A stretch of 64,000 nucleotides of DNA from positions 5,952,001 to 6,016,000 of the forward strand of contig NC_043024.1 in NCBI RefSeq assembly GCF_006345805.1. The letters are read 5' to 3'. Every line of letters starts with the position of its first letter. The stretch's first letter is position 1. The DNA comes from Octopus sinensis (lineage: Eukaryota). Below the pieces are notes generated by a model. It was not told the DNA's origin and searched no databases. It saw nothing but the letters and a program-made list of their open reading frames with translations. Below are positions 1 to 64,000 of the stretch, in pieces. Both the position numbers and the translations under genes were made by a program.

Positions 1-570
1 GGAGAGTAGAATTGAGAGAGGAAGGTAGAAGGGCAAGAAGGATGGAGATGGGGAGAGGAGAGAGGAGGCAGAGAGAGAGAGAGGAATGAGCAAGGTAAAG
101 AGGTGAAGGAGGGAGAAGAGACAAAGAGAGGGAAGGAAAAAGAGAAAGAGGCAGGGGAGAGAGGGAGAAGTCATGTTGTGTGAGGGAAAGTGTGAGGGGG
201 AGTGTGGGTAGGGGAAAGAGGAAATGAGATGAGAAGGAAAAAAGGAAGATAAAGAGAGTATGAGAGAAAGAGAGAGCGTGTGCAGGAGGGAGGGGAGGGG
301 AAAGAGAGAGAAGAGAATGTGTGTGTGCAAGAATAGATTGGAAGAAAGAAGAAAAACAAAAGAGAGAAAGAGATGGAGAAAATGGAGAGAGAGAGAGAGA
401 GAGAGAGAATGTAGGTGGGCAGGAGGAGAGGGGAAAATAAATACAGATGAAGAGAGAGTGTGAGTGTGTGTGCAAGAGAGAGAGAGAGAGAGAAAGAAAG
501 AAAAGCAGAGAGAGAGAGAAAGAAAAGCAGAGAGAGAAAGAGAAGCAGAGAGAGAGAGAGAGAAAGAGAA

Positions 571-608
<38 letters not shown>

Positions 609-830
609 GCAGAGAGAGAGAGAGACAGACAGACAGAGAATGTAGGTGGGCAGGAGGAGAGGGGAAAAAAATAAACACAGATGAAGAGAGAGTGTGAGTG
701 TGTGTGCAAGAGAGAGAGAGAGAGAGAATGTGTGTGTGTTGAGGATAGTATTTAGTCTGCAGTTAGGAAATGGAGACCAATCAGAAAAGAAAAAGAAAGA
801 AAAAGAAGAAAAGAAAAACAACATTTAATT
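1..830. repeat. Polypurine (GA/GAA/GGA) low-complexity tract with an internal ~231-bp duplication
   Basis: Nearly pure A/G on +; AGAATGTAGGTGGGCAGGAGGAGAGGGGAAAA occurs at ~406 and ~637. Confidence 0.9.
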
Positions 831-1198
831 AATAGAGTTTTAATAAAATGTAATCAAAGAATAATAGAGTTTTATAGGAAAGTAGTTCCTGTGTTGTTAA
901 TTAAAGAGAGAACGGGATCTGGAAAGTGGAAGGTGGATTGTGCAGCATGAGGTATCAAAGCTGAGATCTCTCTTTAGACAATGGTAAAAGAGGAGAAGGA
1001 AGAGGGTGGGAAGAAATAACAAAGAAAGAGACGGAGGAGGAGGAGGGGACAAATGGGAGGGACAAAGCCTCACTCATTTGAAAATTATCAATCAATAAAA
1101 TCAGATTTGCTGGGGTTTTTTGTGGGGGTTTTTTCTCTTTTGTTTTTCAATTCAATTGTTTGATAGAAAACTGGCTTCCTCTCCCAACCCCTACCACA

Positions 1199-1256
1199 AC
1201 AATAATAATAATAATGATAATAATAATGATGATAATAATATATAATAATAATAATG

Positions 1257-1288
<32 letters not shown>

Positions 1289-1292
1289 CATG

Positions 1293-1324
<32 letters not shown>

Positions 1325-1430
1325 TAATAATATAATGATAATAATAAATAATAATAATAATAATAATAATAATAATCATGATAATAATAATAATAATAAT
1401 ATAATAATAATAATAATAATGATGATAATA

Positions 1431-1461
<31 letters not shown>

Positions 1462-1668
1462 ATGATAATAATAATAATAATAATAATAAATAATAATAAT
1501 AATAATGATAATAATAATGATGATAATAATAATAATAATAATAATATAATAATAATAATAATAATCATGATAATAATAATAATAATAATAATAATGATGA
1601 TAATAATAATAATGATAATAATAATAATAATAATAATAATGATAATAATAATGATGATAATAATAATA

Positions 1669-1712
<44 letters not shown>

Positions 1713-1715
1713 ATG

Positions 1716-1761
<46 letters not shown>

Positions 1762-1827
1762 TAATAATAATGATGATAATAATAATAATAATAATAATAA
1801 ATAATAATAATAATGATAATAATAATA

Positions 1828-1863
<36 letters not shown>

Positions 1864-1898
1864 TAATAATGATAATAATAATGATGATAATAATAATG

Positions 1899-1936
<38 letters not shown>
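1199..1936. repeat. (AAT)n trinucleotide microsatellite, ~740 bp, with GAT/CAT variants
   Basis: Continuous aat run, directly visible. Confidence 0.97.
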
Positions 1937-1939
<3 letters not shown>

Positions 1940-2235
1940 AAAAAAACCTGTAGACTGAGCTAATTCGAAGTGTTATCACGTACATTGTTTTGTCTTGGTA
2001 TGAGAGATGGGCTGCAGCAAATATTCTGCTCAATTCCACAGATTTGCTTGCCAGTTGTTTGACCTTAACCAGTTGATCATGTCCCTTAGTGGCTGACGAT
2101 ATGTGCATCTCTGATCACGAGCAGAAGTAGTGGGGGAGCATCATAGCCATGTGTTGAGAGGGATTCTTTGGGGTTTGAATAATTCACCTCTGGAAACATG
2201 GGTGTTTTGTTCATTATCTTTAAACAAACCTTATA
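1937..2235. mobile_element. Unclassified interspersed repeat family E, partial
   Basis: Near-identical to 22838-23130 and 23404-23700 (GATGGGCTGCAGCAAATATTCTGCTCAA...CACCTCTGGAAACATGGG). Confidence 0.85.
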
Positions 2236-2339
2236 TGATAATAATAATGATAATAATAATGATAATAATAATAATTATTATTATTATTACTAAAAAACCT
2301 GTAGACTAAGCTGATTGGAAGTGTTATCATTCATGCCTG

Positions 2340-2686
2340 ATCGTTACCAGCTTCACCTTACTGGCACTTGTGCTGGTGGCATGTGAAAAAAAGACATTTG
2401 AGCGAGGTTGTTGCCAGTGCCACTGGACTGGCTCCTGTGCAGGTGGCACATAAAAAACACCATTTGAGTATAGCTGTTGCCAGTACTGGCAGACTGGCCC
2501 TCATGCCGGTGGCACATAAAAGCAGCCACTACACTCTCAGAGTGGTTGGCATTAGGAAGGGCATCTAGCTGTAGAAACTATGCCAGGTCAGATTGGGGCC
2601 TGGTGCAGCCATCTGGTTCGCCAGTCCTCAGTCAAATCATCCAACCTATGCTAGCATGGAAAGTGAATGTTAAACGATGATGATGT
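2340..2686 (+). mobile_element. Non-LTR retroposon 3' portion (family D) ending in a (GAT)n tail
   Basis: TTAGGAAGGGCATC...CCAACC(C/T)ATGCTAGCATGGAAAG..GTTAAACGATGATGATG; related copies at 4820-4978, 8390-8560 (-), 9200-9410, 13085-13200. Confidence 0.75.
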
Positions 2687-2739
2687 ATGTATTGGTATGT
2701 ATTGCAAGAAACAGCTGGGTTTTTTTCTCTAACATTTTT

Positions 2740-3167
2740 CCATAGTTCAACCTACACAAGTTAATGTGTAAAAAATAAATTTGGAATTTTGAAAGAAGTT
2801 TCTATAAAACTAGATTTTAAACATGGAATGGCTTTGAGGGTTCACCAGAATAAAATAGTGGTAAAAGAGGGTCAATGCAAGCAAAATAGTAAACTGGGGA
2901 CCTACAGCAGTATTTTAAGGGTCCCTGAAAAAATTTCGCTTTTGGTGTATGTATTGGTTATGTATTGAAAGAAACAGCTGGGTTTCTTTCTCTGATATTT
3001 TACACAGTACAAAGTACACAAGTGAATGAGTGAGAAACAAAACAGGGATTTTGAAAGAAGTTTCTATAAAACTAGTTTTTAAGCATTGAATGGCTATAGC
3101 AGGGTCCACCAGAATAGAATAGTAATCAAAGGGGTCCATAGATAAAAAAAAAAAAATTATTGAGAAC
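2740..3167. mobile_element. Degenerate DNA-transposon-like repeat (GGGGTCCATAGATAAAAA / GGGTCCACCAGAATA family), locally duplicated
   Basis: Block TTTTGAAAGAAGTTTCTATAAAACTAG..GGGT(C/T)CACCAGAATA at ~2790, ~3050 and ~3625; related text at 13720-13900 and 33170-33290. Confidence 0.55.
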
Positions 3168-3578
3168 AGGCGCAGGAGTGGCTGTGTGGTAAGTAGCTTG
3201 TTACCAACCACATGGTTCCAGGTTCAGTCCCACTGTGTGGCACCTTCGGCAAGTGTTTTCTACTATAGCCTCAGGCCAACCAAAGCTTTGTGAGTGGATT
3301 TGGTAGATGGAAACTGAAAGAAGCCCGTCATACATATGTGTATATATATATATATGTGTGTGTGTGTATATGTTTGTGCGTCTGTGTTAGTCCCCCAACA
3401 TTGCTTGGCAACCGATGCTGATGTGTTTATGTCCCCGTAACTTAGCAGTTCGGTAAAAGGAGCCCGATAGAATAAGTACTAGGCTTACAATGGATAAGTC
3501 CTGGGGTCGATTTGCTCGACTAAAGGCGGTGCTCCAGCATGGCCGCAGTCAAATGACTGAAACAAGTAAAAGAGTAAA
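3168..3578 (+). mobile_element. tRNA-derived SINE family A, full length
   Basis: A-box TGGCTGTGTGG, B-box GGTTCAGTCCC, CORE-like GCACCTT(C/G)GGCAAGTGT, internal (TA)(TG) microsatellite, AAGTAAAAGAG tail. Confidence 0.92.
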
Positions 3579-4770
3579 ATAGTAGTACAAACTAAACAAG
3601 TTAATGTGTGAGAAACCAAATAGGGATTTTGAAATAAGTTACTATAAAACTAGTTTTTAAGCATTGAATGGCTATAGCAGGGTCCACCAGAATAAAATAC
3701 TAATTAAAGGGGTCCATAGATAAAAAAAAAATTATTGTGAACTCCTGACTTCGATGGAAGGAAGGCATGATGATGCATAGAAAATGGACAGGAACACAGA
3801 GTGGATTTTTAGCTGTGACTCACAGGTGGACACTTGACTGGTTCCACCATTACCTAGCTACATGGATGAAGATCAAGTCAGGAGTGACACACAGACATCT
3901 TCATCTTCCCATCCCTCCTCTCCTCCATCCCCAGTGAATGTATGAGTCAATGAAAGAGCCTCAATATGGTCACTTAACAGGACTAGAAATAGCAGCAAAA
4001 GTCTTCTACAAATCACATTACAAAAAAAAGGCATAGTACATTATATAATGTAGTCTTAGGTACATCATGCCTGAAAAACAAAAATTAAAAGAAAATGAAA
4101 CAGCAAAGACCGGACAGACAAGGATGGAATACCTACAATCAGAAGTCTACTTGATCAAGTCTGACCCGGGGCTAAACAATAACGCATCAGTCAACAAGAG
4201 CATCTCTGCATGGACACTCTTTCTGCTAGAAATACCAGCAAAGATCCCCTTCAGCTCACATTCAGCAATCTTACATTCAATGATGTAGTCCTAGACACTC
4301 ACCTCCCATGTAGATGAGATGGTCATGATTAGAGTGTCTTTAGTGATACTGTTGTTGTTGTTTAACCAGGGGTTAAACAAGGACAATATGGGAACTTTAG
4401 GAATAGCAATATGGATGGATATAAAGGGATTAGTCATAGGGTCCACCTCCCTTTCTTTCCCTTTCTGTATACACATATATACGTAAGTGCAAATGTGACT
4501 GTGGTAAGAGGCTTGTTTCTCAATGACATGGTTCCATGTTCAGTCCCACTGTGTGTGTGTGTCATTGTGTTTGTTTGTCCCCTGCCACCATTTGACAACC
4601 AGTGTTGGTATGTTTACATCCCTATAACTTAGCAGTTCAGCCAAAAAATATTGATAGAATAAAGCAGAAGGTTTAAAAACGAAGAATTAAGGTCGATTCA
4701 TTCAATTAAAAATTCTTAAAGGTAGTGCCCCAGCATAGCCACAGTCTAATGACTGAAACAAGCCCCAAAA

Positions 4771-4820
<50 letters not shown>

Positions 4821-5008
4821 CAGTGGCACATAAAAACACCTTTGGCGTTTGGAAGGGCATCCAGCCATAGAAAGCCATGCTAAATCAGACTGGAGCCTGG
4901 CGCAGCCTTCCAGCATGTCAGCCTAGTCAAACCGTCCAACCCATGCCAGCATGGACAACAGACGTTAAATGATGATGTGTATGTGTGTGTGTATGTATGT
5001 GTATACAT

Positions 5009-5226
5009 CAGTGCTTTTCAAACTTTTTGCTGGAGTGGAACCCCAAGGAAACATTCCACTGGCTCGAGGAACCCTTGTGCAATAATTTAATTGTCTTATG
5101 CACACATATCTGCACAGGAGAATTAAAATTACTGCCGATTTTAGCAGTTTTGTAACTTCTTGCGGAACCCCTGGACTGTACTGGCGGAACGCTAAGGTTC
5201 CGAGGAACCCTGGTTGAAAACCACTG
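5009..5226. mobile_element. hAT (Buster/Charlie-type) MITE
   Basis: TIRs CAGTGCTTTTCAA / TTGAAAACCACTG; 8-bp TSD GTATACAT/GTATATAT (1 mismatch). Confidence 0.9.
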
Positions 5227-5293
5227 GTATATATATGTATATGTGTGTGTGTGTGTGTGTATGAATATGTATGTGCATGTGTATATCTATCTA

Positions 5294-5339
<46 letters not shown>

Positions 5340-5342
<3 letters not shown>

Positions 5343-6000
5343 AGAGAGAGAGAGAGAGAGAGAGAGGGGGGTGAGAGAGAGAGAGCAAAATGAATGGATA
5401 GAGAAATGGATGGATATATATATTATAGACAGAGAGAGAGGGGTAGAGAGAGAGAAATAGAGAGAAGGAGAGAAAGAGAGAGAGAAGCGTGATGAGAAAG
5501 GTGCATCTGACATGCAAGTAAAAGCTGTGAGAATGAACGGTAAGGGAAGGGTGCTGCCCCTCCATCAGTGTTGGCAGATGGAATGGGGCCAAAAATGAGT
5601 GAATGTGTGTTGGTGGAAAGTAGGGGTGAGTTGGGGTGGGGGAAGGGGGTTGGGGTGGGGGAAAATGTGAGCAGGGATGTGGGGGTGGTGGAGGAGGGGG
5701 TATGAGGAAGAACACCACCATGAGGGAGGAGGAGGAGAGAGGAGTTAGGAGGAGGGGAAAGATGGAAGTGAAAGAAAAAGATGGAGATGGAAGGAGGAGG
5801 AGGAGGAGAAAAAAAGAGAAAAATAAAAGAAAGAAGGAAAGGAAAAAGGAGGAGGAAGAAGAAGAAAGGATAAGAAATAAGAAAAAAGAAAAGAAAGCAG
5901 AAAAAGGGAGAAGAAAAAAGAGAAGATAGAAAGAAGAGGGAAAAAATGAAGGAAAGGAAAAATAAGGTGAAGAGAGAAAGAAAGAGGGGGAAGAGGATTA
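5340..6000. repeat. Polypurine low-complexity tract
   Basis: GA/GGA/GAA-rich on +. Confidence 0.85.
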
Positions 6001-6548
6001 ATCTGGTGATGAGACTATTTTTGTTTTTCTTGTTTTTTTTTTTCAAATGGAGTCAGCTGGAAAAGTAATAAACAGCCCCTCCCCTCCAAATTAGTTCCAC
6101 ACACCCACACACAGACCCTGACATGCAGGGGCCAAGCAATTGGTGCAAGCAGCTGAGTGCAAACAGAGAAATGCTTGGAGGCAATTTATGAAATAACTGT
6201 AATGCCTCTTCAGTTGATATACAGGCTGAAGTGTGTGTGTGTGTGTGTGTGTATAGTGTGTGTGTGTGTCTGGTGTGTGTGTCTGGTGTGTGTGTGTGTA
6301 TGTATGTATGTGCGTGTATGGATGTATATGTGTGTGTATGGATGTATGTGGGTATATATGGATGTGTGTGTGTATATGGATGTGTGTGTGTGTTAATGGA
6401 TGTATGTGTGTTAATGGATGTATATGTGTGTATATGGATGCACGTGTATATAGATGTATATGTGCGTGTATGGATGTGAGTACATACGTACTTGCTTCTC
6501 AGTGTGTGCTTGTGTGTGTGTTACCTTACATCTGCATATACTTGACCA

Positions 6549-6927
6549 TGTGTGTGTGTGTGTCTTTATATCAGTCCGTGATCCCCTCTGTGTGTGTGTG
6601 TGTCTTTATATCAGTCCGTGATCCCCTCTGTGTGTGTGTGTGTCTTTATATCAGTCCGTGATCCCCTCTGTGTGTGTGTGTGTCTTTATATCAGTCCGTG
6701 ATCCCCTCTGTGTGTGTGTGTGTCTTTATATCAGTCCGTGATCCCCTCTGTGTGTGTGTGTGTCTTTATATCAGTCCGTGATCCCCTCTGTGTGTGTGTG
6801 TGTCTTTATATCAGTCCGTGATCCCCTCTGTGTGTGTGTGTGTCTTTATATCAGTCCGTGATCCCCTCTGTGTGTGTGTGTGTCTTTATATCAGTACGTG
6901 ATCCCCTCTGTGTGTGTGTGTGTCTTT
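6549..6927. repeat. 40-bp minisatellite, ~9.5 units
   Basis: Unit (TG)7TCTTTATATCAGTCCGTGATCCCCTC with exact 40-bp period; one substitution in the last full unit. Confidence 0.97.
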
Positions 6928-7283
6928 TAAATTAACATGTGCTTGCCTATTTTTTAAGAGTGTGCATGTGTTCATATATCTGCATGTACTTGCTTCTGTG
7001 TGTGTATGTGTGTGTGCGTGTGTCCCCTAATATCTACAGTTGTTTGCCTCTATGCGTGTGTGTTGCCTGGGCTTGCCTCTCCCTGTATGTGTGTATAGAG
7101 GGGGTTATGTTGGGGAGGGCTAATGTAAAGCATCCCTTTTTTTCCAGTCTCCATAAAAATGAGACCCCAGACACAGAAGTAGTTTTAATTGCTACATACC
7201 CCACAACACTTTACATACTCGGGTACAGGGTATAACTAGGATATATACATACATATATATATATAATATATATATATATATAT

Positions 7284-7449
7284 AGGCATAGGAGTGGCTG
7301 TGTGGTAAGTACCTTGCTTATGAACCACATGGTTCCGGGTTCAGTCCTACTGCGTGGCACCTTGGGCAAGTGTCTTCTACTATAGCCTCGGGCCGACCAA
7401 AGCCTTGTGAGTGGATTTGGTGGACGGAAACTGAAAGAAGCCCGTCGTA

Positions 7450-7547
<98 letters not shown>

Positions 7548-7763
7548 GTTTGTGTGTCTGTGCTTGTTCCCCCGGCATCACTTGACAACCGATGCTGGTG
7601 TGTTTACGTCCCCGTTACTTAGCAGTTCGGCAAAAGAGACCGATAGAATAAGTACTAGGCTTACAAAGAATAAGTCCTGGGGTCGATTTGCTAGACTAAA
7701 AAAAAAAAGGCGGTGCTCCAGCATGGCCACAATCAAATGACTGAAAAGAGTAAAAGAGTAAGA
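7284..7763 (+). mobile_element. SINE family A, full length, with expanded internal (TA)n
   Basis: A/B boxes, CORE-like block, ~100-bp internal microsatellite, tail. Confidence 0.93.
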
Positions 7764-8635
7764 GTATAATCACACTGTATTTTAGGGTAATGCCAGTGGG
7801 TACCTGGAGAGAAATAGCTAATGGAAAATTGTTGTGTATTTTAAGGGAGTCATGTTATAAAATACAGGTTTGTATTTCAAATTTAATAAACAATAAAGTA
7901 TGTGTACAATTGCACAAACACACACACATATATATAAACACACGCAAAGACCCATGCATACATATATCTTACATATATGCACAAATGCACACACACACAC
8001 ACACATATATACACATAAATACATGTATATACATTTACACATGTACACACATATATAGATACGTGTAAACACACATAAACATACTCACATACATACATAA
8101 ACATGTGCACACACATACATATATATATATATATACACACACATATATATATATATACACACACATACGTACACACATATACATGCACATACATATACAT
8201 ACACACACATACATATACATACATACACACACACACATACATATACATACATACACACACACACGGGGGGTTGTGAAACTTCAGTCGACTAAATGACTCC
8301 GAAATAAACAAATGAGACACTCTGCTAATTAGTTAATTAATATTTGTACTTCCTCATCTATTTTGTATGCTTTTTCTTACATGTATCATCATCATCACCA
8401 TTTAACGTCCACCTTCCATGCTGGCATGGGTGGGACGGTTTGACAGGAGCCGGCCAGGCAGAAGCCTCCTGCACCAGACTTCTGCGACTGTTTTGGCAGG
8501 ATCTTTACTGCTGGACGCCCTTCCAAGTGCCCAGCATATCACAGTGTGGACTGGATTAGATTCAATTAATTTTGGCTCTGCCTCATTGTATTGAGCACTC
8601 TCTCTCTCTTTCACTCACACAATATATGTATGATA

Positions 8636-9000
8636 GATGCAGGTGTGGCTGAGTGGTAAGTAGTTTGCTTCCCAACCACAATGATCTGGGTTCAATCCCA
8701 CTGCATGGCAACTTGGGGAAGTGTCTCCAACTATAGCTTAGGCCAGACCAAAGTCTTCTGAGCAGTTTCGGTAAATGGAAATTGAAAGAAGCTCATTGTA
8801 TGTATGTGTGTGTGTGTCTGTCCCCTACAACTGGGGTTTCACAACCAGTATTGGTGTTTACATCACCATAACTTAGTTTGACAAAAAGAGATGGATAGGA
8901 TAAATACCAGGCTTTAAAAAACAAGTCCTGGTGTTGATTTATTAGATTAAAACCCCAGCATGGCCACAGTCTAGTCAAATGATTGAAATAAGTAAAAAAT
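8636..9000 (+). mobile_element. SINE family A, diverged
   Basis: Head GGTGTGGCTGAGTGGTAAG, GGTTCAATCCC, degenerate 3' half. Confidence 0.8.
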
Positions 9001-9666
9001 AAATGCACAAATCATTTTAACACATTTATTTTTTACAGAATTCCTGATAATATTTAATTGGAAAAAAGATTTTTTTTAAAGCATCAAATGGCTGTGAGGA
9101 TCCAGTGGAGTAGACCAAGAATCAAAGGTAAAGAAGGGTTGAGAACAACTATTCTCACCTCTTATGATGTGGTACAAAACTACTTCTTCAATACTCTTAT
9201 GTCTTGCATGTCACTTGGTGACCTCACTGATGCTGGTGCCATGTAAAAAGCACCCAGTACATTCTATAAAGTGATTGGTGTTAGGAAGGACATCAAGCTG
9301 TAGAAACGATGTAAAATCAACCAGGTAGAGCTTAGCACAGTCTGCTAATTTGCCAGTTACAGTTGAACAGTCCAACCCATACCTGCACGGAAGACAGATG
9401 TTAAATTTTCTACAGCTGGGTACCCTTGCTGTCATAAACCCTCACCTGTTGTCATGCAAAATTACAATTTCCCCATGGACAGACATGTTTTTCACAGAAG
9501 AATGGAAACAAACAAGATGTTTTGTATGAGAGAGCCATTTAAAATTATGATAGTAGAGCAGAAAACATTCACCCTGGGTGTTGTGCAATGGGATGGAACC
9601 AGAAACTATGCAATTGGGAACAAAATTTCTTAACCACACAGCCACGCCTTCTAAAACACTCACACA

Positions 9667-9724
<58 letters not shown>

Positions 9725-9859
9725 GTATTTGTAATGGTATGTGCGTTAATAGACTCAGACTGAAAATATTTTCAAGTTTTGCCAGTTTGGATGTGCCAGT
9801 ATGTGTGGGCGGGGGGAGGGGTCAGCTTAAATTCTCAGAGGTAGATTAACTAAATAAAT

Positions 9860-10380
9860 GGGTGAGTGGGAGTGTGTGTGGGTGAGAGGGAGAGAGGGTG
9901 ACAGGTGGGGGGAGAGAGAGAGATGAGAAGAGAGGTGGGGAGGAGATGAGTGAGGAGGAGAGAGGTGGGAGAGAGAGGTGAGATAGAGAAGTGGGAGAGA
10001 GAGGTAGGAAGGAGAGAGAGGTGGGAGTGGGAGAGAGAGGTGGGAGAGAGAGAAGTGGGAGAGATGAGGGGGAGGAAGAAGGGAGAGGGGGGGTGGGGGA
10101 AGAGAGGTGGGGTGAAAGAGAAGTTGGGGATGGAGAGAGAGTGTGGAGAGAGGTAACGAGGGGAAAGGTGGGGGAGGGAGAGAATGTGGGGAGAGAGGTG
10201 AGGGAAGGGGAGGGCGGGGAGTGAGAGAGAGAGGTGGGGGAGAGGGAAGAGGAAGAAAACTGGAATGAATGAATGAATGAATGAGAGAGAAAGACATGGA
10301 ATGAAGAATAGTAAATGGGAAAGAAATATTGAGAATGAAAGAGTGAAGGAGAAGAAAGGAGAGAAAGGGATTGAGAGTAA
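9860..10380. repeat. Polypurine G/A-rich low-complexity tract
   Basis: GGGAGAGAGAGGT-like degenerate units. Confidence 0.85.
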
Positions 10381-10634
10381 GAAGTATGTCTCATGTGACC
10401 CACTTCTCAAAAATGGTTACCCATGCCCGCTGTAAGGTTACTCAGCCTGCTAAAAATAGCAACCAAATCTCCTTCAACTGTAACATTACCTCATTAAAAA
10501 AAAAACCAAAATGAAATCTGCATTCAACAATGTACGGTCAACTTGAATATACAGAAAGTCAGGAGGGCCACATTTGGAATGTTTTTAATCATAGGTCAGC
10601 TGGGTTTAGACTGACCCTGGGTTTAAAAAAAAAC

Positions 10635-11039
10635 AGGTATAGGAGTGGCTGTGTGGTAAATAGCTTGCTTACGAACCACATGGTTCTTGGTTCAGTCCCA
10701 CTGCGTGGCACCTTGGGCAAGTGTCTTCTACTATAGCCTCGGGCCGACCAATGCCTTGTGAGTGGATTTGGTAGACGGAAACTGAAAGAATCCCTTCGTA
10801 TATGTGTATATATGTGTGTGTGTGTGTGTGTGTGTTGTCCCCCCCAACATCGCTTGACAACTGATGCTCGTGTGTTTACGTCCTCGTAACTTAGCGGTTC
10901 GGCAAAAGAGACCAATAGAATAAGTACTAGGCTTACAAAGAATAAGTCCTGGGATCGATTTGCTTGACTAAAGGTGGTGCTCCAGCATGGCCACAGTCAA
11001 ATAACTGAAACAAGTAAAAGAGTGAAAGAGAGTAAAGAG
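10635..11039 (+). mobile_element. SINE family A, full length
   Basis: Full consensus match. Confidence 0.92.
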
Positions 11040-11069
11040 AAATACCATCAATAATGCCAGCATCAAAAT

Positions 11070-11245
11070 CCTTATGTGGTGTCTCGGTCTGCTAAAAATA
11101 GCAGCCAAATCTACTTCAAATTACGTACCGATGTGTTAAGAAATATAATGGACTAATTTAACATTAGGGAGGATCACGTTTAGAATGTCTCTGATCATAA
11201 GACTGCTGGATCTAGGTAGACCTGGGGCTAAAGAGAAACAGCAAC
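11070..11245. mobile_element. Unclassified repeat family F (CTGCTA(G/A)AAATAGCAGCCAAATCT...GACCTGGGGCTAAA)
   Basis: Motifs recur at ~3980, 4225, 10450, 22160, 28130, 31140(-), 40030(-), 53490, 57610(-), 58960, 60870(-). Confidence 0.65.
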
Positions 11246-11435
11246 ACTGCCAATGGCAAGCCTATCAACACCGTTACCACAACTGAGGATTTTGGGTTGA
11301 CTTGCTCAGAAATGTTCAAGAAATGATTGCAGCTGAAATGGTTCGACTGAAAACTGGGTCATATGATCTTGCCAAGACCTGGTGCCTTTATGCTTACATC
11401 TAATGGTCATTACTAAGATATTACGACCAGCTTTC

Positions 11436-11831
11436 TCTCTTTTACTTGTTTCAGTCATTTGACTGCGGCCATGCTGGAGCACCGCCTTTAATCGACCAAC
11501 TCGACCCCGGGACTTATTCTTTTGTAAGCCCAGTACTTATTCTATCGGTCTCTTTTGCCGAACCGCCACGTAACGGGGACATAAACACACCAGCATCGGT
11601 TGTCAAGCAATGCTATGGGGACAAACACAGACACACAAACACACACATGCATATATATATACATATATACGACGGGCTTCTTTCAGTTTCCGTCTACCAA
11701 ATCCACTCACAAGGCTTTGGTCGGCCCGAGGCTATAGAAGACATTTGCCCAAGGTACCACGCAGTGGGACTGAACCCGGAACCATGTGGTTGGTAAACAA
11801 GCTACTAACCACACAGCCGTTCCTGCGCCTA
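11436..11831 (-). mobile_element. SINE family A, full length (subfamily shared with 51706 and 55755)
   Basis: Reverse-complement consensus match. Confidence 0.93.
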
Positions 11832-12040
11832 TGCTAACAAGCATACTAACAAGTAATACATACTAAGCTTTCAATAACTGTTTGAGATGTCTATGTAGTC
11901 GCAAGCAAACAAGCTATTTCTTGGGCTCAGGACCCTCGACCTTGTTGTGATGAGGGAGAGTGGGGAGTAAGAGAGGGGGAGAAGAGATAAGGAAAAGAGA
12001 GAGGGGGTAAGTGTAACCAGTACTCAACACTGGTACAACC

Positions 12041-12170
12041 CATCAGTGCCCAACCTGTGGCAGAACCTTCCAAGCACACGTTGGACTGATTGGCCACAGC
12101 TAGACACACTGTGTTCTGTTTTCTCCCATGCGATGTCCTGGGTCCTCATCCACAACAACACATGAACTAA
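12041..12170 (+). pseudogene. RTE-clade LINE ORF2 C-terminal C2H2 zinc-finger remnant
   Basis: Translates HQCPTCGRTFQAHVGLIGHS*TH, matching the RTE ORF2 end motif CPxCxRxFxAxIGLxSHxRTH, followed by TGGGTCCTCATC 3'UTR-like text. Confidence 0.75.
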
Positions 12171-12667
12171 TGACAGGCTGGAGCAACAGCAAAGGAAGTC
12201 CCTTGTACAAGAACACAGCACACCACCCAGATCAAGAATTGAACCTCCGACATTAATACAATGAGCTGGGCACTCCAAACCACAAAGCCACGAGCCTTCA
12301 TGATACTGACATTTAACAGCAGACATTAACCAGCAGCTTAACTGTCAAATTGCAGGTATGGCTGCCGACCTCTCACATTTCAGACTGCTTTCTCTCTTGT
12401 AACCTTATAATTACCCTTTTAGTGGTTATCACTTAGTACTTCTACATACACACTCGTGCTCACACATACATACATGCACATACACAGACGTACACACACG
12501 TAGGCACACATACACACACTCACAAATACTTACACACGCACACATATGTATTTTATTAACAGCTGACGCTTCTTGATTTGTAAGTATAATGGTTCACATT
12601 TCTGATTATTCAAACAACTTATAAATGTGGTTGGTAAACAAGATACTTACCATACAGCCACTCCTGT

Positions 12668-13075
12668 GCCTAGATTAGATCAAGATTAGATCGACCCCAG
12701 TACACAAATGGTGCTTAACTTATCAACCCCAAAAGAGTGAAAGGTAAAGTTGACCTCAGTGAAATTTGAACTCAGAATGTAAAGACATGAAATACCGCTA
12801 AGCATTTCGTCCGGTGTGCTAACGTTTCTGCCAGCTCGTTGCCTTACCTTGTATATTCTTTTCTACTCTAGGCACAGGACCCGAAATTTTGGGGGAGGGG
12901 ACCAGGTGATTAGATCAACCCCAGTATGCAACTGGTGCTTAATTTATCGACCCCAAAAGGATGAAAGGCAAAGTTGACCTTGGCGGAATTTGAACTCAGA
13001 ACAAAGACAGATGAAATACTGCTAATCATTTCACCCAGCATGCTAACAACTCTGTCAGTTCATTGCCTTGGTCAT
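12668..13075 (-). mobile_element. SINE family B, two adjacent copies
   Basis: ATCGACCCC(G/A)AAAGGATGAAAGGCAAAGTTGACCT..GGAATTTGAACTCAGAA in each; heads (reverse of GCTGGCAGAA) near 12835 and 13060. Confidence 0.85.
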
Positions 13076-13295
13076 AGAGAGATATTACATTGCTTAGAAA
13101 AAGGTGAGAGTTGGTGATGAGAAAAAAATCTGCCTCATCAGATTCTGTCCAACCCATGCAAGCATAGAAAAGTGGATGTTAAAATGATGACAATGATGAC
13201 AGCATAGAACACACATTTGAAACCAGCTCCCTGCAAGCAGGCATCCTTGAAATTCCTACATTTCCTCCAGTGGTTCCTAACCTAACTCTATTCAC

Positions 13296-13316
13296 CCGTT
13301 TCGTTTGGCAACATGG
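13296..13316 (-). CDS. Candidate 21-nt phase 1-1 micro-exon (xMLPNET), or terminal exon xMLPNETGE*
   Basis: Strong acceptor ttttcttcttttaattttctctctcag and donor CGG|gtgaat; unique sequence. Confidence 0.3.
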
Positions 13317-13513
13317 CTGAGAGAGAAAATTAAAAGAAGAAAAGTACCTTAGGGGGGAGCAGTCGCTAAACTAAATATAAATGCAGTGACGGGGGGGAAA
13401 GGGTGGGGTGGGGGCGTGTGCATTGGGGGTGCCTCACACATATGTAAATATTATATAAACCAGTTAAAACGCTCCTTTCAACTCTCCTATATTTATATTT
13501 CATATGCGGAACC

Positions 13514-13563
13514 CTACAGTTTCACTCGCCTCGCTGCTTCTAGCTCCTGTTTCCTGACAAACT
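13514..13563 (-). CDS. Candidate terminal coding exon (E)FVRKQELEAARRVKL*
   Basis: Acceptor atatttgctgcag; phase-1 frame reads to TAG; acceptor only moderate. Confidence 0.22.
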
Positions 13564-13909
13564 CTGCAGCAAATATTTTTATAATTTAATGGTTTCATTT
13601 CAACGAGGGAGGCCTCTACATGATCCCTTGACCTGTTAGAAGTAACAGCTAAATTTAGCATGAGTAACGCTTTGCTGTTTTACAAGTGGAATGAAGGCCG
13701 AATTGTTTGGTCGTAAACCAGTGTTTCTCAACCCGTTTTTTTTTTATGGAACCCTTTTGACCCCTATTTCTTGATACCTATTTTTTGCTTATGGAATCCT
13801 TTGACCCCTATTCTTTTTATCCCTACTTTATTCTACTGGACCCTCATAACAATTCAATGTTTAAATAAAATCCTGTTATATTTTTAACGATTTAATTTTA
13901 TTAGGACTT

Positions 13910-14556
13910 TATTTTTTTACTTGTTTCAGTCATTAGACTGTGGCCATGCTGGGGCACCAACTTCTTGAAGGATTTTAAACTGAACAAATCCAACTAACCA
14001 CTTTTATTTTGAAACCCGCTACTCATTCTGTTGGTCTCTTGTGCTGAACTGCTAGGTTATGAGGATGTAAACATACCAACAGCGTGAAGAGGTGGTGGGG
14101 GACACACAAACACACACACATCTATACATATACATACATACACAAACATATCTATACATATACCAATACACACACAAAGGAGAGAAAAAAAATGTGTGTA
14201 GAGCTAACAATCTATCATGGTGATCTCTACATATATACGATGGGTTTCTTTCAGTTTCCGTCCACCAAATCTACTCACAAGGTTTTGGTTGGCCCGAGGC
14301 TATAGTAGAAGACATTTGCCCAAGGTGCCATGCAGTGGGAATGAACCCGAAACCATGTGGCTGTTAAGCAAGCTACTTTATTTCAAAACATTTGCCATAA
14401 AGGCAGTACACAGATTAAGTTAGCTTTGCGGGCTGGACGAGGACATTAATGAAGTGAATGATAATGAAAGACAGATGATAAGGATGGGAGAAGACAAAAA
14501 GCGCCCGCCGACTTTCGCTTCTCTAAAACAAGCTACTTACCACACAGCCACTCCTA
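13910..14556 (-). mobile_element. SINE family A interrupted by a 150-bp insertion
   Basis: SINE head split at duplicated CAAGCTACTT (14369-14378 and 14529-14538). Confidence 0.85.
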
Positions 14557-15301
14557 CAAAAATATAAAATATTTTGCATTTTGTGCATTGTAATCAGAGT
14601 AACCTTCATAATTTTACTGAATTAGGTACATATTTTGCCATAAAAGGAAAATGTTACTATCGATCTGTTTTATTCAGGGTAGGCACTGCCTACCTTGCCT
14701 ACCCAGGCTGCATGTCCCTGATAAATACTGAAGTTGGTTCATTCAAGAAAATATTCTTCAAGACAGTGCTCTAGCATGGCCGCAGTCTACTGACTGAAAT
14801 GAGTCAAAAGGTAATTGCTATTAATTTTAAGCACTAAACCACTATAGCAAGAAAGATGTGTGTGTGTCTGTGTGTAATGAGGGGAGGGTAATCAGTCCCA
14901 TTGACTAGATGGAATTCTGGTTTAAATACTCCATATAACGCCTCATAACTTCTTTTTTTTTGCTGGAATTTTCAGAACTTTTTTCGAATCTGTGTTCTAT
15001 AAACAAGAATTCATACTTTTGCTCTTATTTTCTTATTTTCTGGAGCATCACCTTGAAGGGTCCTTTCTTTTAGTCAAAGAAACTGACCCCAGGACTTATT
15101 CTTTGTAAGCCTGGTACTTATTCAATCCATCTCTTTTGATGAACCACTAAGTTATGGGGATGTAAACACACCAACACCAGTTGACAAGCAGTGGTGGGGG
15201 ACAAACAAGCTATGAAGGGTTAAATGGGTTGCTTAAACCAGAATTCCGCCACTGACCCCTAGTATTAACAGAGATTGACTAAAAAGTTAAAAAAAGCACA
15301 T

Positions 15302-15665
15302 AGGCGCAGGAGTGGCTGTGTGTTAAGTAGCTTGCTTACGAACAACACGTGGCACCTTGGGCAAATGTCTTCTACTATAGCCCCGGGCCGACCAAGGCCT
15401 TGTGAGTATATGTATATGCATAATATATATATATGTGTGTGTGTGTGTATGTTTGTGTGTGTATGTTTGTGTGTCTGTTTGTCCTCCCAACATTGCTTGA
15501 CAAGTGATGCTGGTATGTTTGCGTCCCTGTAACTTGGTAGTTCGGCAAAAGACACCGATAGAATAAGTACTAGGCTTACAAAGAATAAGTCCTGGGGTCA
15601 ATTTGCTCAACTAAAGGCGGTGCTCCAGCATGGCCACAGTCAGAAGACAGAAACAAGTAAAAGAG
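15302..15665 (+). mobile_element. SINE family A with internal deletions
   Basis: Head AGGCGCAGGAGTGGCTGTG; B-box region deleted; intact 3' half. Confidence 0.88.
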
Positions 15666-16173
15666 AGAGCAATAAGATGGAAAGCTGACCTCGGCAGGAT
15701 TTGAACTTGGAGTAACAAAAGATATAAACAAAAAAAGGAAGATAACTACAGCACACATGTTTTCTAAAGCTTTAACAATTTTACTCAGCTATGACATTAC
15801 AGAACACAACAACAACCACTTCTGCCACTGTTACATTCCACAAAAGAGCAACAGTTACGAGTTTATATCAACAAGCAATTAGCCAAGGCGTCATCCTACA
15901 ACCTGCCCTTTTTATTGACAACATTACAGTCTATGGGTCTTTATCAAGTTGGCATTTATTGTTCCTTGTGCTCTTCATGTTTTGTTTTTCCCATTTATAT
16001 AATCATTCTACTTCTCCATCTCATTTTCCACATCATCATAATTTAACCATTGTACATTATCCTTCCTTCAACAAATCCATCCAGAGACCTTCTTAGAATC
16101 TTGCCCACAGAGCGACACAGATACTTGCCTGTCTCTCTCTCTCATATATATATATATATAATATATATATATA

Positions 16174-16403
16174 CTTTATTTTAAGCAGCAGAAAATTCAA
16201 CAAAATCTGTTACTCTGAGTTTCTCGTTGCCGTTCATCAGACAGTTTTTGCTAGCAAAAACTGTCTGATGAACGGCAACGAGAAACTCAGAGTAACAGAT
16301 TTTGTTGAATTTTCTGCTGCTTAAAATAAAGCATATTACTCTACCACTGGTATTTGAGTACTCTTTTTTCCACCTTGTTTCACATTTATGTGTTTACTCC
16401 GGT
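16174..16403. mobile_element. Penelope-like terminal-repeat-type element: perfect 158-bp palindrome plus unique 3' extension
   Basis: Arms 16174-16252 and 16253-16331 are exact reverse complements with no spacer; AATAAA follows the hammerhead core. Confidence 0.7.
16256..16302 (+). ncRNA. Minimal type-I hammerhead ribozyme motif (mirror copy on - at 16203-16249)
   Basis: Stem I CTGT/ACAG, core CTGATGA, stem II CG-GCAA-CG with A.A at the core-proximal pair, GAAA, stem III CTC-A-GAG, cleavage triplet GTA. Confidence 0.7.
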
Positions 16404-16431
16404 ATATATATATATATATATATTATATTCA

Positions 16432-16548
16432 CAGCAATCCCTTGGCTATCGCGAGTGTTACGTTCCAAAACTCCCACAGAAATAATTAAAATCTACAAAA
16501 ATATAATTAACTATCGGCTGCAGAAACACCGCGATATACTGAGGGGTT
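16432..16548. mobile_element. Tc1/mariner (Tigger-like) MITE remnant
   Basis: CAGCAATCCCTTGGCTATCGCG..TTACGTTCC start and CGCGATATACTGAGGG inverted counterpart. Confidence 0.5.
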
Positions 16549-16574
16549 CGTGACTCTCATGGTGTTGCTACATG

Positions 16575-16897
16575 ATTTTACTTCACGAATGCTTTTTAGC
16601 AATTGACATTTGGTGCATGAGAGAGTTTGATGCAGCTGCCCTCATCTGCACCTCCTGCTGTGAAGTTTGTTCATCGGGACACCTGACAGTAAGAGAGCCA
16701 GTTTTATTTTAAAGACATCTGCATCCACCCCATGCAGGTCTCTCAGGTCCTTTGGGAGGATATTGAAAAGTTGTGGACCTCTGAAGCCCAGGCTGTCACA
16801 GTATCTTGATGGCAAATTTGGAGTCCTTGGCACTATGCAGTGGCGCCCAGTTCTAGTATTTGTGTAACTCTCGATGCCAAAGTTTGGACAAGTCCTT
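16575..16897 (-). pseudogene. LINE (CR1/L2-related) ORF2 C-terminus and 3' end
   Basis: Translates ...RTGRHCIVP...GFRGPQLFNILPKDLRDLHGVDADVFKIKLALLLSGVP, followed by GCAGCTGCATCAAACTCTCT (AAASNSL-type end). Confidence 0.75.
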
Positions 16898-16926
16898 CCA
16901 TATATGTGTGTGTGTGTGTGTGTGTG

Positions 16927-16994
<68 letters not shown>

Positions 16995-17224
16995 CACGCA
17001 CATCTATAACAATATGTGGTCAGTCCATACAATTATACAAACACGCATATAAACACACACGTAATTGCCGCAACTAGTCACATAATAAACACAAAAGACA
17101 AATACAAATACACACACCTAATTATTAAGAGTAATTAAACAAATTGATATATTTACACTCACATACGCTGACACCCTTAGCAAACACATGCATATGAGTA
17201 TTGGGAAGTCTGTGTGGGAGGAGA

Positions 17225-17602
17225 GAGAGAGAGATGATTATACATACATACATATATATACACACACACACACGTGTATACACACACACACACACACACA
17301 TATATACACACACACACACACATATATACACACACACATGTATACACACACACACACACATATATACACACACACACATGTATACACACACACACACACA
17401 CATATATACACACACACATGTATACACACACACACACACATATATACACACACACACACACATGTATACACACACACACACACATATATCAACACACACA
17501 TATATACACACACACACATGTATACACACACACACCACATATATACACCACACACATGTATACACACACACACACACATATATACACACACACCACATAT
17601 AT

Positions 17603-17637
<35 letters not shown>

Positions 17638-17653
17638 CATATACACACCACAC

Positions 17654-17744
<91 letters not shown>

Positions 17745-17797
17745 ACATACATATATATACATACAATATATACATACATATATATATATATATATAC
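17225..17797. repeat. Compound (CA)n/(TA)n microsatellite array
   Basis: Directly visible; source of the spurious HT/CV/YI ORFs. Confidence 0.95.
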
Positions 17798-18173
17798 GAG
17801 CGCGCGCAGGGCCGGTTTTAAGTGAATCAAATTCGTTCAAATTGGGTCAAGTGCCGAGAAAGGGCCTCGCGCGCACACTCAAGCGGACGACCCTATGATG
17901 AATTTTCAGTATATCACTGTGGCTAATGGTGGAGGCACAAGCCCTCAATGCTTTTTTGGCTAGGACTGGCGTACTACCCGAAGCATAAAACATCAACCTT
18001 CAGCTTTTGTAGAGTAGAGGGTCCCACTGACAGTTCTCTTCCTGGACCCCGCATTTCCTAGCGCCGTCCGTCCGAACGACTTGCACAAATGGTTTGGATA
18101 TAGTGATCAAATGTCCGTACCGCACGTTAGCTTACTCTCTTTATTAAATCGATGCTGCCTGAACAGGTGAAGT

Positions 18174-18482
18174 ATCTTTTCTGTTTGAACGGTAGTTTTT
18201 AACATAATTTCTAGGTAACTAAAAAATTTTTAACTTCGTATACTGGTAGAATGTGTTTATAAAACATCTTTTTCTCGTATGAATATGTCCCTCGTTTAAG
18301 AAACAGATTGGGTTTATTTACATTTGTGAAGAAAAAAAGATACCCTTCCCCCCACCCCTAACCCTAACTAACCCTAACCCTAAAAGAGATTGAAATGCAA
18401 TAGATCGATTCTAGGGTCATAATTATGGGTGACAATTTCATATGACACCGCTAGAAAAAACTGCCGTTCAAACCGAAAAGAT
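18174..18482. mobile_element. MITE with ~28-bp TIRs and internal (TAACCC)-like motif
   Basis: ATCTTTTTCTGTTTGAACGGTAGTTTTT ... AAAAAACTGCCGTTCAAACCGAAAAGAT; CCCTAACCCTAACTAACCCTAACCCTAA at ~18356-18383. Confidence 0.8.
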
Positions 18483-18763
18483 CCCAGGTGAACTCTGTGT
18501 CACGCGAGATGAAGTGTTTTGTTCAAAAACACAAAATACCACCTGGTCCAGGAACTGAAATCGCGATCTAGTGGTCGTGAGAGCAATATCCAAATTACTG
18601 GGCCCTGTGTGTGTTTGTGAACTGCATACGCATACACGCTCACCCCTGCGCACACTTACAATACACAACGATAAGGAGCCTTCCTAATACTTATAACAAA
18701 AGTAATGTAAGATATCTTCATTCATTAAACACTTCATTTATTTCCTGGCCTCACACCTTAGAC

Positions 18764-18964
18764 CAGTAGTTTTCAACCAGGGTTCCGACAGTACAGTCCA
18801 GGGGTTCCGCAAGAAGTTACAAAACTGCTAAAATCGGCAGTAATTTTTAATTCTCCTGTGCAGATATGTGTGCATAAGACTATTAAATTATTGCACAAGG
18901 GTTCCTCGAGCCAGTGGAATGTTTCCTTGGGGTTCCACTCCAGCAAAAAGTTTGAAAAGCACTG
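18764..18964. mobile_element. hAT MITE, same family as 5009-5226, opposite orientation
   Basis: TIRs CAGTAGTTTTCAA / TTGAAAAGCACTG; perfect 8-bp TSD CCTTAGAC. Confidence 0.95.
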
Positions 18965-19016
18965 CCTTAGACACTCTCACCTACATATATCTAGACAACC
19001 TTTCGTATATACACGT

Positions 19017-19056
<40 letters not shown>

Positions 19057-20512
19057 TACATGACACGGATGAGCTTGGTTTCTCTTAGGAGCCTACGAAA
19101 TTTTACGTTGCAGAGGGCCGAATCAAACCGTTTTAAATCATGTGTGTGTGAGTGTGTCCATTGCTTGACAACCGGTGTTGGTGTGTTTACGACCCCGTTA
19201 TCTAGTGGTTCGGCAAATCAGACCGATAGAATATGTACCAAGCTTAAAAAAAAAAAAATTAAGTACTCGGATCGATTCATTCGACTAAGAATTCTCCAAG
19301 ATGTTGCTCTAGCATGGCCGCAGTCTAAATGACTCAAACATGTAAAAAGAGTGAGAAAGAGTAATGATTCAACTCATAACCTCAATCACTCATAAATCCA
19401 CCTTTAAGCTATGCTTACACATTCTCATAGCATTACATGTTCACATCACTCACCCATACACACACACACACACACCACACATACAGACACACTATTCTTA
19501 ATATAAGTAGGTATGCATTTTTTTAATTCGTTTTCTTGTCGGCAGTTGGTAAATTAAAGAATTTGGGCTTGATTACTTGTGTGTGTGTGTGTGTGTACAT
19601 GCATGTATGTGTTTGAGCGCGCGTTTGAGAAATTCATTGACGCTGCAGCCGACACCAACCCAACCACCAACACCACCACCATCATACCATGCTCGCAACC
19701 AATCAACCCCGTCGTCTATCCAACACCGCCGTCGACAAAGTACCCCCTCCTACCTCTACCTCTACCGCCACCTCCACCACCACTACTACTACTGCAACCC
19801 GCACGTTCACTTAGACACCCCTCCACCATCACCACTACCTCCGCCCTAGTTTCACAGCGACTCTATTCCTCCGGCTTCAACATTCCTCCCACCACTGCTA
19901 TCATCTCACTTCCTATACACTCACCATCACCACCATCATCACACTAATCCTATACTCCTACCACAGCCACTACATTAATTCTCAACTCCCTCAGCCACCA
20001 CATTAATTCGTAACTCCCACCACCATATTAACGCTATACTCCCACCGTCACTACAACCCAATTTCCACATCACCCTCGCCACCACCACCACACTTACAAT
20101 TACCAACTCATTCATACATTAGCGGTGAATGATTTATGTAGACTTATAAAAAATGTAAGCAGTTTTCAAGATCTTACATGAACTTCTCCCCACCACTTCC
20201 CTTTCACACATACAAACACAAGTTGGCAGCATTTTTCAAGACGGGTTTTTGGAAAGCACCCACATACATATTTACACACACATTCACACACCTCCATTGA
20301 AGTTCTTTGAAGTTTTTTCCGCGCGATATTACATAAGCTACACACACACACACACAAGTCAATCAAGTTTCACCTTAGCCTGATTTTTACCTTTTGATTT
20401 TGAATTTTTTACATTACATATTATAATATGGCAAGTACTTTCATCTTTTACAGCAATCTTCAGATGGTAGCTGCATCAACATACACACAACTCTGTCTCA
20501 TATATATATATA

Positions 20513-21519
20513 CTAGCAGTATCGCCCGGCGTTGCTCGGGTTGTAAGGGAAATAACTATATAAGCATTTTTAGAGAGTTATAGCCAAAAAGTAGCAAAAA
20601 AATGCATTAAAAATTGAAAAAAAATTAAGGTAAATTTTTCTTTAAATCGTTGACACATCGTAGATATTTTTAGAGAGTTACTTCCCTTATATAAAAGCGA
20701 AAAAAATGCATTAAAATGGAAAAATATGATGGTAATTTTTTTTTAAATCGTAGACTCATCGTAGACGCGCGCTAATACCCAGAAGGGCTCGTTGTTATTC
20801 TGGGTAACTTTCTGTAAAATATTAAAATTTTGTTCAAACATCGCTATAGAAAATGGGTTATTAGCTAATATTCAATTGGGTATACAACAAAATTTTACGA
20901 TAGAATTTGTTATTCTGGGTAACTTTCTGATACCCATAATAATATTTATGGCAAAATAGGCCTTAATTTCATTTAAGGTTGTGGGAAATAACAAACTATC
21001 CTTTCTTTCGGTTTGTTTACGTTTAGCGTAATGATTTCAAATAGGCTCATTCGAAAAAGTAAATAGAAATAGTCTAAGGCTTTACTCTTCTGGGAAAGTC
21101 TGTGGCTTGGTCCAGTTTCTTCAGAAAACAGTTTTTAAATTTTCACTCCATTCAGGTACCAATTCGTTTTCTTTATCGCTGTCGGATTCACTGTTTTCAC
21201 TTTAATAGCTGCAAACTTGCAAAAACAAAGGAAGAGAAGGGTGATAGCGTCAGTGAAACAATTCGCTCCCTTTGTGTGTGTGTGCGTTTGCGTGTGGTGT
21301 AAACCAGACTAAGAAAAGCATTTGACACACACACCAGAATGTGAGTTTTCTGTAAATTTTGCTTAATTGGAGTTTAAATTTTAAAAACTGGACCTGGCAT
21401 GACGCGATGCATTGTACTCTTAAAATTGCTAGGTAAATTGTAATTGAAGAAATCCTATATTGTAGATTTGTATAACTCCCAAAGGGAGGCAGATAAAATC
21501 TGCCTTTTATAATAAGAGA
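20513..21519 (-). mobile_element. Complete non-autonomous Helitron
   Basis: On -: A|TCTCTTATT... 5' end; 3' hairpin CCCG-AGCAACGC-CGGG then CGATACTG-CTAG|T; no TSD; inserted in (TA)n. Confidence 0.9.
21015..21201 (-). pseudogene. piggyBac-like transposase N-terminal fragment within the Helitron
   Basis: SENSESDSDKENELVPEWSENLKTV / (1-nt frameshift) EETGPSHRLSQKSKALDYFYLLFRMSLFEIITLNVN resembles the piggyBac GP...(P/A)L(D/Q)(Y/F)FxLFF...L...I...TN motif. Confidence 0.6.
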
Positions 21520-22264
21520 TATATATATATATAAACACACACACACACACACACATGTATATGACAAAAAAACAATTAGTTCAAAACATCATTACACGCG
21601 GTTCAATGGCATGATTTATTTTCAAATCCGAATTCAATTGCATAATATATTAGAGAACATTAAATAAATCGTTTTCTTGCATAACCATGCCATTTCATCT
21701 GGTGATATTCTCACGCATGGTAATATTTCTCCATAGCTGGGAGTTTCCACGGAAGATTGGAACGGTGAAGCTTAGTTTGCTAGTTCACAACAATCACATG
21801 ATGTCCAGACAAGGACTCAGACACACACACAAGAATACATACTAATGGCTTTTTCAGTTCCCATCTACCGACAAGAGCAAAGATAAAGAACGCTGCATTC
21901 ACAACCATCGCCAAACAGACGTTATTAACATTACTTCATTATCGCAGAGCTGACCTGGAACTAAACAACGATACTTCTATCACCACTATTACTCTATTAT
22001 CAGGACTAGCCTTAAGCTAAGTAACAAGGCTGTTTAAGATTTTAAGAATTAAAACGCGTGATTTCTATTTTAAAATAACACTGAGACGTTGTTTTGAAAA
22101 TTTAAGATAGGAGGGACTTCCACCTCCAGCGAGGGAGGAATTTCCACCTAGTCGTGAAATCTGCTAGAAATAGCAACTAACATGTCTTCAAATTAATCGC
22201 GCCACCTCATCGCCTTAATAATAATAATAATAAGAAGAAGAAGAAGAATAGTAATCTATTTTGC

Positions 22265-22815
22265 TATAGACATGAAACCCGAATTGTTTGTGGGGAGGTG
22301 TAAGTCGATTACATCGTCCCAGTGCTTCACTGGTACTTAACTTATCGACCCCGAAAGAATGAAAAGCAAAGCTGACTTCAACAAAGTAGACGGACGAATT
22401 ACTGCTAAGCATTTTGTCCGGGATGCTAACACGGTTCTGCCAGATCGCTGCCATAATAATAATAATAATCCAAGGCCTGAAACTTGTGGGGAAGAGGATG
22501 AGTCAATTACATCGGCCCCAGTGCGTAACTGGTAATTTATTGACCCCGAAAGGATGAAAGGCAAAGTCGACCCCGGTGGCGTTTGAACCCAGAACGCGAA
22601 GACAGACGAAATACCTATTTCTTTACTACCCACAAGGGACTAAACACAGAGGGAACAAACGGATTAAGTCAATTACATCGACCCAGTACGTAACTGGTAC
22701 TTAATTTATCGACCCCGAAAGGATGAAAGGCAAAGTCGACCTTGGCGGAATTTGAACTCAGAACGTAACGGCAGACGAAATGTCGGCGTGCTAACGTTTC
22801 TGCCAGCTCGCCGCC
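22265..22815 (-). mobile_element. SINE family B cluster (one single copy and one copy with duplicated body)
   Basis: Repeated GACCCCGAAAGGATGAAAGGCAAAGTCGAC; head at ~22815. Confidence 0.88.
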
Positions 22816-22837
22816 TAACAACAAAAACAACACGAAC

Positions 22838-23935
22838 TGGCTCTCATGGCTTCAGATCTTAACCGACTGCAAGTGTTATCATGTACACGTTTTGTCTAAG
22901 TATAAAAGATGGGCTGCAGCAAATATTCTGCTCAATATCACAGATTTGCTTATCAGTTGTTCGACGTAACCAGTTGAGCATGTCCCTTAGTGGCTGACGC
23001 TATGCGTATCTCTGATCATGAGCAGAAGTAGTGGGGAGCATCATAGCCATGTGTTGAGAGGGATTCTTTGGGGTTTGGATAATTCACCTCTGGAAACATG
23101 AGTGTTTTGTTCATTATCTTTAAAACAAACCTTATTCAGGAACCTTTTGAGTGGGATGAGCTATTCGACCTGAAGAAAATTCTAACTGGGCTTCACTTGC
23201 AAGGTCATGCGCTGTTAATCTTGATACGAGATCACCATTTTGTGCACATAGGGTTGCGATGCATGGTGCCTAGTGTACCCTTGTCAGATGGGTAGTCATG
23301 ATGGGTATACTGGGCTTCGTATATTTTACCCCAGTGTCACTTTGATGGCATGCACTGCTTTCTCACTCAATAATAATAATAATAATAATAATACAGGCAG
23401 TGACTCTCATGGCTTCTGATCTTAACCGACTGGAAGTGTTATCATGTACATTGTTTGGTCTTGGTATAAAAGATGGGCTACAGCAAATATTCTGCTCAAT
23501 ACCACAGATTTGCTTGTCAGTTGTTTGACTTTAACAAGTTGAGCATGTCCCTTAGTGGCTGACGATATGTGCATCTCTGACCACGAGCAGAAGTAGTAGG
23601 GGATCATCATAGCCATGTGTTGAGAGGTATTCTTTGGGGTTTGAATAATTCACCTCTGTAAACATGGATGGTTCTTTCAACATCCTTAAACAACCCTTAT
23701 TCAGGGACCTTTTGAGCGGGATGGGCTACTCAACCTGAAGAAAATTCTAACTGGGCCCCACCTGCAAGGTCATGTGCTGTTAATCTTGATACGAGATCAC
23801 CATGTTGTGCACATAAGGTTGCGATGCATATGCCTAGTGTACCCTTGTCAGACGGGTAGTCATGATGGGTATATTGGGCTTCGTATATTTTACCCCAGTG
23901 TCACTTTGATGACATGCACTACTCTCTCAATCAAT
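22838..23935. mobile_element. Family E head-to-tail dimer (~563-bp period) with (AAT)n spacer
   Basis: CTCTCATGGCTTC at 22841 and 23404; both units end CACT(G/A)CT.TCTCA.TCAATAATAAT. Confidence 0.9.
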
Positions 23936-24231
23936 AATAATAATAATAATAATAATAATACACACAATAATATTAACCACAAAGGTTTACATTAAGAAAA
24001 ATATTATGGACAGCACAGGACAAAACAAATAATAATAACAATAATAATAGATGGCATGCACCGCTCTCTCACTCAACAACAACAAAAATAATAAATAATA
24101 CACAAATACATTCATATATTTACATACAAATGTACACCACATGTTGCAACACAACAACATAAATAAGTAGACAACTGCACACCACACAAAAACACAGTTA
24201 CATACAGATCTAAAATTCATAAAGTATTGGT

Positions 24232-24657
24232 TTCAAATTTCGGCACGAGGCCAGCAAGTACAGGGGATTAAGTCGATTACATCGAAATCAGGGTTCAAGT
24301 GGTACTTATTTTATCGACTTCGAAAGGATGACAGGCAAAGTCGACTTCGGCGGAATTTGAACTCGGAATGTAAGGACAAACGAAATGCCGCTAAACATTT
24401 TGCCCGGGGTGCTAACGTTTCTTATTTCTTTATTGCCCACAAGGGGCTAAACACAGAGGGGACAAACAAGGACAGACAAACGGATTAAGTTGATTACATC
24501 GACCCCAGTGCGTAACTGATATTTAATTTATTGACCCCGAAAGGATGAAAGGCAAAGTCGACCTCGGCGTAATTTGAACTCAGAACGTAAAGACGGACGA
24601 AATGCCGCTAAGCATTTCGGCCGGCGTGCTAACGATTCACCCAGCTCGCCGCCTTCA
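24232..24657 (-). mobile_element. SINE family B with duplicated body
   Basis: Two body units; head (reverse of GGCGGCGAGCTGG) at ~24650. Confidence 0.88.
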
Positions 24658-25446
24658 TCATGATAGTAGTAGTAGTAGTAGTAGTAGTAGTAGAGAGTAG
24701 ACGAAACAACCATAGCTATTAGTCTTGGCTGTGATTACAAGATAAATAAGAGAACAAATAAGAAAAATTATGAAAAACTAAAAGATTTTACGTAAAAAAA
24801 AACCCGAAAAGAAGTAATTGCTTTTAGACGAGACTACAAGAATCCTGTGTCTGACACTTCATAAACACACATCTTTTATCCGATACATCCTTCATAAACA
24901 CACATCCTTTATCCGACACACACACACACACACACACACGCATGCACGCTACATAATTAGACAAGATGTTACAGAGGTACGTACGTCTAGGAAGACTCCC
25001 TGCCCTCAATTCCTCTCCAGCCCTCTTTGTTTTTCTCTCTGCCAATGATATCGGTGGGGTCGTTCGAGAGCAGGGGTGCATGAGGTGGAGTGGGGTGGGT
25101 GAAGGGAGCCGGGGAGGGAGTAGCGGAATTGCTTTTTTGGTATTTTCTTTGACCTCCTGACACAGTGGATATGTTACTTTTACATGTGTGTATACACACA
25201 CACATTAGGTACTACTAGCGAACAGTGGTCCCGGTGCGCGCACTCGCGCATCGGCGCTAGCTAGTCGTAAGTAGTCTTTTTAACCCTAATCCTAAACCTA
25301 ACTCTAACCTCAGTTGGTTTATAAAAATAATTTATTTACTTGGTTTAAAAAATTATTTACTTTGCGTAAAAGTAAAAGGGGCCGATACAAAGTAAAACTT
25401 TGATGTATTGGTAAAAACGGTAAGATAGCTATGAATATAGACATGT

Positions 25447-25546
25447 GCAGGCGTGCCTCTGTGGTAAGATTCCGAGTTCAGTCCACTGTGTGGCCCCCTT
25501 GGGTTTCCACTATAGTCTCGGTAGACGGAAACTGAAAGAAGCCTGT

Positions 25547-25581
<35 letters not shown>

Positions 25582-25768
25582 CTCCCCATCACAGGTGTTG
25601 GTGTGTTAATGTAACTTAGCGGTTCGGGAAAAAGAGACCGAGAAAATAGTACCAGATTTACGAAAAATAAAAAAAAAACGCTATAAGTACTGGGTCCGAT
25701 TCATTCGACTAAAAAATCCTCAAGGCCGTGCTCCAGCACGGACGCTGTCTAATGGCTGGAACAAGTAA
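25447..25768 (+). mobile_element. SINE family A, diverged
   Basis: Partial head, GTAGACGGAAACTGAAAGAAGCC, 3' half. Confidence 0.75.
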
Positions 25769-26037
25769 ACGATATACATATACGCACGTATAGATACACA
25801 CACACACGTGCATATATGGAAATGGAAAGGGATATTGTGTGTATATGTAGGTACAAAGATCCACGCAAATATATTATATCCGTTCATATATTCACTCGTC
25901 TTTGGAAAACATACACCCCCGCCCCTACGCACGTGCGACGAGGGTTAAATACCCAGCTTCAGGTAATACGCAAAGAACAAGAAAACTGAATACCAATATT
26001 ATATATATGTGTGGTGTGTGTGTGTGTGTGTGTGTGT

Positions 26038-26165
26038 AGGCGCAATGGCCCAGTGGTTGGGGCAGCGGACTCGCTGTCGTAGGATCACGGTTTCGATTCC
26101 CAGACTGGGCGTTGTGAGTGTTTATTGAGGGAAAACACCTTAAGGCTCCACGAGGCTCCGGCAGG
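26038..26165 (+). mobile_element. tRNA-derived SINE family C, 5' part
   Basis: GGCGCAATGGCCCAGTGG A-box, GGTTTCGATTCCC B-box; relatives at 42715 (+) and 48680-48970 (-). Confidence 0.85.
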
Positions 26166-26169
26166 GGGT

Positions 26170-26287
26170 GGTGGCGACCTCTGTTGTATTCTGAGTGAAC
26201 TGGAGCAACGTGAAATAAAGTGTCTTGCTCAAGAACTCACTATCACATGATTGTGAGCCTGACGCTCTAACCACTAAGCCATGCGCC

Positions 26288-26292
<5 letters not shown>
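26170..26292 (-). mobile_element. tRNA-derived SINE family H head
   Basis: Reverse of TGAAGGCGCATGGCTTAGTGG...CTTGAGCAAGACACTTTATTTCACGTTGCTCCAG; relatives at 12200, 18500, 46020, 47465. Confidence 0.8.
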
Positions 26293-26320
<28 letters not shown>

Positions 26321-26426
26321 GTAATGTACGCATATACATACACACACATACACAAATACATCCATACATATACACTCACAACCACGCACACATATACAGA
26401 CATGTACATATATACACGCACGCACA

Positions 26427-26488
<62 letters not shown>

Positions 26489-27062
26489 CTGCACTCACAC
26501 ACACAAACTGGTGCTGAGAAGACGGCGGAAAAACCACAATTTCCGCCATAAATGCCAACAAAAGGTTTAATGATGAGATAAGTGCGATATGGCTAGGATT
26601 GGGTTGGGTTCACTTTTTGTCCAAACTACAAACACACACACAACAATCCTTATACATACATTCCTATACACCCTGAGACATCCCTCTTACTTCCCTTAAA
26701 CACACACCCCACACAAAACGAGTTACTGATAAATTTTGTTAAATGTTTCAGGTATTTTCATTCACCCCGTAATTATTAATAATCAACTTCTTAATTCTCC
26801 CAACAGTAAATATGTTAACACTAACGAAAAGTAATTATGTGGAGAGGCAGAATGATGTCTTTTATCTTTTACTTGCTTCAGTCATTAGATTGCGACCATG
26901 CTGGTGCAATGCCTTGAAAAAGTTTTAGTAGAATTTATCGACTACGGGGGTTATTTTCTTTAGTAAGCCGAACCGCCAAGTTACGGGGGACATAAACACA
27001 CCAACACCGGTTGTCAAGAGTTGGTGGGGCGACAAAGACAAGCACACACACACACACACACA

Positions 27063-27460
27063 CTCTTTTACTTGTTTCTGTCATTTGACAGTTGCCATGC
27101 TGGAGCACCGCCTTTAGTCGAGCAAATCGACCCCAGGACTTATTCTTTGTAAGCCTAGTACTTATTTTATCGGTCTCTTTTGCCGAACCGCTAGTTACGG
27201 GGACGTAAACACACCAACATCGGTTGTCAAGCGATACTGGGGGGGGCGGGGCAAACAGACACACAAACATATACACACATACATATACATGTATACATAT
27301 ATACGACAGGCTTCTTTAAGTTTCCGTCTACCAAATCCACTCACAAGGCTTTTGTCGGCCCGAGGTTATAGTAGAAGACACTTGCCCAAGGTGCCATGCA
27401 GTGGGACTGAACCCGGAACCATGTGGTTGGTAAGCAAGCTATTTACCACACAGCCACTCA
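27063..27460 (-). mobile_element. SINE family A, full length, flanked by partial copies (26865-27045, 27461-27575)
   Basis: Reverse consensus match. Confidence 0.9.
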
Positions 27461-27838
27461 CAACGGGCTTCTTTCAATTTCCGTCTACCAAATCTACTCA
27501 CAAGGTCTTGGTCAGTCCGAGGCTATAGTAGAAGAGACTTGCCCAAGCTGCCACGCAAGCAAGCTTCTTACCACACATCCACACATATACACAAACATAT
27601 ACACATATAATACACGACAACATATGTTTCACAGCACCTCAACACTACATAAAACAGAACAACAATACAACATAAGACATTACAGAAATAAATCACGAAA
27701 GACTTAAATACTTCACTGTAAGACAAGAACAAAGTCTACAATATAAAATACAAAACACGTCAAATTCCATAAACGTTACAAAGAACAACAACAACAACAG
27801 CACCGACGACCACAACATGAACCTGACGGGTTTCTTAC

Positions 27839-27871
27839 CTCCACGTGGTGCCGCAGGAGTAGACTCAACTC
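27839..27871 (-). CDS. Candidate 33-nt micro-exon: phase 1-1 (G)VESTPAAPRG, or phase 0-0 ELSLLLRHHVE
   Basis: Acceptor ttgtttcgttcatag and consensus donor GAG|gtaaga; GC-rich island in unique AT-rich DNA. Confidence 0.5.
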
Positions 27872-28679
27872 CTATGAACGAAACAATTCAGATAATCAAT
27901 GTTTAATTATTGAATTATTGATTAAGATTCGATAAAGGAGAGAGAAATACAAACAGACAGACAGGCAGATAGACTGCCATTGTGGCTTGAAGAGAGAGAG
28001 AGAGAAAAAAAGTGGAACCAATAAAAGAGAGAAAGAGAGAGAGAAAAAAAACAAGCAACGCTAACCATACATTACAATATTCTACAACGAGACCGAGCTA
28101 AGAGGGCCTCCCCAGGCTTGCACGATGTACTAAATATAGCAGCAAAATCTCATTCATATCACGCTGTTTTGAAATAAAAGGAAGGACGCATAGTTTCCGT
28201 CTGCTACTGATATTATTGTGCTTTTTAGCACTATATACGAGATTCTTTCTCGAGAGGAAACTGCAGTTTTGTGGCTTTCTTACATTATATTCACCCTAAG
28301 TTATACAGAATATTCATGTCAATAACGTGTGTATGTGTGTGTGTGCGCATAAATACATAGCTGTGTGGTCAAGAAACTAGATTTGGAACCATGTTTTGGG
28401 TTCAGTCCCCCTGCGCGGTTCTTTGAGTAAATAATTTCTACTATAGCCACCGGTCAACCAATGCCATGTGAGAGAATTTGATTGACGGAAACTGTAAGTT
28501 CATCGTATATATAAGTGTGTGTCAGTGGTGCGAAGTTTGCTTTCCAAACGATATATATAGTAAATCCCCGCCACAAAAAAAAACAAAAAAAAAAACGAAG
28601 AACAAACACAAAAAAACAACAACGCGAGCACTTTGTGCATGTACAGTATTAGCAAACGCTCAGGGAAGGGGAAAAAGTG

Positions 28680-28714
28680 GTTTAACGTTTCGCGCAAAGC
28701 TCTTCTTCAGAAAC
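28680..28714 (-). ncRNA. Penelope-type minimal hammerhead motif, stem II imperfect
   Basis: GTTT-CTGAAGA-A-GAGC-TTT-GCGC-GAAA-CGTT-AAAC: stem I GTTT/AAAC, palindromic AACGTT stem III. Confidence 0.5.
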
Positions 28715-29031
28715 AGAGGAAAGTCCAATAGAAAAGGAAAACGGAGGAATAAAATTCGCCAACGATTCACATGTGGCTACGGGAAACGTTTTGAATATGC
28801 AAGCATTAATCAAAAGGGATAAACGACCCTCTGTTAAACATCCACTTATGTTATATCGCCTGAAGAAATGAACCCATGAAAATGACCTACTCGATGCCCA
28901 CGGATACTACAGACTACACTGTAATCATCTCAAGAGTCATGTGATTTGTGGAAATGCCTGTAGAGATGCATTAAATGTTTATAAATTCCATCCAAGGATG
29001 ATTGTTGTTATTACTATATATGTATAGTAAT

Positions 29032-29403
29032 AGGCGTAGGAGTGGCTGCGTGGTAAGTAGCTTGCTTACGAACCACATTGTTCAGGGTTCAGTCCTACTA
29101 CGTGGCACCTTGGGCAAGTGTCTTCTACTATAGTCTCGGGCCGACCAAAGCCTTGTGAGTGGATTTGGTAGACGGAAACTGAAAGAAGCCCGTCGTATAT
29201 ATGTATGTGTTTGTCCCCACAACATCGCTTGACAACCGATGCTGGTGTGTTTACGTCCCCGTCACTTAGCGGTTCGGCAAAAGAGACCGATAGAATAAGT
29301 ACTAGGCTTACAAAGAATAAGTCCTGGGGTCGATTTGCTCGACTAAAGGTGGTGCTCCAGCATGGCCACAGTCAAATGACTGAAACAAGTAAAAAACAAA
29401 GAG
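29032..29403 (+). mobile_element. SINE family A, full length, minimal internal microsatellite
   Basis: Close to consensus. Confidence 0.95.
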
Positions 29404-29861
29404 TATATAGGAGGGGGGTGTCTTTGAGTAACTTGGGACATAGGAAAGGAAAGCTTCATATTACTCAGAATATGTATTTTAAGAAAAGGCTAACCAGACG
29501 TCTGAAAACAAGCATGGTCGTTTAAGAAAACTTATAAAAATGCTTTGGACAGGCTAAGGGTTAAACAAGGCACTTCATTCCATGTTGCACCAGTCTACTC
29601 AGCGGTAAGTACCACCTTGGTGCCGATGCATCCATTCCGTCACTCTTTCTCTTCCAGCTGTAAAATCCTTAGCGTTCTGCTGAGTCAAAAGGTATGAGGA
29701 CAAAGGTGTGTGCGTCGGCTGGCGACTACACAGACTCTTAAAACAATTAGAGAAAACACGGTACAATCTACAAACCGGGTCACACATATTTGGGAGTAAC
29801 AGTTAAGCCTTTTGTTGCTGTTATTATTATTATTATTATTATATTATTATTATTATTATTA

Positions 29862-30059
29862 CGGAGGTGAACTGGCAGAATCGTTAGCACGCCGAGCGGT
29901 CATTTCTTCTTCATGTTCTGAGTTCACATTCCACCGAGGTTGACTTAGCCTTTCTTCATTTCAGAGTCGATAAACTAAGTACCAGTTGAGAATAGGGGTC
30001 GATGTAAACGACTAGTCCCCTACCACAAATTTTCAGGCCTTATTCCTATATTAGAAAGG

Positions 30060-30060
<1 letters not shown>
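29862..30060 (+). mobile_element. SINE family B (single unit) with (TTA)n tail
   Basis: CTGGCAGAATCGTTAGC, GAGTTCACATTCC, body, tail. Confidence 0.8.
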
Positions 30061-30103
<43 letters not shown>

Positions 30104-30105
<2 letters not shown>

Positions 30106-30502
30106 TCTTTACTCTTTTACTTGTTTCAGTCATTTGACTGCGGCCATGCTGGAGCACAGCCTTCAGTCGAGCAAATCGACCCCAGGACTTATTCTTTGTA
30201 AGCCTAGTACTTATTCTATCAGTCTCTTTTGCCGAACCGCTAAGTGACGGGGATGTAAACACACCAGGATCGGTTGTCAAGCGATGTTGGGGCAGACACA
30301 CAAACATATACACACACACGTATATATATACATATATACGACGGGCTTCTTTCAGTTTCCGTCTACCAAATCCATTCACAAGGTTTTGGTTGGCCCGAGG
30401 CTATAGTAGAAGACACTTGCCCAAGGTGCCACGCAGTGGGACTGAACCCGGAACCATGTGGTTGGTAAGCAAGCTACTAACCACACAGCCGCTCCTGCGC
30501 CT
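30104..30502 (-). mobile_element. SINE family A, full length
   Basis: Reverse consensus match. Confidence 0.95.
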
Positions 30503-30516
30503 ATTATTATTATTAT

Positions 30517-30722
30517 GGCGGCGAGCTGGCAGAATGGTTACTTTGGCGGCATTCCATTCGTCTTGAAGATTTGAGTTCAAATTTCGCCGAGGTCAACTTT
30601 GTCTCTCATCATTTCAAGGTCGATAAAATAAGTACAAGTCGAGCCCTAAGGTCGTAGTAATCAACTAGTACCCTCCCCCGAAATTGCAGGCCTTGTACCT
30701 ATAGTGGAAAGGATTATTATTA
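30517..30722 (+). mobile_element. SINE family B (single unit)
   Basis: GGCGGCGAGCTGGCAGAATGG, GAGTTCAAATTTC. Confidence 0.82.
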
Positions 30723-31743
30723 TTATTATTATTTTCTTAGGATGTGACTGGATTAACATTTGACTGCTATATTTAACACATCGAGCGACCACATAGACAT
30801 AAACGTTTGTAGTCTAACTTCCTCTCTGATTCGTGGTGTAATTGGAGGTGGTGGGGGAGATAAGTGACGGCGTTGCGGTGGCGAAATGATGAGGATGAAT
30901 AGAGAATTGCTAACATCTGTCACCACCACCACCACCCATTTCACTGCAAACATCATCATTTCCTAGTCCACCCATCCCACCACATCGTCTCTCTCTCTCT
31001 TCCTTTCTTCTCTCAGCCCGTGTGTGTAACTTTAATGTCAGTCAATTTGTTGACCTCCACAACCTCATCTGCTCCGTTTTGAAAAGACGCTAGACGAAAG
31101 CAAAAGGTGGTTCCTGGTTAGTGGCGGTTGTTGTTATTTAAACCCAGGTTAGCCCTGATCGAGCTGACGTATGGTCATAGACATTACAGATGCGGCCATT
31201 TTGACTTTTCTTTACGTGCTGGGAAGCTGATTCTACCCGTTGTATTATGTGACATTTTCTAGGACGGTTAAGGTGTGATATGAGTGAGATTTAGCTGTTC
31301 TTTCTACTGCATCGATCGAAAAGGCATCGGCTCCTACATAGGCGCTAAAAGATAGTGATGGTGACGATGGACGTGTCAGTAGCTCCACGAACGAAGGATG
31401 TGTGTGTGTATTTTTTATCTTTATGTATGTGTTTCTGCGTGTGTGCGTGTCTATGTGATGACAGAAGGATGGGTATCTTTGATGTACATCATGAATGGAA
31501 GCCGTCCTCTCTCAACCGCTATTCATTCAATAACACACTCATACACGCACATCTCTTATTATTGTGTCCCTTCCTCACCCCTAAATCAAATTTGTTTGTA
31601 GAATTCGGAAGGTCACTTGTGTTATTGAGTGAATATAAACGATCCCTTTTAGCACTCTCTCCGTTCTGTGTGTGAATGTATGGGGTATACATGTATATAT
31701 GCATATATTATATACATAGAAGCACACATTTGTCTGTGTATCC

Positions 31744-31787
<44 letters not shown>

Positions 31788-32439
31788 GTTTCAATCATTA
31801 GAATGCGGCAATGCTGGAGCACTGCATTGAAGGGTTTAGCCCAGTAGTTCCCAAACTTTGTCACTAACAAGGACCCCTTTTATTTAAATGAGTTTTCCGA
31901 CGGACCCCTTTTAGTCGAACAAATCGACCCCAGAACTTATCATTTGTAAGCCTAGTACTTATTCTATCGGTCTGCTAAGTTACGAGGACGTAAACACACC
32001 AGCATCGGTTGTCAAGCGATGTTGGGGGACAAATATATATATATATATATATATATGAAATTTTGAGTTTAGTTGACGTACCGCAATGGCAAACCACTGG
32101 TTTAGCTGAACAAATTTATCCTGGTATGTTTTTTGTTTTTCTTGTTAGTTTGGTACATAAATCTCTCGGTGTGTTGCTGAATCGCTGAGTTACGGGAAGC
32201 AAGCAAACCGACACCGATTACCGAGTGGTGGGGAGGACAACCGCACAAACGTGATCGCTTCTCTCTCTTGCTATATATATATATATATACATATGCGCAC
32301 ACACACATAATGAGAACATCGCCGCGTATCAATGGCTGCCGGTGGGGGTGGTGTAGAGTGACAGAAACTTGAAGTGTTGGCGGTGGAGAAGGGAACTGGA
32401 AGTAATGGTGATGAAAGAAATTCTCTGGAGATTGAGATT

Positions 32440-32475
32440 ATATATTATATATATATACACACACACACACCTTCC

Positions 32476-32529
<54 letters not shown>

Positions 32530-32547
32530 CATACACACACACACTTC

Positions 32548-32590
<43 letters not shown>

Positions 32591-32668
32591 CATACCTTCC
32601 AATATATATATATATATATACACACACACCTTCCTATATATATATATAAATATATACACACAACACCT

Positions 32669-32723
<55 letters not shown>

Positions 32724-32858
32724 GTACACATACACAAACCATGACGTCTATGCGCGTCTGTCGTATGACTGAATGAAAGCATGTATATAGATATCTGCGT
32801 ATATACATATACATGCGTGTGAGTATGTGTCTGTCAACAGTAAGTTTTTTTACATATA

Positions 32859-32910
<52 letters not shown>
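32440..32910. repeat. Compound (TA)n/(CA)n microsatellites
   Basis: Directly visible. Confidence 0.9.
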
Positions 32911-32914
<4 letters not shown>

Positions 32915-33295
32915 TACACATTCGTACAGACAGACACAACATGATGTGTCTGTGTATGATTGTGGTATGTAGATGTCAACAACTTTGACCAGTGAGCTGA
33001 AAGGACGAAAGAGACATCACTCATCACTAGCCCCTTCCGTGAACCTTCCACTAAATAAAGTGACGGTTGCTGAATAGGGATGAAAGGGGTATGCCATGAC
33101 CTTTATAGCCCCTACTCGACTCGAGGCCAAACAGCAGCCATTTTCTCCCTTACCATCTAACTCAGAAGCTATCGACAATTTTTTAAAATATGGGATACCT
33201 CTGGTTACTTTTATTCTGGTGGACGCCTGCATTCGACGTTTAAAAACTACTTTCACAGAAACTTCTTTCAAAATTTTGCTTTTCATACATTAACT

Positions 33296-34080
33296 TACTC
33301 TCTCTTTTACTCTTTTACTTGTTTACTGGTTTCCGTCATTTGACTGCGGCCATGCTGGAGCACCGCCTTTAATCGAGCAAATCAACCCCAGGACTTATTC
33401 TTTATAAGCCTAGTATTTATGTTATTGGTCCCTTTTGCCGAACCAGTAAGTTACGGGAACGTAAACACACCAACGTAGTTTTGGTTTTCACACGTTCACT
33501 TATTTAGGTTTGCAACAACACTCACGAAGACAATTCGCTTCAGAGGCCAGAAACGCGTTCAACTGTGAAAAGCGTCGGACAAAGAAACCTTGCTGCTTTG
33601 CTTCTTGTAAAGAAATGCATCTTTTTACCTTTCACTGGTTTCATTCATTAGATTGCGGCCATGCTGGGGCACTGCCTTGAAGGGTTTTAGTCGAACAAAT
33701 CGACTTCAGTATTTTTCTTTTTAAGCCTGGTTCTTAATCTGTTGGTCTCTTTTGGCAAACCGCTACGTTACGAAGACGTAAACCCACCAACACCGGTTGT
33801 TAAGCAGGGGGATGAACACAAATACAAATAGGCGCGCGCACACACACAATCCACTCACAAGGCTTTGGTGGACCCAGGGATATAGTAGAAGACACTTGCC
33901 CAAGGTGCCACGCTGTAAAAACACACTTTAATGACGGGCTTCTTTCAGTTTCCATCTACCAAATCCACTTACAAAGGCTTTGGACGGCTTGAGGCACCTG
34001 GCCAAGGTGCCACGCAGTGGGACTGAACCCGGAACCATGTGGTTGAGAAGGAAGCTTCTTACTACTTGGCCACGCTTACG
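33296..34080 (-). mobile_element. Cluster of partial SINE A copies around a unique island (33480-33625)
   Basis: Fragments at 33296-33475, 33630-33905 and 33932-34080. Confidence 0.8.
33526..33562 (-). CDS. Candidate 37-nt exon LNAFLASEANCL (phase 0-1)
   Basis: Acceptor tttctttgtccgacgcttttcacag and donor TTC|gtgagt; only one open frame. Confidence 0.4.
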
Positions 34081-34609
34081 CCCATGTATAAAATAAAAGG
34101 TGGGATAGTCGTGGATGGAATACCTTTGATCAGAAGTAAAGGTGTGTTCTAACCGTGACGATTCCAATAATCTTAATCATACCATATTTGGAAGCACTCA
34201 GTCCATTTGTTTACTTATTTTTTTTATATACATTCTCAAATATATGAGATAATAGATGGGATGGTCGCGGCTAGAGTGCTTTCAATCGGAAGCGAAAAGC
34301 GTTCCGCTCGTGACCATCCCTTCTTATAATTTAACTCGTTTATTTGGCTCTACATAATCCAAAACTTTTTTTTATTATCTTTATAGAACTCTTGTATGAA
34401 ATCTTGTGTCGATGCGCTTTTACAGGTTTTAGTCATTGGATGGCAGCCATACTAGAATACCGCTTTGAAGGCTTCAGTCGAGAGTCGACTCCAATACCTT
34501 TTTCTTTCTAATACTTATTACATTGGTCTTTCTTGCCGAACCGCTAAGTTGTGTCGAGGTAAACACAACATTCATGCTCCACTCCACATATGTATATATG
34601 TGTAAATAT

Positions 34610-34644
<35 letters not shown>

Positions 34645-34999
34645 GCGTATATATGTATGTCTGTATATGTACACACAGACACACACACATATATACATAC
34701 ACACACATGCCTATTCTTTTGTTTCAGTCATTTGACTGTGGCTATACTGGAGCACCATCTTTAGTCGAACAATTCGACTCTAGGACTTATTCTTTGTAAG
34801 CCTAGTATTTATTCTATCGGGGTCTTTTTACCGAATCGCAAAGTTATGGGGACGTAAACACACCAACATTGGTTGTCAAGCGATGGTGGGGGATAGACAC
34901 AGACACACAAACAAACATGTATATATATATATATATATATTATATACACACACAAACATATGTACGCACATATATGCACACACATATAAACACATACGC

Positions 35000-35036
<37 letters not shown>

Positions 35037-35040
35037 ACAT

Positions 35041-35073
<33 letters not shown>

Positions 35074-35093
35074 GGACATATATATATATATAT

Positions 35094-35124
<31 letters not shown>

Positions 35125-35149
35125 TACATATATATATATTTTTCTTTTA

Positions 35150-35495
35150 TTCTTTTGTTTGTTTCAGTCATTTGACTGCGGCCATGCTGGAGCACCGCCT
35201 TTTAGTCGAAGAAATCGACCCCTGAACTTATTCGTTGTAAGCCTAGTACTTAATATATCGGTCTCTTCTGCCGAACCGCTATTGTTACGGAGACGTAAAC
35301 ACACCAACATCGGTTGTCAAGCGATGGGGTGTGGGGGACAAACACAGACACACGCATAAATATATACATATATATATCTATACGGCGGGCTTCTTTCAGT
35401 TTCCGTCTCCCAAATCCACTCGCAAGGTTTTGGTTGGCTACACTAGAAGACATTTGCCCAAGGTGTCACGCAGTGGGACTGAAACAGCCACACCT
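35150..35495 (-). mobile_element. SINE family A, 5'-eroded
   Basis: Reverse consensus match. Confidence 0.85.
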
Positions 35496-35686
35496 ACAAA
35501 CACATATATACACATACACACACATGCATACATAAATATATGTGCATCTTTCATTTTCCACCGACCAAAACCACACACAAACCTTTGATCAGTTTATAGT
35601 AGAAGACAGTTGCTGAAGACGCCGTGCAGTGGGACTGAACCCGAAACCAAGTGGTCGTAAAGCGAACTTGTAAACCACACAGCCAC

Positions 35687-35912
35687 GTCTGCTGGCAGAA
35701 ACGTTAGCCGCCGGGCGAAATGCGTAGCCGTATTTCGTCTGTCGTTACGTTCTGAGTTCAAATTCCGCCGAGGTCGACTTTGCCTTTCATCCTTTCGGGG
35801 TCGATTAAATAAGTACCAGTTACGCACTGGGGTCGATATAATCGACTTAATCCGTTTGTCTGTCCTTGTTTGTCCCCTCTGTGTTTAGCCCCTTGTGGGT
35901 AGTAAAGAAATA
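35687..35912 (+). mobile_element. SINE family B, head-to-head with a SINE A head (35598-35685, -)
   Basis: GCTGGCAGAAACGTTAGC..GAGTTCAAATTCCGCCGAGGTCGAC. Confidence 0.92.
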
Positions 35913-36377
35913 GATAATTCCATGTCATTATCAAAACATGAATGAATTACAAAACGTTCTATATTTAAAACTATGTCGTCAGTGGGAGAAAATGTCAGAA
36001 AAATCTGATTTATCTATTAAGGTGTTTCAATGTCTTTTCAATGAAAAAAATAAACATTACTGTCAAAACAATTGTTTACTGAAGCTATTTCTATTTCCGG
36101 TGTAACCCTACCTTAAACAAATCCAATTCATATCGCTTACATCATCGAACAGTTAGGATTGGTTGTTTTGCATGGTTGAACTGAAAGATTCGATACCTGA
36201 CTCAGCAAATATATACGTTGCTAAATAAGGCGGAGGTAAAAAATTTGTACACCTCCCGCAACAAATCGATCATTATCCCTGACAGCTGTTTCAATTATAC
36301 TCAGTGAAATTAAATATTCAATTCATATTTCCCTCTGAAGAGATTATATTCATGTGTGTGGGGTGGGGGTGGGGGGT

Positions 36378-36740
36378 ACAGGTGTGGCTGTATGATAAGA
36401 AGCATGCTCCCTAACCAGATAGCTCCGAGTTCAGTCCCACTGTGTCGTACCTTAGTCTTCTATAGTCTTGGCCTAAGCAAAGTCTTGTCAGTGGATTTGA
36501 TAGACGGAAACTGAAAGAAGCCCATCGTGTGTGTGTATATATATATATATATATGTATGTTTGTGCTTTTGTATTTGTTCCCTCACCAGCGTTGGTGTGT
36601 TTACGTTCCCGTAACTTACTGGTTCGGCAAAAGGGACCGATAACATAAATACTAGGCTTATAAAGAATAAGTCCTGGGGTTGATTTGTTTGACTAAAGGC
36701 GGTGCTCCAGCATGGTCGCAGTCAAATGACTGAAACAAGA
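36378..36740 (+). mobile_element. SINE family A
   Basis: Consensus match, diverged head. Confidence 0.85.
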
Positions 36741-37265
36741 ATACACATACACACACATGCATCTGAAGACGAATGAAACAGGTTTTACTTCTTACTGATT
36801 ATTATCAAAGCTGCCTTCAGTATACCCACATCTATACACACATACGGGTACAATAGGGACCAACAGCAATTAGCGGTCGCCAACCATATATTTAGGTTAC
36901 CGGGCAGCGAGGCGTGTAAACGAAGCCAGATCTTAATATGCTTGCCCCCGCTCGCTCTCTCTCTCTCTCTCTCACACACACACAATGATGCTTACTAAGT
37001 ATACACAAGCACACTTAACGCACGAATATATTCCACCATGGAAACATGCAAGGCGTAGGCGTGACTGTGTGGTAAATAGCTTGCTTTCCAACCACATTGT
37101 TCTGGGTTCAGTCCCACTTCGTGGCACCTTGGGCAAGTGTCTTCAACTGTAGCCTCGGGCCGACCAAAGCCTTATGAGTGGATTTGGTAGACGGAAACTG
37201 AAAGAAGCTCGTCGTATATGTGTGTGTGTGAAATGGCTGCAGTCAAATGACAGAAACAAATAAGA

Positions 37266-37328
<63 letters not shown>

Positions 37329-37384
37329 AAAAACATCAATCCAAAAGGAGAAGCACAGTCTAAGATGTAGAGCAGTACATATTA

Positions 37385-37585
37385 AAAATGGGGAAGGCCG
37401 GTTTATGGGATTACCTTAGGTTTCCAGTCCATAAAGGGTTAAGCCTCATGGTGTATCGTCAGATCCCAAAAAACCTGTTGGCCCAAGACTTCTTTAAAAA
37501 TTTTTTTAGAAGTCTTGGGCCAACAGGTTTTTGGAATATGGACGGGAAACCTAAGGCAATCCCACAAACCGGCCTTCCTCATTTT
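37385..37585. mobile_element. Fold-back MITE (near-complete palindrome)
   Basis: 49-bp outer arms (4 mismatches) and a 25-bp perfect inner inverted repeat. Confidence 0.85.
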
Positions 37586-38363
37586 ATATATAGAAGCACA
37601 CGCTTATATACATAGGCACATAGTCGTGTACAAGCAGACTTACACACAAACACACAAGTACATGCAGATAGACGAACACAAGCATACAGACACACACATA
37701 CACAAAACACAAGCATTTACGCACAAACATTAGCAATTGTATACAAGTATACAATTGTATACACACACAAAGAGTCGTTAGACACGTATTTTACGCATAA
37801 AAATACACACGTTCTCTCTCTCTCTTCAAGTTTCAGTACAATGGACCCACGAAGTTGTTAAAACGGACAGTGTGAAATGAACCTTGACGCCAAACAACAC
37901 AGACAGACAGCAGCGAGTCACTGACGTCACAACATCCGGTCTATTATTGTTTACTTTATTTATCTTAATACTTTTATTTATTTGTTTTCCTATCATGTAT
38001 TTTACGCAACAATGGCGTTGGTAGTTATACGTTTCCAGCAGACTCAACACCCAGTTCACTGCACTTCCGGTGACAAAAGAGTCTCTATATCACAAAGTAT
38101 ATTTTGTTCCACACACCACTGGTTCATCAGTTTCCTCACCGTGGGCTGTGTGGTAAGAAGCTTGCTTCTCAACCACATGGTTCCGGGTTCAGTCCTACTG
38201 CGCAGCACCTTGGGCAAGTGTCTTCTACTATAGCGGATTTGGTAGACGGAAACTGAACGAAGAAGTTTATGGACTGACAATAATCAATGAATGGATAGAC
38301 TGGTTGCATGCGTGCAGCAGAACATCGAAGGAACCGAGGAGTTTGGCAAAGTCCTTCTCTTAC

Positions 38364-38387
38364 CCCCGAACATCGGAGGGTATCCGG
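38364..38387 (-). CDS. Candidate 24-nt phase 1-1 micro-exon xGYPPMFG; a longer 151-nt form from 38514 includes an ATG at 38469
   Basis: Donor GGG|gtaaga; acceptor ttgtttcccttcctcggccccattatcatcatcag; alternative acceptor gaactttgacacttcag. Confidence 0.42.
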
Positions 38388-38728
38388 CTGATGATGATAA
38401 TGGGGCCGAGGAAGGGAAACAACTAGAAACGTTTGCAGCTTGTTGGACTTCGTTAGCGGCACGAGCCATGTTTAAAAAATCTTTTATTAACAAGAGATAT
38501 ATCCATTTTAGACTCTGAAGTGTCAAAGTTCACCATTCTTAAGAAATTCTTTTTTTTAAATATCATAATTATTGTAAATAATAAATGAAGTCTAATAACC
38601 AGGCATATTTGAGACACTCCTATTTATAAAACCGGATTTTAAAAAATTCTTGTAGACAAAAAGCTGGGGTGAAGGAGGAGAAAATTTAACACACATACAC
38701 ATATAGGTGCAGTATGTACGTGTGTGTA

Positions 38729-38767
<39 letters not shown>

Positions 38768-38886
38768 CGTACCGAGAGGTAAAAGTTCAAGTTACATCTA
38801 TACATACAGCATAGTGAACCGAAGGAAGGGTAAAGTTTTGAAACAAACACTTATATATCACAATATCACACACACGTGTGTAAAGA

Positions 38887-38927
<41 letters not shown>

Positions 38928-39013
38928 GATGTAACACTCGTATACAAATCAAGTATTGAGAATTAGATATAAGAAAAATGTCAAAGCTGGAGCGTAGGTA
39001 TATGAACTTAATA

Positions 39014-39272
39014 TTGGTTTGGTGCATAATTATTGCGGCTTTTTTCCAATAAATTTTATTCAACAAAAACAATAACAATATTTAACAAAAACCTCTTTAA
39101 ATGGCGGTCTGACCGTCTGCCAAGCAAATAGGAAGCAGTAATTGAAGTAGATGGTGAATATGCTCCGGAATAATCATTTAAAGATGTTTTTGTTACATGT
39201 CGTTATTGTTTTTGCTGAATAAAGTTTGTTGAAAAGAAAAAAAAAAGCCGCAATAATTATGCACCAACTCAA
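39014..39272 (+). mobile_element. Internally deleted mariner element
   Basis: TIRs TTGGTTTGGTGCATAATTATTGCGGC / GCCGCAATAATTATGCACCAACTCAA; 5' TA; 39111-39173 reads DRLPSK*EAVIEVDGEYAPE*, the mariner transposase C-terminus. Confidence 0.9.
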
Positions 39273-39579
39273 TGCATATGCAATACAGATATAATTTCTA
39301 AGGGTTTGTGGTGGTGATTGAAGGTATGCTGTTGATAGCTTTGGTTATTACAATAGTGGTGTTGGTGGTAGCATTGATGGTGGTGGTTGTAGTAGTGATA
39401 GTAGCAATTGTGGTGTTGGTTGTTGAGGGTGGTATGATGACACTATTGGTTGTTGTGGTGTTGGTGGTAGTACTTAGCGATGGCTGTCGAGGTAACAGTA
39501 GCTGCTGCAGTAATACCAATGTTAGAAATACCAGAGGATGTTATTTGACCACAGGTCAACTCCGATCAAGCTGAGAGTC

Positions 39580-39945
39580 AGGCGTGGCTGTGGTAAGAAG
39601 CTTGTTTCCCAACTACATGGTTCCAGGTTCAGTCTCATTGCGTGGCACCTTGGGTAAGTGTCTTCTACTATAGCCCCGACCTGACCAAAGCCCTGAGTGG
39701 AGTTAGCAGACGGAAACTGAAAGAAGCCCGTCGTGTGTGTGTGTCTTTGTCCCCCGCCACCGCTTGACGACCGATGTTTGGGTTTTTACGTCCCCGTAAC
39801 TTAGGGTTCGGCAAAAGGATCCGATAAAATAAGTACCAGGCTTTAAGCAATATATACTGGGGGACAATTCATTCGACTAAAAATTCTCCGAGGTGCTCCA
39901 GCATCGCCGCACTCCAATGGCAGAAACAGGTAAAAAGATAAAAAA
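39580..39945 (+). mobile_element. SINE family A
   Basis: Consensus match. Confidence 0.85.
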
Positions 39946-40429
39946 AATATTCCGCATATTTTCGTGTGTCCAGGACCACAAAGACCACATCATTCATTGG
40001 TGGTGAAGACAGGGAGTGATTTGAAGATTTAGCTTCTATTTCTAGCAGGCTGCACGACGCTGGCAAGGTCAAGTTTTTCTTTTAATCCGAGAAGCGAAAT
40101 GCCTGAGCCATGGCTTACGATCAGACGAGCTGCATCATTAAAAACAGCCAAGGTCGTCTTTTTGTCTCTATTAGGCGTGCCATTTAGACAGTCTCGCGGG
40201 CCGCAAGTTGCTCGTGATTGACAGAGTCTCTCTCATTGGTGCGGCGGCGGCGATGCAGTTGATTGTGGTGATGGCAGAAGTGGAGTGGTTTGTTTGAAAG
40301 AAGAGATGTGTAGAGAAGCAGACAGGAAAACAAGCTGCTGGGTTTGGAAAAGAGGAAATTGTGTAGAGGAGAGGTGGAGCCACTTGTCGCTTTTACTAAG
40401 TGTGAACACAACACCGACCCTCTATCTAA

Positions 40430-40672
40430 AACACACACACACCACACATATATATATATATATACACACACACACATATATATATATATACACACACACA
40501 CATATATATATAGATAACACACACAATATATATATATATATACACCACACACATATATTATATATATTATATACACACACACACACATATATATATATAG
40601 ATACATCACACACACAATATATATTATATATATACACCACACACACATATTATATATATATACACACAACAC

Positions 40673-40703
<31 letters not shown>

Positions 40704-40736
40704 TATATATATAGATATATATATACACACACACAC

Positions 40737-40776
<40 letters not shown>

Positions 40777-41213
40777 GATATATATAATAATAATACACAC
40801 ACACACACATCATATTATATATATATACACACACACACACATATATTATATACACACACACACAAGATATATATATATATACACCACACAATCACATATA
40901 TATATACACACCACACACACACATACATATATATATATACACACCACACACATATATATATATATACACCACACACATAATAGATATATATACACACAAC
41001 ATCACATATACCTGATATATACACACACACAATATATATATATACACCACACACATTAATATATATATACACACACACATAATATATATATATATAACAC
41101 ACACATATATATATATATATATACACACACACATATATATATATATATATATGCCACACAACATATATATATATACACACACACACACTTCATATATTTT
41201 TGTATATATATAT

Positions 41214-41248
<35 letters not shown>

Positions 41249-41335
41249 CACACACACACATATATATATATACACACACACACATATATATATATATCAC
41301 ATACACACACATATATATATATATCACATACACAC
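40430..41335. repeat. ~900-bp compound (CA)/(TA) microsatellite array
   Basis: Directly visible. Confidence 0.95.
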
Positions 41336-42115
41336 TAACAATCTCTCACATACACACACCAAATTCTCTCCCTCCCTAAGTACCTTCCCATACACACACT
41401 TAAATACTGGTCACACACGGACCCCCCCCCTGTTTCGTTCACACGCATACTCTAAACACCACTGACTCTCGTACACACACAGTAATCCCCCTCTTTCTCT
41501 CTTTTACACAAATTCATTAATCCTCTTTCACATATTAATCCTACTTTTCCTCTTCCCCCCGCTTACCCTGTCTCTCCCACAATATATATATACATATATA
41601 TATATAAGCTGACCCTGTCTCTCTCTCTCACACACTAGCGGGAACTAAGTGTAGCTGAGTCAGGACTTAAGTGCCACCATCTGGGTTCGGTCGTTTTTCA
41701 AGCAAGGGTTTGAATAATATACATGCATCATATAGGAAAGATGTAGGGGGGGTGCGAAGAAAAAGAAATAGTGTGACAGAGACACAGTGGTGGAGACAGA
41801 AAGAGGAAGGTGTGAGAAATAGAGAGAGGAGGAAGAGAGATAGAATGAACAACCAGATGAAGTGTGATGGAAGGAGGGGAACCCTTAGAAAAGTAGATTG
41901 TGATGATGATGATGATGATGATGGTGGTGACGCGTAAACGAAACTCGAAAACAGCTGACTTTATATATTCATATCTTGCTATGTACATACATACATACAT
42001 ACGTACGTTCACGCATGCTTTCATATGTACATATGTGCACACAAACATACATAAAACATATACATTCATACACCCATACACGCACACAAACAGAGTATAT
42101 ACAAACACAGATTAT

Positions 42116-42166
<51 letters not shown>

Positions 42167-42269
42167 GAGACACAAGTACATATTTGTAACAAGATAACTT
42201 TTACCAACGTGTGTTGAATTAAAAGGATTGCGTTTGTCTCAAGACTTTCCTTAGGAAACCTAATGAGTT

Positions 42270-42301
<32 letters not shown>

Positions 42302-42714
42302 TGACAAAACGGTGGTGGTGGTGTGAAGACGTAGGGTAAGGGGTGGAGGGAGCGGGTGTAAGTATCAAGAAGGTCTTTTTTTTTTCTCTTTTACTTTATT
42401 TTCTGGCGCTGACTGGCGGGGTTAAGCCTTCGCCATTAGAAACTTCACAAGTTCCGTTTCATGTTATGTCGAAACTATTTCAAAACAGCGCATAAAAAGC
42501 AAATGAATAATTAAATAAATAACGGGTGGTTGTTGCTTCTGTCTGTCTCTCCACCCCAAGATCAGTAGTTTATTAGCTACATTCCAGAAGTGACCATCTT
42601 GCCTTAGTTTTTTTTCTACCAAATGGTAGTGATATCGTATAAAAACTGTTATTGTATATGTACCATATATATATATCATATATATATATATATATATGAG
42701 AGAGAGGGGGGGGG

Positions 42715-42815
42715 GCGCATGGCCCAGTAGTTAGGGTAGCGGACTCGCGGCTGTAGGATCGCGGTTTCGATTCCCAGACCAGGCGTTGTGAGTATTTATT
42801 GAGCGAAAACACCTA
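42715..42815 (+). mobile_element. SINE family C head
   Basis: GGCGCATGGCCCAGTAG..GGTTTCGATTCCCAGACC. Confidence 0.8.
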
Positions 42816-44209
42816 CGAATTTGAATCAAACTGTTTTATTCCATACACACACACACATACTGTAAACAAGCCATATCACGTAAACAAACCAACACCAGTT
42901 ATCACGTGATGGGAAGACACAAAGACATGCGCACACTGCTTTGTGTGCTTACATTAAATCAACTCCTGCTCGCAAGTCTTAACTTACAAGCATAAATAGG
43001 AAGAGATGATCCCTTCTATAATGAAACGGTATCTGCTGCTGAAGAGGCGAAGTCATGCCGAAACATCGTATCTGTTGGCCCGCTGACATCATTTTGGGGT
43101 TCAGCTACATGTGGCTTTACATACGAAGTCCATAGAGGAATGATAATCTCTGAAGCAAAATCCCGCAGTGAATAAGTGGTATTAAAAATAAATTAATAAA
43201 TGTACACACTAACATACACACACAATTTTAACTTTTACATGTTTGCACGGGTCGGACGGATCCCGTTGAAGTAAATATTCTACAGACGGATGCTCTTCCT
43301 GTCGCCAACAGTCACCTGTTTCCAAGTAAGGTAATATCTTCTAACTAGACGCGTTCTTCACAGAAGATTGGCAATGACAGGTGTCGCTTGCATGACGGTG
43401 AAACTCGTTTAGAACCACGCCATAATTTCAAAACAAGGACATACATACACGATATGCTTCTTCCAGTTTCCGTCTAACAAAATTCCACAAGTCATTATGG
43501 CGAGCCGGGGTTTTTGTATTAGGCATACGTCCAATGTATCGAAGTACCGCTCACTGGAATTGAACCTGAAAGCAGGTGGATGCAAAGCTAGCTTCTTAAC
43601 CATACAGCTCTATGTCTGTTCCTATAAATAACGCTAGACAGTTATTACCTATTGTAATGTGTCCTTCGCTGTGATTTTCTTTTCATTTAAGACGGTGGAA
43701 ATGTGATCTGAGCAAATGTTTTTTTCTTTAGACACAGCCATATCAACACGCAATATACTATCAACTCAGACAGACACATACACACACCAAACTCACACAA
43801 ACACACACAAGCTAATAACACGTATACGTACAGAAACCTCGGCGCGCCCGTGCGCACACACACACACATACTAACACATACACACTGAAACACACACACA
43901 CACACACACACACAAAAGTATAACTTGTAACTCGTACATACACACAAACAATTAATTAACTAGAACAAAGTTAATTTCGCAACTAAAAGTAACAATTAAC
44001 TAACTCAGATAAAATTTCACTTTCTGTTACTGCGCGTCGTTGAGAAGGGAAAGGCAGGTGTTGGGGGGAGGGGAGGGTCACGGCTACCAATTGGTCGCTT
44101 TTTAAGTTAATTCCTTTGCCCCAGGGTCACTGCAGATCTCTCACTTTCTCTCTCTCTCTCTCTCTTCACGCACACACACACTTGATAGTTTTATTTTCGC
44201 ACAAATTGG

Positions 44210-44740
44210 CACCAGTAATTCTGATACTTATTCTATCGGAATTTTTTGCCGAACTGCTACGTTACGTTCCCGTAAACCAGTCAGCACTGGTTGTCAAGCG
44301 GTAGTGGGGAAAACTCAAAAACACACACATTTTTTATAGGGTCAGGGTTAGCACCTTGGGCAATTGTCTTCTACTATAGCCTCGGGCCGACCAAAGCCTT
44401 GTGAGTGGATTTGGTAGATGGAAACCGAAAAGAAATTCGTCGTATGTGTGTGTGTGAGACCACCGTTCCTGTAACTTAGCGGTTCGGCAAAAGACGTCGA
44501 TAGAGTCAGTATCAGGCTTTAACCGACTAAAAATTATTCAAGGCAGTGCCCCAACATGGCTGCTGTCAAATGACTGAAGTAAAAGATAAAACACACACAC
44601 ACACGATAGGTTTCCACACAGTTTCGGCTTTGGTCAACTCGGGGCTATAATAGAAAACACCCGCGCAAGATGCCGCGGAGTGGGACTGAACCCAGCACCA
44701 CATGGTTGCAGAGTGAGCTGCTTAACCACACAACCATGCT
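44210..44740. mobile_element. SINE A fragments in alternating orientation (-, +, -)
   Basis: 44210-44320(-), 44352-44590(+), 44605-44740(-). Confidence 0.75.
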
Positions 44741-45854
44741 TGCATAAAGAACCTACCTTATCGAATTTGTGATTTTAAAAGAACTGCGTTTCATTCTAGG
44801 TACCTCACTTCAGTAAGTGAAGAGCCTACGAAGGACTGAAGTGTTTATTAGGGTGTCGGGGGTACACGGGGGAGGAAAAGACATCTGTGTTTCATCCGCT
44901 TAACTTTATAGACATCCAAGAATAGTGTTTGTAGTAAGGGCGCTAGGGGGAGGAGTTAAGATGTGAGGTCTTTTTGACCTCTGCAGACAGTGACAAGATT
45001 AGTAGATAAAGGATATTAGCTTACTACTCGCCTACTAATACCTGTACAGCTGATTAAGAGAGAGAAGAGGGAGAGAGAAAGATAAGAGATTGGTAGCAGA
45101 GAGAATTTAAAGAGTGAAAAAACAGGTGGGGGAGACAGAGAGAGCAGGAGAGTGATAGAAGTAGAAAGAGGGAGAGATATAAGTAGAGAGAATTAGACGA
45201 ATGAAGGCAACGAAATTAAACAGTGAAAATAATCTAAGTAGAGAGAATTTTAAACACTTTCACTCTTCTACCGACTCCATTGTGTCGTAGCAGTCATGTT
45301 GAGGCACTGCATAAACGTTTGCGTTCACAAACGTAGAAAAAAGTACTCAATACTTAGAATGTGCATATTTTGATAGAAGCTGAAAGTTCTTGAATCATAT
45401 CTCTTAGTTTACAGGTGTCAAATATTGAAACGATTGAAGCAGGGCATCATGTTTTGATGTGTTTATGAATATATTTGCTTAGATACTGTCACGCTACTCG
45501 CCGACTTCAAGCGTTTGAATAATTGGTAATGTGAAATACTAATTGTATGCTGAGGTTGATGTAATCAACTTGCCCTCCTCCTGAAATTGCTGGCCTTGTG
45601 CCAACATTTGGAATCCATTATACTGGAACATAAAAAGGCGACGGGCTGGCAGAATGGTTAGCACCCCTGGCAAGATGCTTGCCGATACTTCGTCCATCTT
45701 TGCGTTCTTAGTCCATATTCCTCCGGGGTCGGCCCGAGGCTATAGTAGAAGACACTTGCCCATGGTTCCATGCAGTGGGACTGAACCCAGAACCATGTGG
45801 TTGGTAAGCCAGCTACTTACCACACATCCACTTCTGTGCATACATACATAAAAA

Positions 45855-46180
45855 AACTGGTACTCCGTCGCTTATGACAACGAGTGTTCCATTTGGTACA
45901 ATCAATGGAACAGGCTGCTCATGTGATTAACTTGCAAGTGGCTGAGTACTCCACAGACACGCGTACCCTTCAGTATTTCTCATGGATATTCAGCGTAACA
46001 CAGAATGTGACAAGGCTGACCCTTTGAAATACAGGTACTACTCATTTTTGCCAGCTGACTGGGCTGGAACAACTTGGAATAAGGTTCCTTGCGCAAGGAC
46101 ACAACGCACCGTCGGGAATCGAACTCACGAACTTACGATTGTGAGCCGAACACCCTAACCACTAAGCCACGCGCCTTCAC
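45855..46180 (-). mobile_element. tRNA SINE, H-type head with a distinct 3' body
   Basis: Reverse of TGAAGGCGCGTGGCTTAGTGG..GAGTTCGATTCCC..GTGTCCTTG..CAGCCTTGTCAC..TAAGCGACGGAGTACC. Confidence 0.8.
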
Positions 46181-46376
46181 AATTAAAGTACATACATAAG
46201 TACATACACAGATACATGTGTGTGTGTGGAGAAAGAGAGAGTGCGTGTGTGTGTGTGTGGAGGAGGAAGAAGAGAGAAAAATGTTAAAGGATGTGTCAAA
46301 GTCGAAGGGGTGGTGTGGGGTTTGGGGGCGAGGAATTTACGTCGTCTATTTTTAGTAACCACTCTTCCGGCCTCAC

Positions 46377-46424
46377 CACCACCACCACCACCACCACCAC
46401 TACCCCGCCTTGACATTTGGTCAT
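46377..46424 (-). CDS. Candidate 48-nt phase 1-1 exon xDQMSRRGSGGGGGGG
   Basis: Acceptor aattcttttctgaag and donor GTG|gtgagg; half of it is a (GGT)n repeat, so it may be chance. Confidence 0.2.
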
Positions 46425-46727
46425 CTTCAGAAAAGAATTAATTGAAACACACACACACGCGTTTCTATTATCGGACGTAAGATCGGCCAGCGAAAGAGAG
46501 AGAGAGAGAGGGAGAGAGAGAGAGAAAGGGAGGGAGAGAGAGAGAGAGAGAGAGAGAAAGGGAGATTGAGAGAGAGAGAGAGAGTGGTGGGGGTGAAGGG
46601 AAGGAGGTAGGGAGGTAGAATGGGTGTGGTGACCACTTCAACTTTTCGGGATTTGTGCGGTGAGGGTCGGAGTAAAGCTGATAAAGCAGGGGGTAGTGGT
46701 GGCGGCGGTGTTCTTTTTTTTTTTCTT

Positions 46728-47090
46728 TTACCTTTTACTCGTTTCGATCATTTGGACGGCGGCCAAGCTGGGGCACCGCTATGAAGTGTTTAACAGACAC
46801 CAGAACTTATTTCAAAGTCTGGTACTTTATTCTTCTGGAAACTTTTTAGCCTAATAACCAAGTTTCGGGGTCGTAAACAAACTAACACCGGTTGTCAAGC
46901 GTTGGGACAGGGGACAAACAGACACTAAAATACACATACACAACGGGGCTTTCTTTCACACGATTTCCGTCACTAAGTATTGGCTGGCCCAGGGTTATAA
47001 TAGAAGACATTTGCCCAAGGTGTCATGCAGCGGGATTGAACTTAGCATCACGAGGTTCCAAAGCGAGCTACTCAAACCACACAGCCATGC
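46728..47090 (-). mobile_element. SINE family A, diverged
   Basis: Reverse consensus match. Confidence 0.75.
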
Positions 47091-47464
47091 CTTGTATGAT
47101 GTGTGTATATTTTACGTCTATGATAGTGTATGTCTGTGCATTCATTAGGATGTAATAGCGCATGAATGCATGGAAATGTGTGTGTGTGTGTGTATACAAA
47201 TGTGTGTGTGTGTGTGTGTGTGTGTATGTATAGGAGTGTATGTGTGCGAGGAAAATGTGATCGCACGTTTGTATAGACGTGTATAGTTGTTGGGTGTTAA
47301 GAAGTTTGATTCCCAACCACATGGTTCCGGGTTCAGTTACACTTCACGGCACCTTGGACAAGTGTCTTCCACTATTGCCCCGGGCAGACGAAAAATTTGA
47401 GAGGATTTGGTAAGCAGAAACCGAAAGAAGCCAGTCGTGTGTGTGTGTGAGTGTGTGTAAAAGG

Positions 47465-47782
47465 AGTAAAGACCCTCCTCAGTCATGAATGACCATGGGA
47501 TTGCACCTAGAAAGTTCCTCTCTGAGGCACAAGTCCGGGTAATGTTGTCTTATGGAATACCAACAGTCGCCCATGCATACCAGCCGCCTTTCTTCACGTC
47601 ACTGATGTTATCCAAGGGAAAGGCAAAGGGGCCGATACAGCTTGGCACCAGCAACGTCACAACTCATTTGTGCAGCTGAGTGAACTAGAGCAAGGTGAAA
47701 TAAAGTGTCTTGCTCAAGAACACAACACACAGTCTGGTCCGGGTCTCGAACGCACTACCTCATGATTGTGAGCCCGACGCTA
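47465..47782 (-). mobile_element. SINE family H, near full length
   Basis: H head at 47670-47782 plus body AATGACCATGGGATTGCACCTAGAAAG... Confidence 0.8.
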
Positions 47783-47817
<35 letters not shown>

Positions 47818-48052
47818 GTGTGTGTGTGCGTGCGCGCCAGCCAAACAGAAAAGATACATGTATGTGTCTCACCACCGCTTGACAATCAGTACTAGTGTGA
47901 TTACGTCAGCGTAACATTAGCGGTTCGGCAAAAATGACCTTTGGGACTAAACCTGGAACCATGTGGCAGGGAAGCAAACTTCTTACCACACAACCACACC
48001 CGCGCCTATGTTCGTCATTTTTATTGTTTATATATTTACTATATATCTATAC

Positions 48053-48253
48053 CAGTGGTTTTCAACCAGGGTTCCGCCAGTACAGTTCAGGGGTTCCGCA
48101 AGAAGTTACAAAAATGCTAAAATCGGCGGTAATTTTTAATTCTCCTGTGCAGATATGTGTGCATAAGACAATAAAATTATTGCACAGGGGTTCCTCGAGC
48201 CAGTGGAATGTTTCCTTGGGGTTCCGCTCCAGCAAAAAGGTTGAAAAGCACTG
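48053..48253. mobile_element. hAT MITE (third copy)
   Basis: TIRs CAGTGGTTTTCAA / TTGAAAAGCACTG; perfect 8-bp TSD ATCTATAC. Confidence 0.95.
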
Positions 48254-48264
48254 ATCTATACACT

Positions 48265-48640
48265 CCTTTACTCGTTTCAGTCATTTGACTACGGCCATGC
48301 TGGAGCACCGCCTTTAGTCGAACAAATCGACCCCAGGATTTATTCTTTGTAAACCTAGTACTTATTCTATCGGTCTCTTTTGCCAAACCGCTAAGTTTCG
48401 GGGACGTAAACACACGAACATCGGTTGTCAACGATGGTGGGTTGGGGAGTGACAAACACAGACACACAAACATGTATACATATGTATACACAGGCACACT
48501 CACATAAATACACAAACACACACATACGATGGGCTTCTTTCAGTTTCCGTCAACCAAATCCACTTACAAGGCTATAGTAGATGTCACTTGGCCAAAATGC
48601 CACACAGTAGGTCTGAACCCAGAACCATGTGGTTGGGAAG
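48265..48640 (-). mobile_element. SINE family A
   Basis: Reverse consensus match. Confidence 0.87.
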
Positions 48641-48645
48641 CAATG

Positions 48646-48679
<34 letters not shown>

Positions 48680-48684
<5 letters not shown>

Positions 48685-48970
48685 ACCGTGACCGACCAGG
48701 CTATCAGATGTTGCCACACATCGCTGGTCACAATGCGCTTTGCATTGTTTTAGCCTTCAAATGACGCCACCCTGCTGGCTAAGCGAGCAGGCTAACAGAA
48801 GAAAGAGTGAGAGAAAGTTGTGGCGAAAGAGTACAGCAGGGATCGCCACCAGCCCCTGCCGGAGCCTCGTGGAGCTTTAGGTGTTTTCGCTCAATAAACA
48901 CTCACAACGCCCGGTTTGGGAATCGAAACCGCGAGTCCGCTGCCCTAATCACTAGACCAATGCGCTCCCC
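48680..48970 (-). mobile_element. SINE family C, near full length
   Basis: Head matches 26038 and 42715; body extends to GGTCGGTCACGGTGGGAT. Confidence 0.85.
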
Positions 48971-48973
48971 CTG

Positions 48974-49004
<31 letters not shown>

Positions 49005-49034
49005 ATTCATTGAAGGCCGGTGACTCATCCCTAC

Positions 49035-49117
49035 TATAAATAACTGCTGCTCCTCCGAGTTTCTTGGAATTACAAAATCCTGAATCATCGGAGAAGCAGC
49101 AGCAGAATCGGTCGGTG
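49035..49117 (-). CDS. Candidate exon xPTDSAAASPMIQDFVIPRNSEEQQLFI (phase 1-0); alternative acceptor at 49079
   Basis: Long pyrimidine tract ending ttttctgggaag; donor ATA|gtaggg; unique sequence. Confidence 0.33.
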
Positions 49118-49211
49118 CTTCCCAGAAAATATAAATAAGAGAAATAAAAAAAACCCACCGAAAACAAACCAAAACGAAACTAAACGACCCTTCCCGCCAC
49201 CTCCTCCCTAC

Positions 49212-49315
49212 CTGTCTCTCTATTATATGATAAACGAAACGGATGTGAGGGATATCCGGATGTTTGGTTGAGAGGAGAGCAGATATTTTAATAACAACGT
49301 GGTTGGTTAGAGAGA
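49212..49315 (-). CDS. Candidate 104-nt exon xSLTNHVVIKISALLSTKHPDIPHIRFVYHIIERQ (could be UTR)
   Basis: Very strong acceptor tattttttccccttttgtttcaag and donor CAG|gtaggg; one open frame. Confidence 0.35.
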
Positions 49316-49644
49316 CTTGAAACAAAAGGGGGAAAAAATACCAGAGATACGTAAATAAGCGAATAAAAAATGAAAAAAACCTATCGTTATCGGCTGCACC
49401 AGGTTCAATGCTTTACCAATCAACAACACCACCACCACCAACAACACCGTTTGTTGAATCATCACACACAGACACACATACATTCCATCCTCGCCAGCTT
49501 TCGCTATTTACGTTTGTATTTCTTGCACGCTTCCATTCACACACCTCACGAACACACATCCACATTACGTTTAGCTGATGTCAAACAACAACGTTTTACA
49601 TTTCCTAATTCTACCTGGGCTGACAATTTATCCTTCTACTTATT

Positions 49645-49941
49645 TCTTTTACTCCCTGACACGTGTCAGTCATTGGACAGCGGCCATGCTGGAGCACCGA
49701 CTTCAAAGGTTTTAGTCGAAGAAATCGACCTCGGGACTTACTCTTTGTAAACCTAGTGCTTATTTTACCGGCCTCTTATGCCGAACCGCTAGGTTACGGG
49801 GACATAGACACACCAACATTAGTTGTTAAGCGATGGGAGGGGGGACAAACACACACACACACACATGTATGTATGTATGTATGTGTGTGTGTGTATGTAT
49901 ATGTGTGTGTGTGTATGTATATGTGTGTGTGTGTGTGTGTG

Positions 49942-49972
<31 letters not shown>

Positions 49973-50126
49973 GCTTTTCTTGTTTTCCATTTTTTCTTTC
50001 ATTGCTGGCAAAAAAAAAGTCCTTATTCCATGTCCTGGTACTTCGTATTTTTTGTTGTTTGTTTTGTGATGTCCTTTGCCCACATATACATATGTATATA
50101 CGTATACATGTATGTATGTATATATA

Positions 50127-50177
<51 letters not shown>

Positions 50178-50340
50178 GCGACGAGCTTCTTTCAGTTTCC
50201 TTCTACCAAATCCACTCACAAGGCTTTGGTCGGCTCGTGGCTATAGAAGACAGTTGTCCAAGGTACCACGCAGTGAGATTGAACCCGGAAGCATGTGGTT
50301 GGGAAGCAAGCTCCTTGTCACAGAGTCACGCCTGTGCCTC
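49645..50340 (-). mobile_element. SINE family A with >300-bp expanded interior including non-repeat sequence
   Basis: 3' half 49645-49850, head 50180-50340; unique text at ~49970-50090. Confidence 0.85.
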
Positions 50341-50511
50341 TATTTACTTTATCCATCCGTCCATCTTATTTATCTGTCTGTCAGTCTGTCTGTCTGTCTG
50401 TGTTTCTGTCGTTCTATCCGTCTTTCCAATGAAACAATCAAAACTTCGAAAATTAATGGGAGAGAGGATGCCAGGTGAGGGTTATGTTAAACCGGACAAT
50501 GGATGAAGTCT

Positions 50512-50790
50512 TTTCTACTCTAGGCACAAAGCCCGAATTATTTGGGGGAGCGGGCCAGTCGATTAGATCGACCCCAGTACACAACTGGTACTTAATTCAT
50601 CGACCCCGAAAGGATAAAAGGCAAAGTCGACCTCGGCAGAATTTGAACTCAGAACTTAGCGGCAGACTAAATACCTATTTCTTTACTCCCCACAAGGGGC
50701 TAAACACAGAGGGGACAAACAAGGACAGACAAACGGATTAAGTCGATTATATCGACACCAGTGTTTCACTGGTACTTAATTTATCGCAGT
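50512..50790 (-). mobile_element. SINE family B body units, fused to a SINE A tail
   Basis: B body, then CAGTCAAATGACTGAAAC at ~50788. Confidence 0.8.
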
Positions 50791-51206
50791 CAAATGACTG
50801 AAACGAATAAAAGATTAAAAGAATTGCAAGATATTTTCGTCCTATTCTCTTAACGACTCGTCATCCCGTCGCCTGTCGGAGATGAGAAGACCTGTAATGT
50901 CTTTGTGACACGACAGGGAGACAGAAAACTCTAAGATTTCGTGAGTGGCAGCTACCCTGATTGCCAAGAGTGTGAGCGTGCAGAGGGGAGGGGGGGAAAC
51001 AGAAAAAGATCTCAAATTTCTGGATAATAGACCTTATCAGAGATGAGTGGGTATATTATACACGGAGATTATTATTACGATATGACACTTAGGAGTCCCT
51101 TATCGTTGTTGTTCGGGCGCTGATCCGGTAGACAGAGATGCGATGAAGCTTATTCCAGCCACGACCGTCTGTCTAAACACTCACACACACACACACACAC
51201 ACACAC

Positions 51207-51425
51207 ATGGCAGAATCGTTAGCACGTCGGGCGAAATGCGTAGCCGTATTTCGTCTCCCATTAAAGTTCTGAGTTCAAATTCCGCCGAGATCGACTTTGC
51301 CTTTCATCCTTTCGAGGTCGATAAATAAAGTACCAGTTTCGCACTGGGGTCGATGTAATCGACTTAATCCCTTTCTCTGACCTTGTTTGTCCCCTCTATG
51401 TTTAGCCCCTTGTGGACAATAAAGA
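51207..51425 (+). mobile_element. SINE family B
   Basis: TGGCAGAATCGTTAGC..GAGTTCAAATTCCGCCGAG. Confidence 0.92.
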
Positions 51426-51554
51426 AATATATATACGAGAGAGAGAGATTGAAATTCACGCCTCTTTATCCACTACGATCGCTTCGACGCACCATGCATC
51501 GGTACCTCGTAGGTGAGATGCTATACAAACAATTGTGGTGCACCATAGGTGCAA

Positions 51555-52040
51555 ACGGGGACGTAAACACACCAACATCGGTTGTAAAGCGATGGTGGGG
51601 GAACAAACAGACACACACACACACACATACACACATATATACGACGGGCTTCTTTCAGTTTCCGTCTTCCAGATCCACCCACAAGGCTTTTGTCGGCCTT
51701 TAATCGAGCAACTCGACCCCGGGACTTATTCTTTGTAAGCCCAGTACTTATTCTATCGGTCTCTTTTGCCGAACTGCTAAGTGACGGGGACATAAACACA
51801 CCAGCATCGGTTGTCAAGCACAGCTAGGGGGGCAAACGCAGACACACAAACATACACACACGCATATATATATACATATATACGACGGGCTTCTTTTAGT
51901 TTCCGTCTACCAACTCCACTCACAAGGCTTTGGTCGGCCCGAGGCTATAGTAGAAGACACTTGCCCAAGTGTCACGCAGAGGGACTGAACCCGGAACCAT
52001 GTGGTTGGGAAGCAAACTCTAACCACAGAGCCGCGCCTGC
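51555..52040 (-). mobile_element. SINE A fused dimer (partial plus near-full)
   Basis: Junction GTCGGCC|TTTAATCGAG at ~51697. Confidence 0.88.
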
Positions 52041-52066
52041 GTCCATATATGTATATATATGTGTGC

Positions 52067-52149
<83 letters not shown>

Positions 52150-52549
52150 CGCACACATACACACAGATAGTGGTCTGCATTATCTAATGTACCCCTGATT
52201 TGAAGGAAATGTGGCTGTTATTTCTACTAAGGTGGGCGACCTCGCTGACCCGCAACTTTTATCGTCTTCGTGGGGAGACGTCTTACGACGTGATGAGGAA
52301 AACAGAGAAAATAAAACTGTCTCCAGCTTCGATGTGATGGTCCTTATCAGGGGTGTATGGGTGGATATAAGTAATATGAATGGGTGTACTTATGATATGA
52401 AGGGTGGGATTTATAAATAGAAATCTGAAATTTAGAGATGGCAGCCCCTTTTTTGTAGAAATGGGGTCTATGTTGTGTTTATAATGATGTGAAATAGGGA
52501 AGAAGAAAAATGCGGAAAAAAATCTCAAATTTCAATTAATGGCCCTTAT

Positions 52550-53000
52550 CTGAAATTGGAAGGAAGGGAGGGAGGAAGGAAGGAAGGAAAAAATGAAATG
52601 AAGACAGAGAAGGAAAGAGAAAGAGAAAAGCGAAAAAAAGGAGAGTAAGAGATAAGGGGAAGAAAATAAGAAAGAAAGAAAGAAAAGAAAGAAGGACAAA
52701 GAATGAGAGAAAGAAAAGAGAAAGCAAGAAAGAAGCAGACAGAAAGGAAGGAAGGAAGGAAGAAAAAGAGAAAGCAAAGAAACTTAGAGAAGGGAAGAGA
52801 AAGAAAGAAAGAAGAGAGGGAGAAATGAGCAAAGAAAGAAAAAATATAGAAAAAAAGAAAAATAAAGATAAGAGAGGGGGAGAATGAAAAACGAAAAAGA
52901 AAGGAAAGAAAAAAGAAATAAAGTTGAAAAAAGAAAAGGAGAAAAAAGGAAAGAAAGAAAACGGAAAGAAACAAGAAAAAGAGAGGAGAGAAAAAAAGAG
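52550..53000. repeat. Polypurine (GAAA/GGAA) tract
   Basis: Directly visible. Confidence 0.9.
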
Positions 53001-53189
53001 GAATTGGGGGATGTTGTTTTTGAAATTCGAGAACTTTTTCCTTTTTTCTTCACGATAGACATGTCCCACGCTGGTTCCTTGTCACCATTTCTAACCCAAA
53101 CCTTAACTCGAAAAAACAACTTGTTAATCCCAAAAGATGCAAATGACTCTACCAAGGAATGGAAACCGTGTAGAATCACCACTACCTTC

Positions 53190-53224
<35 letters not shown>

Positions 53225-53579
53225 CCCCCAACCCTTAGAGGATGTCTTTACAAGGCCCCTCGGTCAGCTAGAAACAACAGCCGTCTTGAATATAAGGGAA
53301 AACGTACATATTTGATGATGTAATCTTACACATACCCAGAAATCGATGGAATGGACACGGCTAGAATGCCTCCAGTGGGTAGCCCTGGCCATAAGGTTGA
53401 ACTAGGGCTAAACAACAAACCACCTGAAGCAACCAAACAAGCCAATGCAGGATAGAGGTGGGGGGAGGAACTGTACGAGATTCGACATGCAAGAAATAGC
53501 AGCCAAATCCCCCCCACAAATCATATCCAACCGTGTCTTAAAGAATTTTCTTCACAAAATTGTCCAAGATAAATCTATG

Positions 53580-53870
53580 TTCTTTTTACTTGTTCCATTC
53601 GTTGGATTGCGGCAATGTTAAGGCACCGCCACTAGGTTATGAGAACGTTAACAAACCAACGACGGTTAACAAACCAACGACGGTTGTCAAGAGACGCGGA
53701 GACACACACACACTTGAATGGATTCCTCGCAGTTTGCATCTACCAAATTCACCCACACAGCATTGGTTGGCTTAGGGCTATAGTAGAAGACACTTGTCCA
53801 AGGTGCCACGCAGTGGGACTGAACCCGGAACCATGTGGTAAAGAACCAAACTTCATTACCACTCAGCTAT
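53580..53870 (-). mobile_element. SINE family A, diverged, with an 18-bp tandem duplication at 53647-53682
   Basis: GTTAACAAACCAACGACG x2. Confidence 0.8.
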
Positions 53871-54429
53871 AAAAAAAAAGACAGGATAGATATGGCCGGG
53901 ATGCTTTTGACCATTCGGTCATTAAGCCTCTGGCCAATATGCCGCGTGAATTGTATCGATATATCACAAGCCCTACCTGCCAGGGGCCCCAAGGCAAGTG
54001 CTCGGTCGCAAAGTGATCACAATAAGCGGCTTTCATTGCATACATATAAAACATTCTCCGTATGTATGTATAAATGTATGTGCCTTTGTGTCTGTGTTTG
54101 ACAACCGGTGTTGGTGCCGTTATGTCCCCGTAACTTAGCGTTTCAGCTAAAGAGACAGACAGAATAAGTACTAGGCTTAGAAATTAAGTACTGGCGTTGA
54201 TTTGTTCGACTAAAACCCTGCAAGGCGGTGCTCCAGCATGGCCGCAGTCAAATGACAAACAAGTAAAAGAATATTTATATAAAGTAAAGGCTATTTCGAA
54301 CAAGCTGTCCCTGTTCGTAAATACAAAAACACAGATATTGTGTCGTATAGCCAGCTGGAAGCGACGTTTCCTGGGGTTAAACAACAGTAACATTCGTCCC
54401 ATCTAGGACTGCCACACTACTTTAAACAA

Positions 54430-54955
54430 GGTATTTCGGTATTTCGTCTGCTGTTACGTTCTGAGTTTAAATTCCGCCAAGGTCGACTTTGCCTTTCATC
54501 CTTTCGAGGTCGATAAATTAAGTACCAGTTACGCACTGGGGTCGATGTAATCGACTTAATACCTATGTCTGTCCTTGTTTGTCCCCTCTATGTTTAGCCC
54601 CTTGTGGGTAATAAAGAAATAGGTATTTCGTCTGCCGCTACGTTCTGTGTTCAAATTCCGCCGAGGTCGACTTTGCCTTTCATCCTTTCGGGGTCGATAA
54701 ATTAAGTACCAGTTGCGAACTGGTGTCAATGTAATCGACTTGATCCGTTTGTCCTCTCTGTGGGTAGTACTACTTGTGGGTAGTAAAGAAATAGGTATTT
54801 CGTTTGTCTTTACGTTCTGAGTTCAAATTCCGCCGAGGTCGACTTTGCCTTTCATCCTTTCGGGGTCGATAAATTAAGCACCAGTTGCGTACTGGGGTCG
54901 ATATAATCGACTGACCCCCTCTCCCAAAATTTCGGGCCTTGTGCCTAGAGCAGAA
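54430..54955 (+). mobile_element. SINE family B, headless trimer of body units
   Basis: GGTATTTCGT restarts at ~54436, 54622 and 54793; ends with CCCAAAATTTCGGGCCTTGTGCCTAG. Confidence 0.9.
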
Positions 54956-55754
54956 ACGCCTTTACTTTAAAGAACTGTTACTGAACATCTACGAGAGAAT
55001 TAGAAATAATATTTATACACACACCACACACACACACACTTATTACATAGAAGATAAAGGAAAGACCAGATAAGAAATACGTGGGTTTGTTTTTTTTTCC
55101 TAGTTTCATTTTCTCATTTGTAGTATATCATTTTCTTTGTTTTGTTTTGTTGGTGCTGATTTCGTGAAAGGATCCTGTGTCAGTAAATTGGTCCCTTAAT
55201 TGAGTAGTAATTACATCAACAATTGCCAGTTGAAGGGGGCAGAGGGCAGAGAGAGAAAGAGAGAGAGAAGAGAGGAATAATATAACGGAATAGCGTGAAC
55301 TGAAACTCAACGACATGTCTAGTTTTCCTTTTGATTGCTTTAGGAAGTGTGTGTTTGTGTCGTACGTTTGGGTTTGCAGCAGATAATCTTTCGGTTTACG
55401 ATCACAGATTGGAAAGCGGAAAATTATCCTCAGCAGGAATGGCTATACGGTTGAGAAGTCTCGCTTTTGTAGTCACGTCGTTTCTTGAGTTGGAAAGATT
55501 TAGGAAAATAAAATAAAATTGGCCATTCGTTTACTAAAGGGTCCTTCGTCTGGCTCTAAACAGGGAAAGGAGACACCTATATATCACAGATCCACGCCTA
55601 CAAACAAGCCATCCATGCCCAACACCCTCTGATGTGGCCAGTTGATGTCACAATAACTAGATTCTTTATCAACATCTCAGAATGAATGAAGGATTTTGGT
55701 GGTTCCCGGGACAATTCTGAGAGAGAGAGAGTGTGTGAGTGTGTGTGTATGTGT

Positions 55755-55965
55755 ACTCTTTTACTTGTTTCAGTCATTTGAATGCGGCCATGCTGGAGCA
55801 CCGCCTTTAATCGAGCAACTCGACCCCGGGACTTATTCTTTGTAAGCCCAGTACTTATTCTATCGGTCTCTTTTGCCGAACCGTTAAGTGACGGGGACAT
55901 AAACACACCAGCATCGGTTGTCAAGCAATGCTAGGGGCACAAACGCAGACACACAAACACACACA

Positions 55966-56005
<40 letters not shown>

Positions 56006-56172
56006 TACGACGGGCTTCTTTCAGTTTCCTTCTACCAAATCCACTCACAAAGCTTTGGTCGGCCCGAGGCTATAGTAGAAGACACTTGCCCAAGATGCCA
56101 CGCAGTGGGACTGAACCCGGAACCATGTGGTTGGTAAACAAGCTACTTACCACACAGCCACTCCTGCGCCTG
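55755..56172 (-). mobile_element. SINE family A, full length
   Basis: Reverse consensus match. Confidence 0.95.
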
Positions 56173-56266
56173 TGTATGAGTATAATTCTGAGAAAATAGG
56201 TAGTATGTGAATGTGTGTTAGTGTATCTATGTTTCAGCGTGTGTGTGTGCGTGTGGAAGACAGTGA

Positions 56267-56300
<34 letters not shown>

Positions 56301-56790
56301 TGCGTTTGCGAGCATGCAACAGAGAACGTGAGAAACTTGTTTGTAGTTTCATGTATGAGTAGACACAGAAAAAGTTTTTAAAATGAGAGACAGAGAGAGA
56401 GAGGTGGGGGAAGAGAATGTGTGTCTGTGTGTGTGTTTATGGAAGTGGGAGTGCTAAAAGGAACTTGTTTATAAGTGTGCGTATGAAAGAAAAGACTTTG
56501 AGAATATGTGTATGAGAAGTGAGAGGGAAGTGTGTAAGAAGGGAGGGAAAGAGAGAGAGAGAGAGAGAGAGCTGTGTATGAGTGGAAAGAAAGATGTGTG
56601 TGTGTGTGTAAAAAGAATTACTGTGAGCACACGGATATAAAAAGCGAAAAATTGATAAGTTGGTCTTCATATGGGGAAAGGAAAAAAAAACATTTGAAGT
56701 GTGAGAGTGTTAAGATAGGAAGACTATAATGTCTGTGTGTTTGTGAGTGTGGAGAGACAGACAGACAGAATGTATGTGTCTGTAATGATG

Positions 56791-56844
<54 letters not shown>

Positions 56845-57075
56845 GTGTGTGTGTGTGTGTACTTGTGTGTAAAGATAACAGTAAGAGTGTGTGAGTGTAA
56901 AGATAAGAACAAGTGTGTGCGTGCGTAGATTAAAATATTTAAAAACTATGTGAAAAGAGAAGGTATGTCTAAGTTAAAATATGTGAATATGTACGAATGT
57001 GTGTGTGTGTGTGTATGTGTGTGAATACAGCTATATGAAGAGTTTGTATGTGTGTGTGTGTGTGTGTGTGTGTAT

Positions 57076-57106
<31 letters not shown>

Positions 57107-57223
57107 CCCTAAGATGTAGGGAAATTAAAAATACACGATGAATGTATTATCAGCTGGTCAATGCTGATGGTATGTACATTACGTATATACACATACACAC
57201 GGGTGTGAGTATCTATATATGTG

Positions 57224-57254
<31 letters not shown>

Positions 57255-57759
57255 TTGTTTATACACACGCAGATGTGTTTATCTATATATGTATGTTTGC
57301 TTAGTTTGTTTTTAGATAATTGTAGCTAAGGCCAGACTGGAGTGCCTCCTCCAGTTTGTATGTGAAGTTATATGTTTGTGTCAGTTTAGAAACAGACAAA
57401 AAAGTCTTCGTAAACAGAATTCTGGTTTGAGTGAGATTAAGAGAAAATTTATCGTTTAGCTCGAGTTTTACTGATCTACGAGTGTTAACAAAAGACATTC
57501 CAGCCTTAACCACCCCACCTATACTTTTCAGTTTTATCTTTTTGTTTAGGCGTAAGTGAATATTAGGACAACATTGTCCATCGTGTATTTCTTTATCAAG
57601 ACTGTGTGATTTGAAGGGGATTCAGCTGCTATTTCTAGCACACCCAGTGATTAGGCAGAAACACTCTTGTCGAGAGAGAGAGAGGAGACAGACAGACAAA
57701 CAGACAGAGCGCACGCGCAAAAGAGGGAAGAGAGGAGTGGGGGTAGGTTAAGATCGTAC

Positions 57760-57795
57760 GATTTCTTGAGAACCGGCGAAGAAATTTTGGTTTTT
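57760..57795 (-). CDS. Candidate 36-nt phase 1-1 micro-exon (E)KPKFLRRFSRN
   Basis: Strong acceptor tctctatttcttactcatttacttccgtaccatcgcag and donor ATC|gtacga; in frame with the 61511 phase-1 donor. Confidence 0.42.
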
Positions 57796-58174
57796 CTGCG
57801 ATGGTACGGAAGTAAATGAGTAAGAAATAGAGACGACCCCACCCGACCCAACGAAGGATTGACTCTGGGCTTGCCATGGCAAACTTATGGCACTCCGAGT
57901 TTTCTTCTAGACTCCTTTAGGACCTATTATCATCAAAGTCCTGAGTAATGTTGAGAAAATATTTCAAAACTTTCTTAAAATTTCACTGAAGTTTAATTCC
58001 CTAATCTTTGGGTCTACCTTTCTTCACCACTTACCCCTCTTTCTCTTTCACTCATTCTCTCCGAATTAGTCATAAACTAAACCTACAGTTTAAGGCCCCC
58101 ACAGTCTACAAGAGAGTTCCCTTCAAAATAATTAAGGGGCATCTATGTTTGTTTTAATTATTGTTTTATTTTTT

Positions 58175-58720
58175 ATTTGTTTCATGCTGGGGCACCCCAC
58201 TGAAGAGTTTAATCGAACAAATTGACTTTTTTTCCCCCTAAGTCTGGTGTTTATTGTATCGGTGACTTTTTGTTGGACAGCTAAGTTACGGACACAAACA
58301 CACCAACACCAGTTGTCAAACGGTGGTGGAGATCAGACAAAGTTTTCACGCATACACACAAACACACGACGGGCTTCTTTCAGTTTCCTTCTACCAACTC
58401 ACAAGGATTTAGTCGGCCCAAGGCTACATAGAAGACGCCCAAGGTGCTACCAGAGCCGGATTTACCATTGTGCTTAAGCACAGGGCCTTGTTGACCAGGG
58501 GCAGGCATCTTCTTGCCCCTACAGCCAATTTTTCGCGATGAATTTCTCAAATATCAAACGTTTAAATGTTTTTCCTAAAAGTTACAAAAGTGAAATTACT
58601 AATGTGAACGTTTTTACACGTTATCTTTTAACATAAAGGAGTCAAGTAGGGTCCTCATTTGTCCTAAATACGGACTGAACCCGGAACTATGTGGTTGAAA
58701 AACCAGCTTCTTACCTCACC
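58175..58720 (-). mobile_element. SINE family A interrupted by a CAGAGCCGGATTTA-type MITE (~58451-58677)
   Basis: SINE text stops at CCAAGGTGCTAC and resumes at GGACTGAACCCGG; insert ends TAAATACGGACTG. Confidence 0.65.
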
Positions 58721-59326
58721 GCTAGGGTGGCCCGCTATTATTAATTTTTTTTATTAAAGTGGACAATAATAGAGGAAGAAGTCCTACAAGTTACACAGAA
58801 AGAAGCTGAAGGTTGCCTTAAATCGAAGACCAAGCAAGAGAGTCTCCATAACAAATATTTTAGTATACATGGTGGTTGTTTTTGCACTAAAAATCGTTAT
58901 CTGTGAAATTGTCATTTTAGTTTTTTCATAAGGCTGGTAAGCCTACTTTACGCGGTCGGTGGATTTGCTAGAAATAGTAGCCAAATCTCCCTTCAAGTCA
59001 CAAACCTACTGTTCCAAAAGTAAATAGCTACGTTTATAAAGAAAATGGGGTGATAAATTTGACAATGTATTCCTAAGATACATCACGTCCTGAGAAGATA
59101 AAACGAACGAATGGTCACGGTTGGAACGCGTTTGATTAACAACAAAAGAAAGGAGGAAAGTTACAGTAGTTAAATGTGGTCCTTGAATTTATATTGTCCG
59201 AAAAAAATACTGTTCCTAGTTTTTACCCGGGTAATCCGGTTTCAATTCTCGACATGAAAACGCAGTATTTTTAAATGGTGGGACGCGAGGATGGTCACAA
59301 CTTTTGGGCCGGAACACATAAAGGAG

Positions 59327-59442
59327 CAATTTTTCGGTATTAGTAGACGACGTCATTCACCCATACAACGCTCCTTTATGACACAAAGAAGCTAAGCTGA
59401 AAAAGAGAGTGAATGACGTCATCTACCAATACCGAAAGATTG
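59327..59442. repeat. 34-bp inverted repeat (3 mismatches) with 48-bp spacer; MITE-like
   Basis: CAATTTTTCGGTATTAGTAGACGACGTCATTCAC / GTGAATGACGTCATCTACCAATACCGAAAGATTG. Confidence 0.85.
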
Positions 59443-59480
59443 TCCTGAAAGGAGTAAATAAGAATGGGATGTTCATAATG

Positions 59481-59514
59481 TGGAATCCCTTTGATAATGA
59501 TCAAAGGGATTCCA
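59481..59514. repeat. Perfect 15-bp hairpin with 4-nt loop
   Basis: TGGAATCCCTTTGAT-AATG-ATCAAAGGGATTCCA. Confidence 0.9.
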
Positions 59515-59984
59515 TGCTCAAAACACAGCTGTCGAGTTAATTAGGGATGACTAGGAAGCTGAACAACAAGAAGGGGTCACGAACATCGAATAGAATATCT
59601 TACAGGGGTTAGAAAGGTGCTTAAACTCACATACACAAATACAATATATTATAGAATCAGCTCATCTATGACAGAAAGCGCTCCAGTCGCGACACCCACG
59701 TCTGTTCGTATATCAATTATTATGTTATTTTTGTTGTTAGAGAAACATCTTGTCTTTTCAGTATAATTCCAGTCCCATCTCGAATGGTTTACGGGAAGTA
59801 TGAAATCGACCCCTCATTAACTAAACTGTTGTTTTATTTCAAGCAAACCCAGAGGGAGGTTTGGTAAAGTTTACCTTGGTGTGATTTTAATTAAGAACTC
59901 CAAGAATCGCAAGTTCCACAGGCATGTAAAATACTCTATAGGAATATTATATTAACTCTTCTGAATTTATTGCCTACAGGGGGC

Positions 59985-60375
59985 GAAACATAGAGGGGAC
60001 AAAAAAGGACAGATGAAGGGATTAAGTCGATTATATCGACCCCAGTGCGTAACTGATACTTATTTAATCGACCCCTGAAAGGATGAAAGGCAAAGTCGAC
60101 CTCGGCGGAATTTGAACTCAGAACGTAGCGGCAGATGAAATACCTATTTCTTTATTACCCACAAGGGGCTAAACACAGAGGGGACAAACAAGGACAGACA
60201 AAGGCATTAAGTCGATTATATCGACGCCAATGCGTAACTGGTTCTTAATTTATCGACCCCGAAAAGATGAAAGGCAAAGTTGACCTCGGTGGAATTTGAA
60301 CTCAGAACGTAGCGACAGACGAAATACCGCTAAGCATTTCGCCCGGCGTGCTAACCATTCTGCCAGCTCGCCGCC
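59985..60375 (-). mobile_element. SINE family B with duplicated body
   Basis: Two body units; head (reverse of GGCGGCGAGCTGGCAGAATGG) at ~60372. Confidence 0.92.
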
Positions 60376-61510
60376 CTTCTAAACTGGTATATTGTTGTTA
60401 TGCGTTCACCAACTTTACATTTTGAGTTCTTCGACTTTACTTTGCCTTTCATTCTTTCGAGATCGATAAAATAAGAATCAGTTAAGCACTGAGGTCGGTT
60501 TAATTGACCCTACAAAAACTTCAGGATTTGTGTCAGTAAGGGAAAGTATTATATACAACCCCCAGAGGGAGGATAAGCAAGAAAAGTTTACCTCGATATG
60601 ATTCGAACTCAGATTGTGAAGCTTCTTAAATTCTAATCACATCTAAGATTCTTTTATAGGAAATATTGTAGGTTCCATTTAGAACCCCGAAAGCATATTA
60701 AACTCGAACCTTCACTACTTAGCGAGTACTTTATTGTTTTTTCAATCCCGGAAGAGAAGGGATGGCCAAAAAGCAAAATGTTTAATATGGGCGAGATTTG
60801 AACTCAGAACTTGACGAAATACTATAATGAAATACCACAAAGCATCCTAACGATTCTGCCAGGATTTCGGCTGCTATTTCTAGCACATGGACTAACCACA
60901 TAGAGGCACCATCGTTAACACGTAAAGTTGTTGTTTAGCCACAGGTCGACTCTGACCGATAACGTCTATAATAAAAAGGTAATCCATCCATGACCATCCT
61001 TCCTTGGTGGAATTTTGGCATAGCTGTCCTTCGAAGTCCCTCATCTCATGGGAAAGGAAAAGTAAAGGGGAAGCTTCCGTACAAAAGTATTCCTGTATTT
61101 CATACAACGGAAATCCTAATTCCAAGAATATTTTTCCCAAAACTTAATATTTTTTTTTTTACATTTTTGGGTCCCCCCCCCCTTCCGTACTCTTTTCCTT
61201 TCCCATGAAAGTATGGGACTTCGAATAACACCTATTTTTAAAAAACACCACTTCTTAACAGGAACAAAAATGACATCAACAAAACCTATCCCTCTCTTTG
61301 AAGACGGTAAAGTGTAATTTGAGGGAGATTTGACTGTTATTTCTAGTAAATCAAGCGACCGAGTAGAGACATCAATACTGGTTATGTAGCAACGTAGCAT
61401 CAGAGAAATTTTGTTGAGTAAAGAATTTGGTTCCAGAGACGAAGAGGGAAAAAGAAAGAAGGGCGATGAAAGTAAAGGTTTATTTAAAAAAGAAATTAAA
61501 TGCAACAAAC

Positions 61511-61595
61511 CTGGACTGATATTCTGTCCAAATATTCCAGAAAGAAATAAAATAAAGTAGAGTAATATCCAAAATCCGTCACGTTTTGCGACCAT
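61511..61595 (-). CDS. Candidate first coding exon: signal peptide MVAKRDGFWILLYFILFLSGIFG-QNISP, phase-1 donor
   Basis: Kozak-like gcAGCATGG; n/h/c-region signal-peptide pattern with G|Q cleavage; donor CCAG|gtttgt followed by T-rich intron-like sequence. Confidence 0.55.
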
Positions 61596-61783
61596 GCTGC
61601 TAATAATACACACGAAGTTCTTCGTTCCGAAATCTCTCTCTCTTACTGTTTGTGTCTATGTGAGAGCAACGTGCGCGCGTGTGTATATATCCTATGTGTG
61701 TCGGTGGTTGTGTGTGTGCGCATGTGTGGCGCTACAACAGAAAGAGGTCGTGTTGCGCCTGCGTGTGTGTGGAGTCAACAACC

Positions 61784-61814
<31 letters not shown>

Positions 61815-61960
61815 TGTTTGTGGGTGTGTTGTGCGTGCTTGTAGGTGGTTGTGTGTGTTTTGCGCGTGTGTGGTTGTGTATGGATGGGTGTGATTTCTTT
61901 TAACATTGAACTTACGTAGATTTCAATATTCAGTTTATTATATAACATACATACATACAT

Positions 61961-61992
<32 letters not shown>

Positions 61993-62013
61993 CACACACA
62001 CACATCATATATC

Positions 62014-62044
<31 letters not shown>

Positions 62045-62383
62045 GTGTGTGTGTGTGTGTGTGATGTATGTATGTATGTATATATATATATATATATATA
62101 TTCACACACGGATACATACATCAGCGTTAACTCTACACTCTGTGTGTGTATGTATATATGTATGTTTATATATATATATATATATATGTTTATGTGTATA
62201 TTTATATATATATATATATATGCAGAGAGAGAGAAAAACAAGAAAGAAGCGATGTATAGATAGATAGAAAAATAGATACAAATAGACAAATAGATAGATA
62301 GATAGCTAGATAGATAGATAGATTGACAGACGGATAGAGAGAGAGAGAGAGATGGATAGAGAGAGCGGGGTAGAAAGAGATGG

Positions 62384-62438
<55 letters not shown>

Positions 62439-63168
62439 CGTATATGTGTATGGATTGTTTATTTACAAATCTGGGGGAGGGGTCTCTCGAAAGTGTGTGC
62501 ATGCGTATTTGTTTGTATATGCGTGTATATACTAACTAATTAATCGACGAATATACGTGTGGTAGTGAGTATCTATGAATGTATATATATGTGTATATAT
62601 TTGTTATATATATATATTTCACAAACATGAACGCTATTTATTTCTGCGTGCATGTATGTATATATGCATTGACGCTCACACACACACACACACACATACA
62701 CACACGTGTGTGTGTGTGTGTATCCCCTTATGATGTGATATGTGTGTGTGATGTGTGAAATGAGGCGGGGCAGTTAAGAATAAGAGGGTGAACAAGAGAG
62801 GCGGAGGAGGAGGAGGAGGACGGGAAGAAAGAAAGAGTGGAAAAGAGAAGGTGCGGTGTGACGTAGCGTATACGCTTATATATTTGTGTGTGTGTCTGTG
62901 TGTGTCTGTGTGTGTGTGTCTGTGTGTGTGTCTGTGTCTGTGTGTCTGTGTCTGTGTGTCTGTGTGTGTGTGTCTGTATGTCTGTGTGTGTGTGTGTTTG
63001 TGTGTGTTTGTGTTGGGTAGACGAGTTTGTTTCGGGAGTTGTTAGTGTCTCGTCTGTGTGTGTGTGTTGTGTACAAGTGAAAGGGAGAGAGAGAGAGAGA
63101 AAGAAAATGTAGATTCGACATCAAGTGTCTGTCTAGCAGTGTGCATACACACACATACACACATACAC

Positions 63169-63201
<33 letters not shown>

Positions 63202-63431
63202 TGTATGTATGTATGTATGTATGTATGTATGTATATATTTGTGTATGTGTGTGTATATGGTTTTAAATATATCCTACACACATTTACGTAAATTCGTGTG
63301 TGTTAACACACACACACATACACGCACACAGACAAACACACATACAAATACGCGCGCGCGCGAGAGAGAAAGATAGCTTTGTATGCATACACAACGGAGA
63401 TAGTATACCAATATAAGTTGTGTGCGCGCGG

Positions 63432-63474
<43 letters not shown>

Positions 63475-63564
63475 CATTAGTACATACACCCCCTCGCTTT
63501 GCCCGCACACACATGCATTGATACGGACAACTAAATGTAGAGATAGATGAATAGTCACAGATAG

Positions 63565-63970
63565 TGGCTGCATGGTAAGTAACTTGCTTACCTACCACAT
63601 GGTTCCAGGTTCAGTCCCACTGCGTGGCACCTTGGGCAAGTGTCTTCTGCTATAGCCCCGGGCTGACCAATGCCTTGTGAGTGGATTTGGTAGACGGAAA
63701 CTGAAAGACGCCCATCGTATATATGCATATGTATATATGTATGTGTGTGTGTATATATGTTTGTGTGTCTGTGTTTATCCCCCCCAACATCGCTTGGCAA
63801 CCGATGCTGTTGTGTTTACGTCCTTGTACTCAGTGGTTCGGCAAAAGAGATCGATTGAATAAGTACTAACTAGGCTTACAAAGAATAAGTCCTGGGGTCG
63901 ATTTGCTCGACTAAAGGCGGTGCCCCAGCATGGCCACAGCCAAATGACTGAAACAAGTAAAAGAGTAAAA
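63565..63970 (+). mobile_element. SINE family A, full length
   Basis: Consensus match. Confidence 0.93.
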
Positions 63971-64000
63971 GATTATATACACATACACACACACACACAC

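What the first reader, a model, noticed from the sequence alone, without database searches (positions are those of the whole stretch)
13296..61595. Possible minus-strand micro-exon gene for a secreted protein spanning ~48 kb
Seen: a signal-peptide exon ending in phase 1 (61511-61595), then isolated unique islands with good acceptor and donor pairs around short, frame-preserving phase 1-1 segments. These are 36 nt (57760), 48 nt (46377), 24 nt (38364), 33 nt (27839) and 21 nt (13296), plus phase-changing candidates at 49035, 49212 and 33526. One joined reading is MVAKRDGFWILLYFILFLSGIFGQNISP-E-KPKFLRRFSRN...GYPPMFG-G-VESTPAAPRG. Known: signal exon plus symmetric micro-exons is the architecture of Schistosoma micro-exon genes, which diversify secreted proteins by exon skipping. 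Inference: a similar combinatorial secreted-peptide gene may exist in a cephalopod. No homologue is recognised, and some candidate exons are certainly chance hits.
Basis: inference. Interest (0 to 1): 0.7.

Follow-up and report, generated by a model that had tools for sequence, protein, structure and literature searches.

The report
Octopus integrin beta gene, 5' end
The window holds the first two coding exons of an already annotated octopus integrin beta-1-like gene: a signal-peptide exon and one 33-base cassette micro-exon, 33.6 kb apart.

Summary
Two of them are real exons.

- **Real exons.** An exhaustive HMMER search with the ORF that starts at ATG 61595 found XP_029652598.1, "integrin beta-1-like isoform X2 [Octopus sinensis]" (800 aa). 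Its N-terminus reads MVAKRDGFWILLYFILFLSGIFGQNISP|GVESTPAAPRG|EKYTSEE.
- **Rest of the gene.** From residue 40 on, nothing maps to the window, so exon 3 lies beyond the window start. The annotated gene spans 163 kb.
- **Exon skipping.** Isoforms X1 and X2 include the 33-nt exon. Isoform X3 (790 aa) and the O. vulgaris model (789 aa) skip it, so skipping of a symmetric micro-exon holds for this one exon.
- **Other candidates.** The 36-, 48-, 24- and 21-nt candidates and the phase-changing ones appear in no clustered isoform. Their splice scores are at chance level, and the 48-nt one is a (GGT)8 microsatellite.
- **Identity of the product.** It is a conventional type I membrane integrin beta: VWA/beta-I domain at E 1e-86, human beta-1 in the PDB at E 3.5e-165. 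It is not a MEG-like secreted peptide.

Already annotated; low interest.

The parts
61511..61595 (-). Coding part of exon 1 of the integrin beta-1-like gene: ATG at 61595, signal peptide MVAKRDGFWILLYFILFLSGIFGQNISP, ends in phase 1 at donor CAG|GTTTGT. The 5'UTR and transcription start were not mapped.
   Evidence: Residues 1-28 of XP_029652598.1 / XP_036370527.1 are identical. Passes a signal-peptide heuristic.
27872..61510 (-). Intron 1, 33,639 nt, phase 1. Rich in SINE copies and microsatellites.
   Evidence: Follows from the protein-to-window mapping. Repeat content.
27839..27871 (-). Exon 2: 33-nt symmetric (phase 1-1) cassette micro-exon encoding (G)VESTPAAPR(G). Acceptor TTTCGTTCATAG|GAG, donor GAG|GTAAGA.
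   Evidence: Residues 29-39 of isoforms X1/X2 are identical. Absent from isoform X3 and from O. vulgaris CAI9741841.1. It is the only 15-60 nt open segment in the region with both splice scores this high.
1..27838 (-). 5' part of intron 2 (phase 1), which runs off the low end of the window. Exon 3 (EKYTSEEESKNPC..., start of the PSI domain) is not in the window.
   Evidence: No tblastn or 6-mer match to residues 40-800 beyond chance. Gene range is 163,100 bp.
57760..57795 (-). Pseudo-exon with a poor donor.
   Evidence: Acceptor 3.9, donor -2.9 bits; 51 equally good segments in the region versus 51 in surrogates. Absent from all five cluster members.
46377..46424 (-). Not an exon of any clustered isoform.
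38364..38387 (-). Not an exon of any clustered isoform.
   Evidence: Acceptor -0.3, donor 4.1; 24 segments as good versus 15 in surrogates. Absent from the isoforms.
13296..13316 (-). Not an exon of any clustered isoform.
   Evidence: Acceptor 7.2, donor 2.9. Absent from the isoforms. Reading through its donor reaches a stop after 2 codons.

Best explanation
The window covers the 5' 61.6 kb of the Octopus sinensis integrin beta-1-like gene, which lies on the minus strand and spans about 163 kb.

- **Exon 1** (coding part 61595-61511) encodes the cleavable signal peptide that sends the integrin beta precursor into the ER. Cleavage after Gly23 (IFG|QN) is inferred.
- **Intron 1** is a 33.6-kb phase-1 intron full of SINEs and microsatellites.
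- **Exon 2** (27871-27839) is a 33-nt micro-exon.
- **Intron 2** is a second phase-1 intron of more than 27.8 kb that leaves the window. All remaining exons lie beyond it: PSI, beta-I/VWA, I-EGF repeats, transmembrane helix and the NPxY tail.

Both introns flanking exon 2 are phase 1, so including or skipping it keeps the frame. The junction codon is GGA (Gly) with the exon and GAA (Glu) without it. Inclusion adds 11 residues (GVESTPAAPRG), rich in Ser/Thr/Pro, between the signal-peptide cleavage site and the PSI domain of the mature subunit.

What is shown: the exon mapping, the family membership, and the existence of isoform models with and without exon 2. What is inferred: the cleavage site and any functional effect of the 11-residue insert, perhaps a flexible and possibly glycosylated N-terminal extension.

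For: - **The hit.** Full HMMER search of 1.84 billion representatives with window:61119-61595:- gave one hit, P0001 (E 6.2e-8, residues 1-30 to 1-30, 97%).
- **Its N-terminus.** The P0001 sequence shows the signal exon followed at once by GVESTPAAPRG and then EKYTSEE....
- **Mapping to the window.** tblastn and 6-mer mapping place only residues 1-28 at 61595-61512 and residues 29-39 at 27872-27839. The junction codon G+GA gives Gly.
- **Names.** Integrin beta-1-like isoforms X1/X2/X3 of O. sinensis (XP_036370527.1, XP_029652598.1, XP_036370529.1) and O. vulgaris CAI9741841.1. X3 and O. vulgaris read QNISP|EKYTSEE, the exact 11-codon skip.
- **Pfam.** Integrin_beta VWA 1.4e-86, I-EGF_1, EGF_integrin, Integrin_b_cyt.
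- **PDB.** Human integrin beta-1 7nwl_B at E 3.5e-165, over residues 49-797.
- **Gene range.** 163,100 bp in GCA_006345805.1 and 156,454 bp in GCA_951406725.2.
- **The other candidates.** Chance-level splice scores and no phase-1 enrichment. No other coding signal in the window: no Pfam domain in about 9,800 aa of non-repeat ORFs on both strands.
Against: - The isoforms are computational RefSeq/UniProt models. I could not see RNA-seq junction reads, so inclusion levels of the 33-nt exon, and even its use in vivo, rest on the annotation.
- On sequence statistics alone, neither the signal exon nor the micro-exon was significant. Signal-like first exons occur in 42% of surrogate minus strands. 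The exon 1 donor scores only 1.7 bits on a human-derived PWM.
- I could not align the window itself to the O. sinensis assembly at DNA level. The species assignment rests on 39/39 identical residues, against one mismatch in O. vulgaris.
Confidence: 0.93

Rival explanations
1. One reading: a Schistosoma-MEG-like gene in which the signal exon is followed by a chain of symmetric micro-exons (36, 48, 24, 33, 21 nt and others) over 48 kb, producing a small secreted peptide that is diversified by exon skipping.
For: The signal exon and one symmetric micro-exon are real, and that exon is skipped in some isoform models. All five candidates are frame-compatible.
Against: - The annotated products join exon 1 directly to the 33-nt exon, or to exon 3, and continue into a 790-801 aa integrin beta with a TM helix and cytoplasmic tail.
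- No cluster member carries KPKFLRRFSRN, DQMSRRGSG..., GYPPMFG or MLPNET.
- The required introns (3.7-14.5 kb) exceed the 0.1-5 kb range of MEGs, and five micro-exons fall short of the 10-20 in MEGs (PMC10526429).
- Splice scores are at chance level.
- The window holds no paralogous copies.
Confidence: 0.02
2. The integrin beta gene as described, but one or more of the reader's other phase-1 symmetric candidates (most plausibly the 21-nt one at 13316-13296, or the 24- or 36-nt ones) are additional unannotated, rarely included cassette micro-exons that add further N-terminal variants.
For: Both giant introns are phase 1, so any 3n open segment would keep the frame. The 21-nt candidate has a good acceptor (7.2 bits) and a usable donor (2.9), and ranks second on the minus strand. 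Micro-exons are often missed by annotation pipelines (PMC10526429).
Against: No isoform in the 90% identity cluster includes them. The number of equally good candidates matches the surrogates, and other phases and decoys yield similar ones. The 48-nt candidate is a microsatellite and the 36-nt candidate has a poor donor.
Confidence: 0.05
3. Nothing is there: the whole constellation, signal exon included, is a chance product of T-rich, repeat-rich non-coding DNA. This was my working view up.
For: Signal-like ATG exons arise in 42% of surrogate minus strands. The word-index protein search found nothing. The ORF's composition shows no coding signature. The AF2 model scores pLDDT 44.
Against: Exact identity of 39 consecutive residues, across a splice junction, with annotated integrin beta isoforms of O. 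sinensis.
Confidence: 0.01

Closest known systems
Integrin beta subunit genes (human ITGB1 / integrin beta-1; Octopus sinensis integrin beta-1-like, XP_036370527.1 / XP_029652598.1 / XP_036370529.1)
   Same: The two real exons in the window are the first 39 codons of this annotated gene. The full product has the integrin beta VWA/beta-I domain, I-EGF repeats, a TM helix and a cytoplasmic tail, and aligns end to end with human beta-1.
   Different: Homology to vertebrate beta-1 begins only at residue 49. The signal peptide, the 11-residue cassette and the EKYTSEEES stretch form a lineage-specific N-terminal extension ahead of the PSI domain. From general knowledge, the well-known integrin beta splice variants (beta-1A/B/C/D, beta-3 variants) alter the cytoplasmic tail, not the N-terminus.
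Schistosoma micro-exon genes (MEGs)
   Same: A signal-peptide first exon, followed by a symmetric (3n) micro-exon whose skipping keeps the frame.
   Different: MEGs have 10-20 exons of 6-81 bp that make up most of the CDS, introns of 0.1-5 kb, and small secreted products of up to 189 aa (PMC10526429). Here a single micro-exon sits in a 790-801 aa membrane receptor gene, with introns of 33.6 kb and more than 27.8 kb.
Cassette micro-exons in conventional animal genes, and intronic pseudo-exons (general knowledge)
   Same: The 33-nt exon behaves like an ordinary frame-preserving cassette micro-exon. The other candidates behave like pseudo-exons: intronic segments with plausible splice sites that are not used and that greatly outnumber real exons in long introns.
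   Different: Tissue specificity and regulation (for example the neural SRRM4/eMIC programme) were not tested. No UGC motif is evident in the 30 nt upstream of the acceptor, by eye.

Membership tests
Schistosoma-type micro-exon gene (MEG) | First exon encodes an N-terminal signal peptide | tested here: met
   MVAKRDGFWILLYFILFLSGIFG|QN passes an n/h/c-region heuristic. It is the N-terminus of annotated proteins.
Schistosoma-type micro-exon gene (MEG) | 10-20 very short (6-81 bp), mostly 3n exons make up most of the coding sequence | tested here: not met
   Only one micro-exon (33 nt) is in the product. About 95% of the 790-801 aa is encoded by exons outside the window. Definition from PMC10526429.
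Schistosoma-type micro-exon gene (MEG) | Introns of 0.1-5 kb, shorter toward the gene ends | tested here: not met
Intron 1 is 33,639 nt and intron 2 is more than 27,838 nt.
Schistosoma-type micro-exon gene (MEG) | Small secreted product without a membrane anchor | tested here: not met
   The product has a TM segment (WLVVGIIGGILFIGLLVLIIW) and the Integrin_b_cyt domain.
Schistosoma-type micro-exon gene (MEG) | Transcript isoforms generated by skipping of symmetric micro-exons | tested here: inconclusive
   Isoform models with and without the single 33-nt exon exist.
Integrin beta subunit | Beta-I (VWA-like) domain with a MIDAS-type motif | tested here: met
   PF00362 Integrin_beta E 1.4e-86, residues 143-391. 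DLYFLMDLSYTM aligns to DLYYLMDLSYSM of human beta-1. This part is encoded outside the window.
Integrin beta subunit | N-terminal PSI domain, four I-EGF repeats, one TM helix, cytoplasmic tail with NPxY-type motifs | tested here: met
   Alignment to 7nwl_B covers residues 49-797, including the PSI cysteines, I-EGF_1/EGF_integrin, the TM helix and NPIY.
Integrin beta subunit | The window's exons belong to that gene (exact match across the splice junction) | tested here: met
   39/39 residues identical to O. sinensis X1/X2. The junction codon G|GA gives Gly29.
Alternatively spliced cassette micro-exon | Length of 51 nt or less, a multiple of 3, with flanking introns in the same phase | tested here: met
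   33 nt, phase 1-1.
Alternatively spliced cassette micro-exon | Both inclusion and skipping observed in transcripts | not testable with these tools
   Only predicted protein isoforms were seen: X1/X2 include the exon, X3 and O. vulgaris skip it. No read-level data.

The most novel reading that the evidence does not exclude
The two giant phase-1 introns at the 5' end of the octopus integrin beta-1-like gene might hold further unannotated symmetric cassette micro-exons, for example the 21-nt segment at 13316-13296 or the 24- and 36-nt ones. Together with the annotated 33-nt exon, these would combinatorially vary the extreme N-terminus of the mature integrin beta subunit ahead of the PSI domain.
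Probability: 0.04. Interest if true: 0.4.

Novelty: already known. Interest (0 to 1): 0.1.

Why it matters
As it stands, this is an ordinary, already annotated gene start, so little follows from it.

Two points are mildly useful. First, cephalopod genes can place a 33-nt coding exon between introns of more than 25 kb each. That explains why some gene models lose the first exons: the 733-aa member of the cluster starts at exon 3. Second, the 11-residue Ser/Thr/Pro-rich cassette ahead of the PSI domain is an unusual position for integrin beta splice variation and could be checked for tissue specificity.

There is also a methodological point. Splice-site and ORF statistics alone could not separate the two real exons from chance. 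One exhaustive protein search settled the question, after a word-index search had missed the same protein.

Tried and rejected
- **Word-index protein searches.** The 159-aa read-through ORF gave no hit at E<=10. This was a false negative, because the full HMMER search later found a 28-aa exact match. Two searches with about 5,000-aa concatenations of masked non-repeat ORFs, one for the minus strand and one for the plus strand with SINE-ORF controls, gave no hits. The controls also failed, so these negatives say little.
- **Pfam on the same concatenations.** No domain on either strand.
- **Rfam and ARAGORN on the window.** Nothing.
- **Back-translated pattern of the signal exon in JGI metagenome contigs.** Nothing.
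- **Splice-PWM null models** (PWM frequencies from memory, used as a yardstick only). No excess of phase 1-1 candidates. The statistic also rated the true exon 1 donor as weak.
- **Signal-peptide heuristic null.** Not significant. This led me, provisionally and wrongly, to treat exon 1 as chance.
- **Rival 'single long exon / 159-aa secreted protein'.** Rejected. Similarity to the real protein ends at residue 30, the amino-acid composition resembles random translation with no G1 bias, and the AF2 model has mean pLDDT 44.
- **Orthologous DNA.** Attempts to fetch it failed because both gene ranges exceed 100 kb. P0001 itself is not on record because only the longest isoform is indexed.
- **Literature.** No paper in the library links MEGs to cephalopods, contains the SINE sequence strings I searched for, or covers an integrin N-terminal micro-exon in octopus.


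Full report
**Observation.** The minus strand carries ATG at 61595, followed by MVAKRDGFWILLYFILFLSGIFGQNISP and one extra base before CAG|GTTTGT. So the description of the sequence is accurate.

**Is it more than chance on sequence alone?** No.
- The region holds 1,630 open AG..3n..GT segments of 15-60 nt on the minus strand. First-order Markov surrogates give about 1,900 per 64 kb, against 2,017 observed.
- I scored splice sites with generic metazoan position weight matrices. The frequencies came from memory, so they are a yardstick only.
  - The 36-nt candidate has a poor donor (-2.9 bits).
  - The 48- and 24-nt candidates have weak acceptors (-0.6 and -0.3).
  - The numbers of equally good segments match the surrogates: 51 vs 51, 15 vs 10 and 24 vs 15.
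- Phases 0 and 2 give similar counts to phase 1, although short segments are often open in several phases.
- The 48-nt candidate is a (GGT)8 microsatellite next to (TG)n.
- Only the 33-nt segment (2.7/5.9) and the 21-nt segment (7.2/2.9) have respectable site pairs. The 33-nt one was the only segment with no competitor at least as good at both sites.
- A signal-peptide-like first exon with a donor arises in 42% of third-order Markov surrogates of the minus strand.
- The window is 37% in-window repeats. These are mainly a SINE of about 389 bp present in dozens of copies, plus many microsatellites, so 'unique islands' are simply the default between SINEs.
- No Pfam domain occurs in about 9,800 aa of non-repeat ORFs on both strands. 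Rfam and ARAGORN found nothing.

**What changed the picture.**
- The ATG at 61595 opens a 159-codon ORF that reads through the proposed donor, and it is the only open frame of the six there.
- I treated this as a rival hypothesis (a long first exon) and submitted it to the exhaustive HMMER search of 1.84 billion representatives. There was one hit: P0001, 800 aa, E 6.2e-8, with residues 1-30 aligned to query residues 1-30.
- Its sequence begins MVAKRDGFWILLYFILFLSGIFGQNISP GVESTPAAPRG EKYTSEEESKNPCTKHETCGQC....
- tblastn and exact 6-mer mapping place residues 1-28 at 61595-61512 and residues 29-39 at 27872-27839. The split codon G|GA encodes Gly29. Nothing from residue 40 onward is in the window.
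- Intron 1 is therefore 33,639 nt and phase 1. Intron 2 is also phase 1, exceeds 27,838 nt and leaves the window.

**Identity of the gene.**
- The 90% identity cluster of P0001 has five members:
  - XP_029652598.1, 'integrin beta-1-like isoform X2 [Octopus sinensis]';
  - isoform X1 (XP_036370527.1 and XP_036370528.1, 801 aa);
  - isoform X3 (XP_036370529.1, 790 aa);
  - O. vulgaris CAI9741841.1 (789 aa);
  - a 733-aa MetaClust entry.
- Pfam finds Integrin_beta VWA (E 1.4e-86), I-EGF_1, EGF_integrin and Integrin_b_cyt.
- The best solved relative is human integrin beta-1 (7nwl_B, E 3.5e-165), aligned over residues 49-797 including the PSI cysteines, DLYFLMDLSYTM, the I-EGF repeats, the TM helix and NPIY.
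- The gene spans 163,100 bp in GCA_006345805.1 and 156,454 bp in the O. vulgaris assembly.
- The window's exon 1 peptide is identical to O. sinensis and differs from O. vulgaris at F14L, so the window is O. sinensis or something extremely close.

**The micro-exon.** Isoforms X1 and X2 contain GVESTPAAPRG. Isoform X3 and the O. vulgaris model read QNISP|EKYTSEE, exactly 11 codons shorter, with the junction codon changing from GGA to GAA. The 33-nt exon is therefore modelled as a frame-preserving cassette. It inserts a Ser/Thr/Pro-rich stretch between the inferred signal-peptide cleavage site (after Gly23) and the PSI domain. That region has no counterpart in vertebrate beta-1, where homology starts at residue 49. 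Any functional consequence is inference only.

**The remaining candidates.** The 36-, 48- and 24-nt segments and the three phase-changing ones lie inside intron 1. The 21-nt segment lies inside intron 2. None of their peptides occurs in any of the five cluster members, and any isoform carrying such a small insertion would fall in that same 90% cluster. Given their chance-level scores, they are best read as intronic pseudo-exons. A residual possibility of a few percent is that one of them, most plausibly the 21-nt one, is a rare unannotated cassette.

**Comparison with MEGs.** According to PMC10526429, MEGs have 10-20 exons of 6-81 bp that make up most of the CDS, introns of 0.1-5 kb, and small secreted products. 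Here there is one micro-exon, introns of more than 25 kb and an 800-aa membrane receptor. The signal-exon feature is met, and the features that define the family are not. The locus works like any conventional gene with a cassette micro-exon.

**Caveats.**
- The isoforms are computational models, and I saw no reads.
- I could not fetch orthologous DNA, because both gene ranges exceed the 100-kb limit.
- The first word-index search missed the true hit. The concatenated-ORF searches are therefore weak negatives.
- The read-through 159-aa ORF is a chance extension into intron 1. Similarity to the real protein stops at residue 30, its composition resembles random translation, and the AF2 model scores pLDDT 44.

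**Verdict.** The MEG interpretation is wrong. What is there is the annotated 5' end of an octopus integrin beta gene. It is already known and of low interest.

Noticed in passing
window, e.g. 10633-11030, 8633-8997, 29029-29400, 55754-56175 (59 intervals in all): An abundant SINE with a consensus of about 389 bp. It has a B-box-like GGTTCCGGGTTCAGTCCC near the 5' end and an internal (TA/TG)n tract. The window holds about 69 BLAST pieces in both orientations at a median identity of about 85%. Intervals with at least 5 copies cover 15.2 kb (24%) of the window. ARAGORN and Rfam do not call it.
   Followed up: partly
window 18356-18383 (minus strand): A short interstitial telomere-like run, TTAGGGTTAGGG twice within 28 nt. 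Expected 0.24 matches per window, observed 3 with up to one mismatch.
   Followed up: partly
window 6549-6927: A minisatellite of a 40-bp unit (TGTGTGTGTGTGTGTCTTTATATCAGTCCGTGATCCCCTC) x 9.5 copies at 99% identity, so very recently expanded or homogenised. Also (AAT)~245 at 1201-1941.
   Followed up: no
window 16645-17019 (minus strand): A 125-codon ORF ending ...SLGFRGPQLFNILPKDLRDLHGVDADVFKIKLALLL.... It resembles the C-terminal tail motif of some non-LTR retrotransposon ORF2 proteins, but that resemblance is from memory only. It had no Pfam or protein-database hit.
   Followed up: partly
window 61119-61595 (minus strand): Exon 1 stays open for 159 codons into intron 1, and it is the only open frame of six in a 65% A+T segment. 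There is no homology beyond residue 30, no coding-like composition, and AF2 gives pLDDT 44. It looks like a chance read-through ORF that could mislead ORF-based annotation.
   Followed up: yes
window 38300-38394 (minus strand): Reading through the donor of the 24-nt candidate gives GYPPMFGGKRR (Gly plus basic residues, amidation-like), followed 14 residues later by VPSMF. At DNA level there is a short two-copy repeat (CCGATGTTCGG / TCGATGTTCTG). Probably chance; there is no signal peptide in that ORF.
   Followed up: no
outside the window (proteins P0001-P0005): Isoforms X1 and X2 differ by one Arg (EDARIKNPC vs EDAIKNPC), consistent with a 3-nt alternative splice site. The 733-aa cluster member starts at exon 3 (KYTSEEE), so its model lost exons 1-2, plausibly because of the giant introns. 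The octopus MIDAS-region motif reads DLSYT where human beta-1 has DLSYS.
   Followed up: no
method (vs 44): The word-index homology search returned nothing at E<=10 for a query that shares 28 consecutive identical residues with XP_029652598.1. The exhaustive HMMER search found that protein at E 6e-8. Negative results from the indexed search on short hydrophobic matches should not be trusted.
   Followed up: yes
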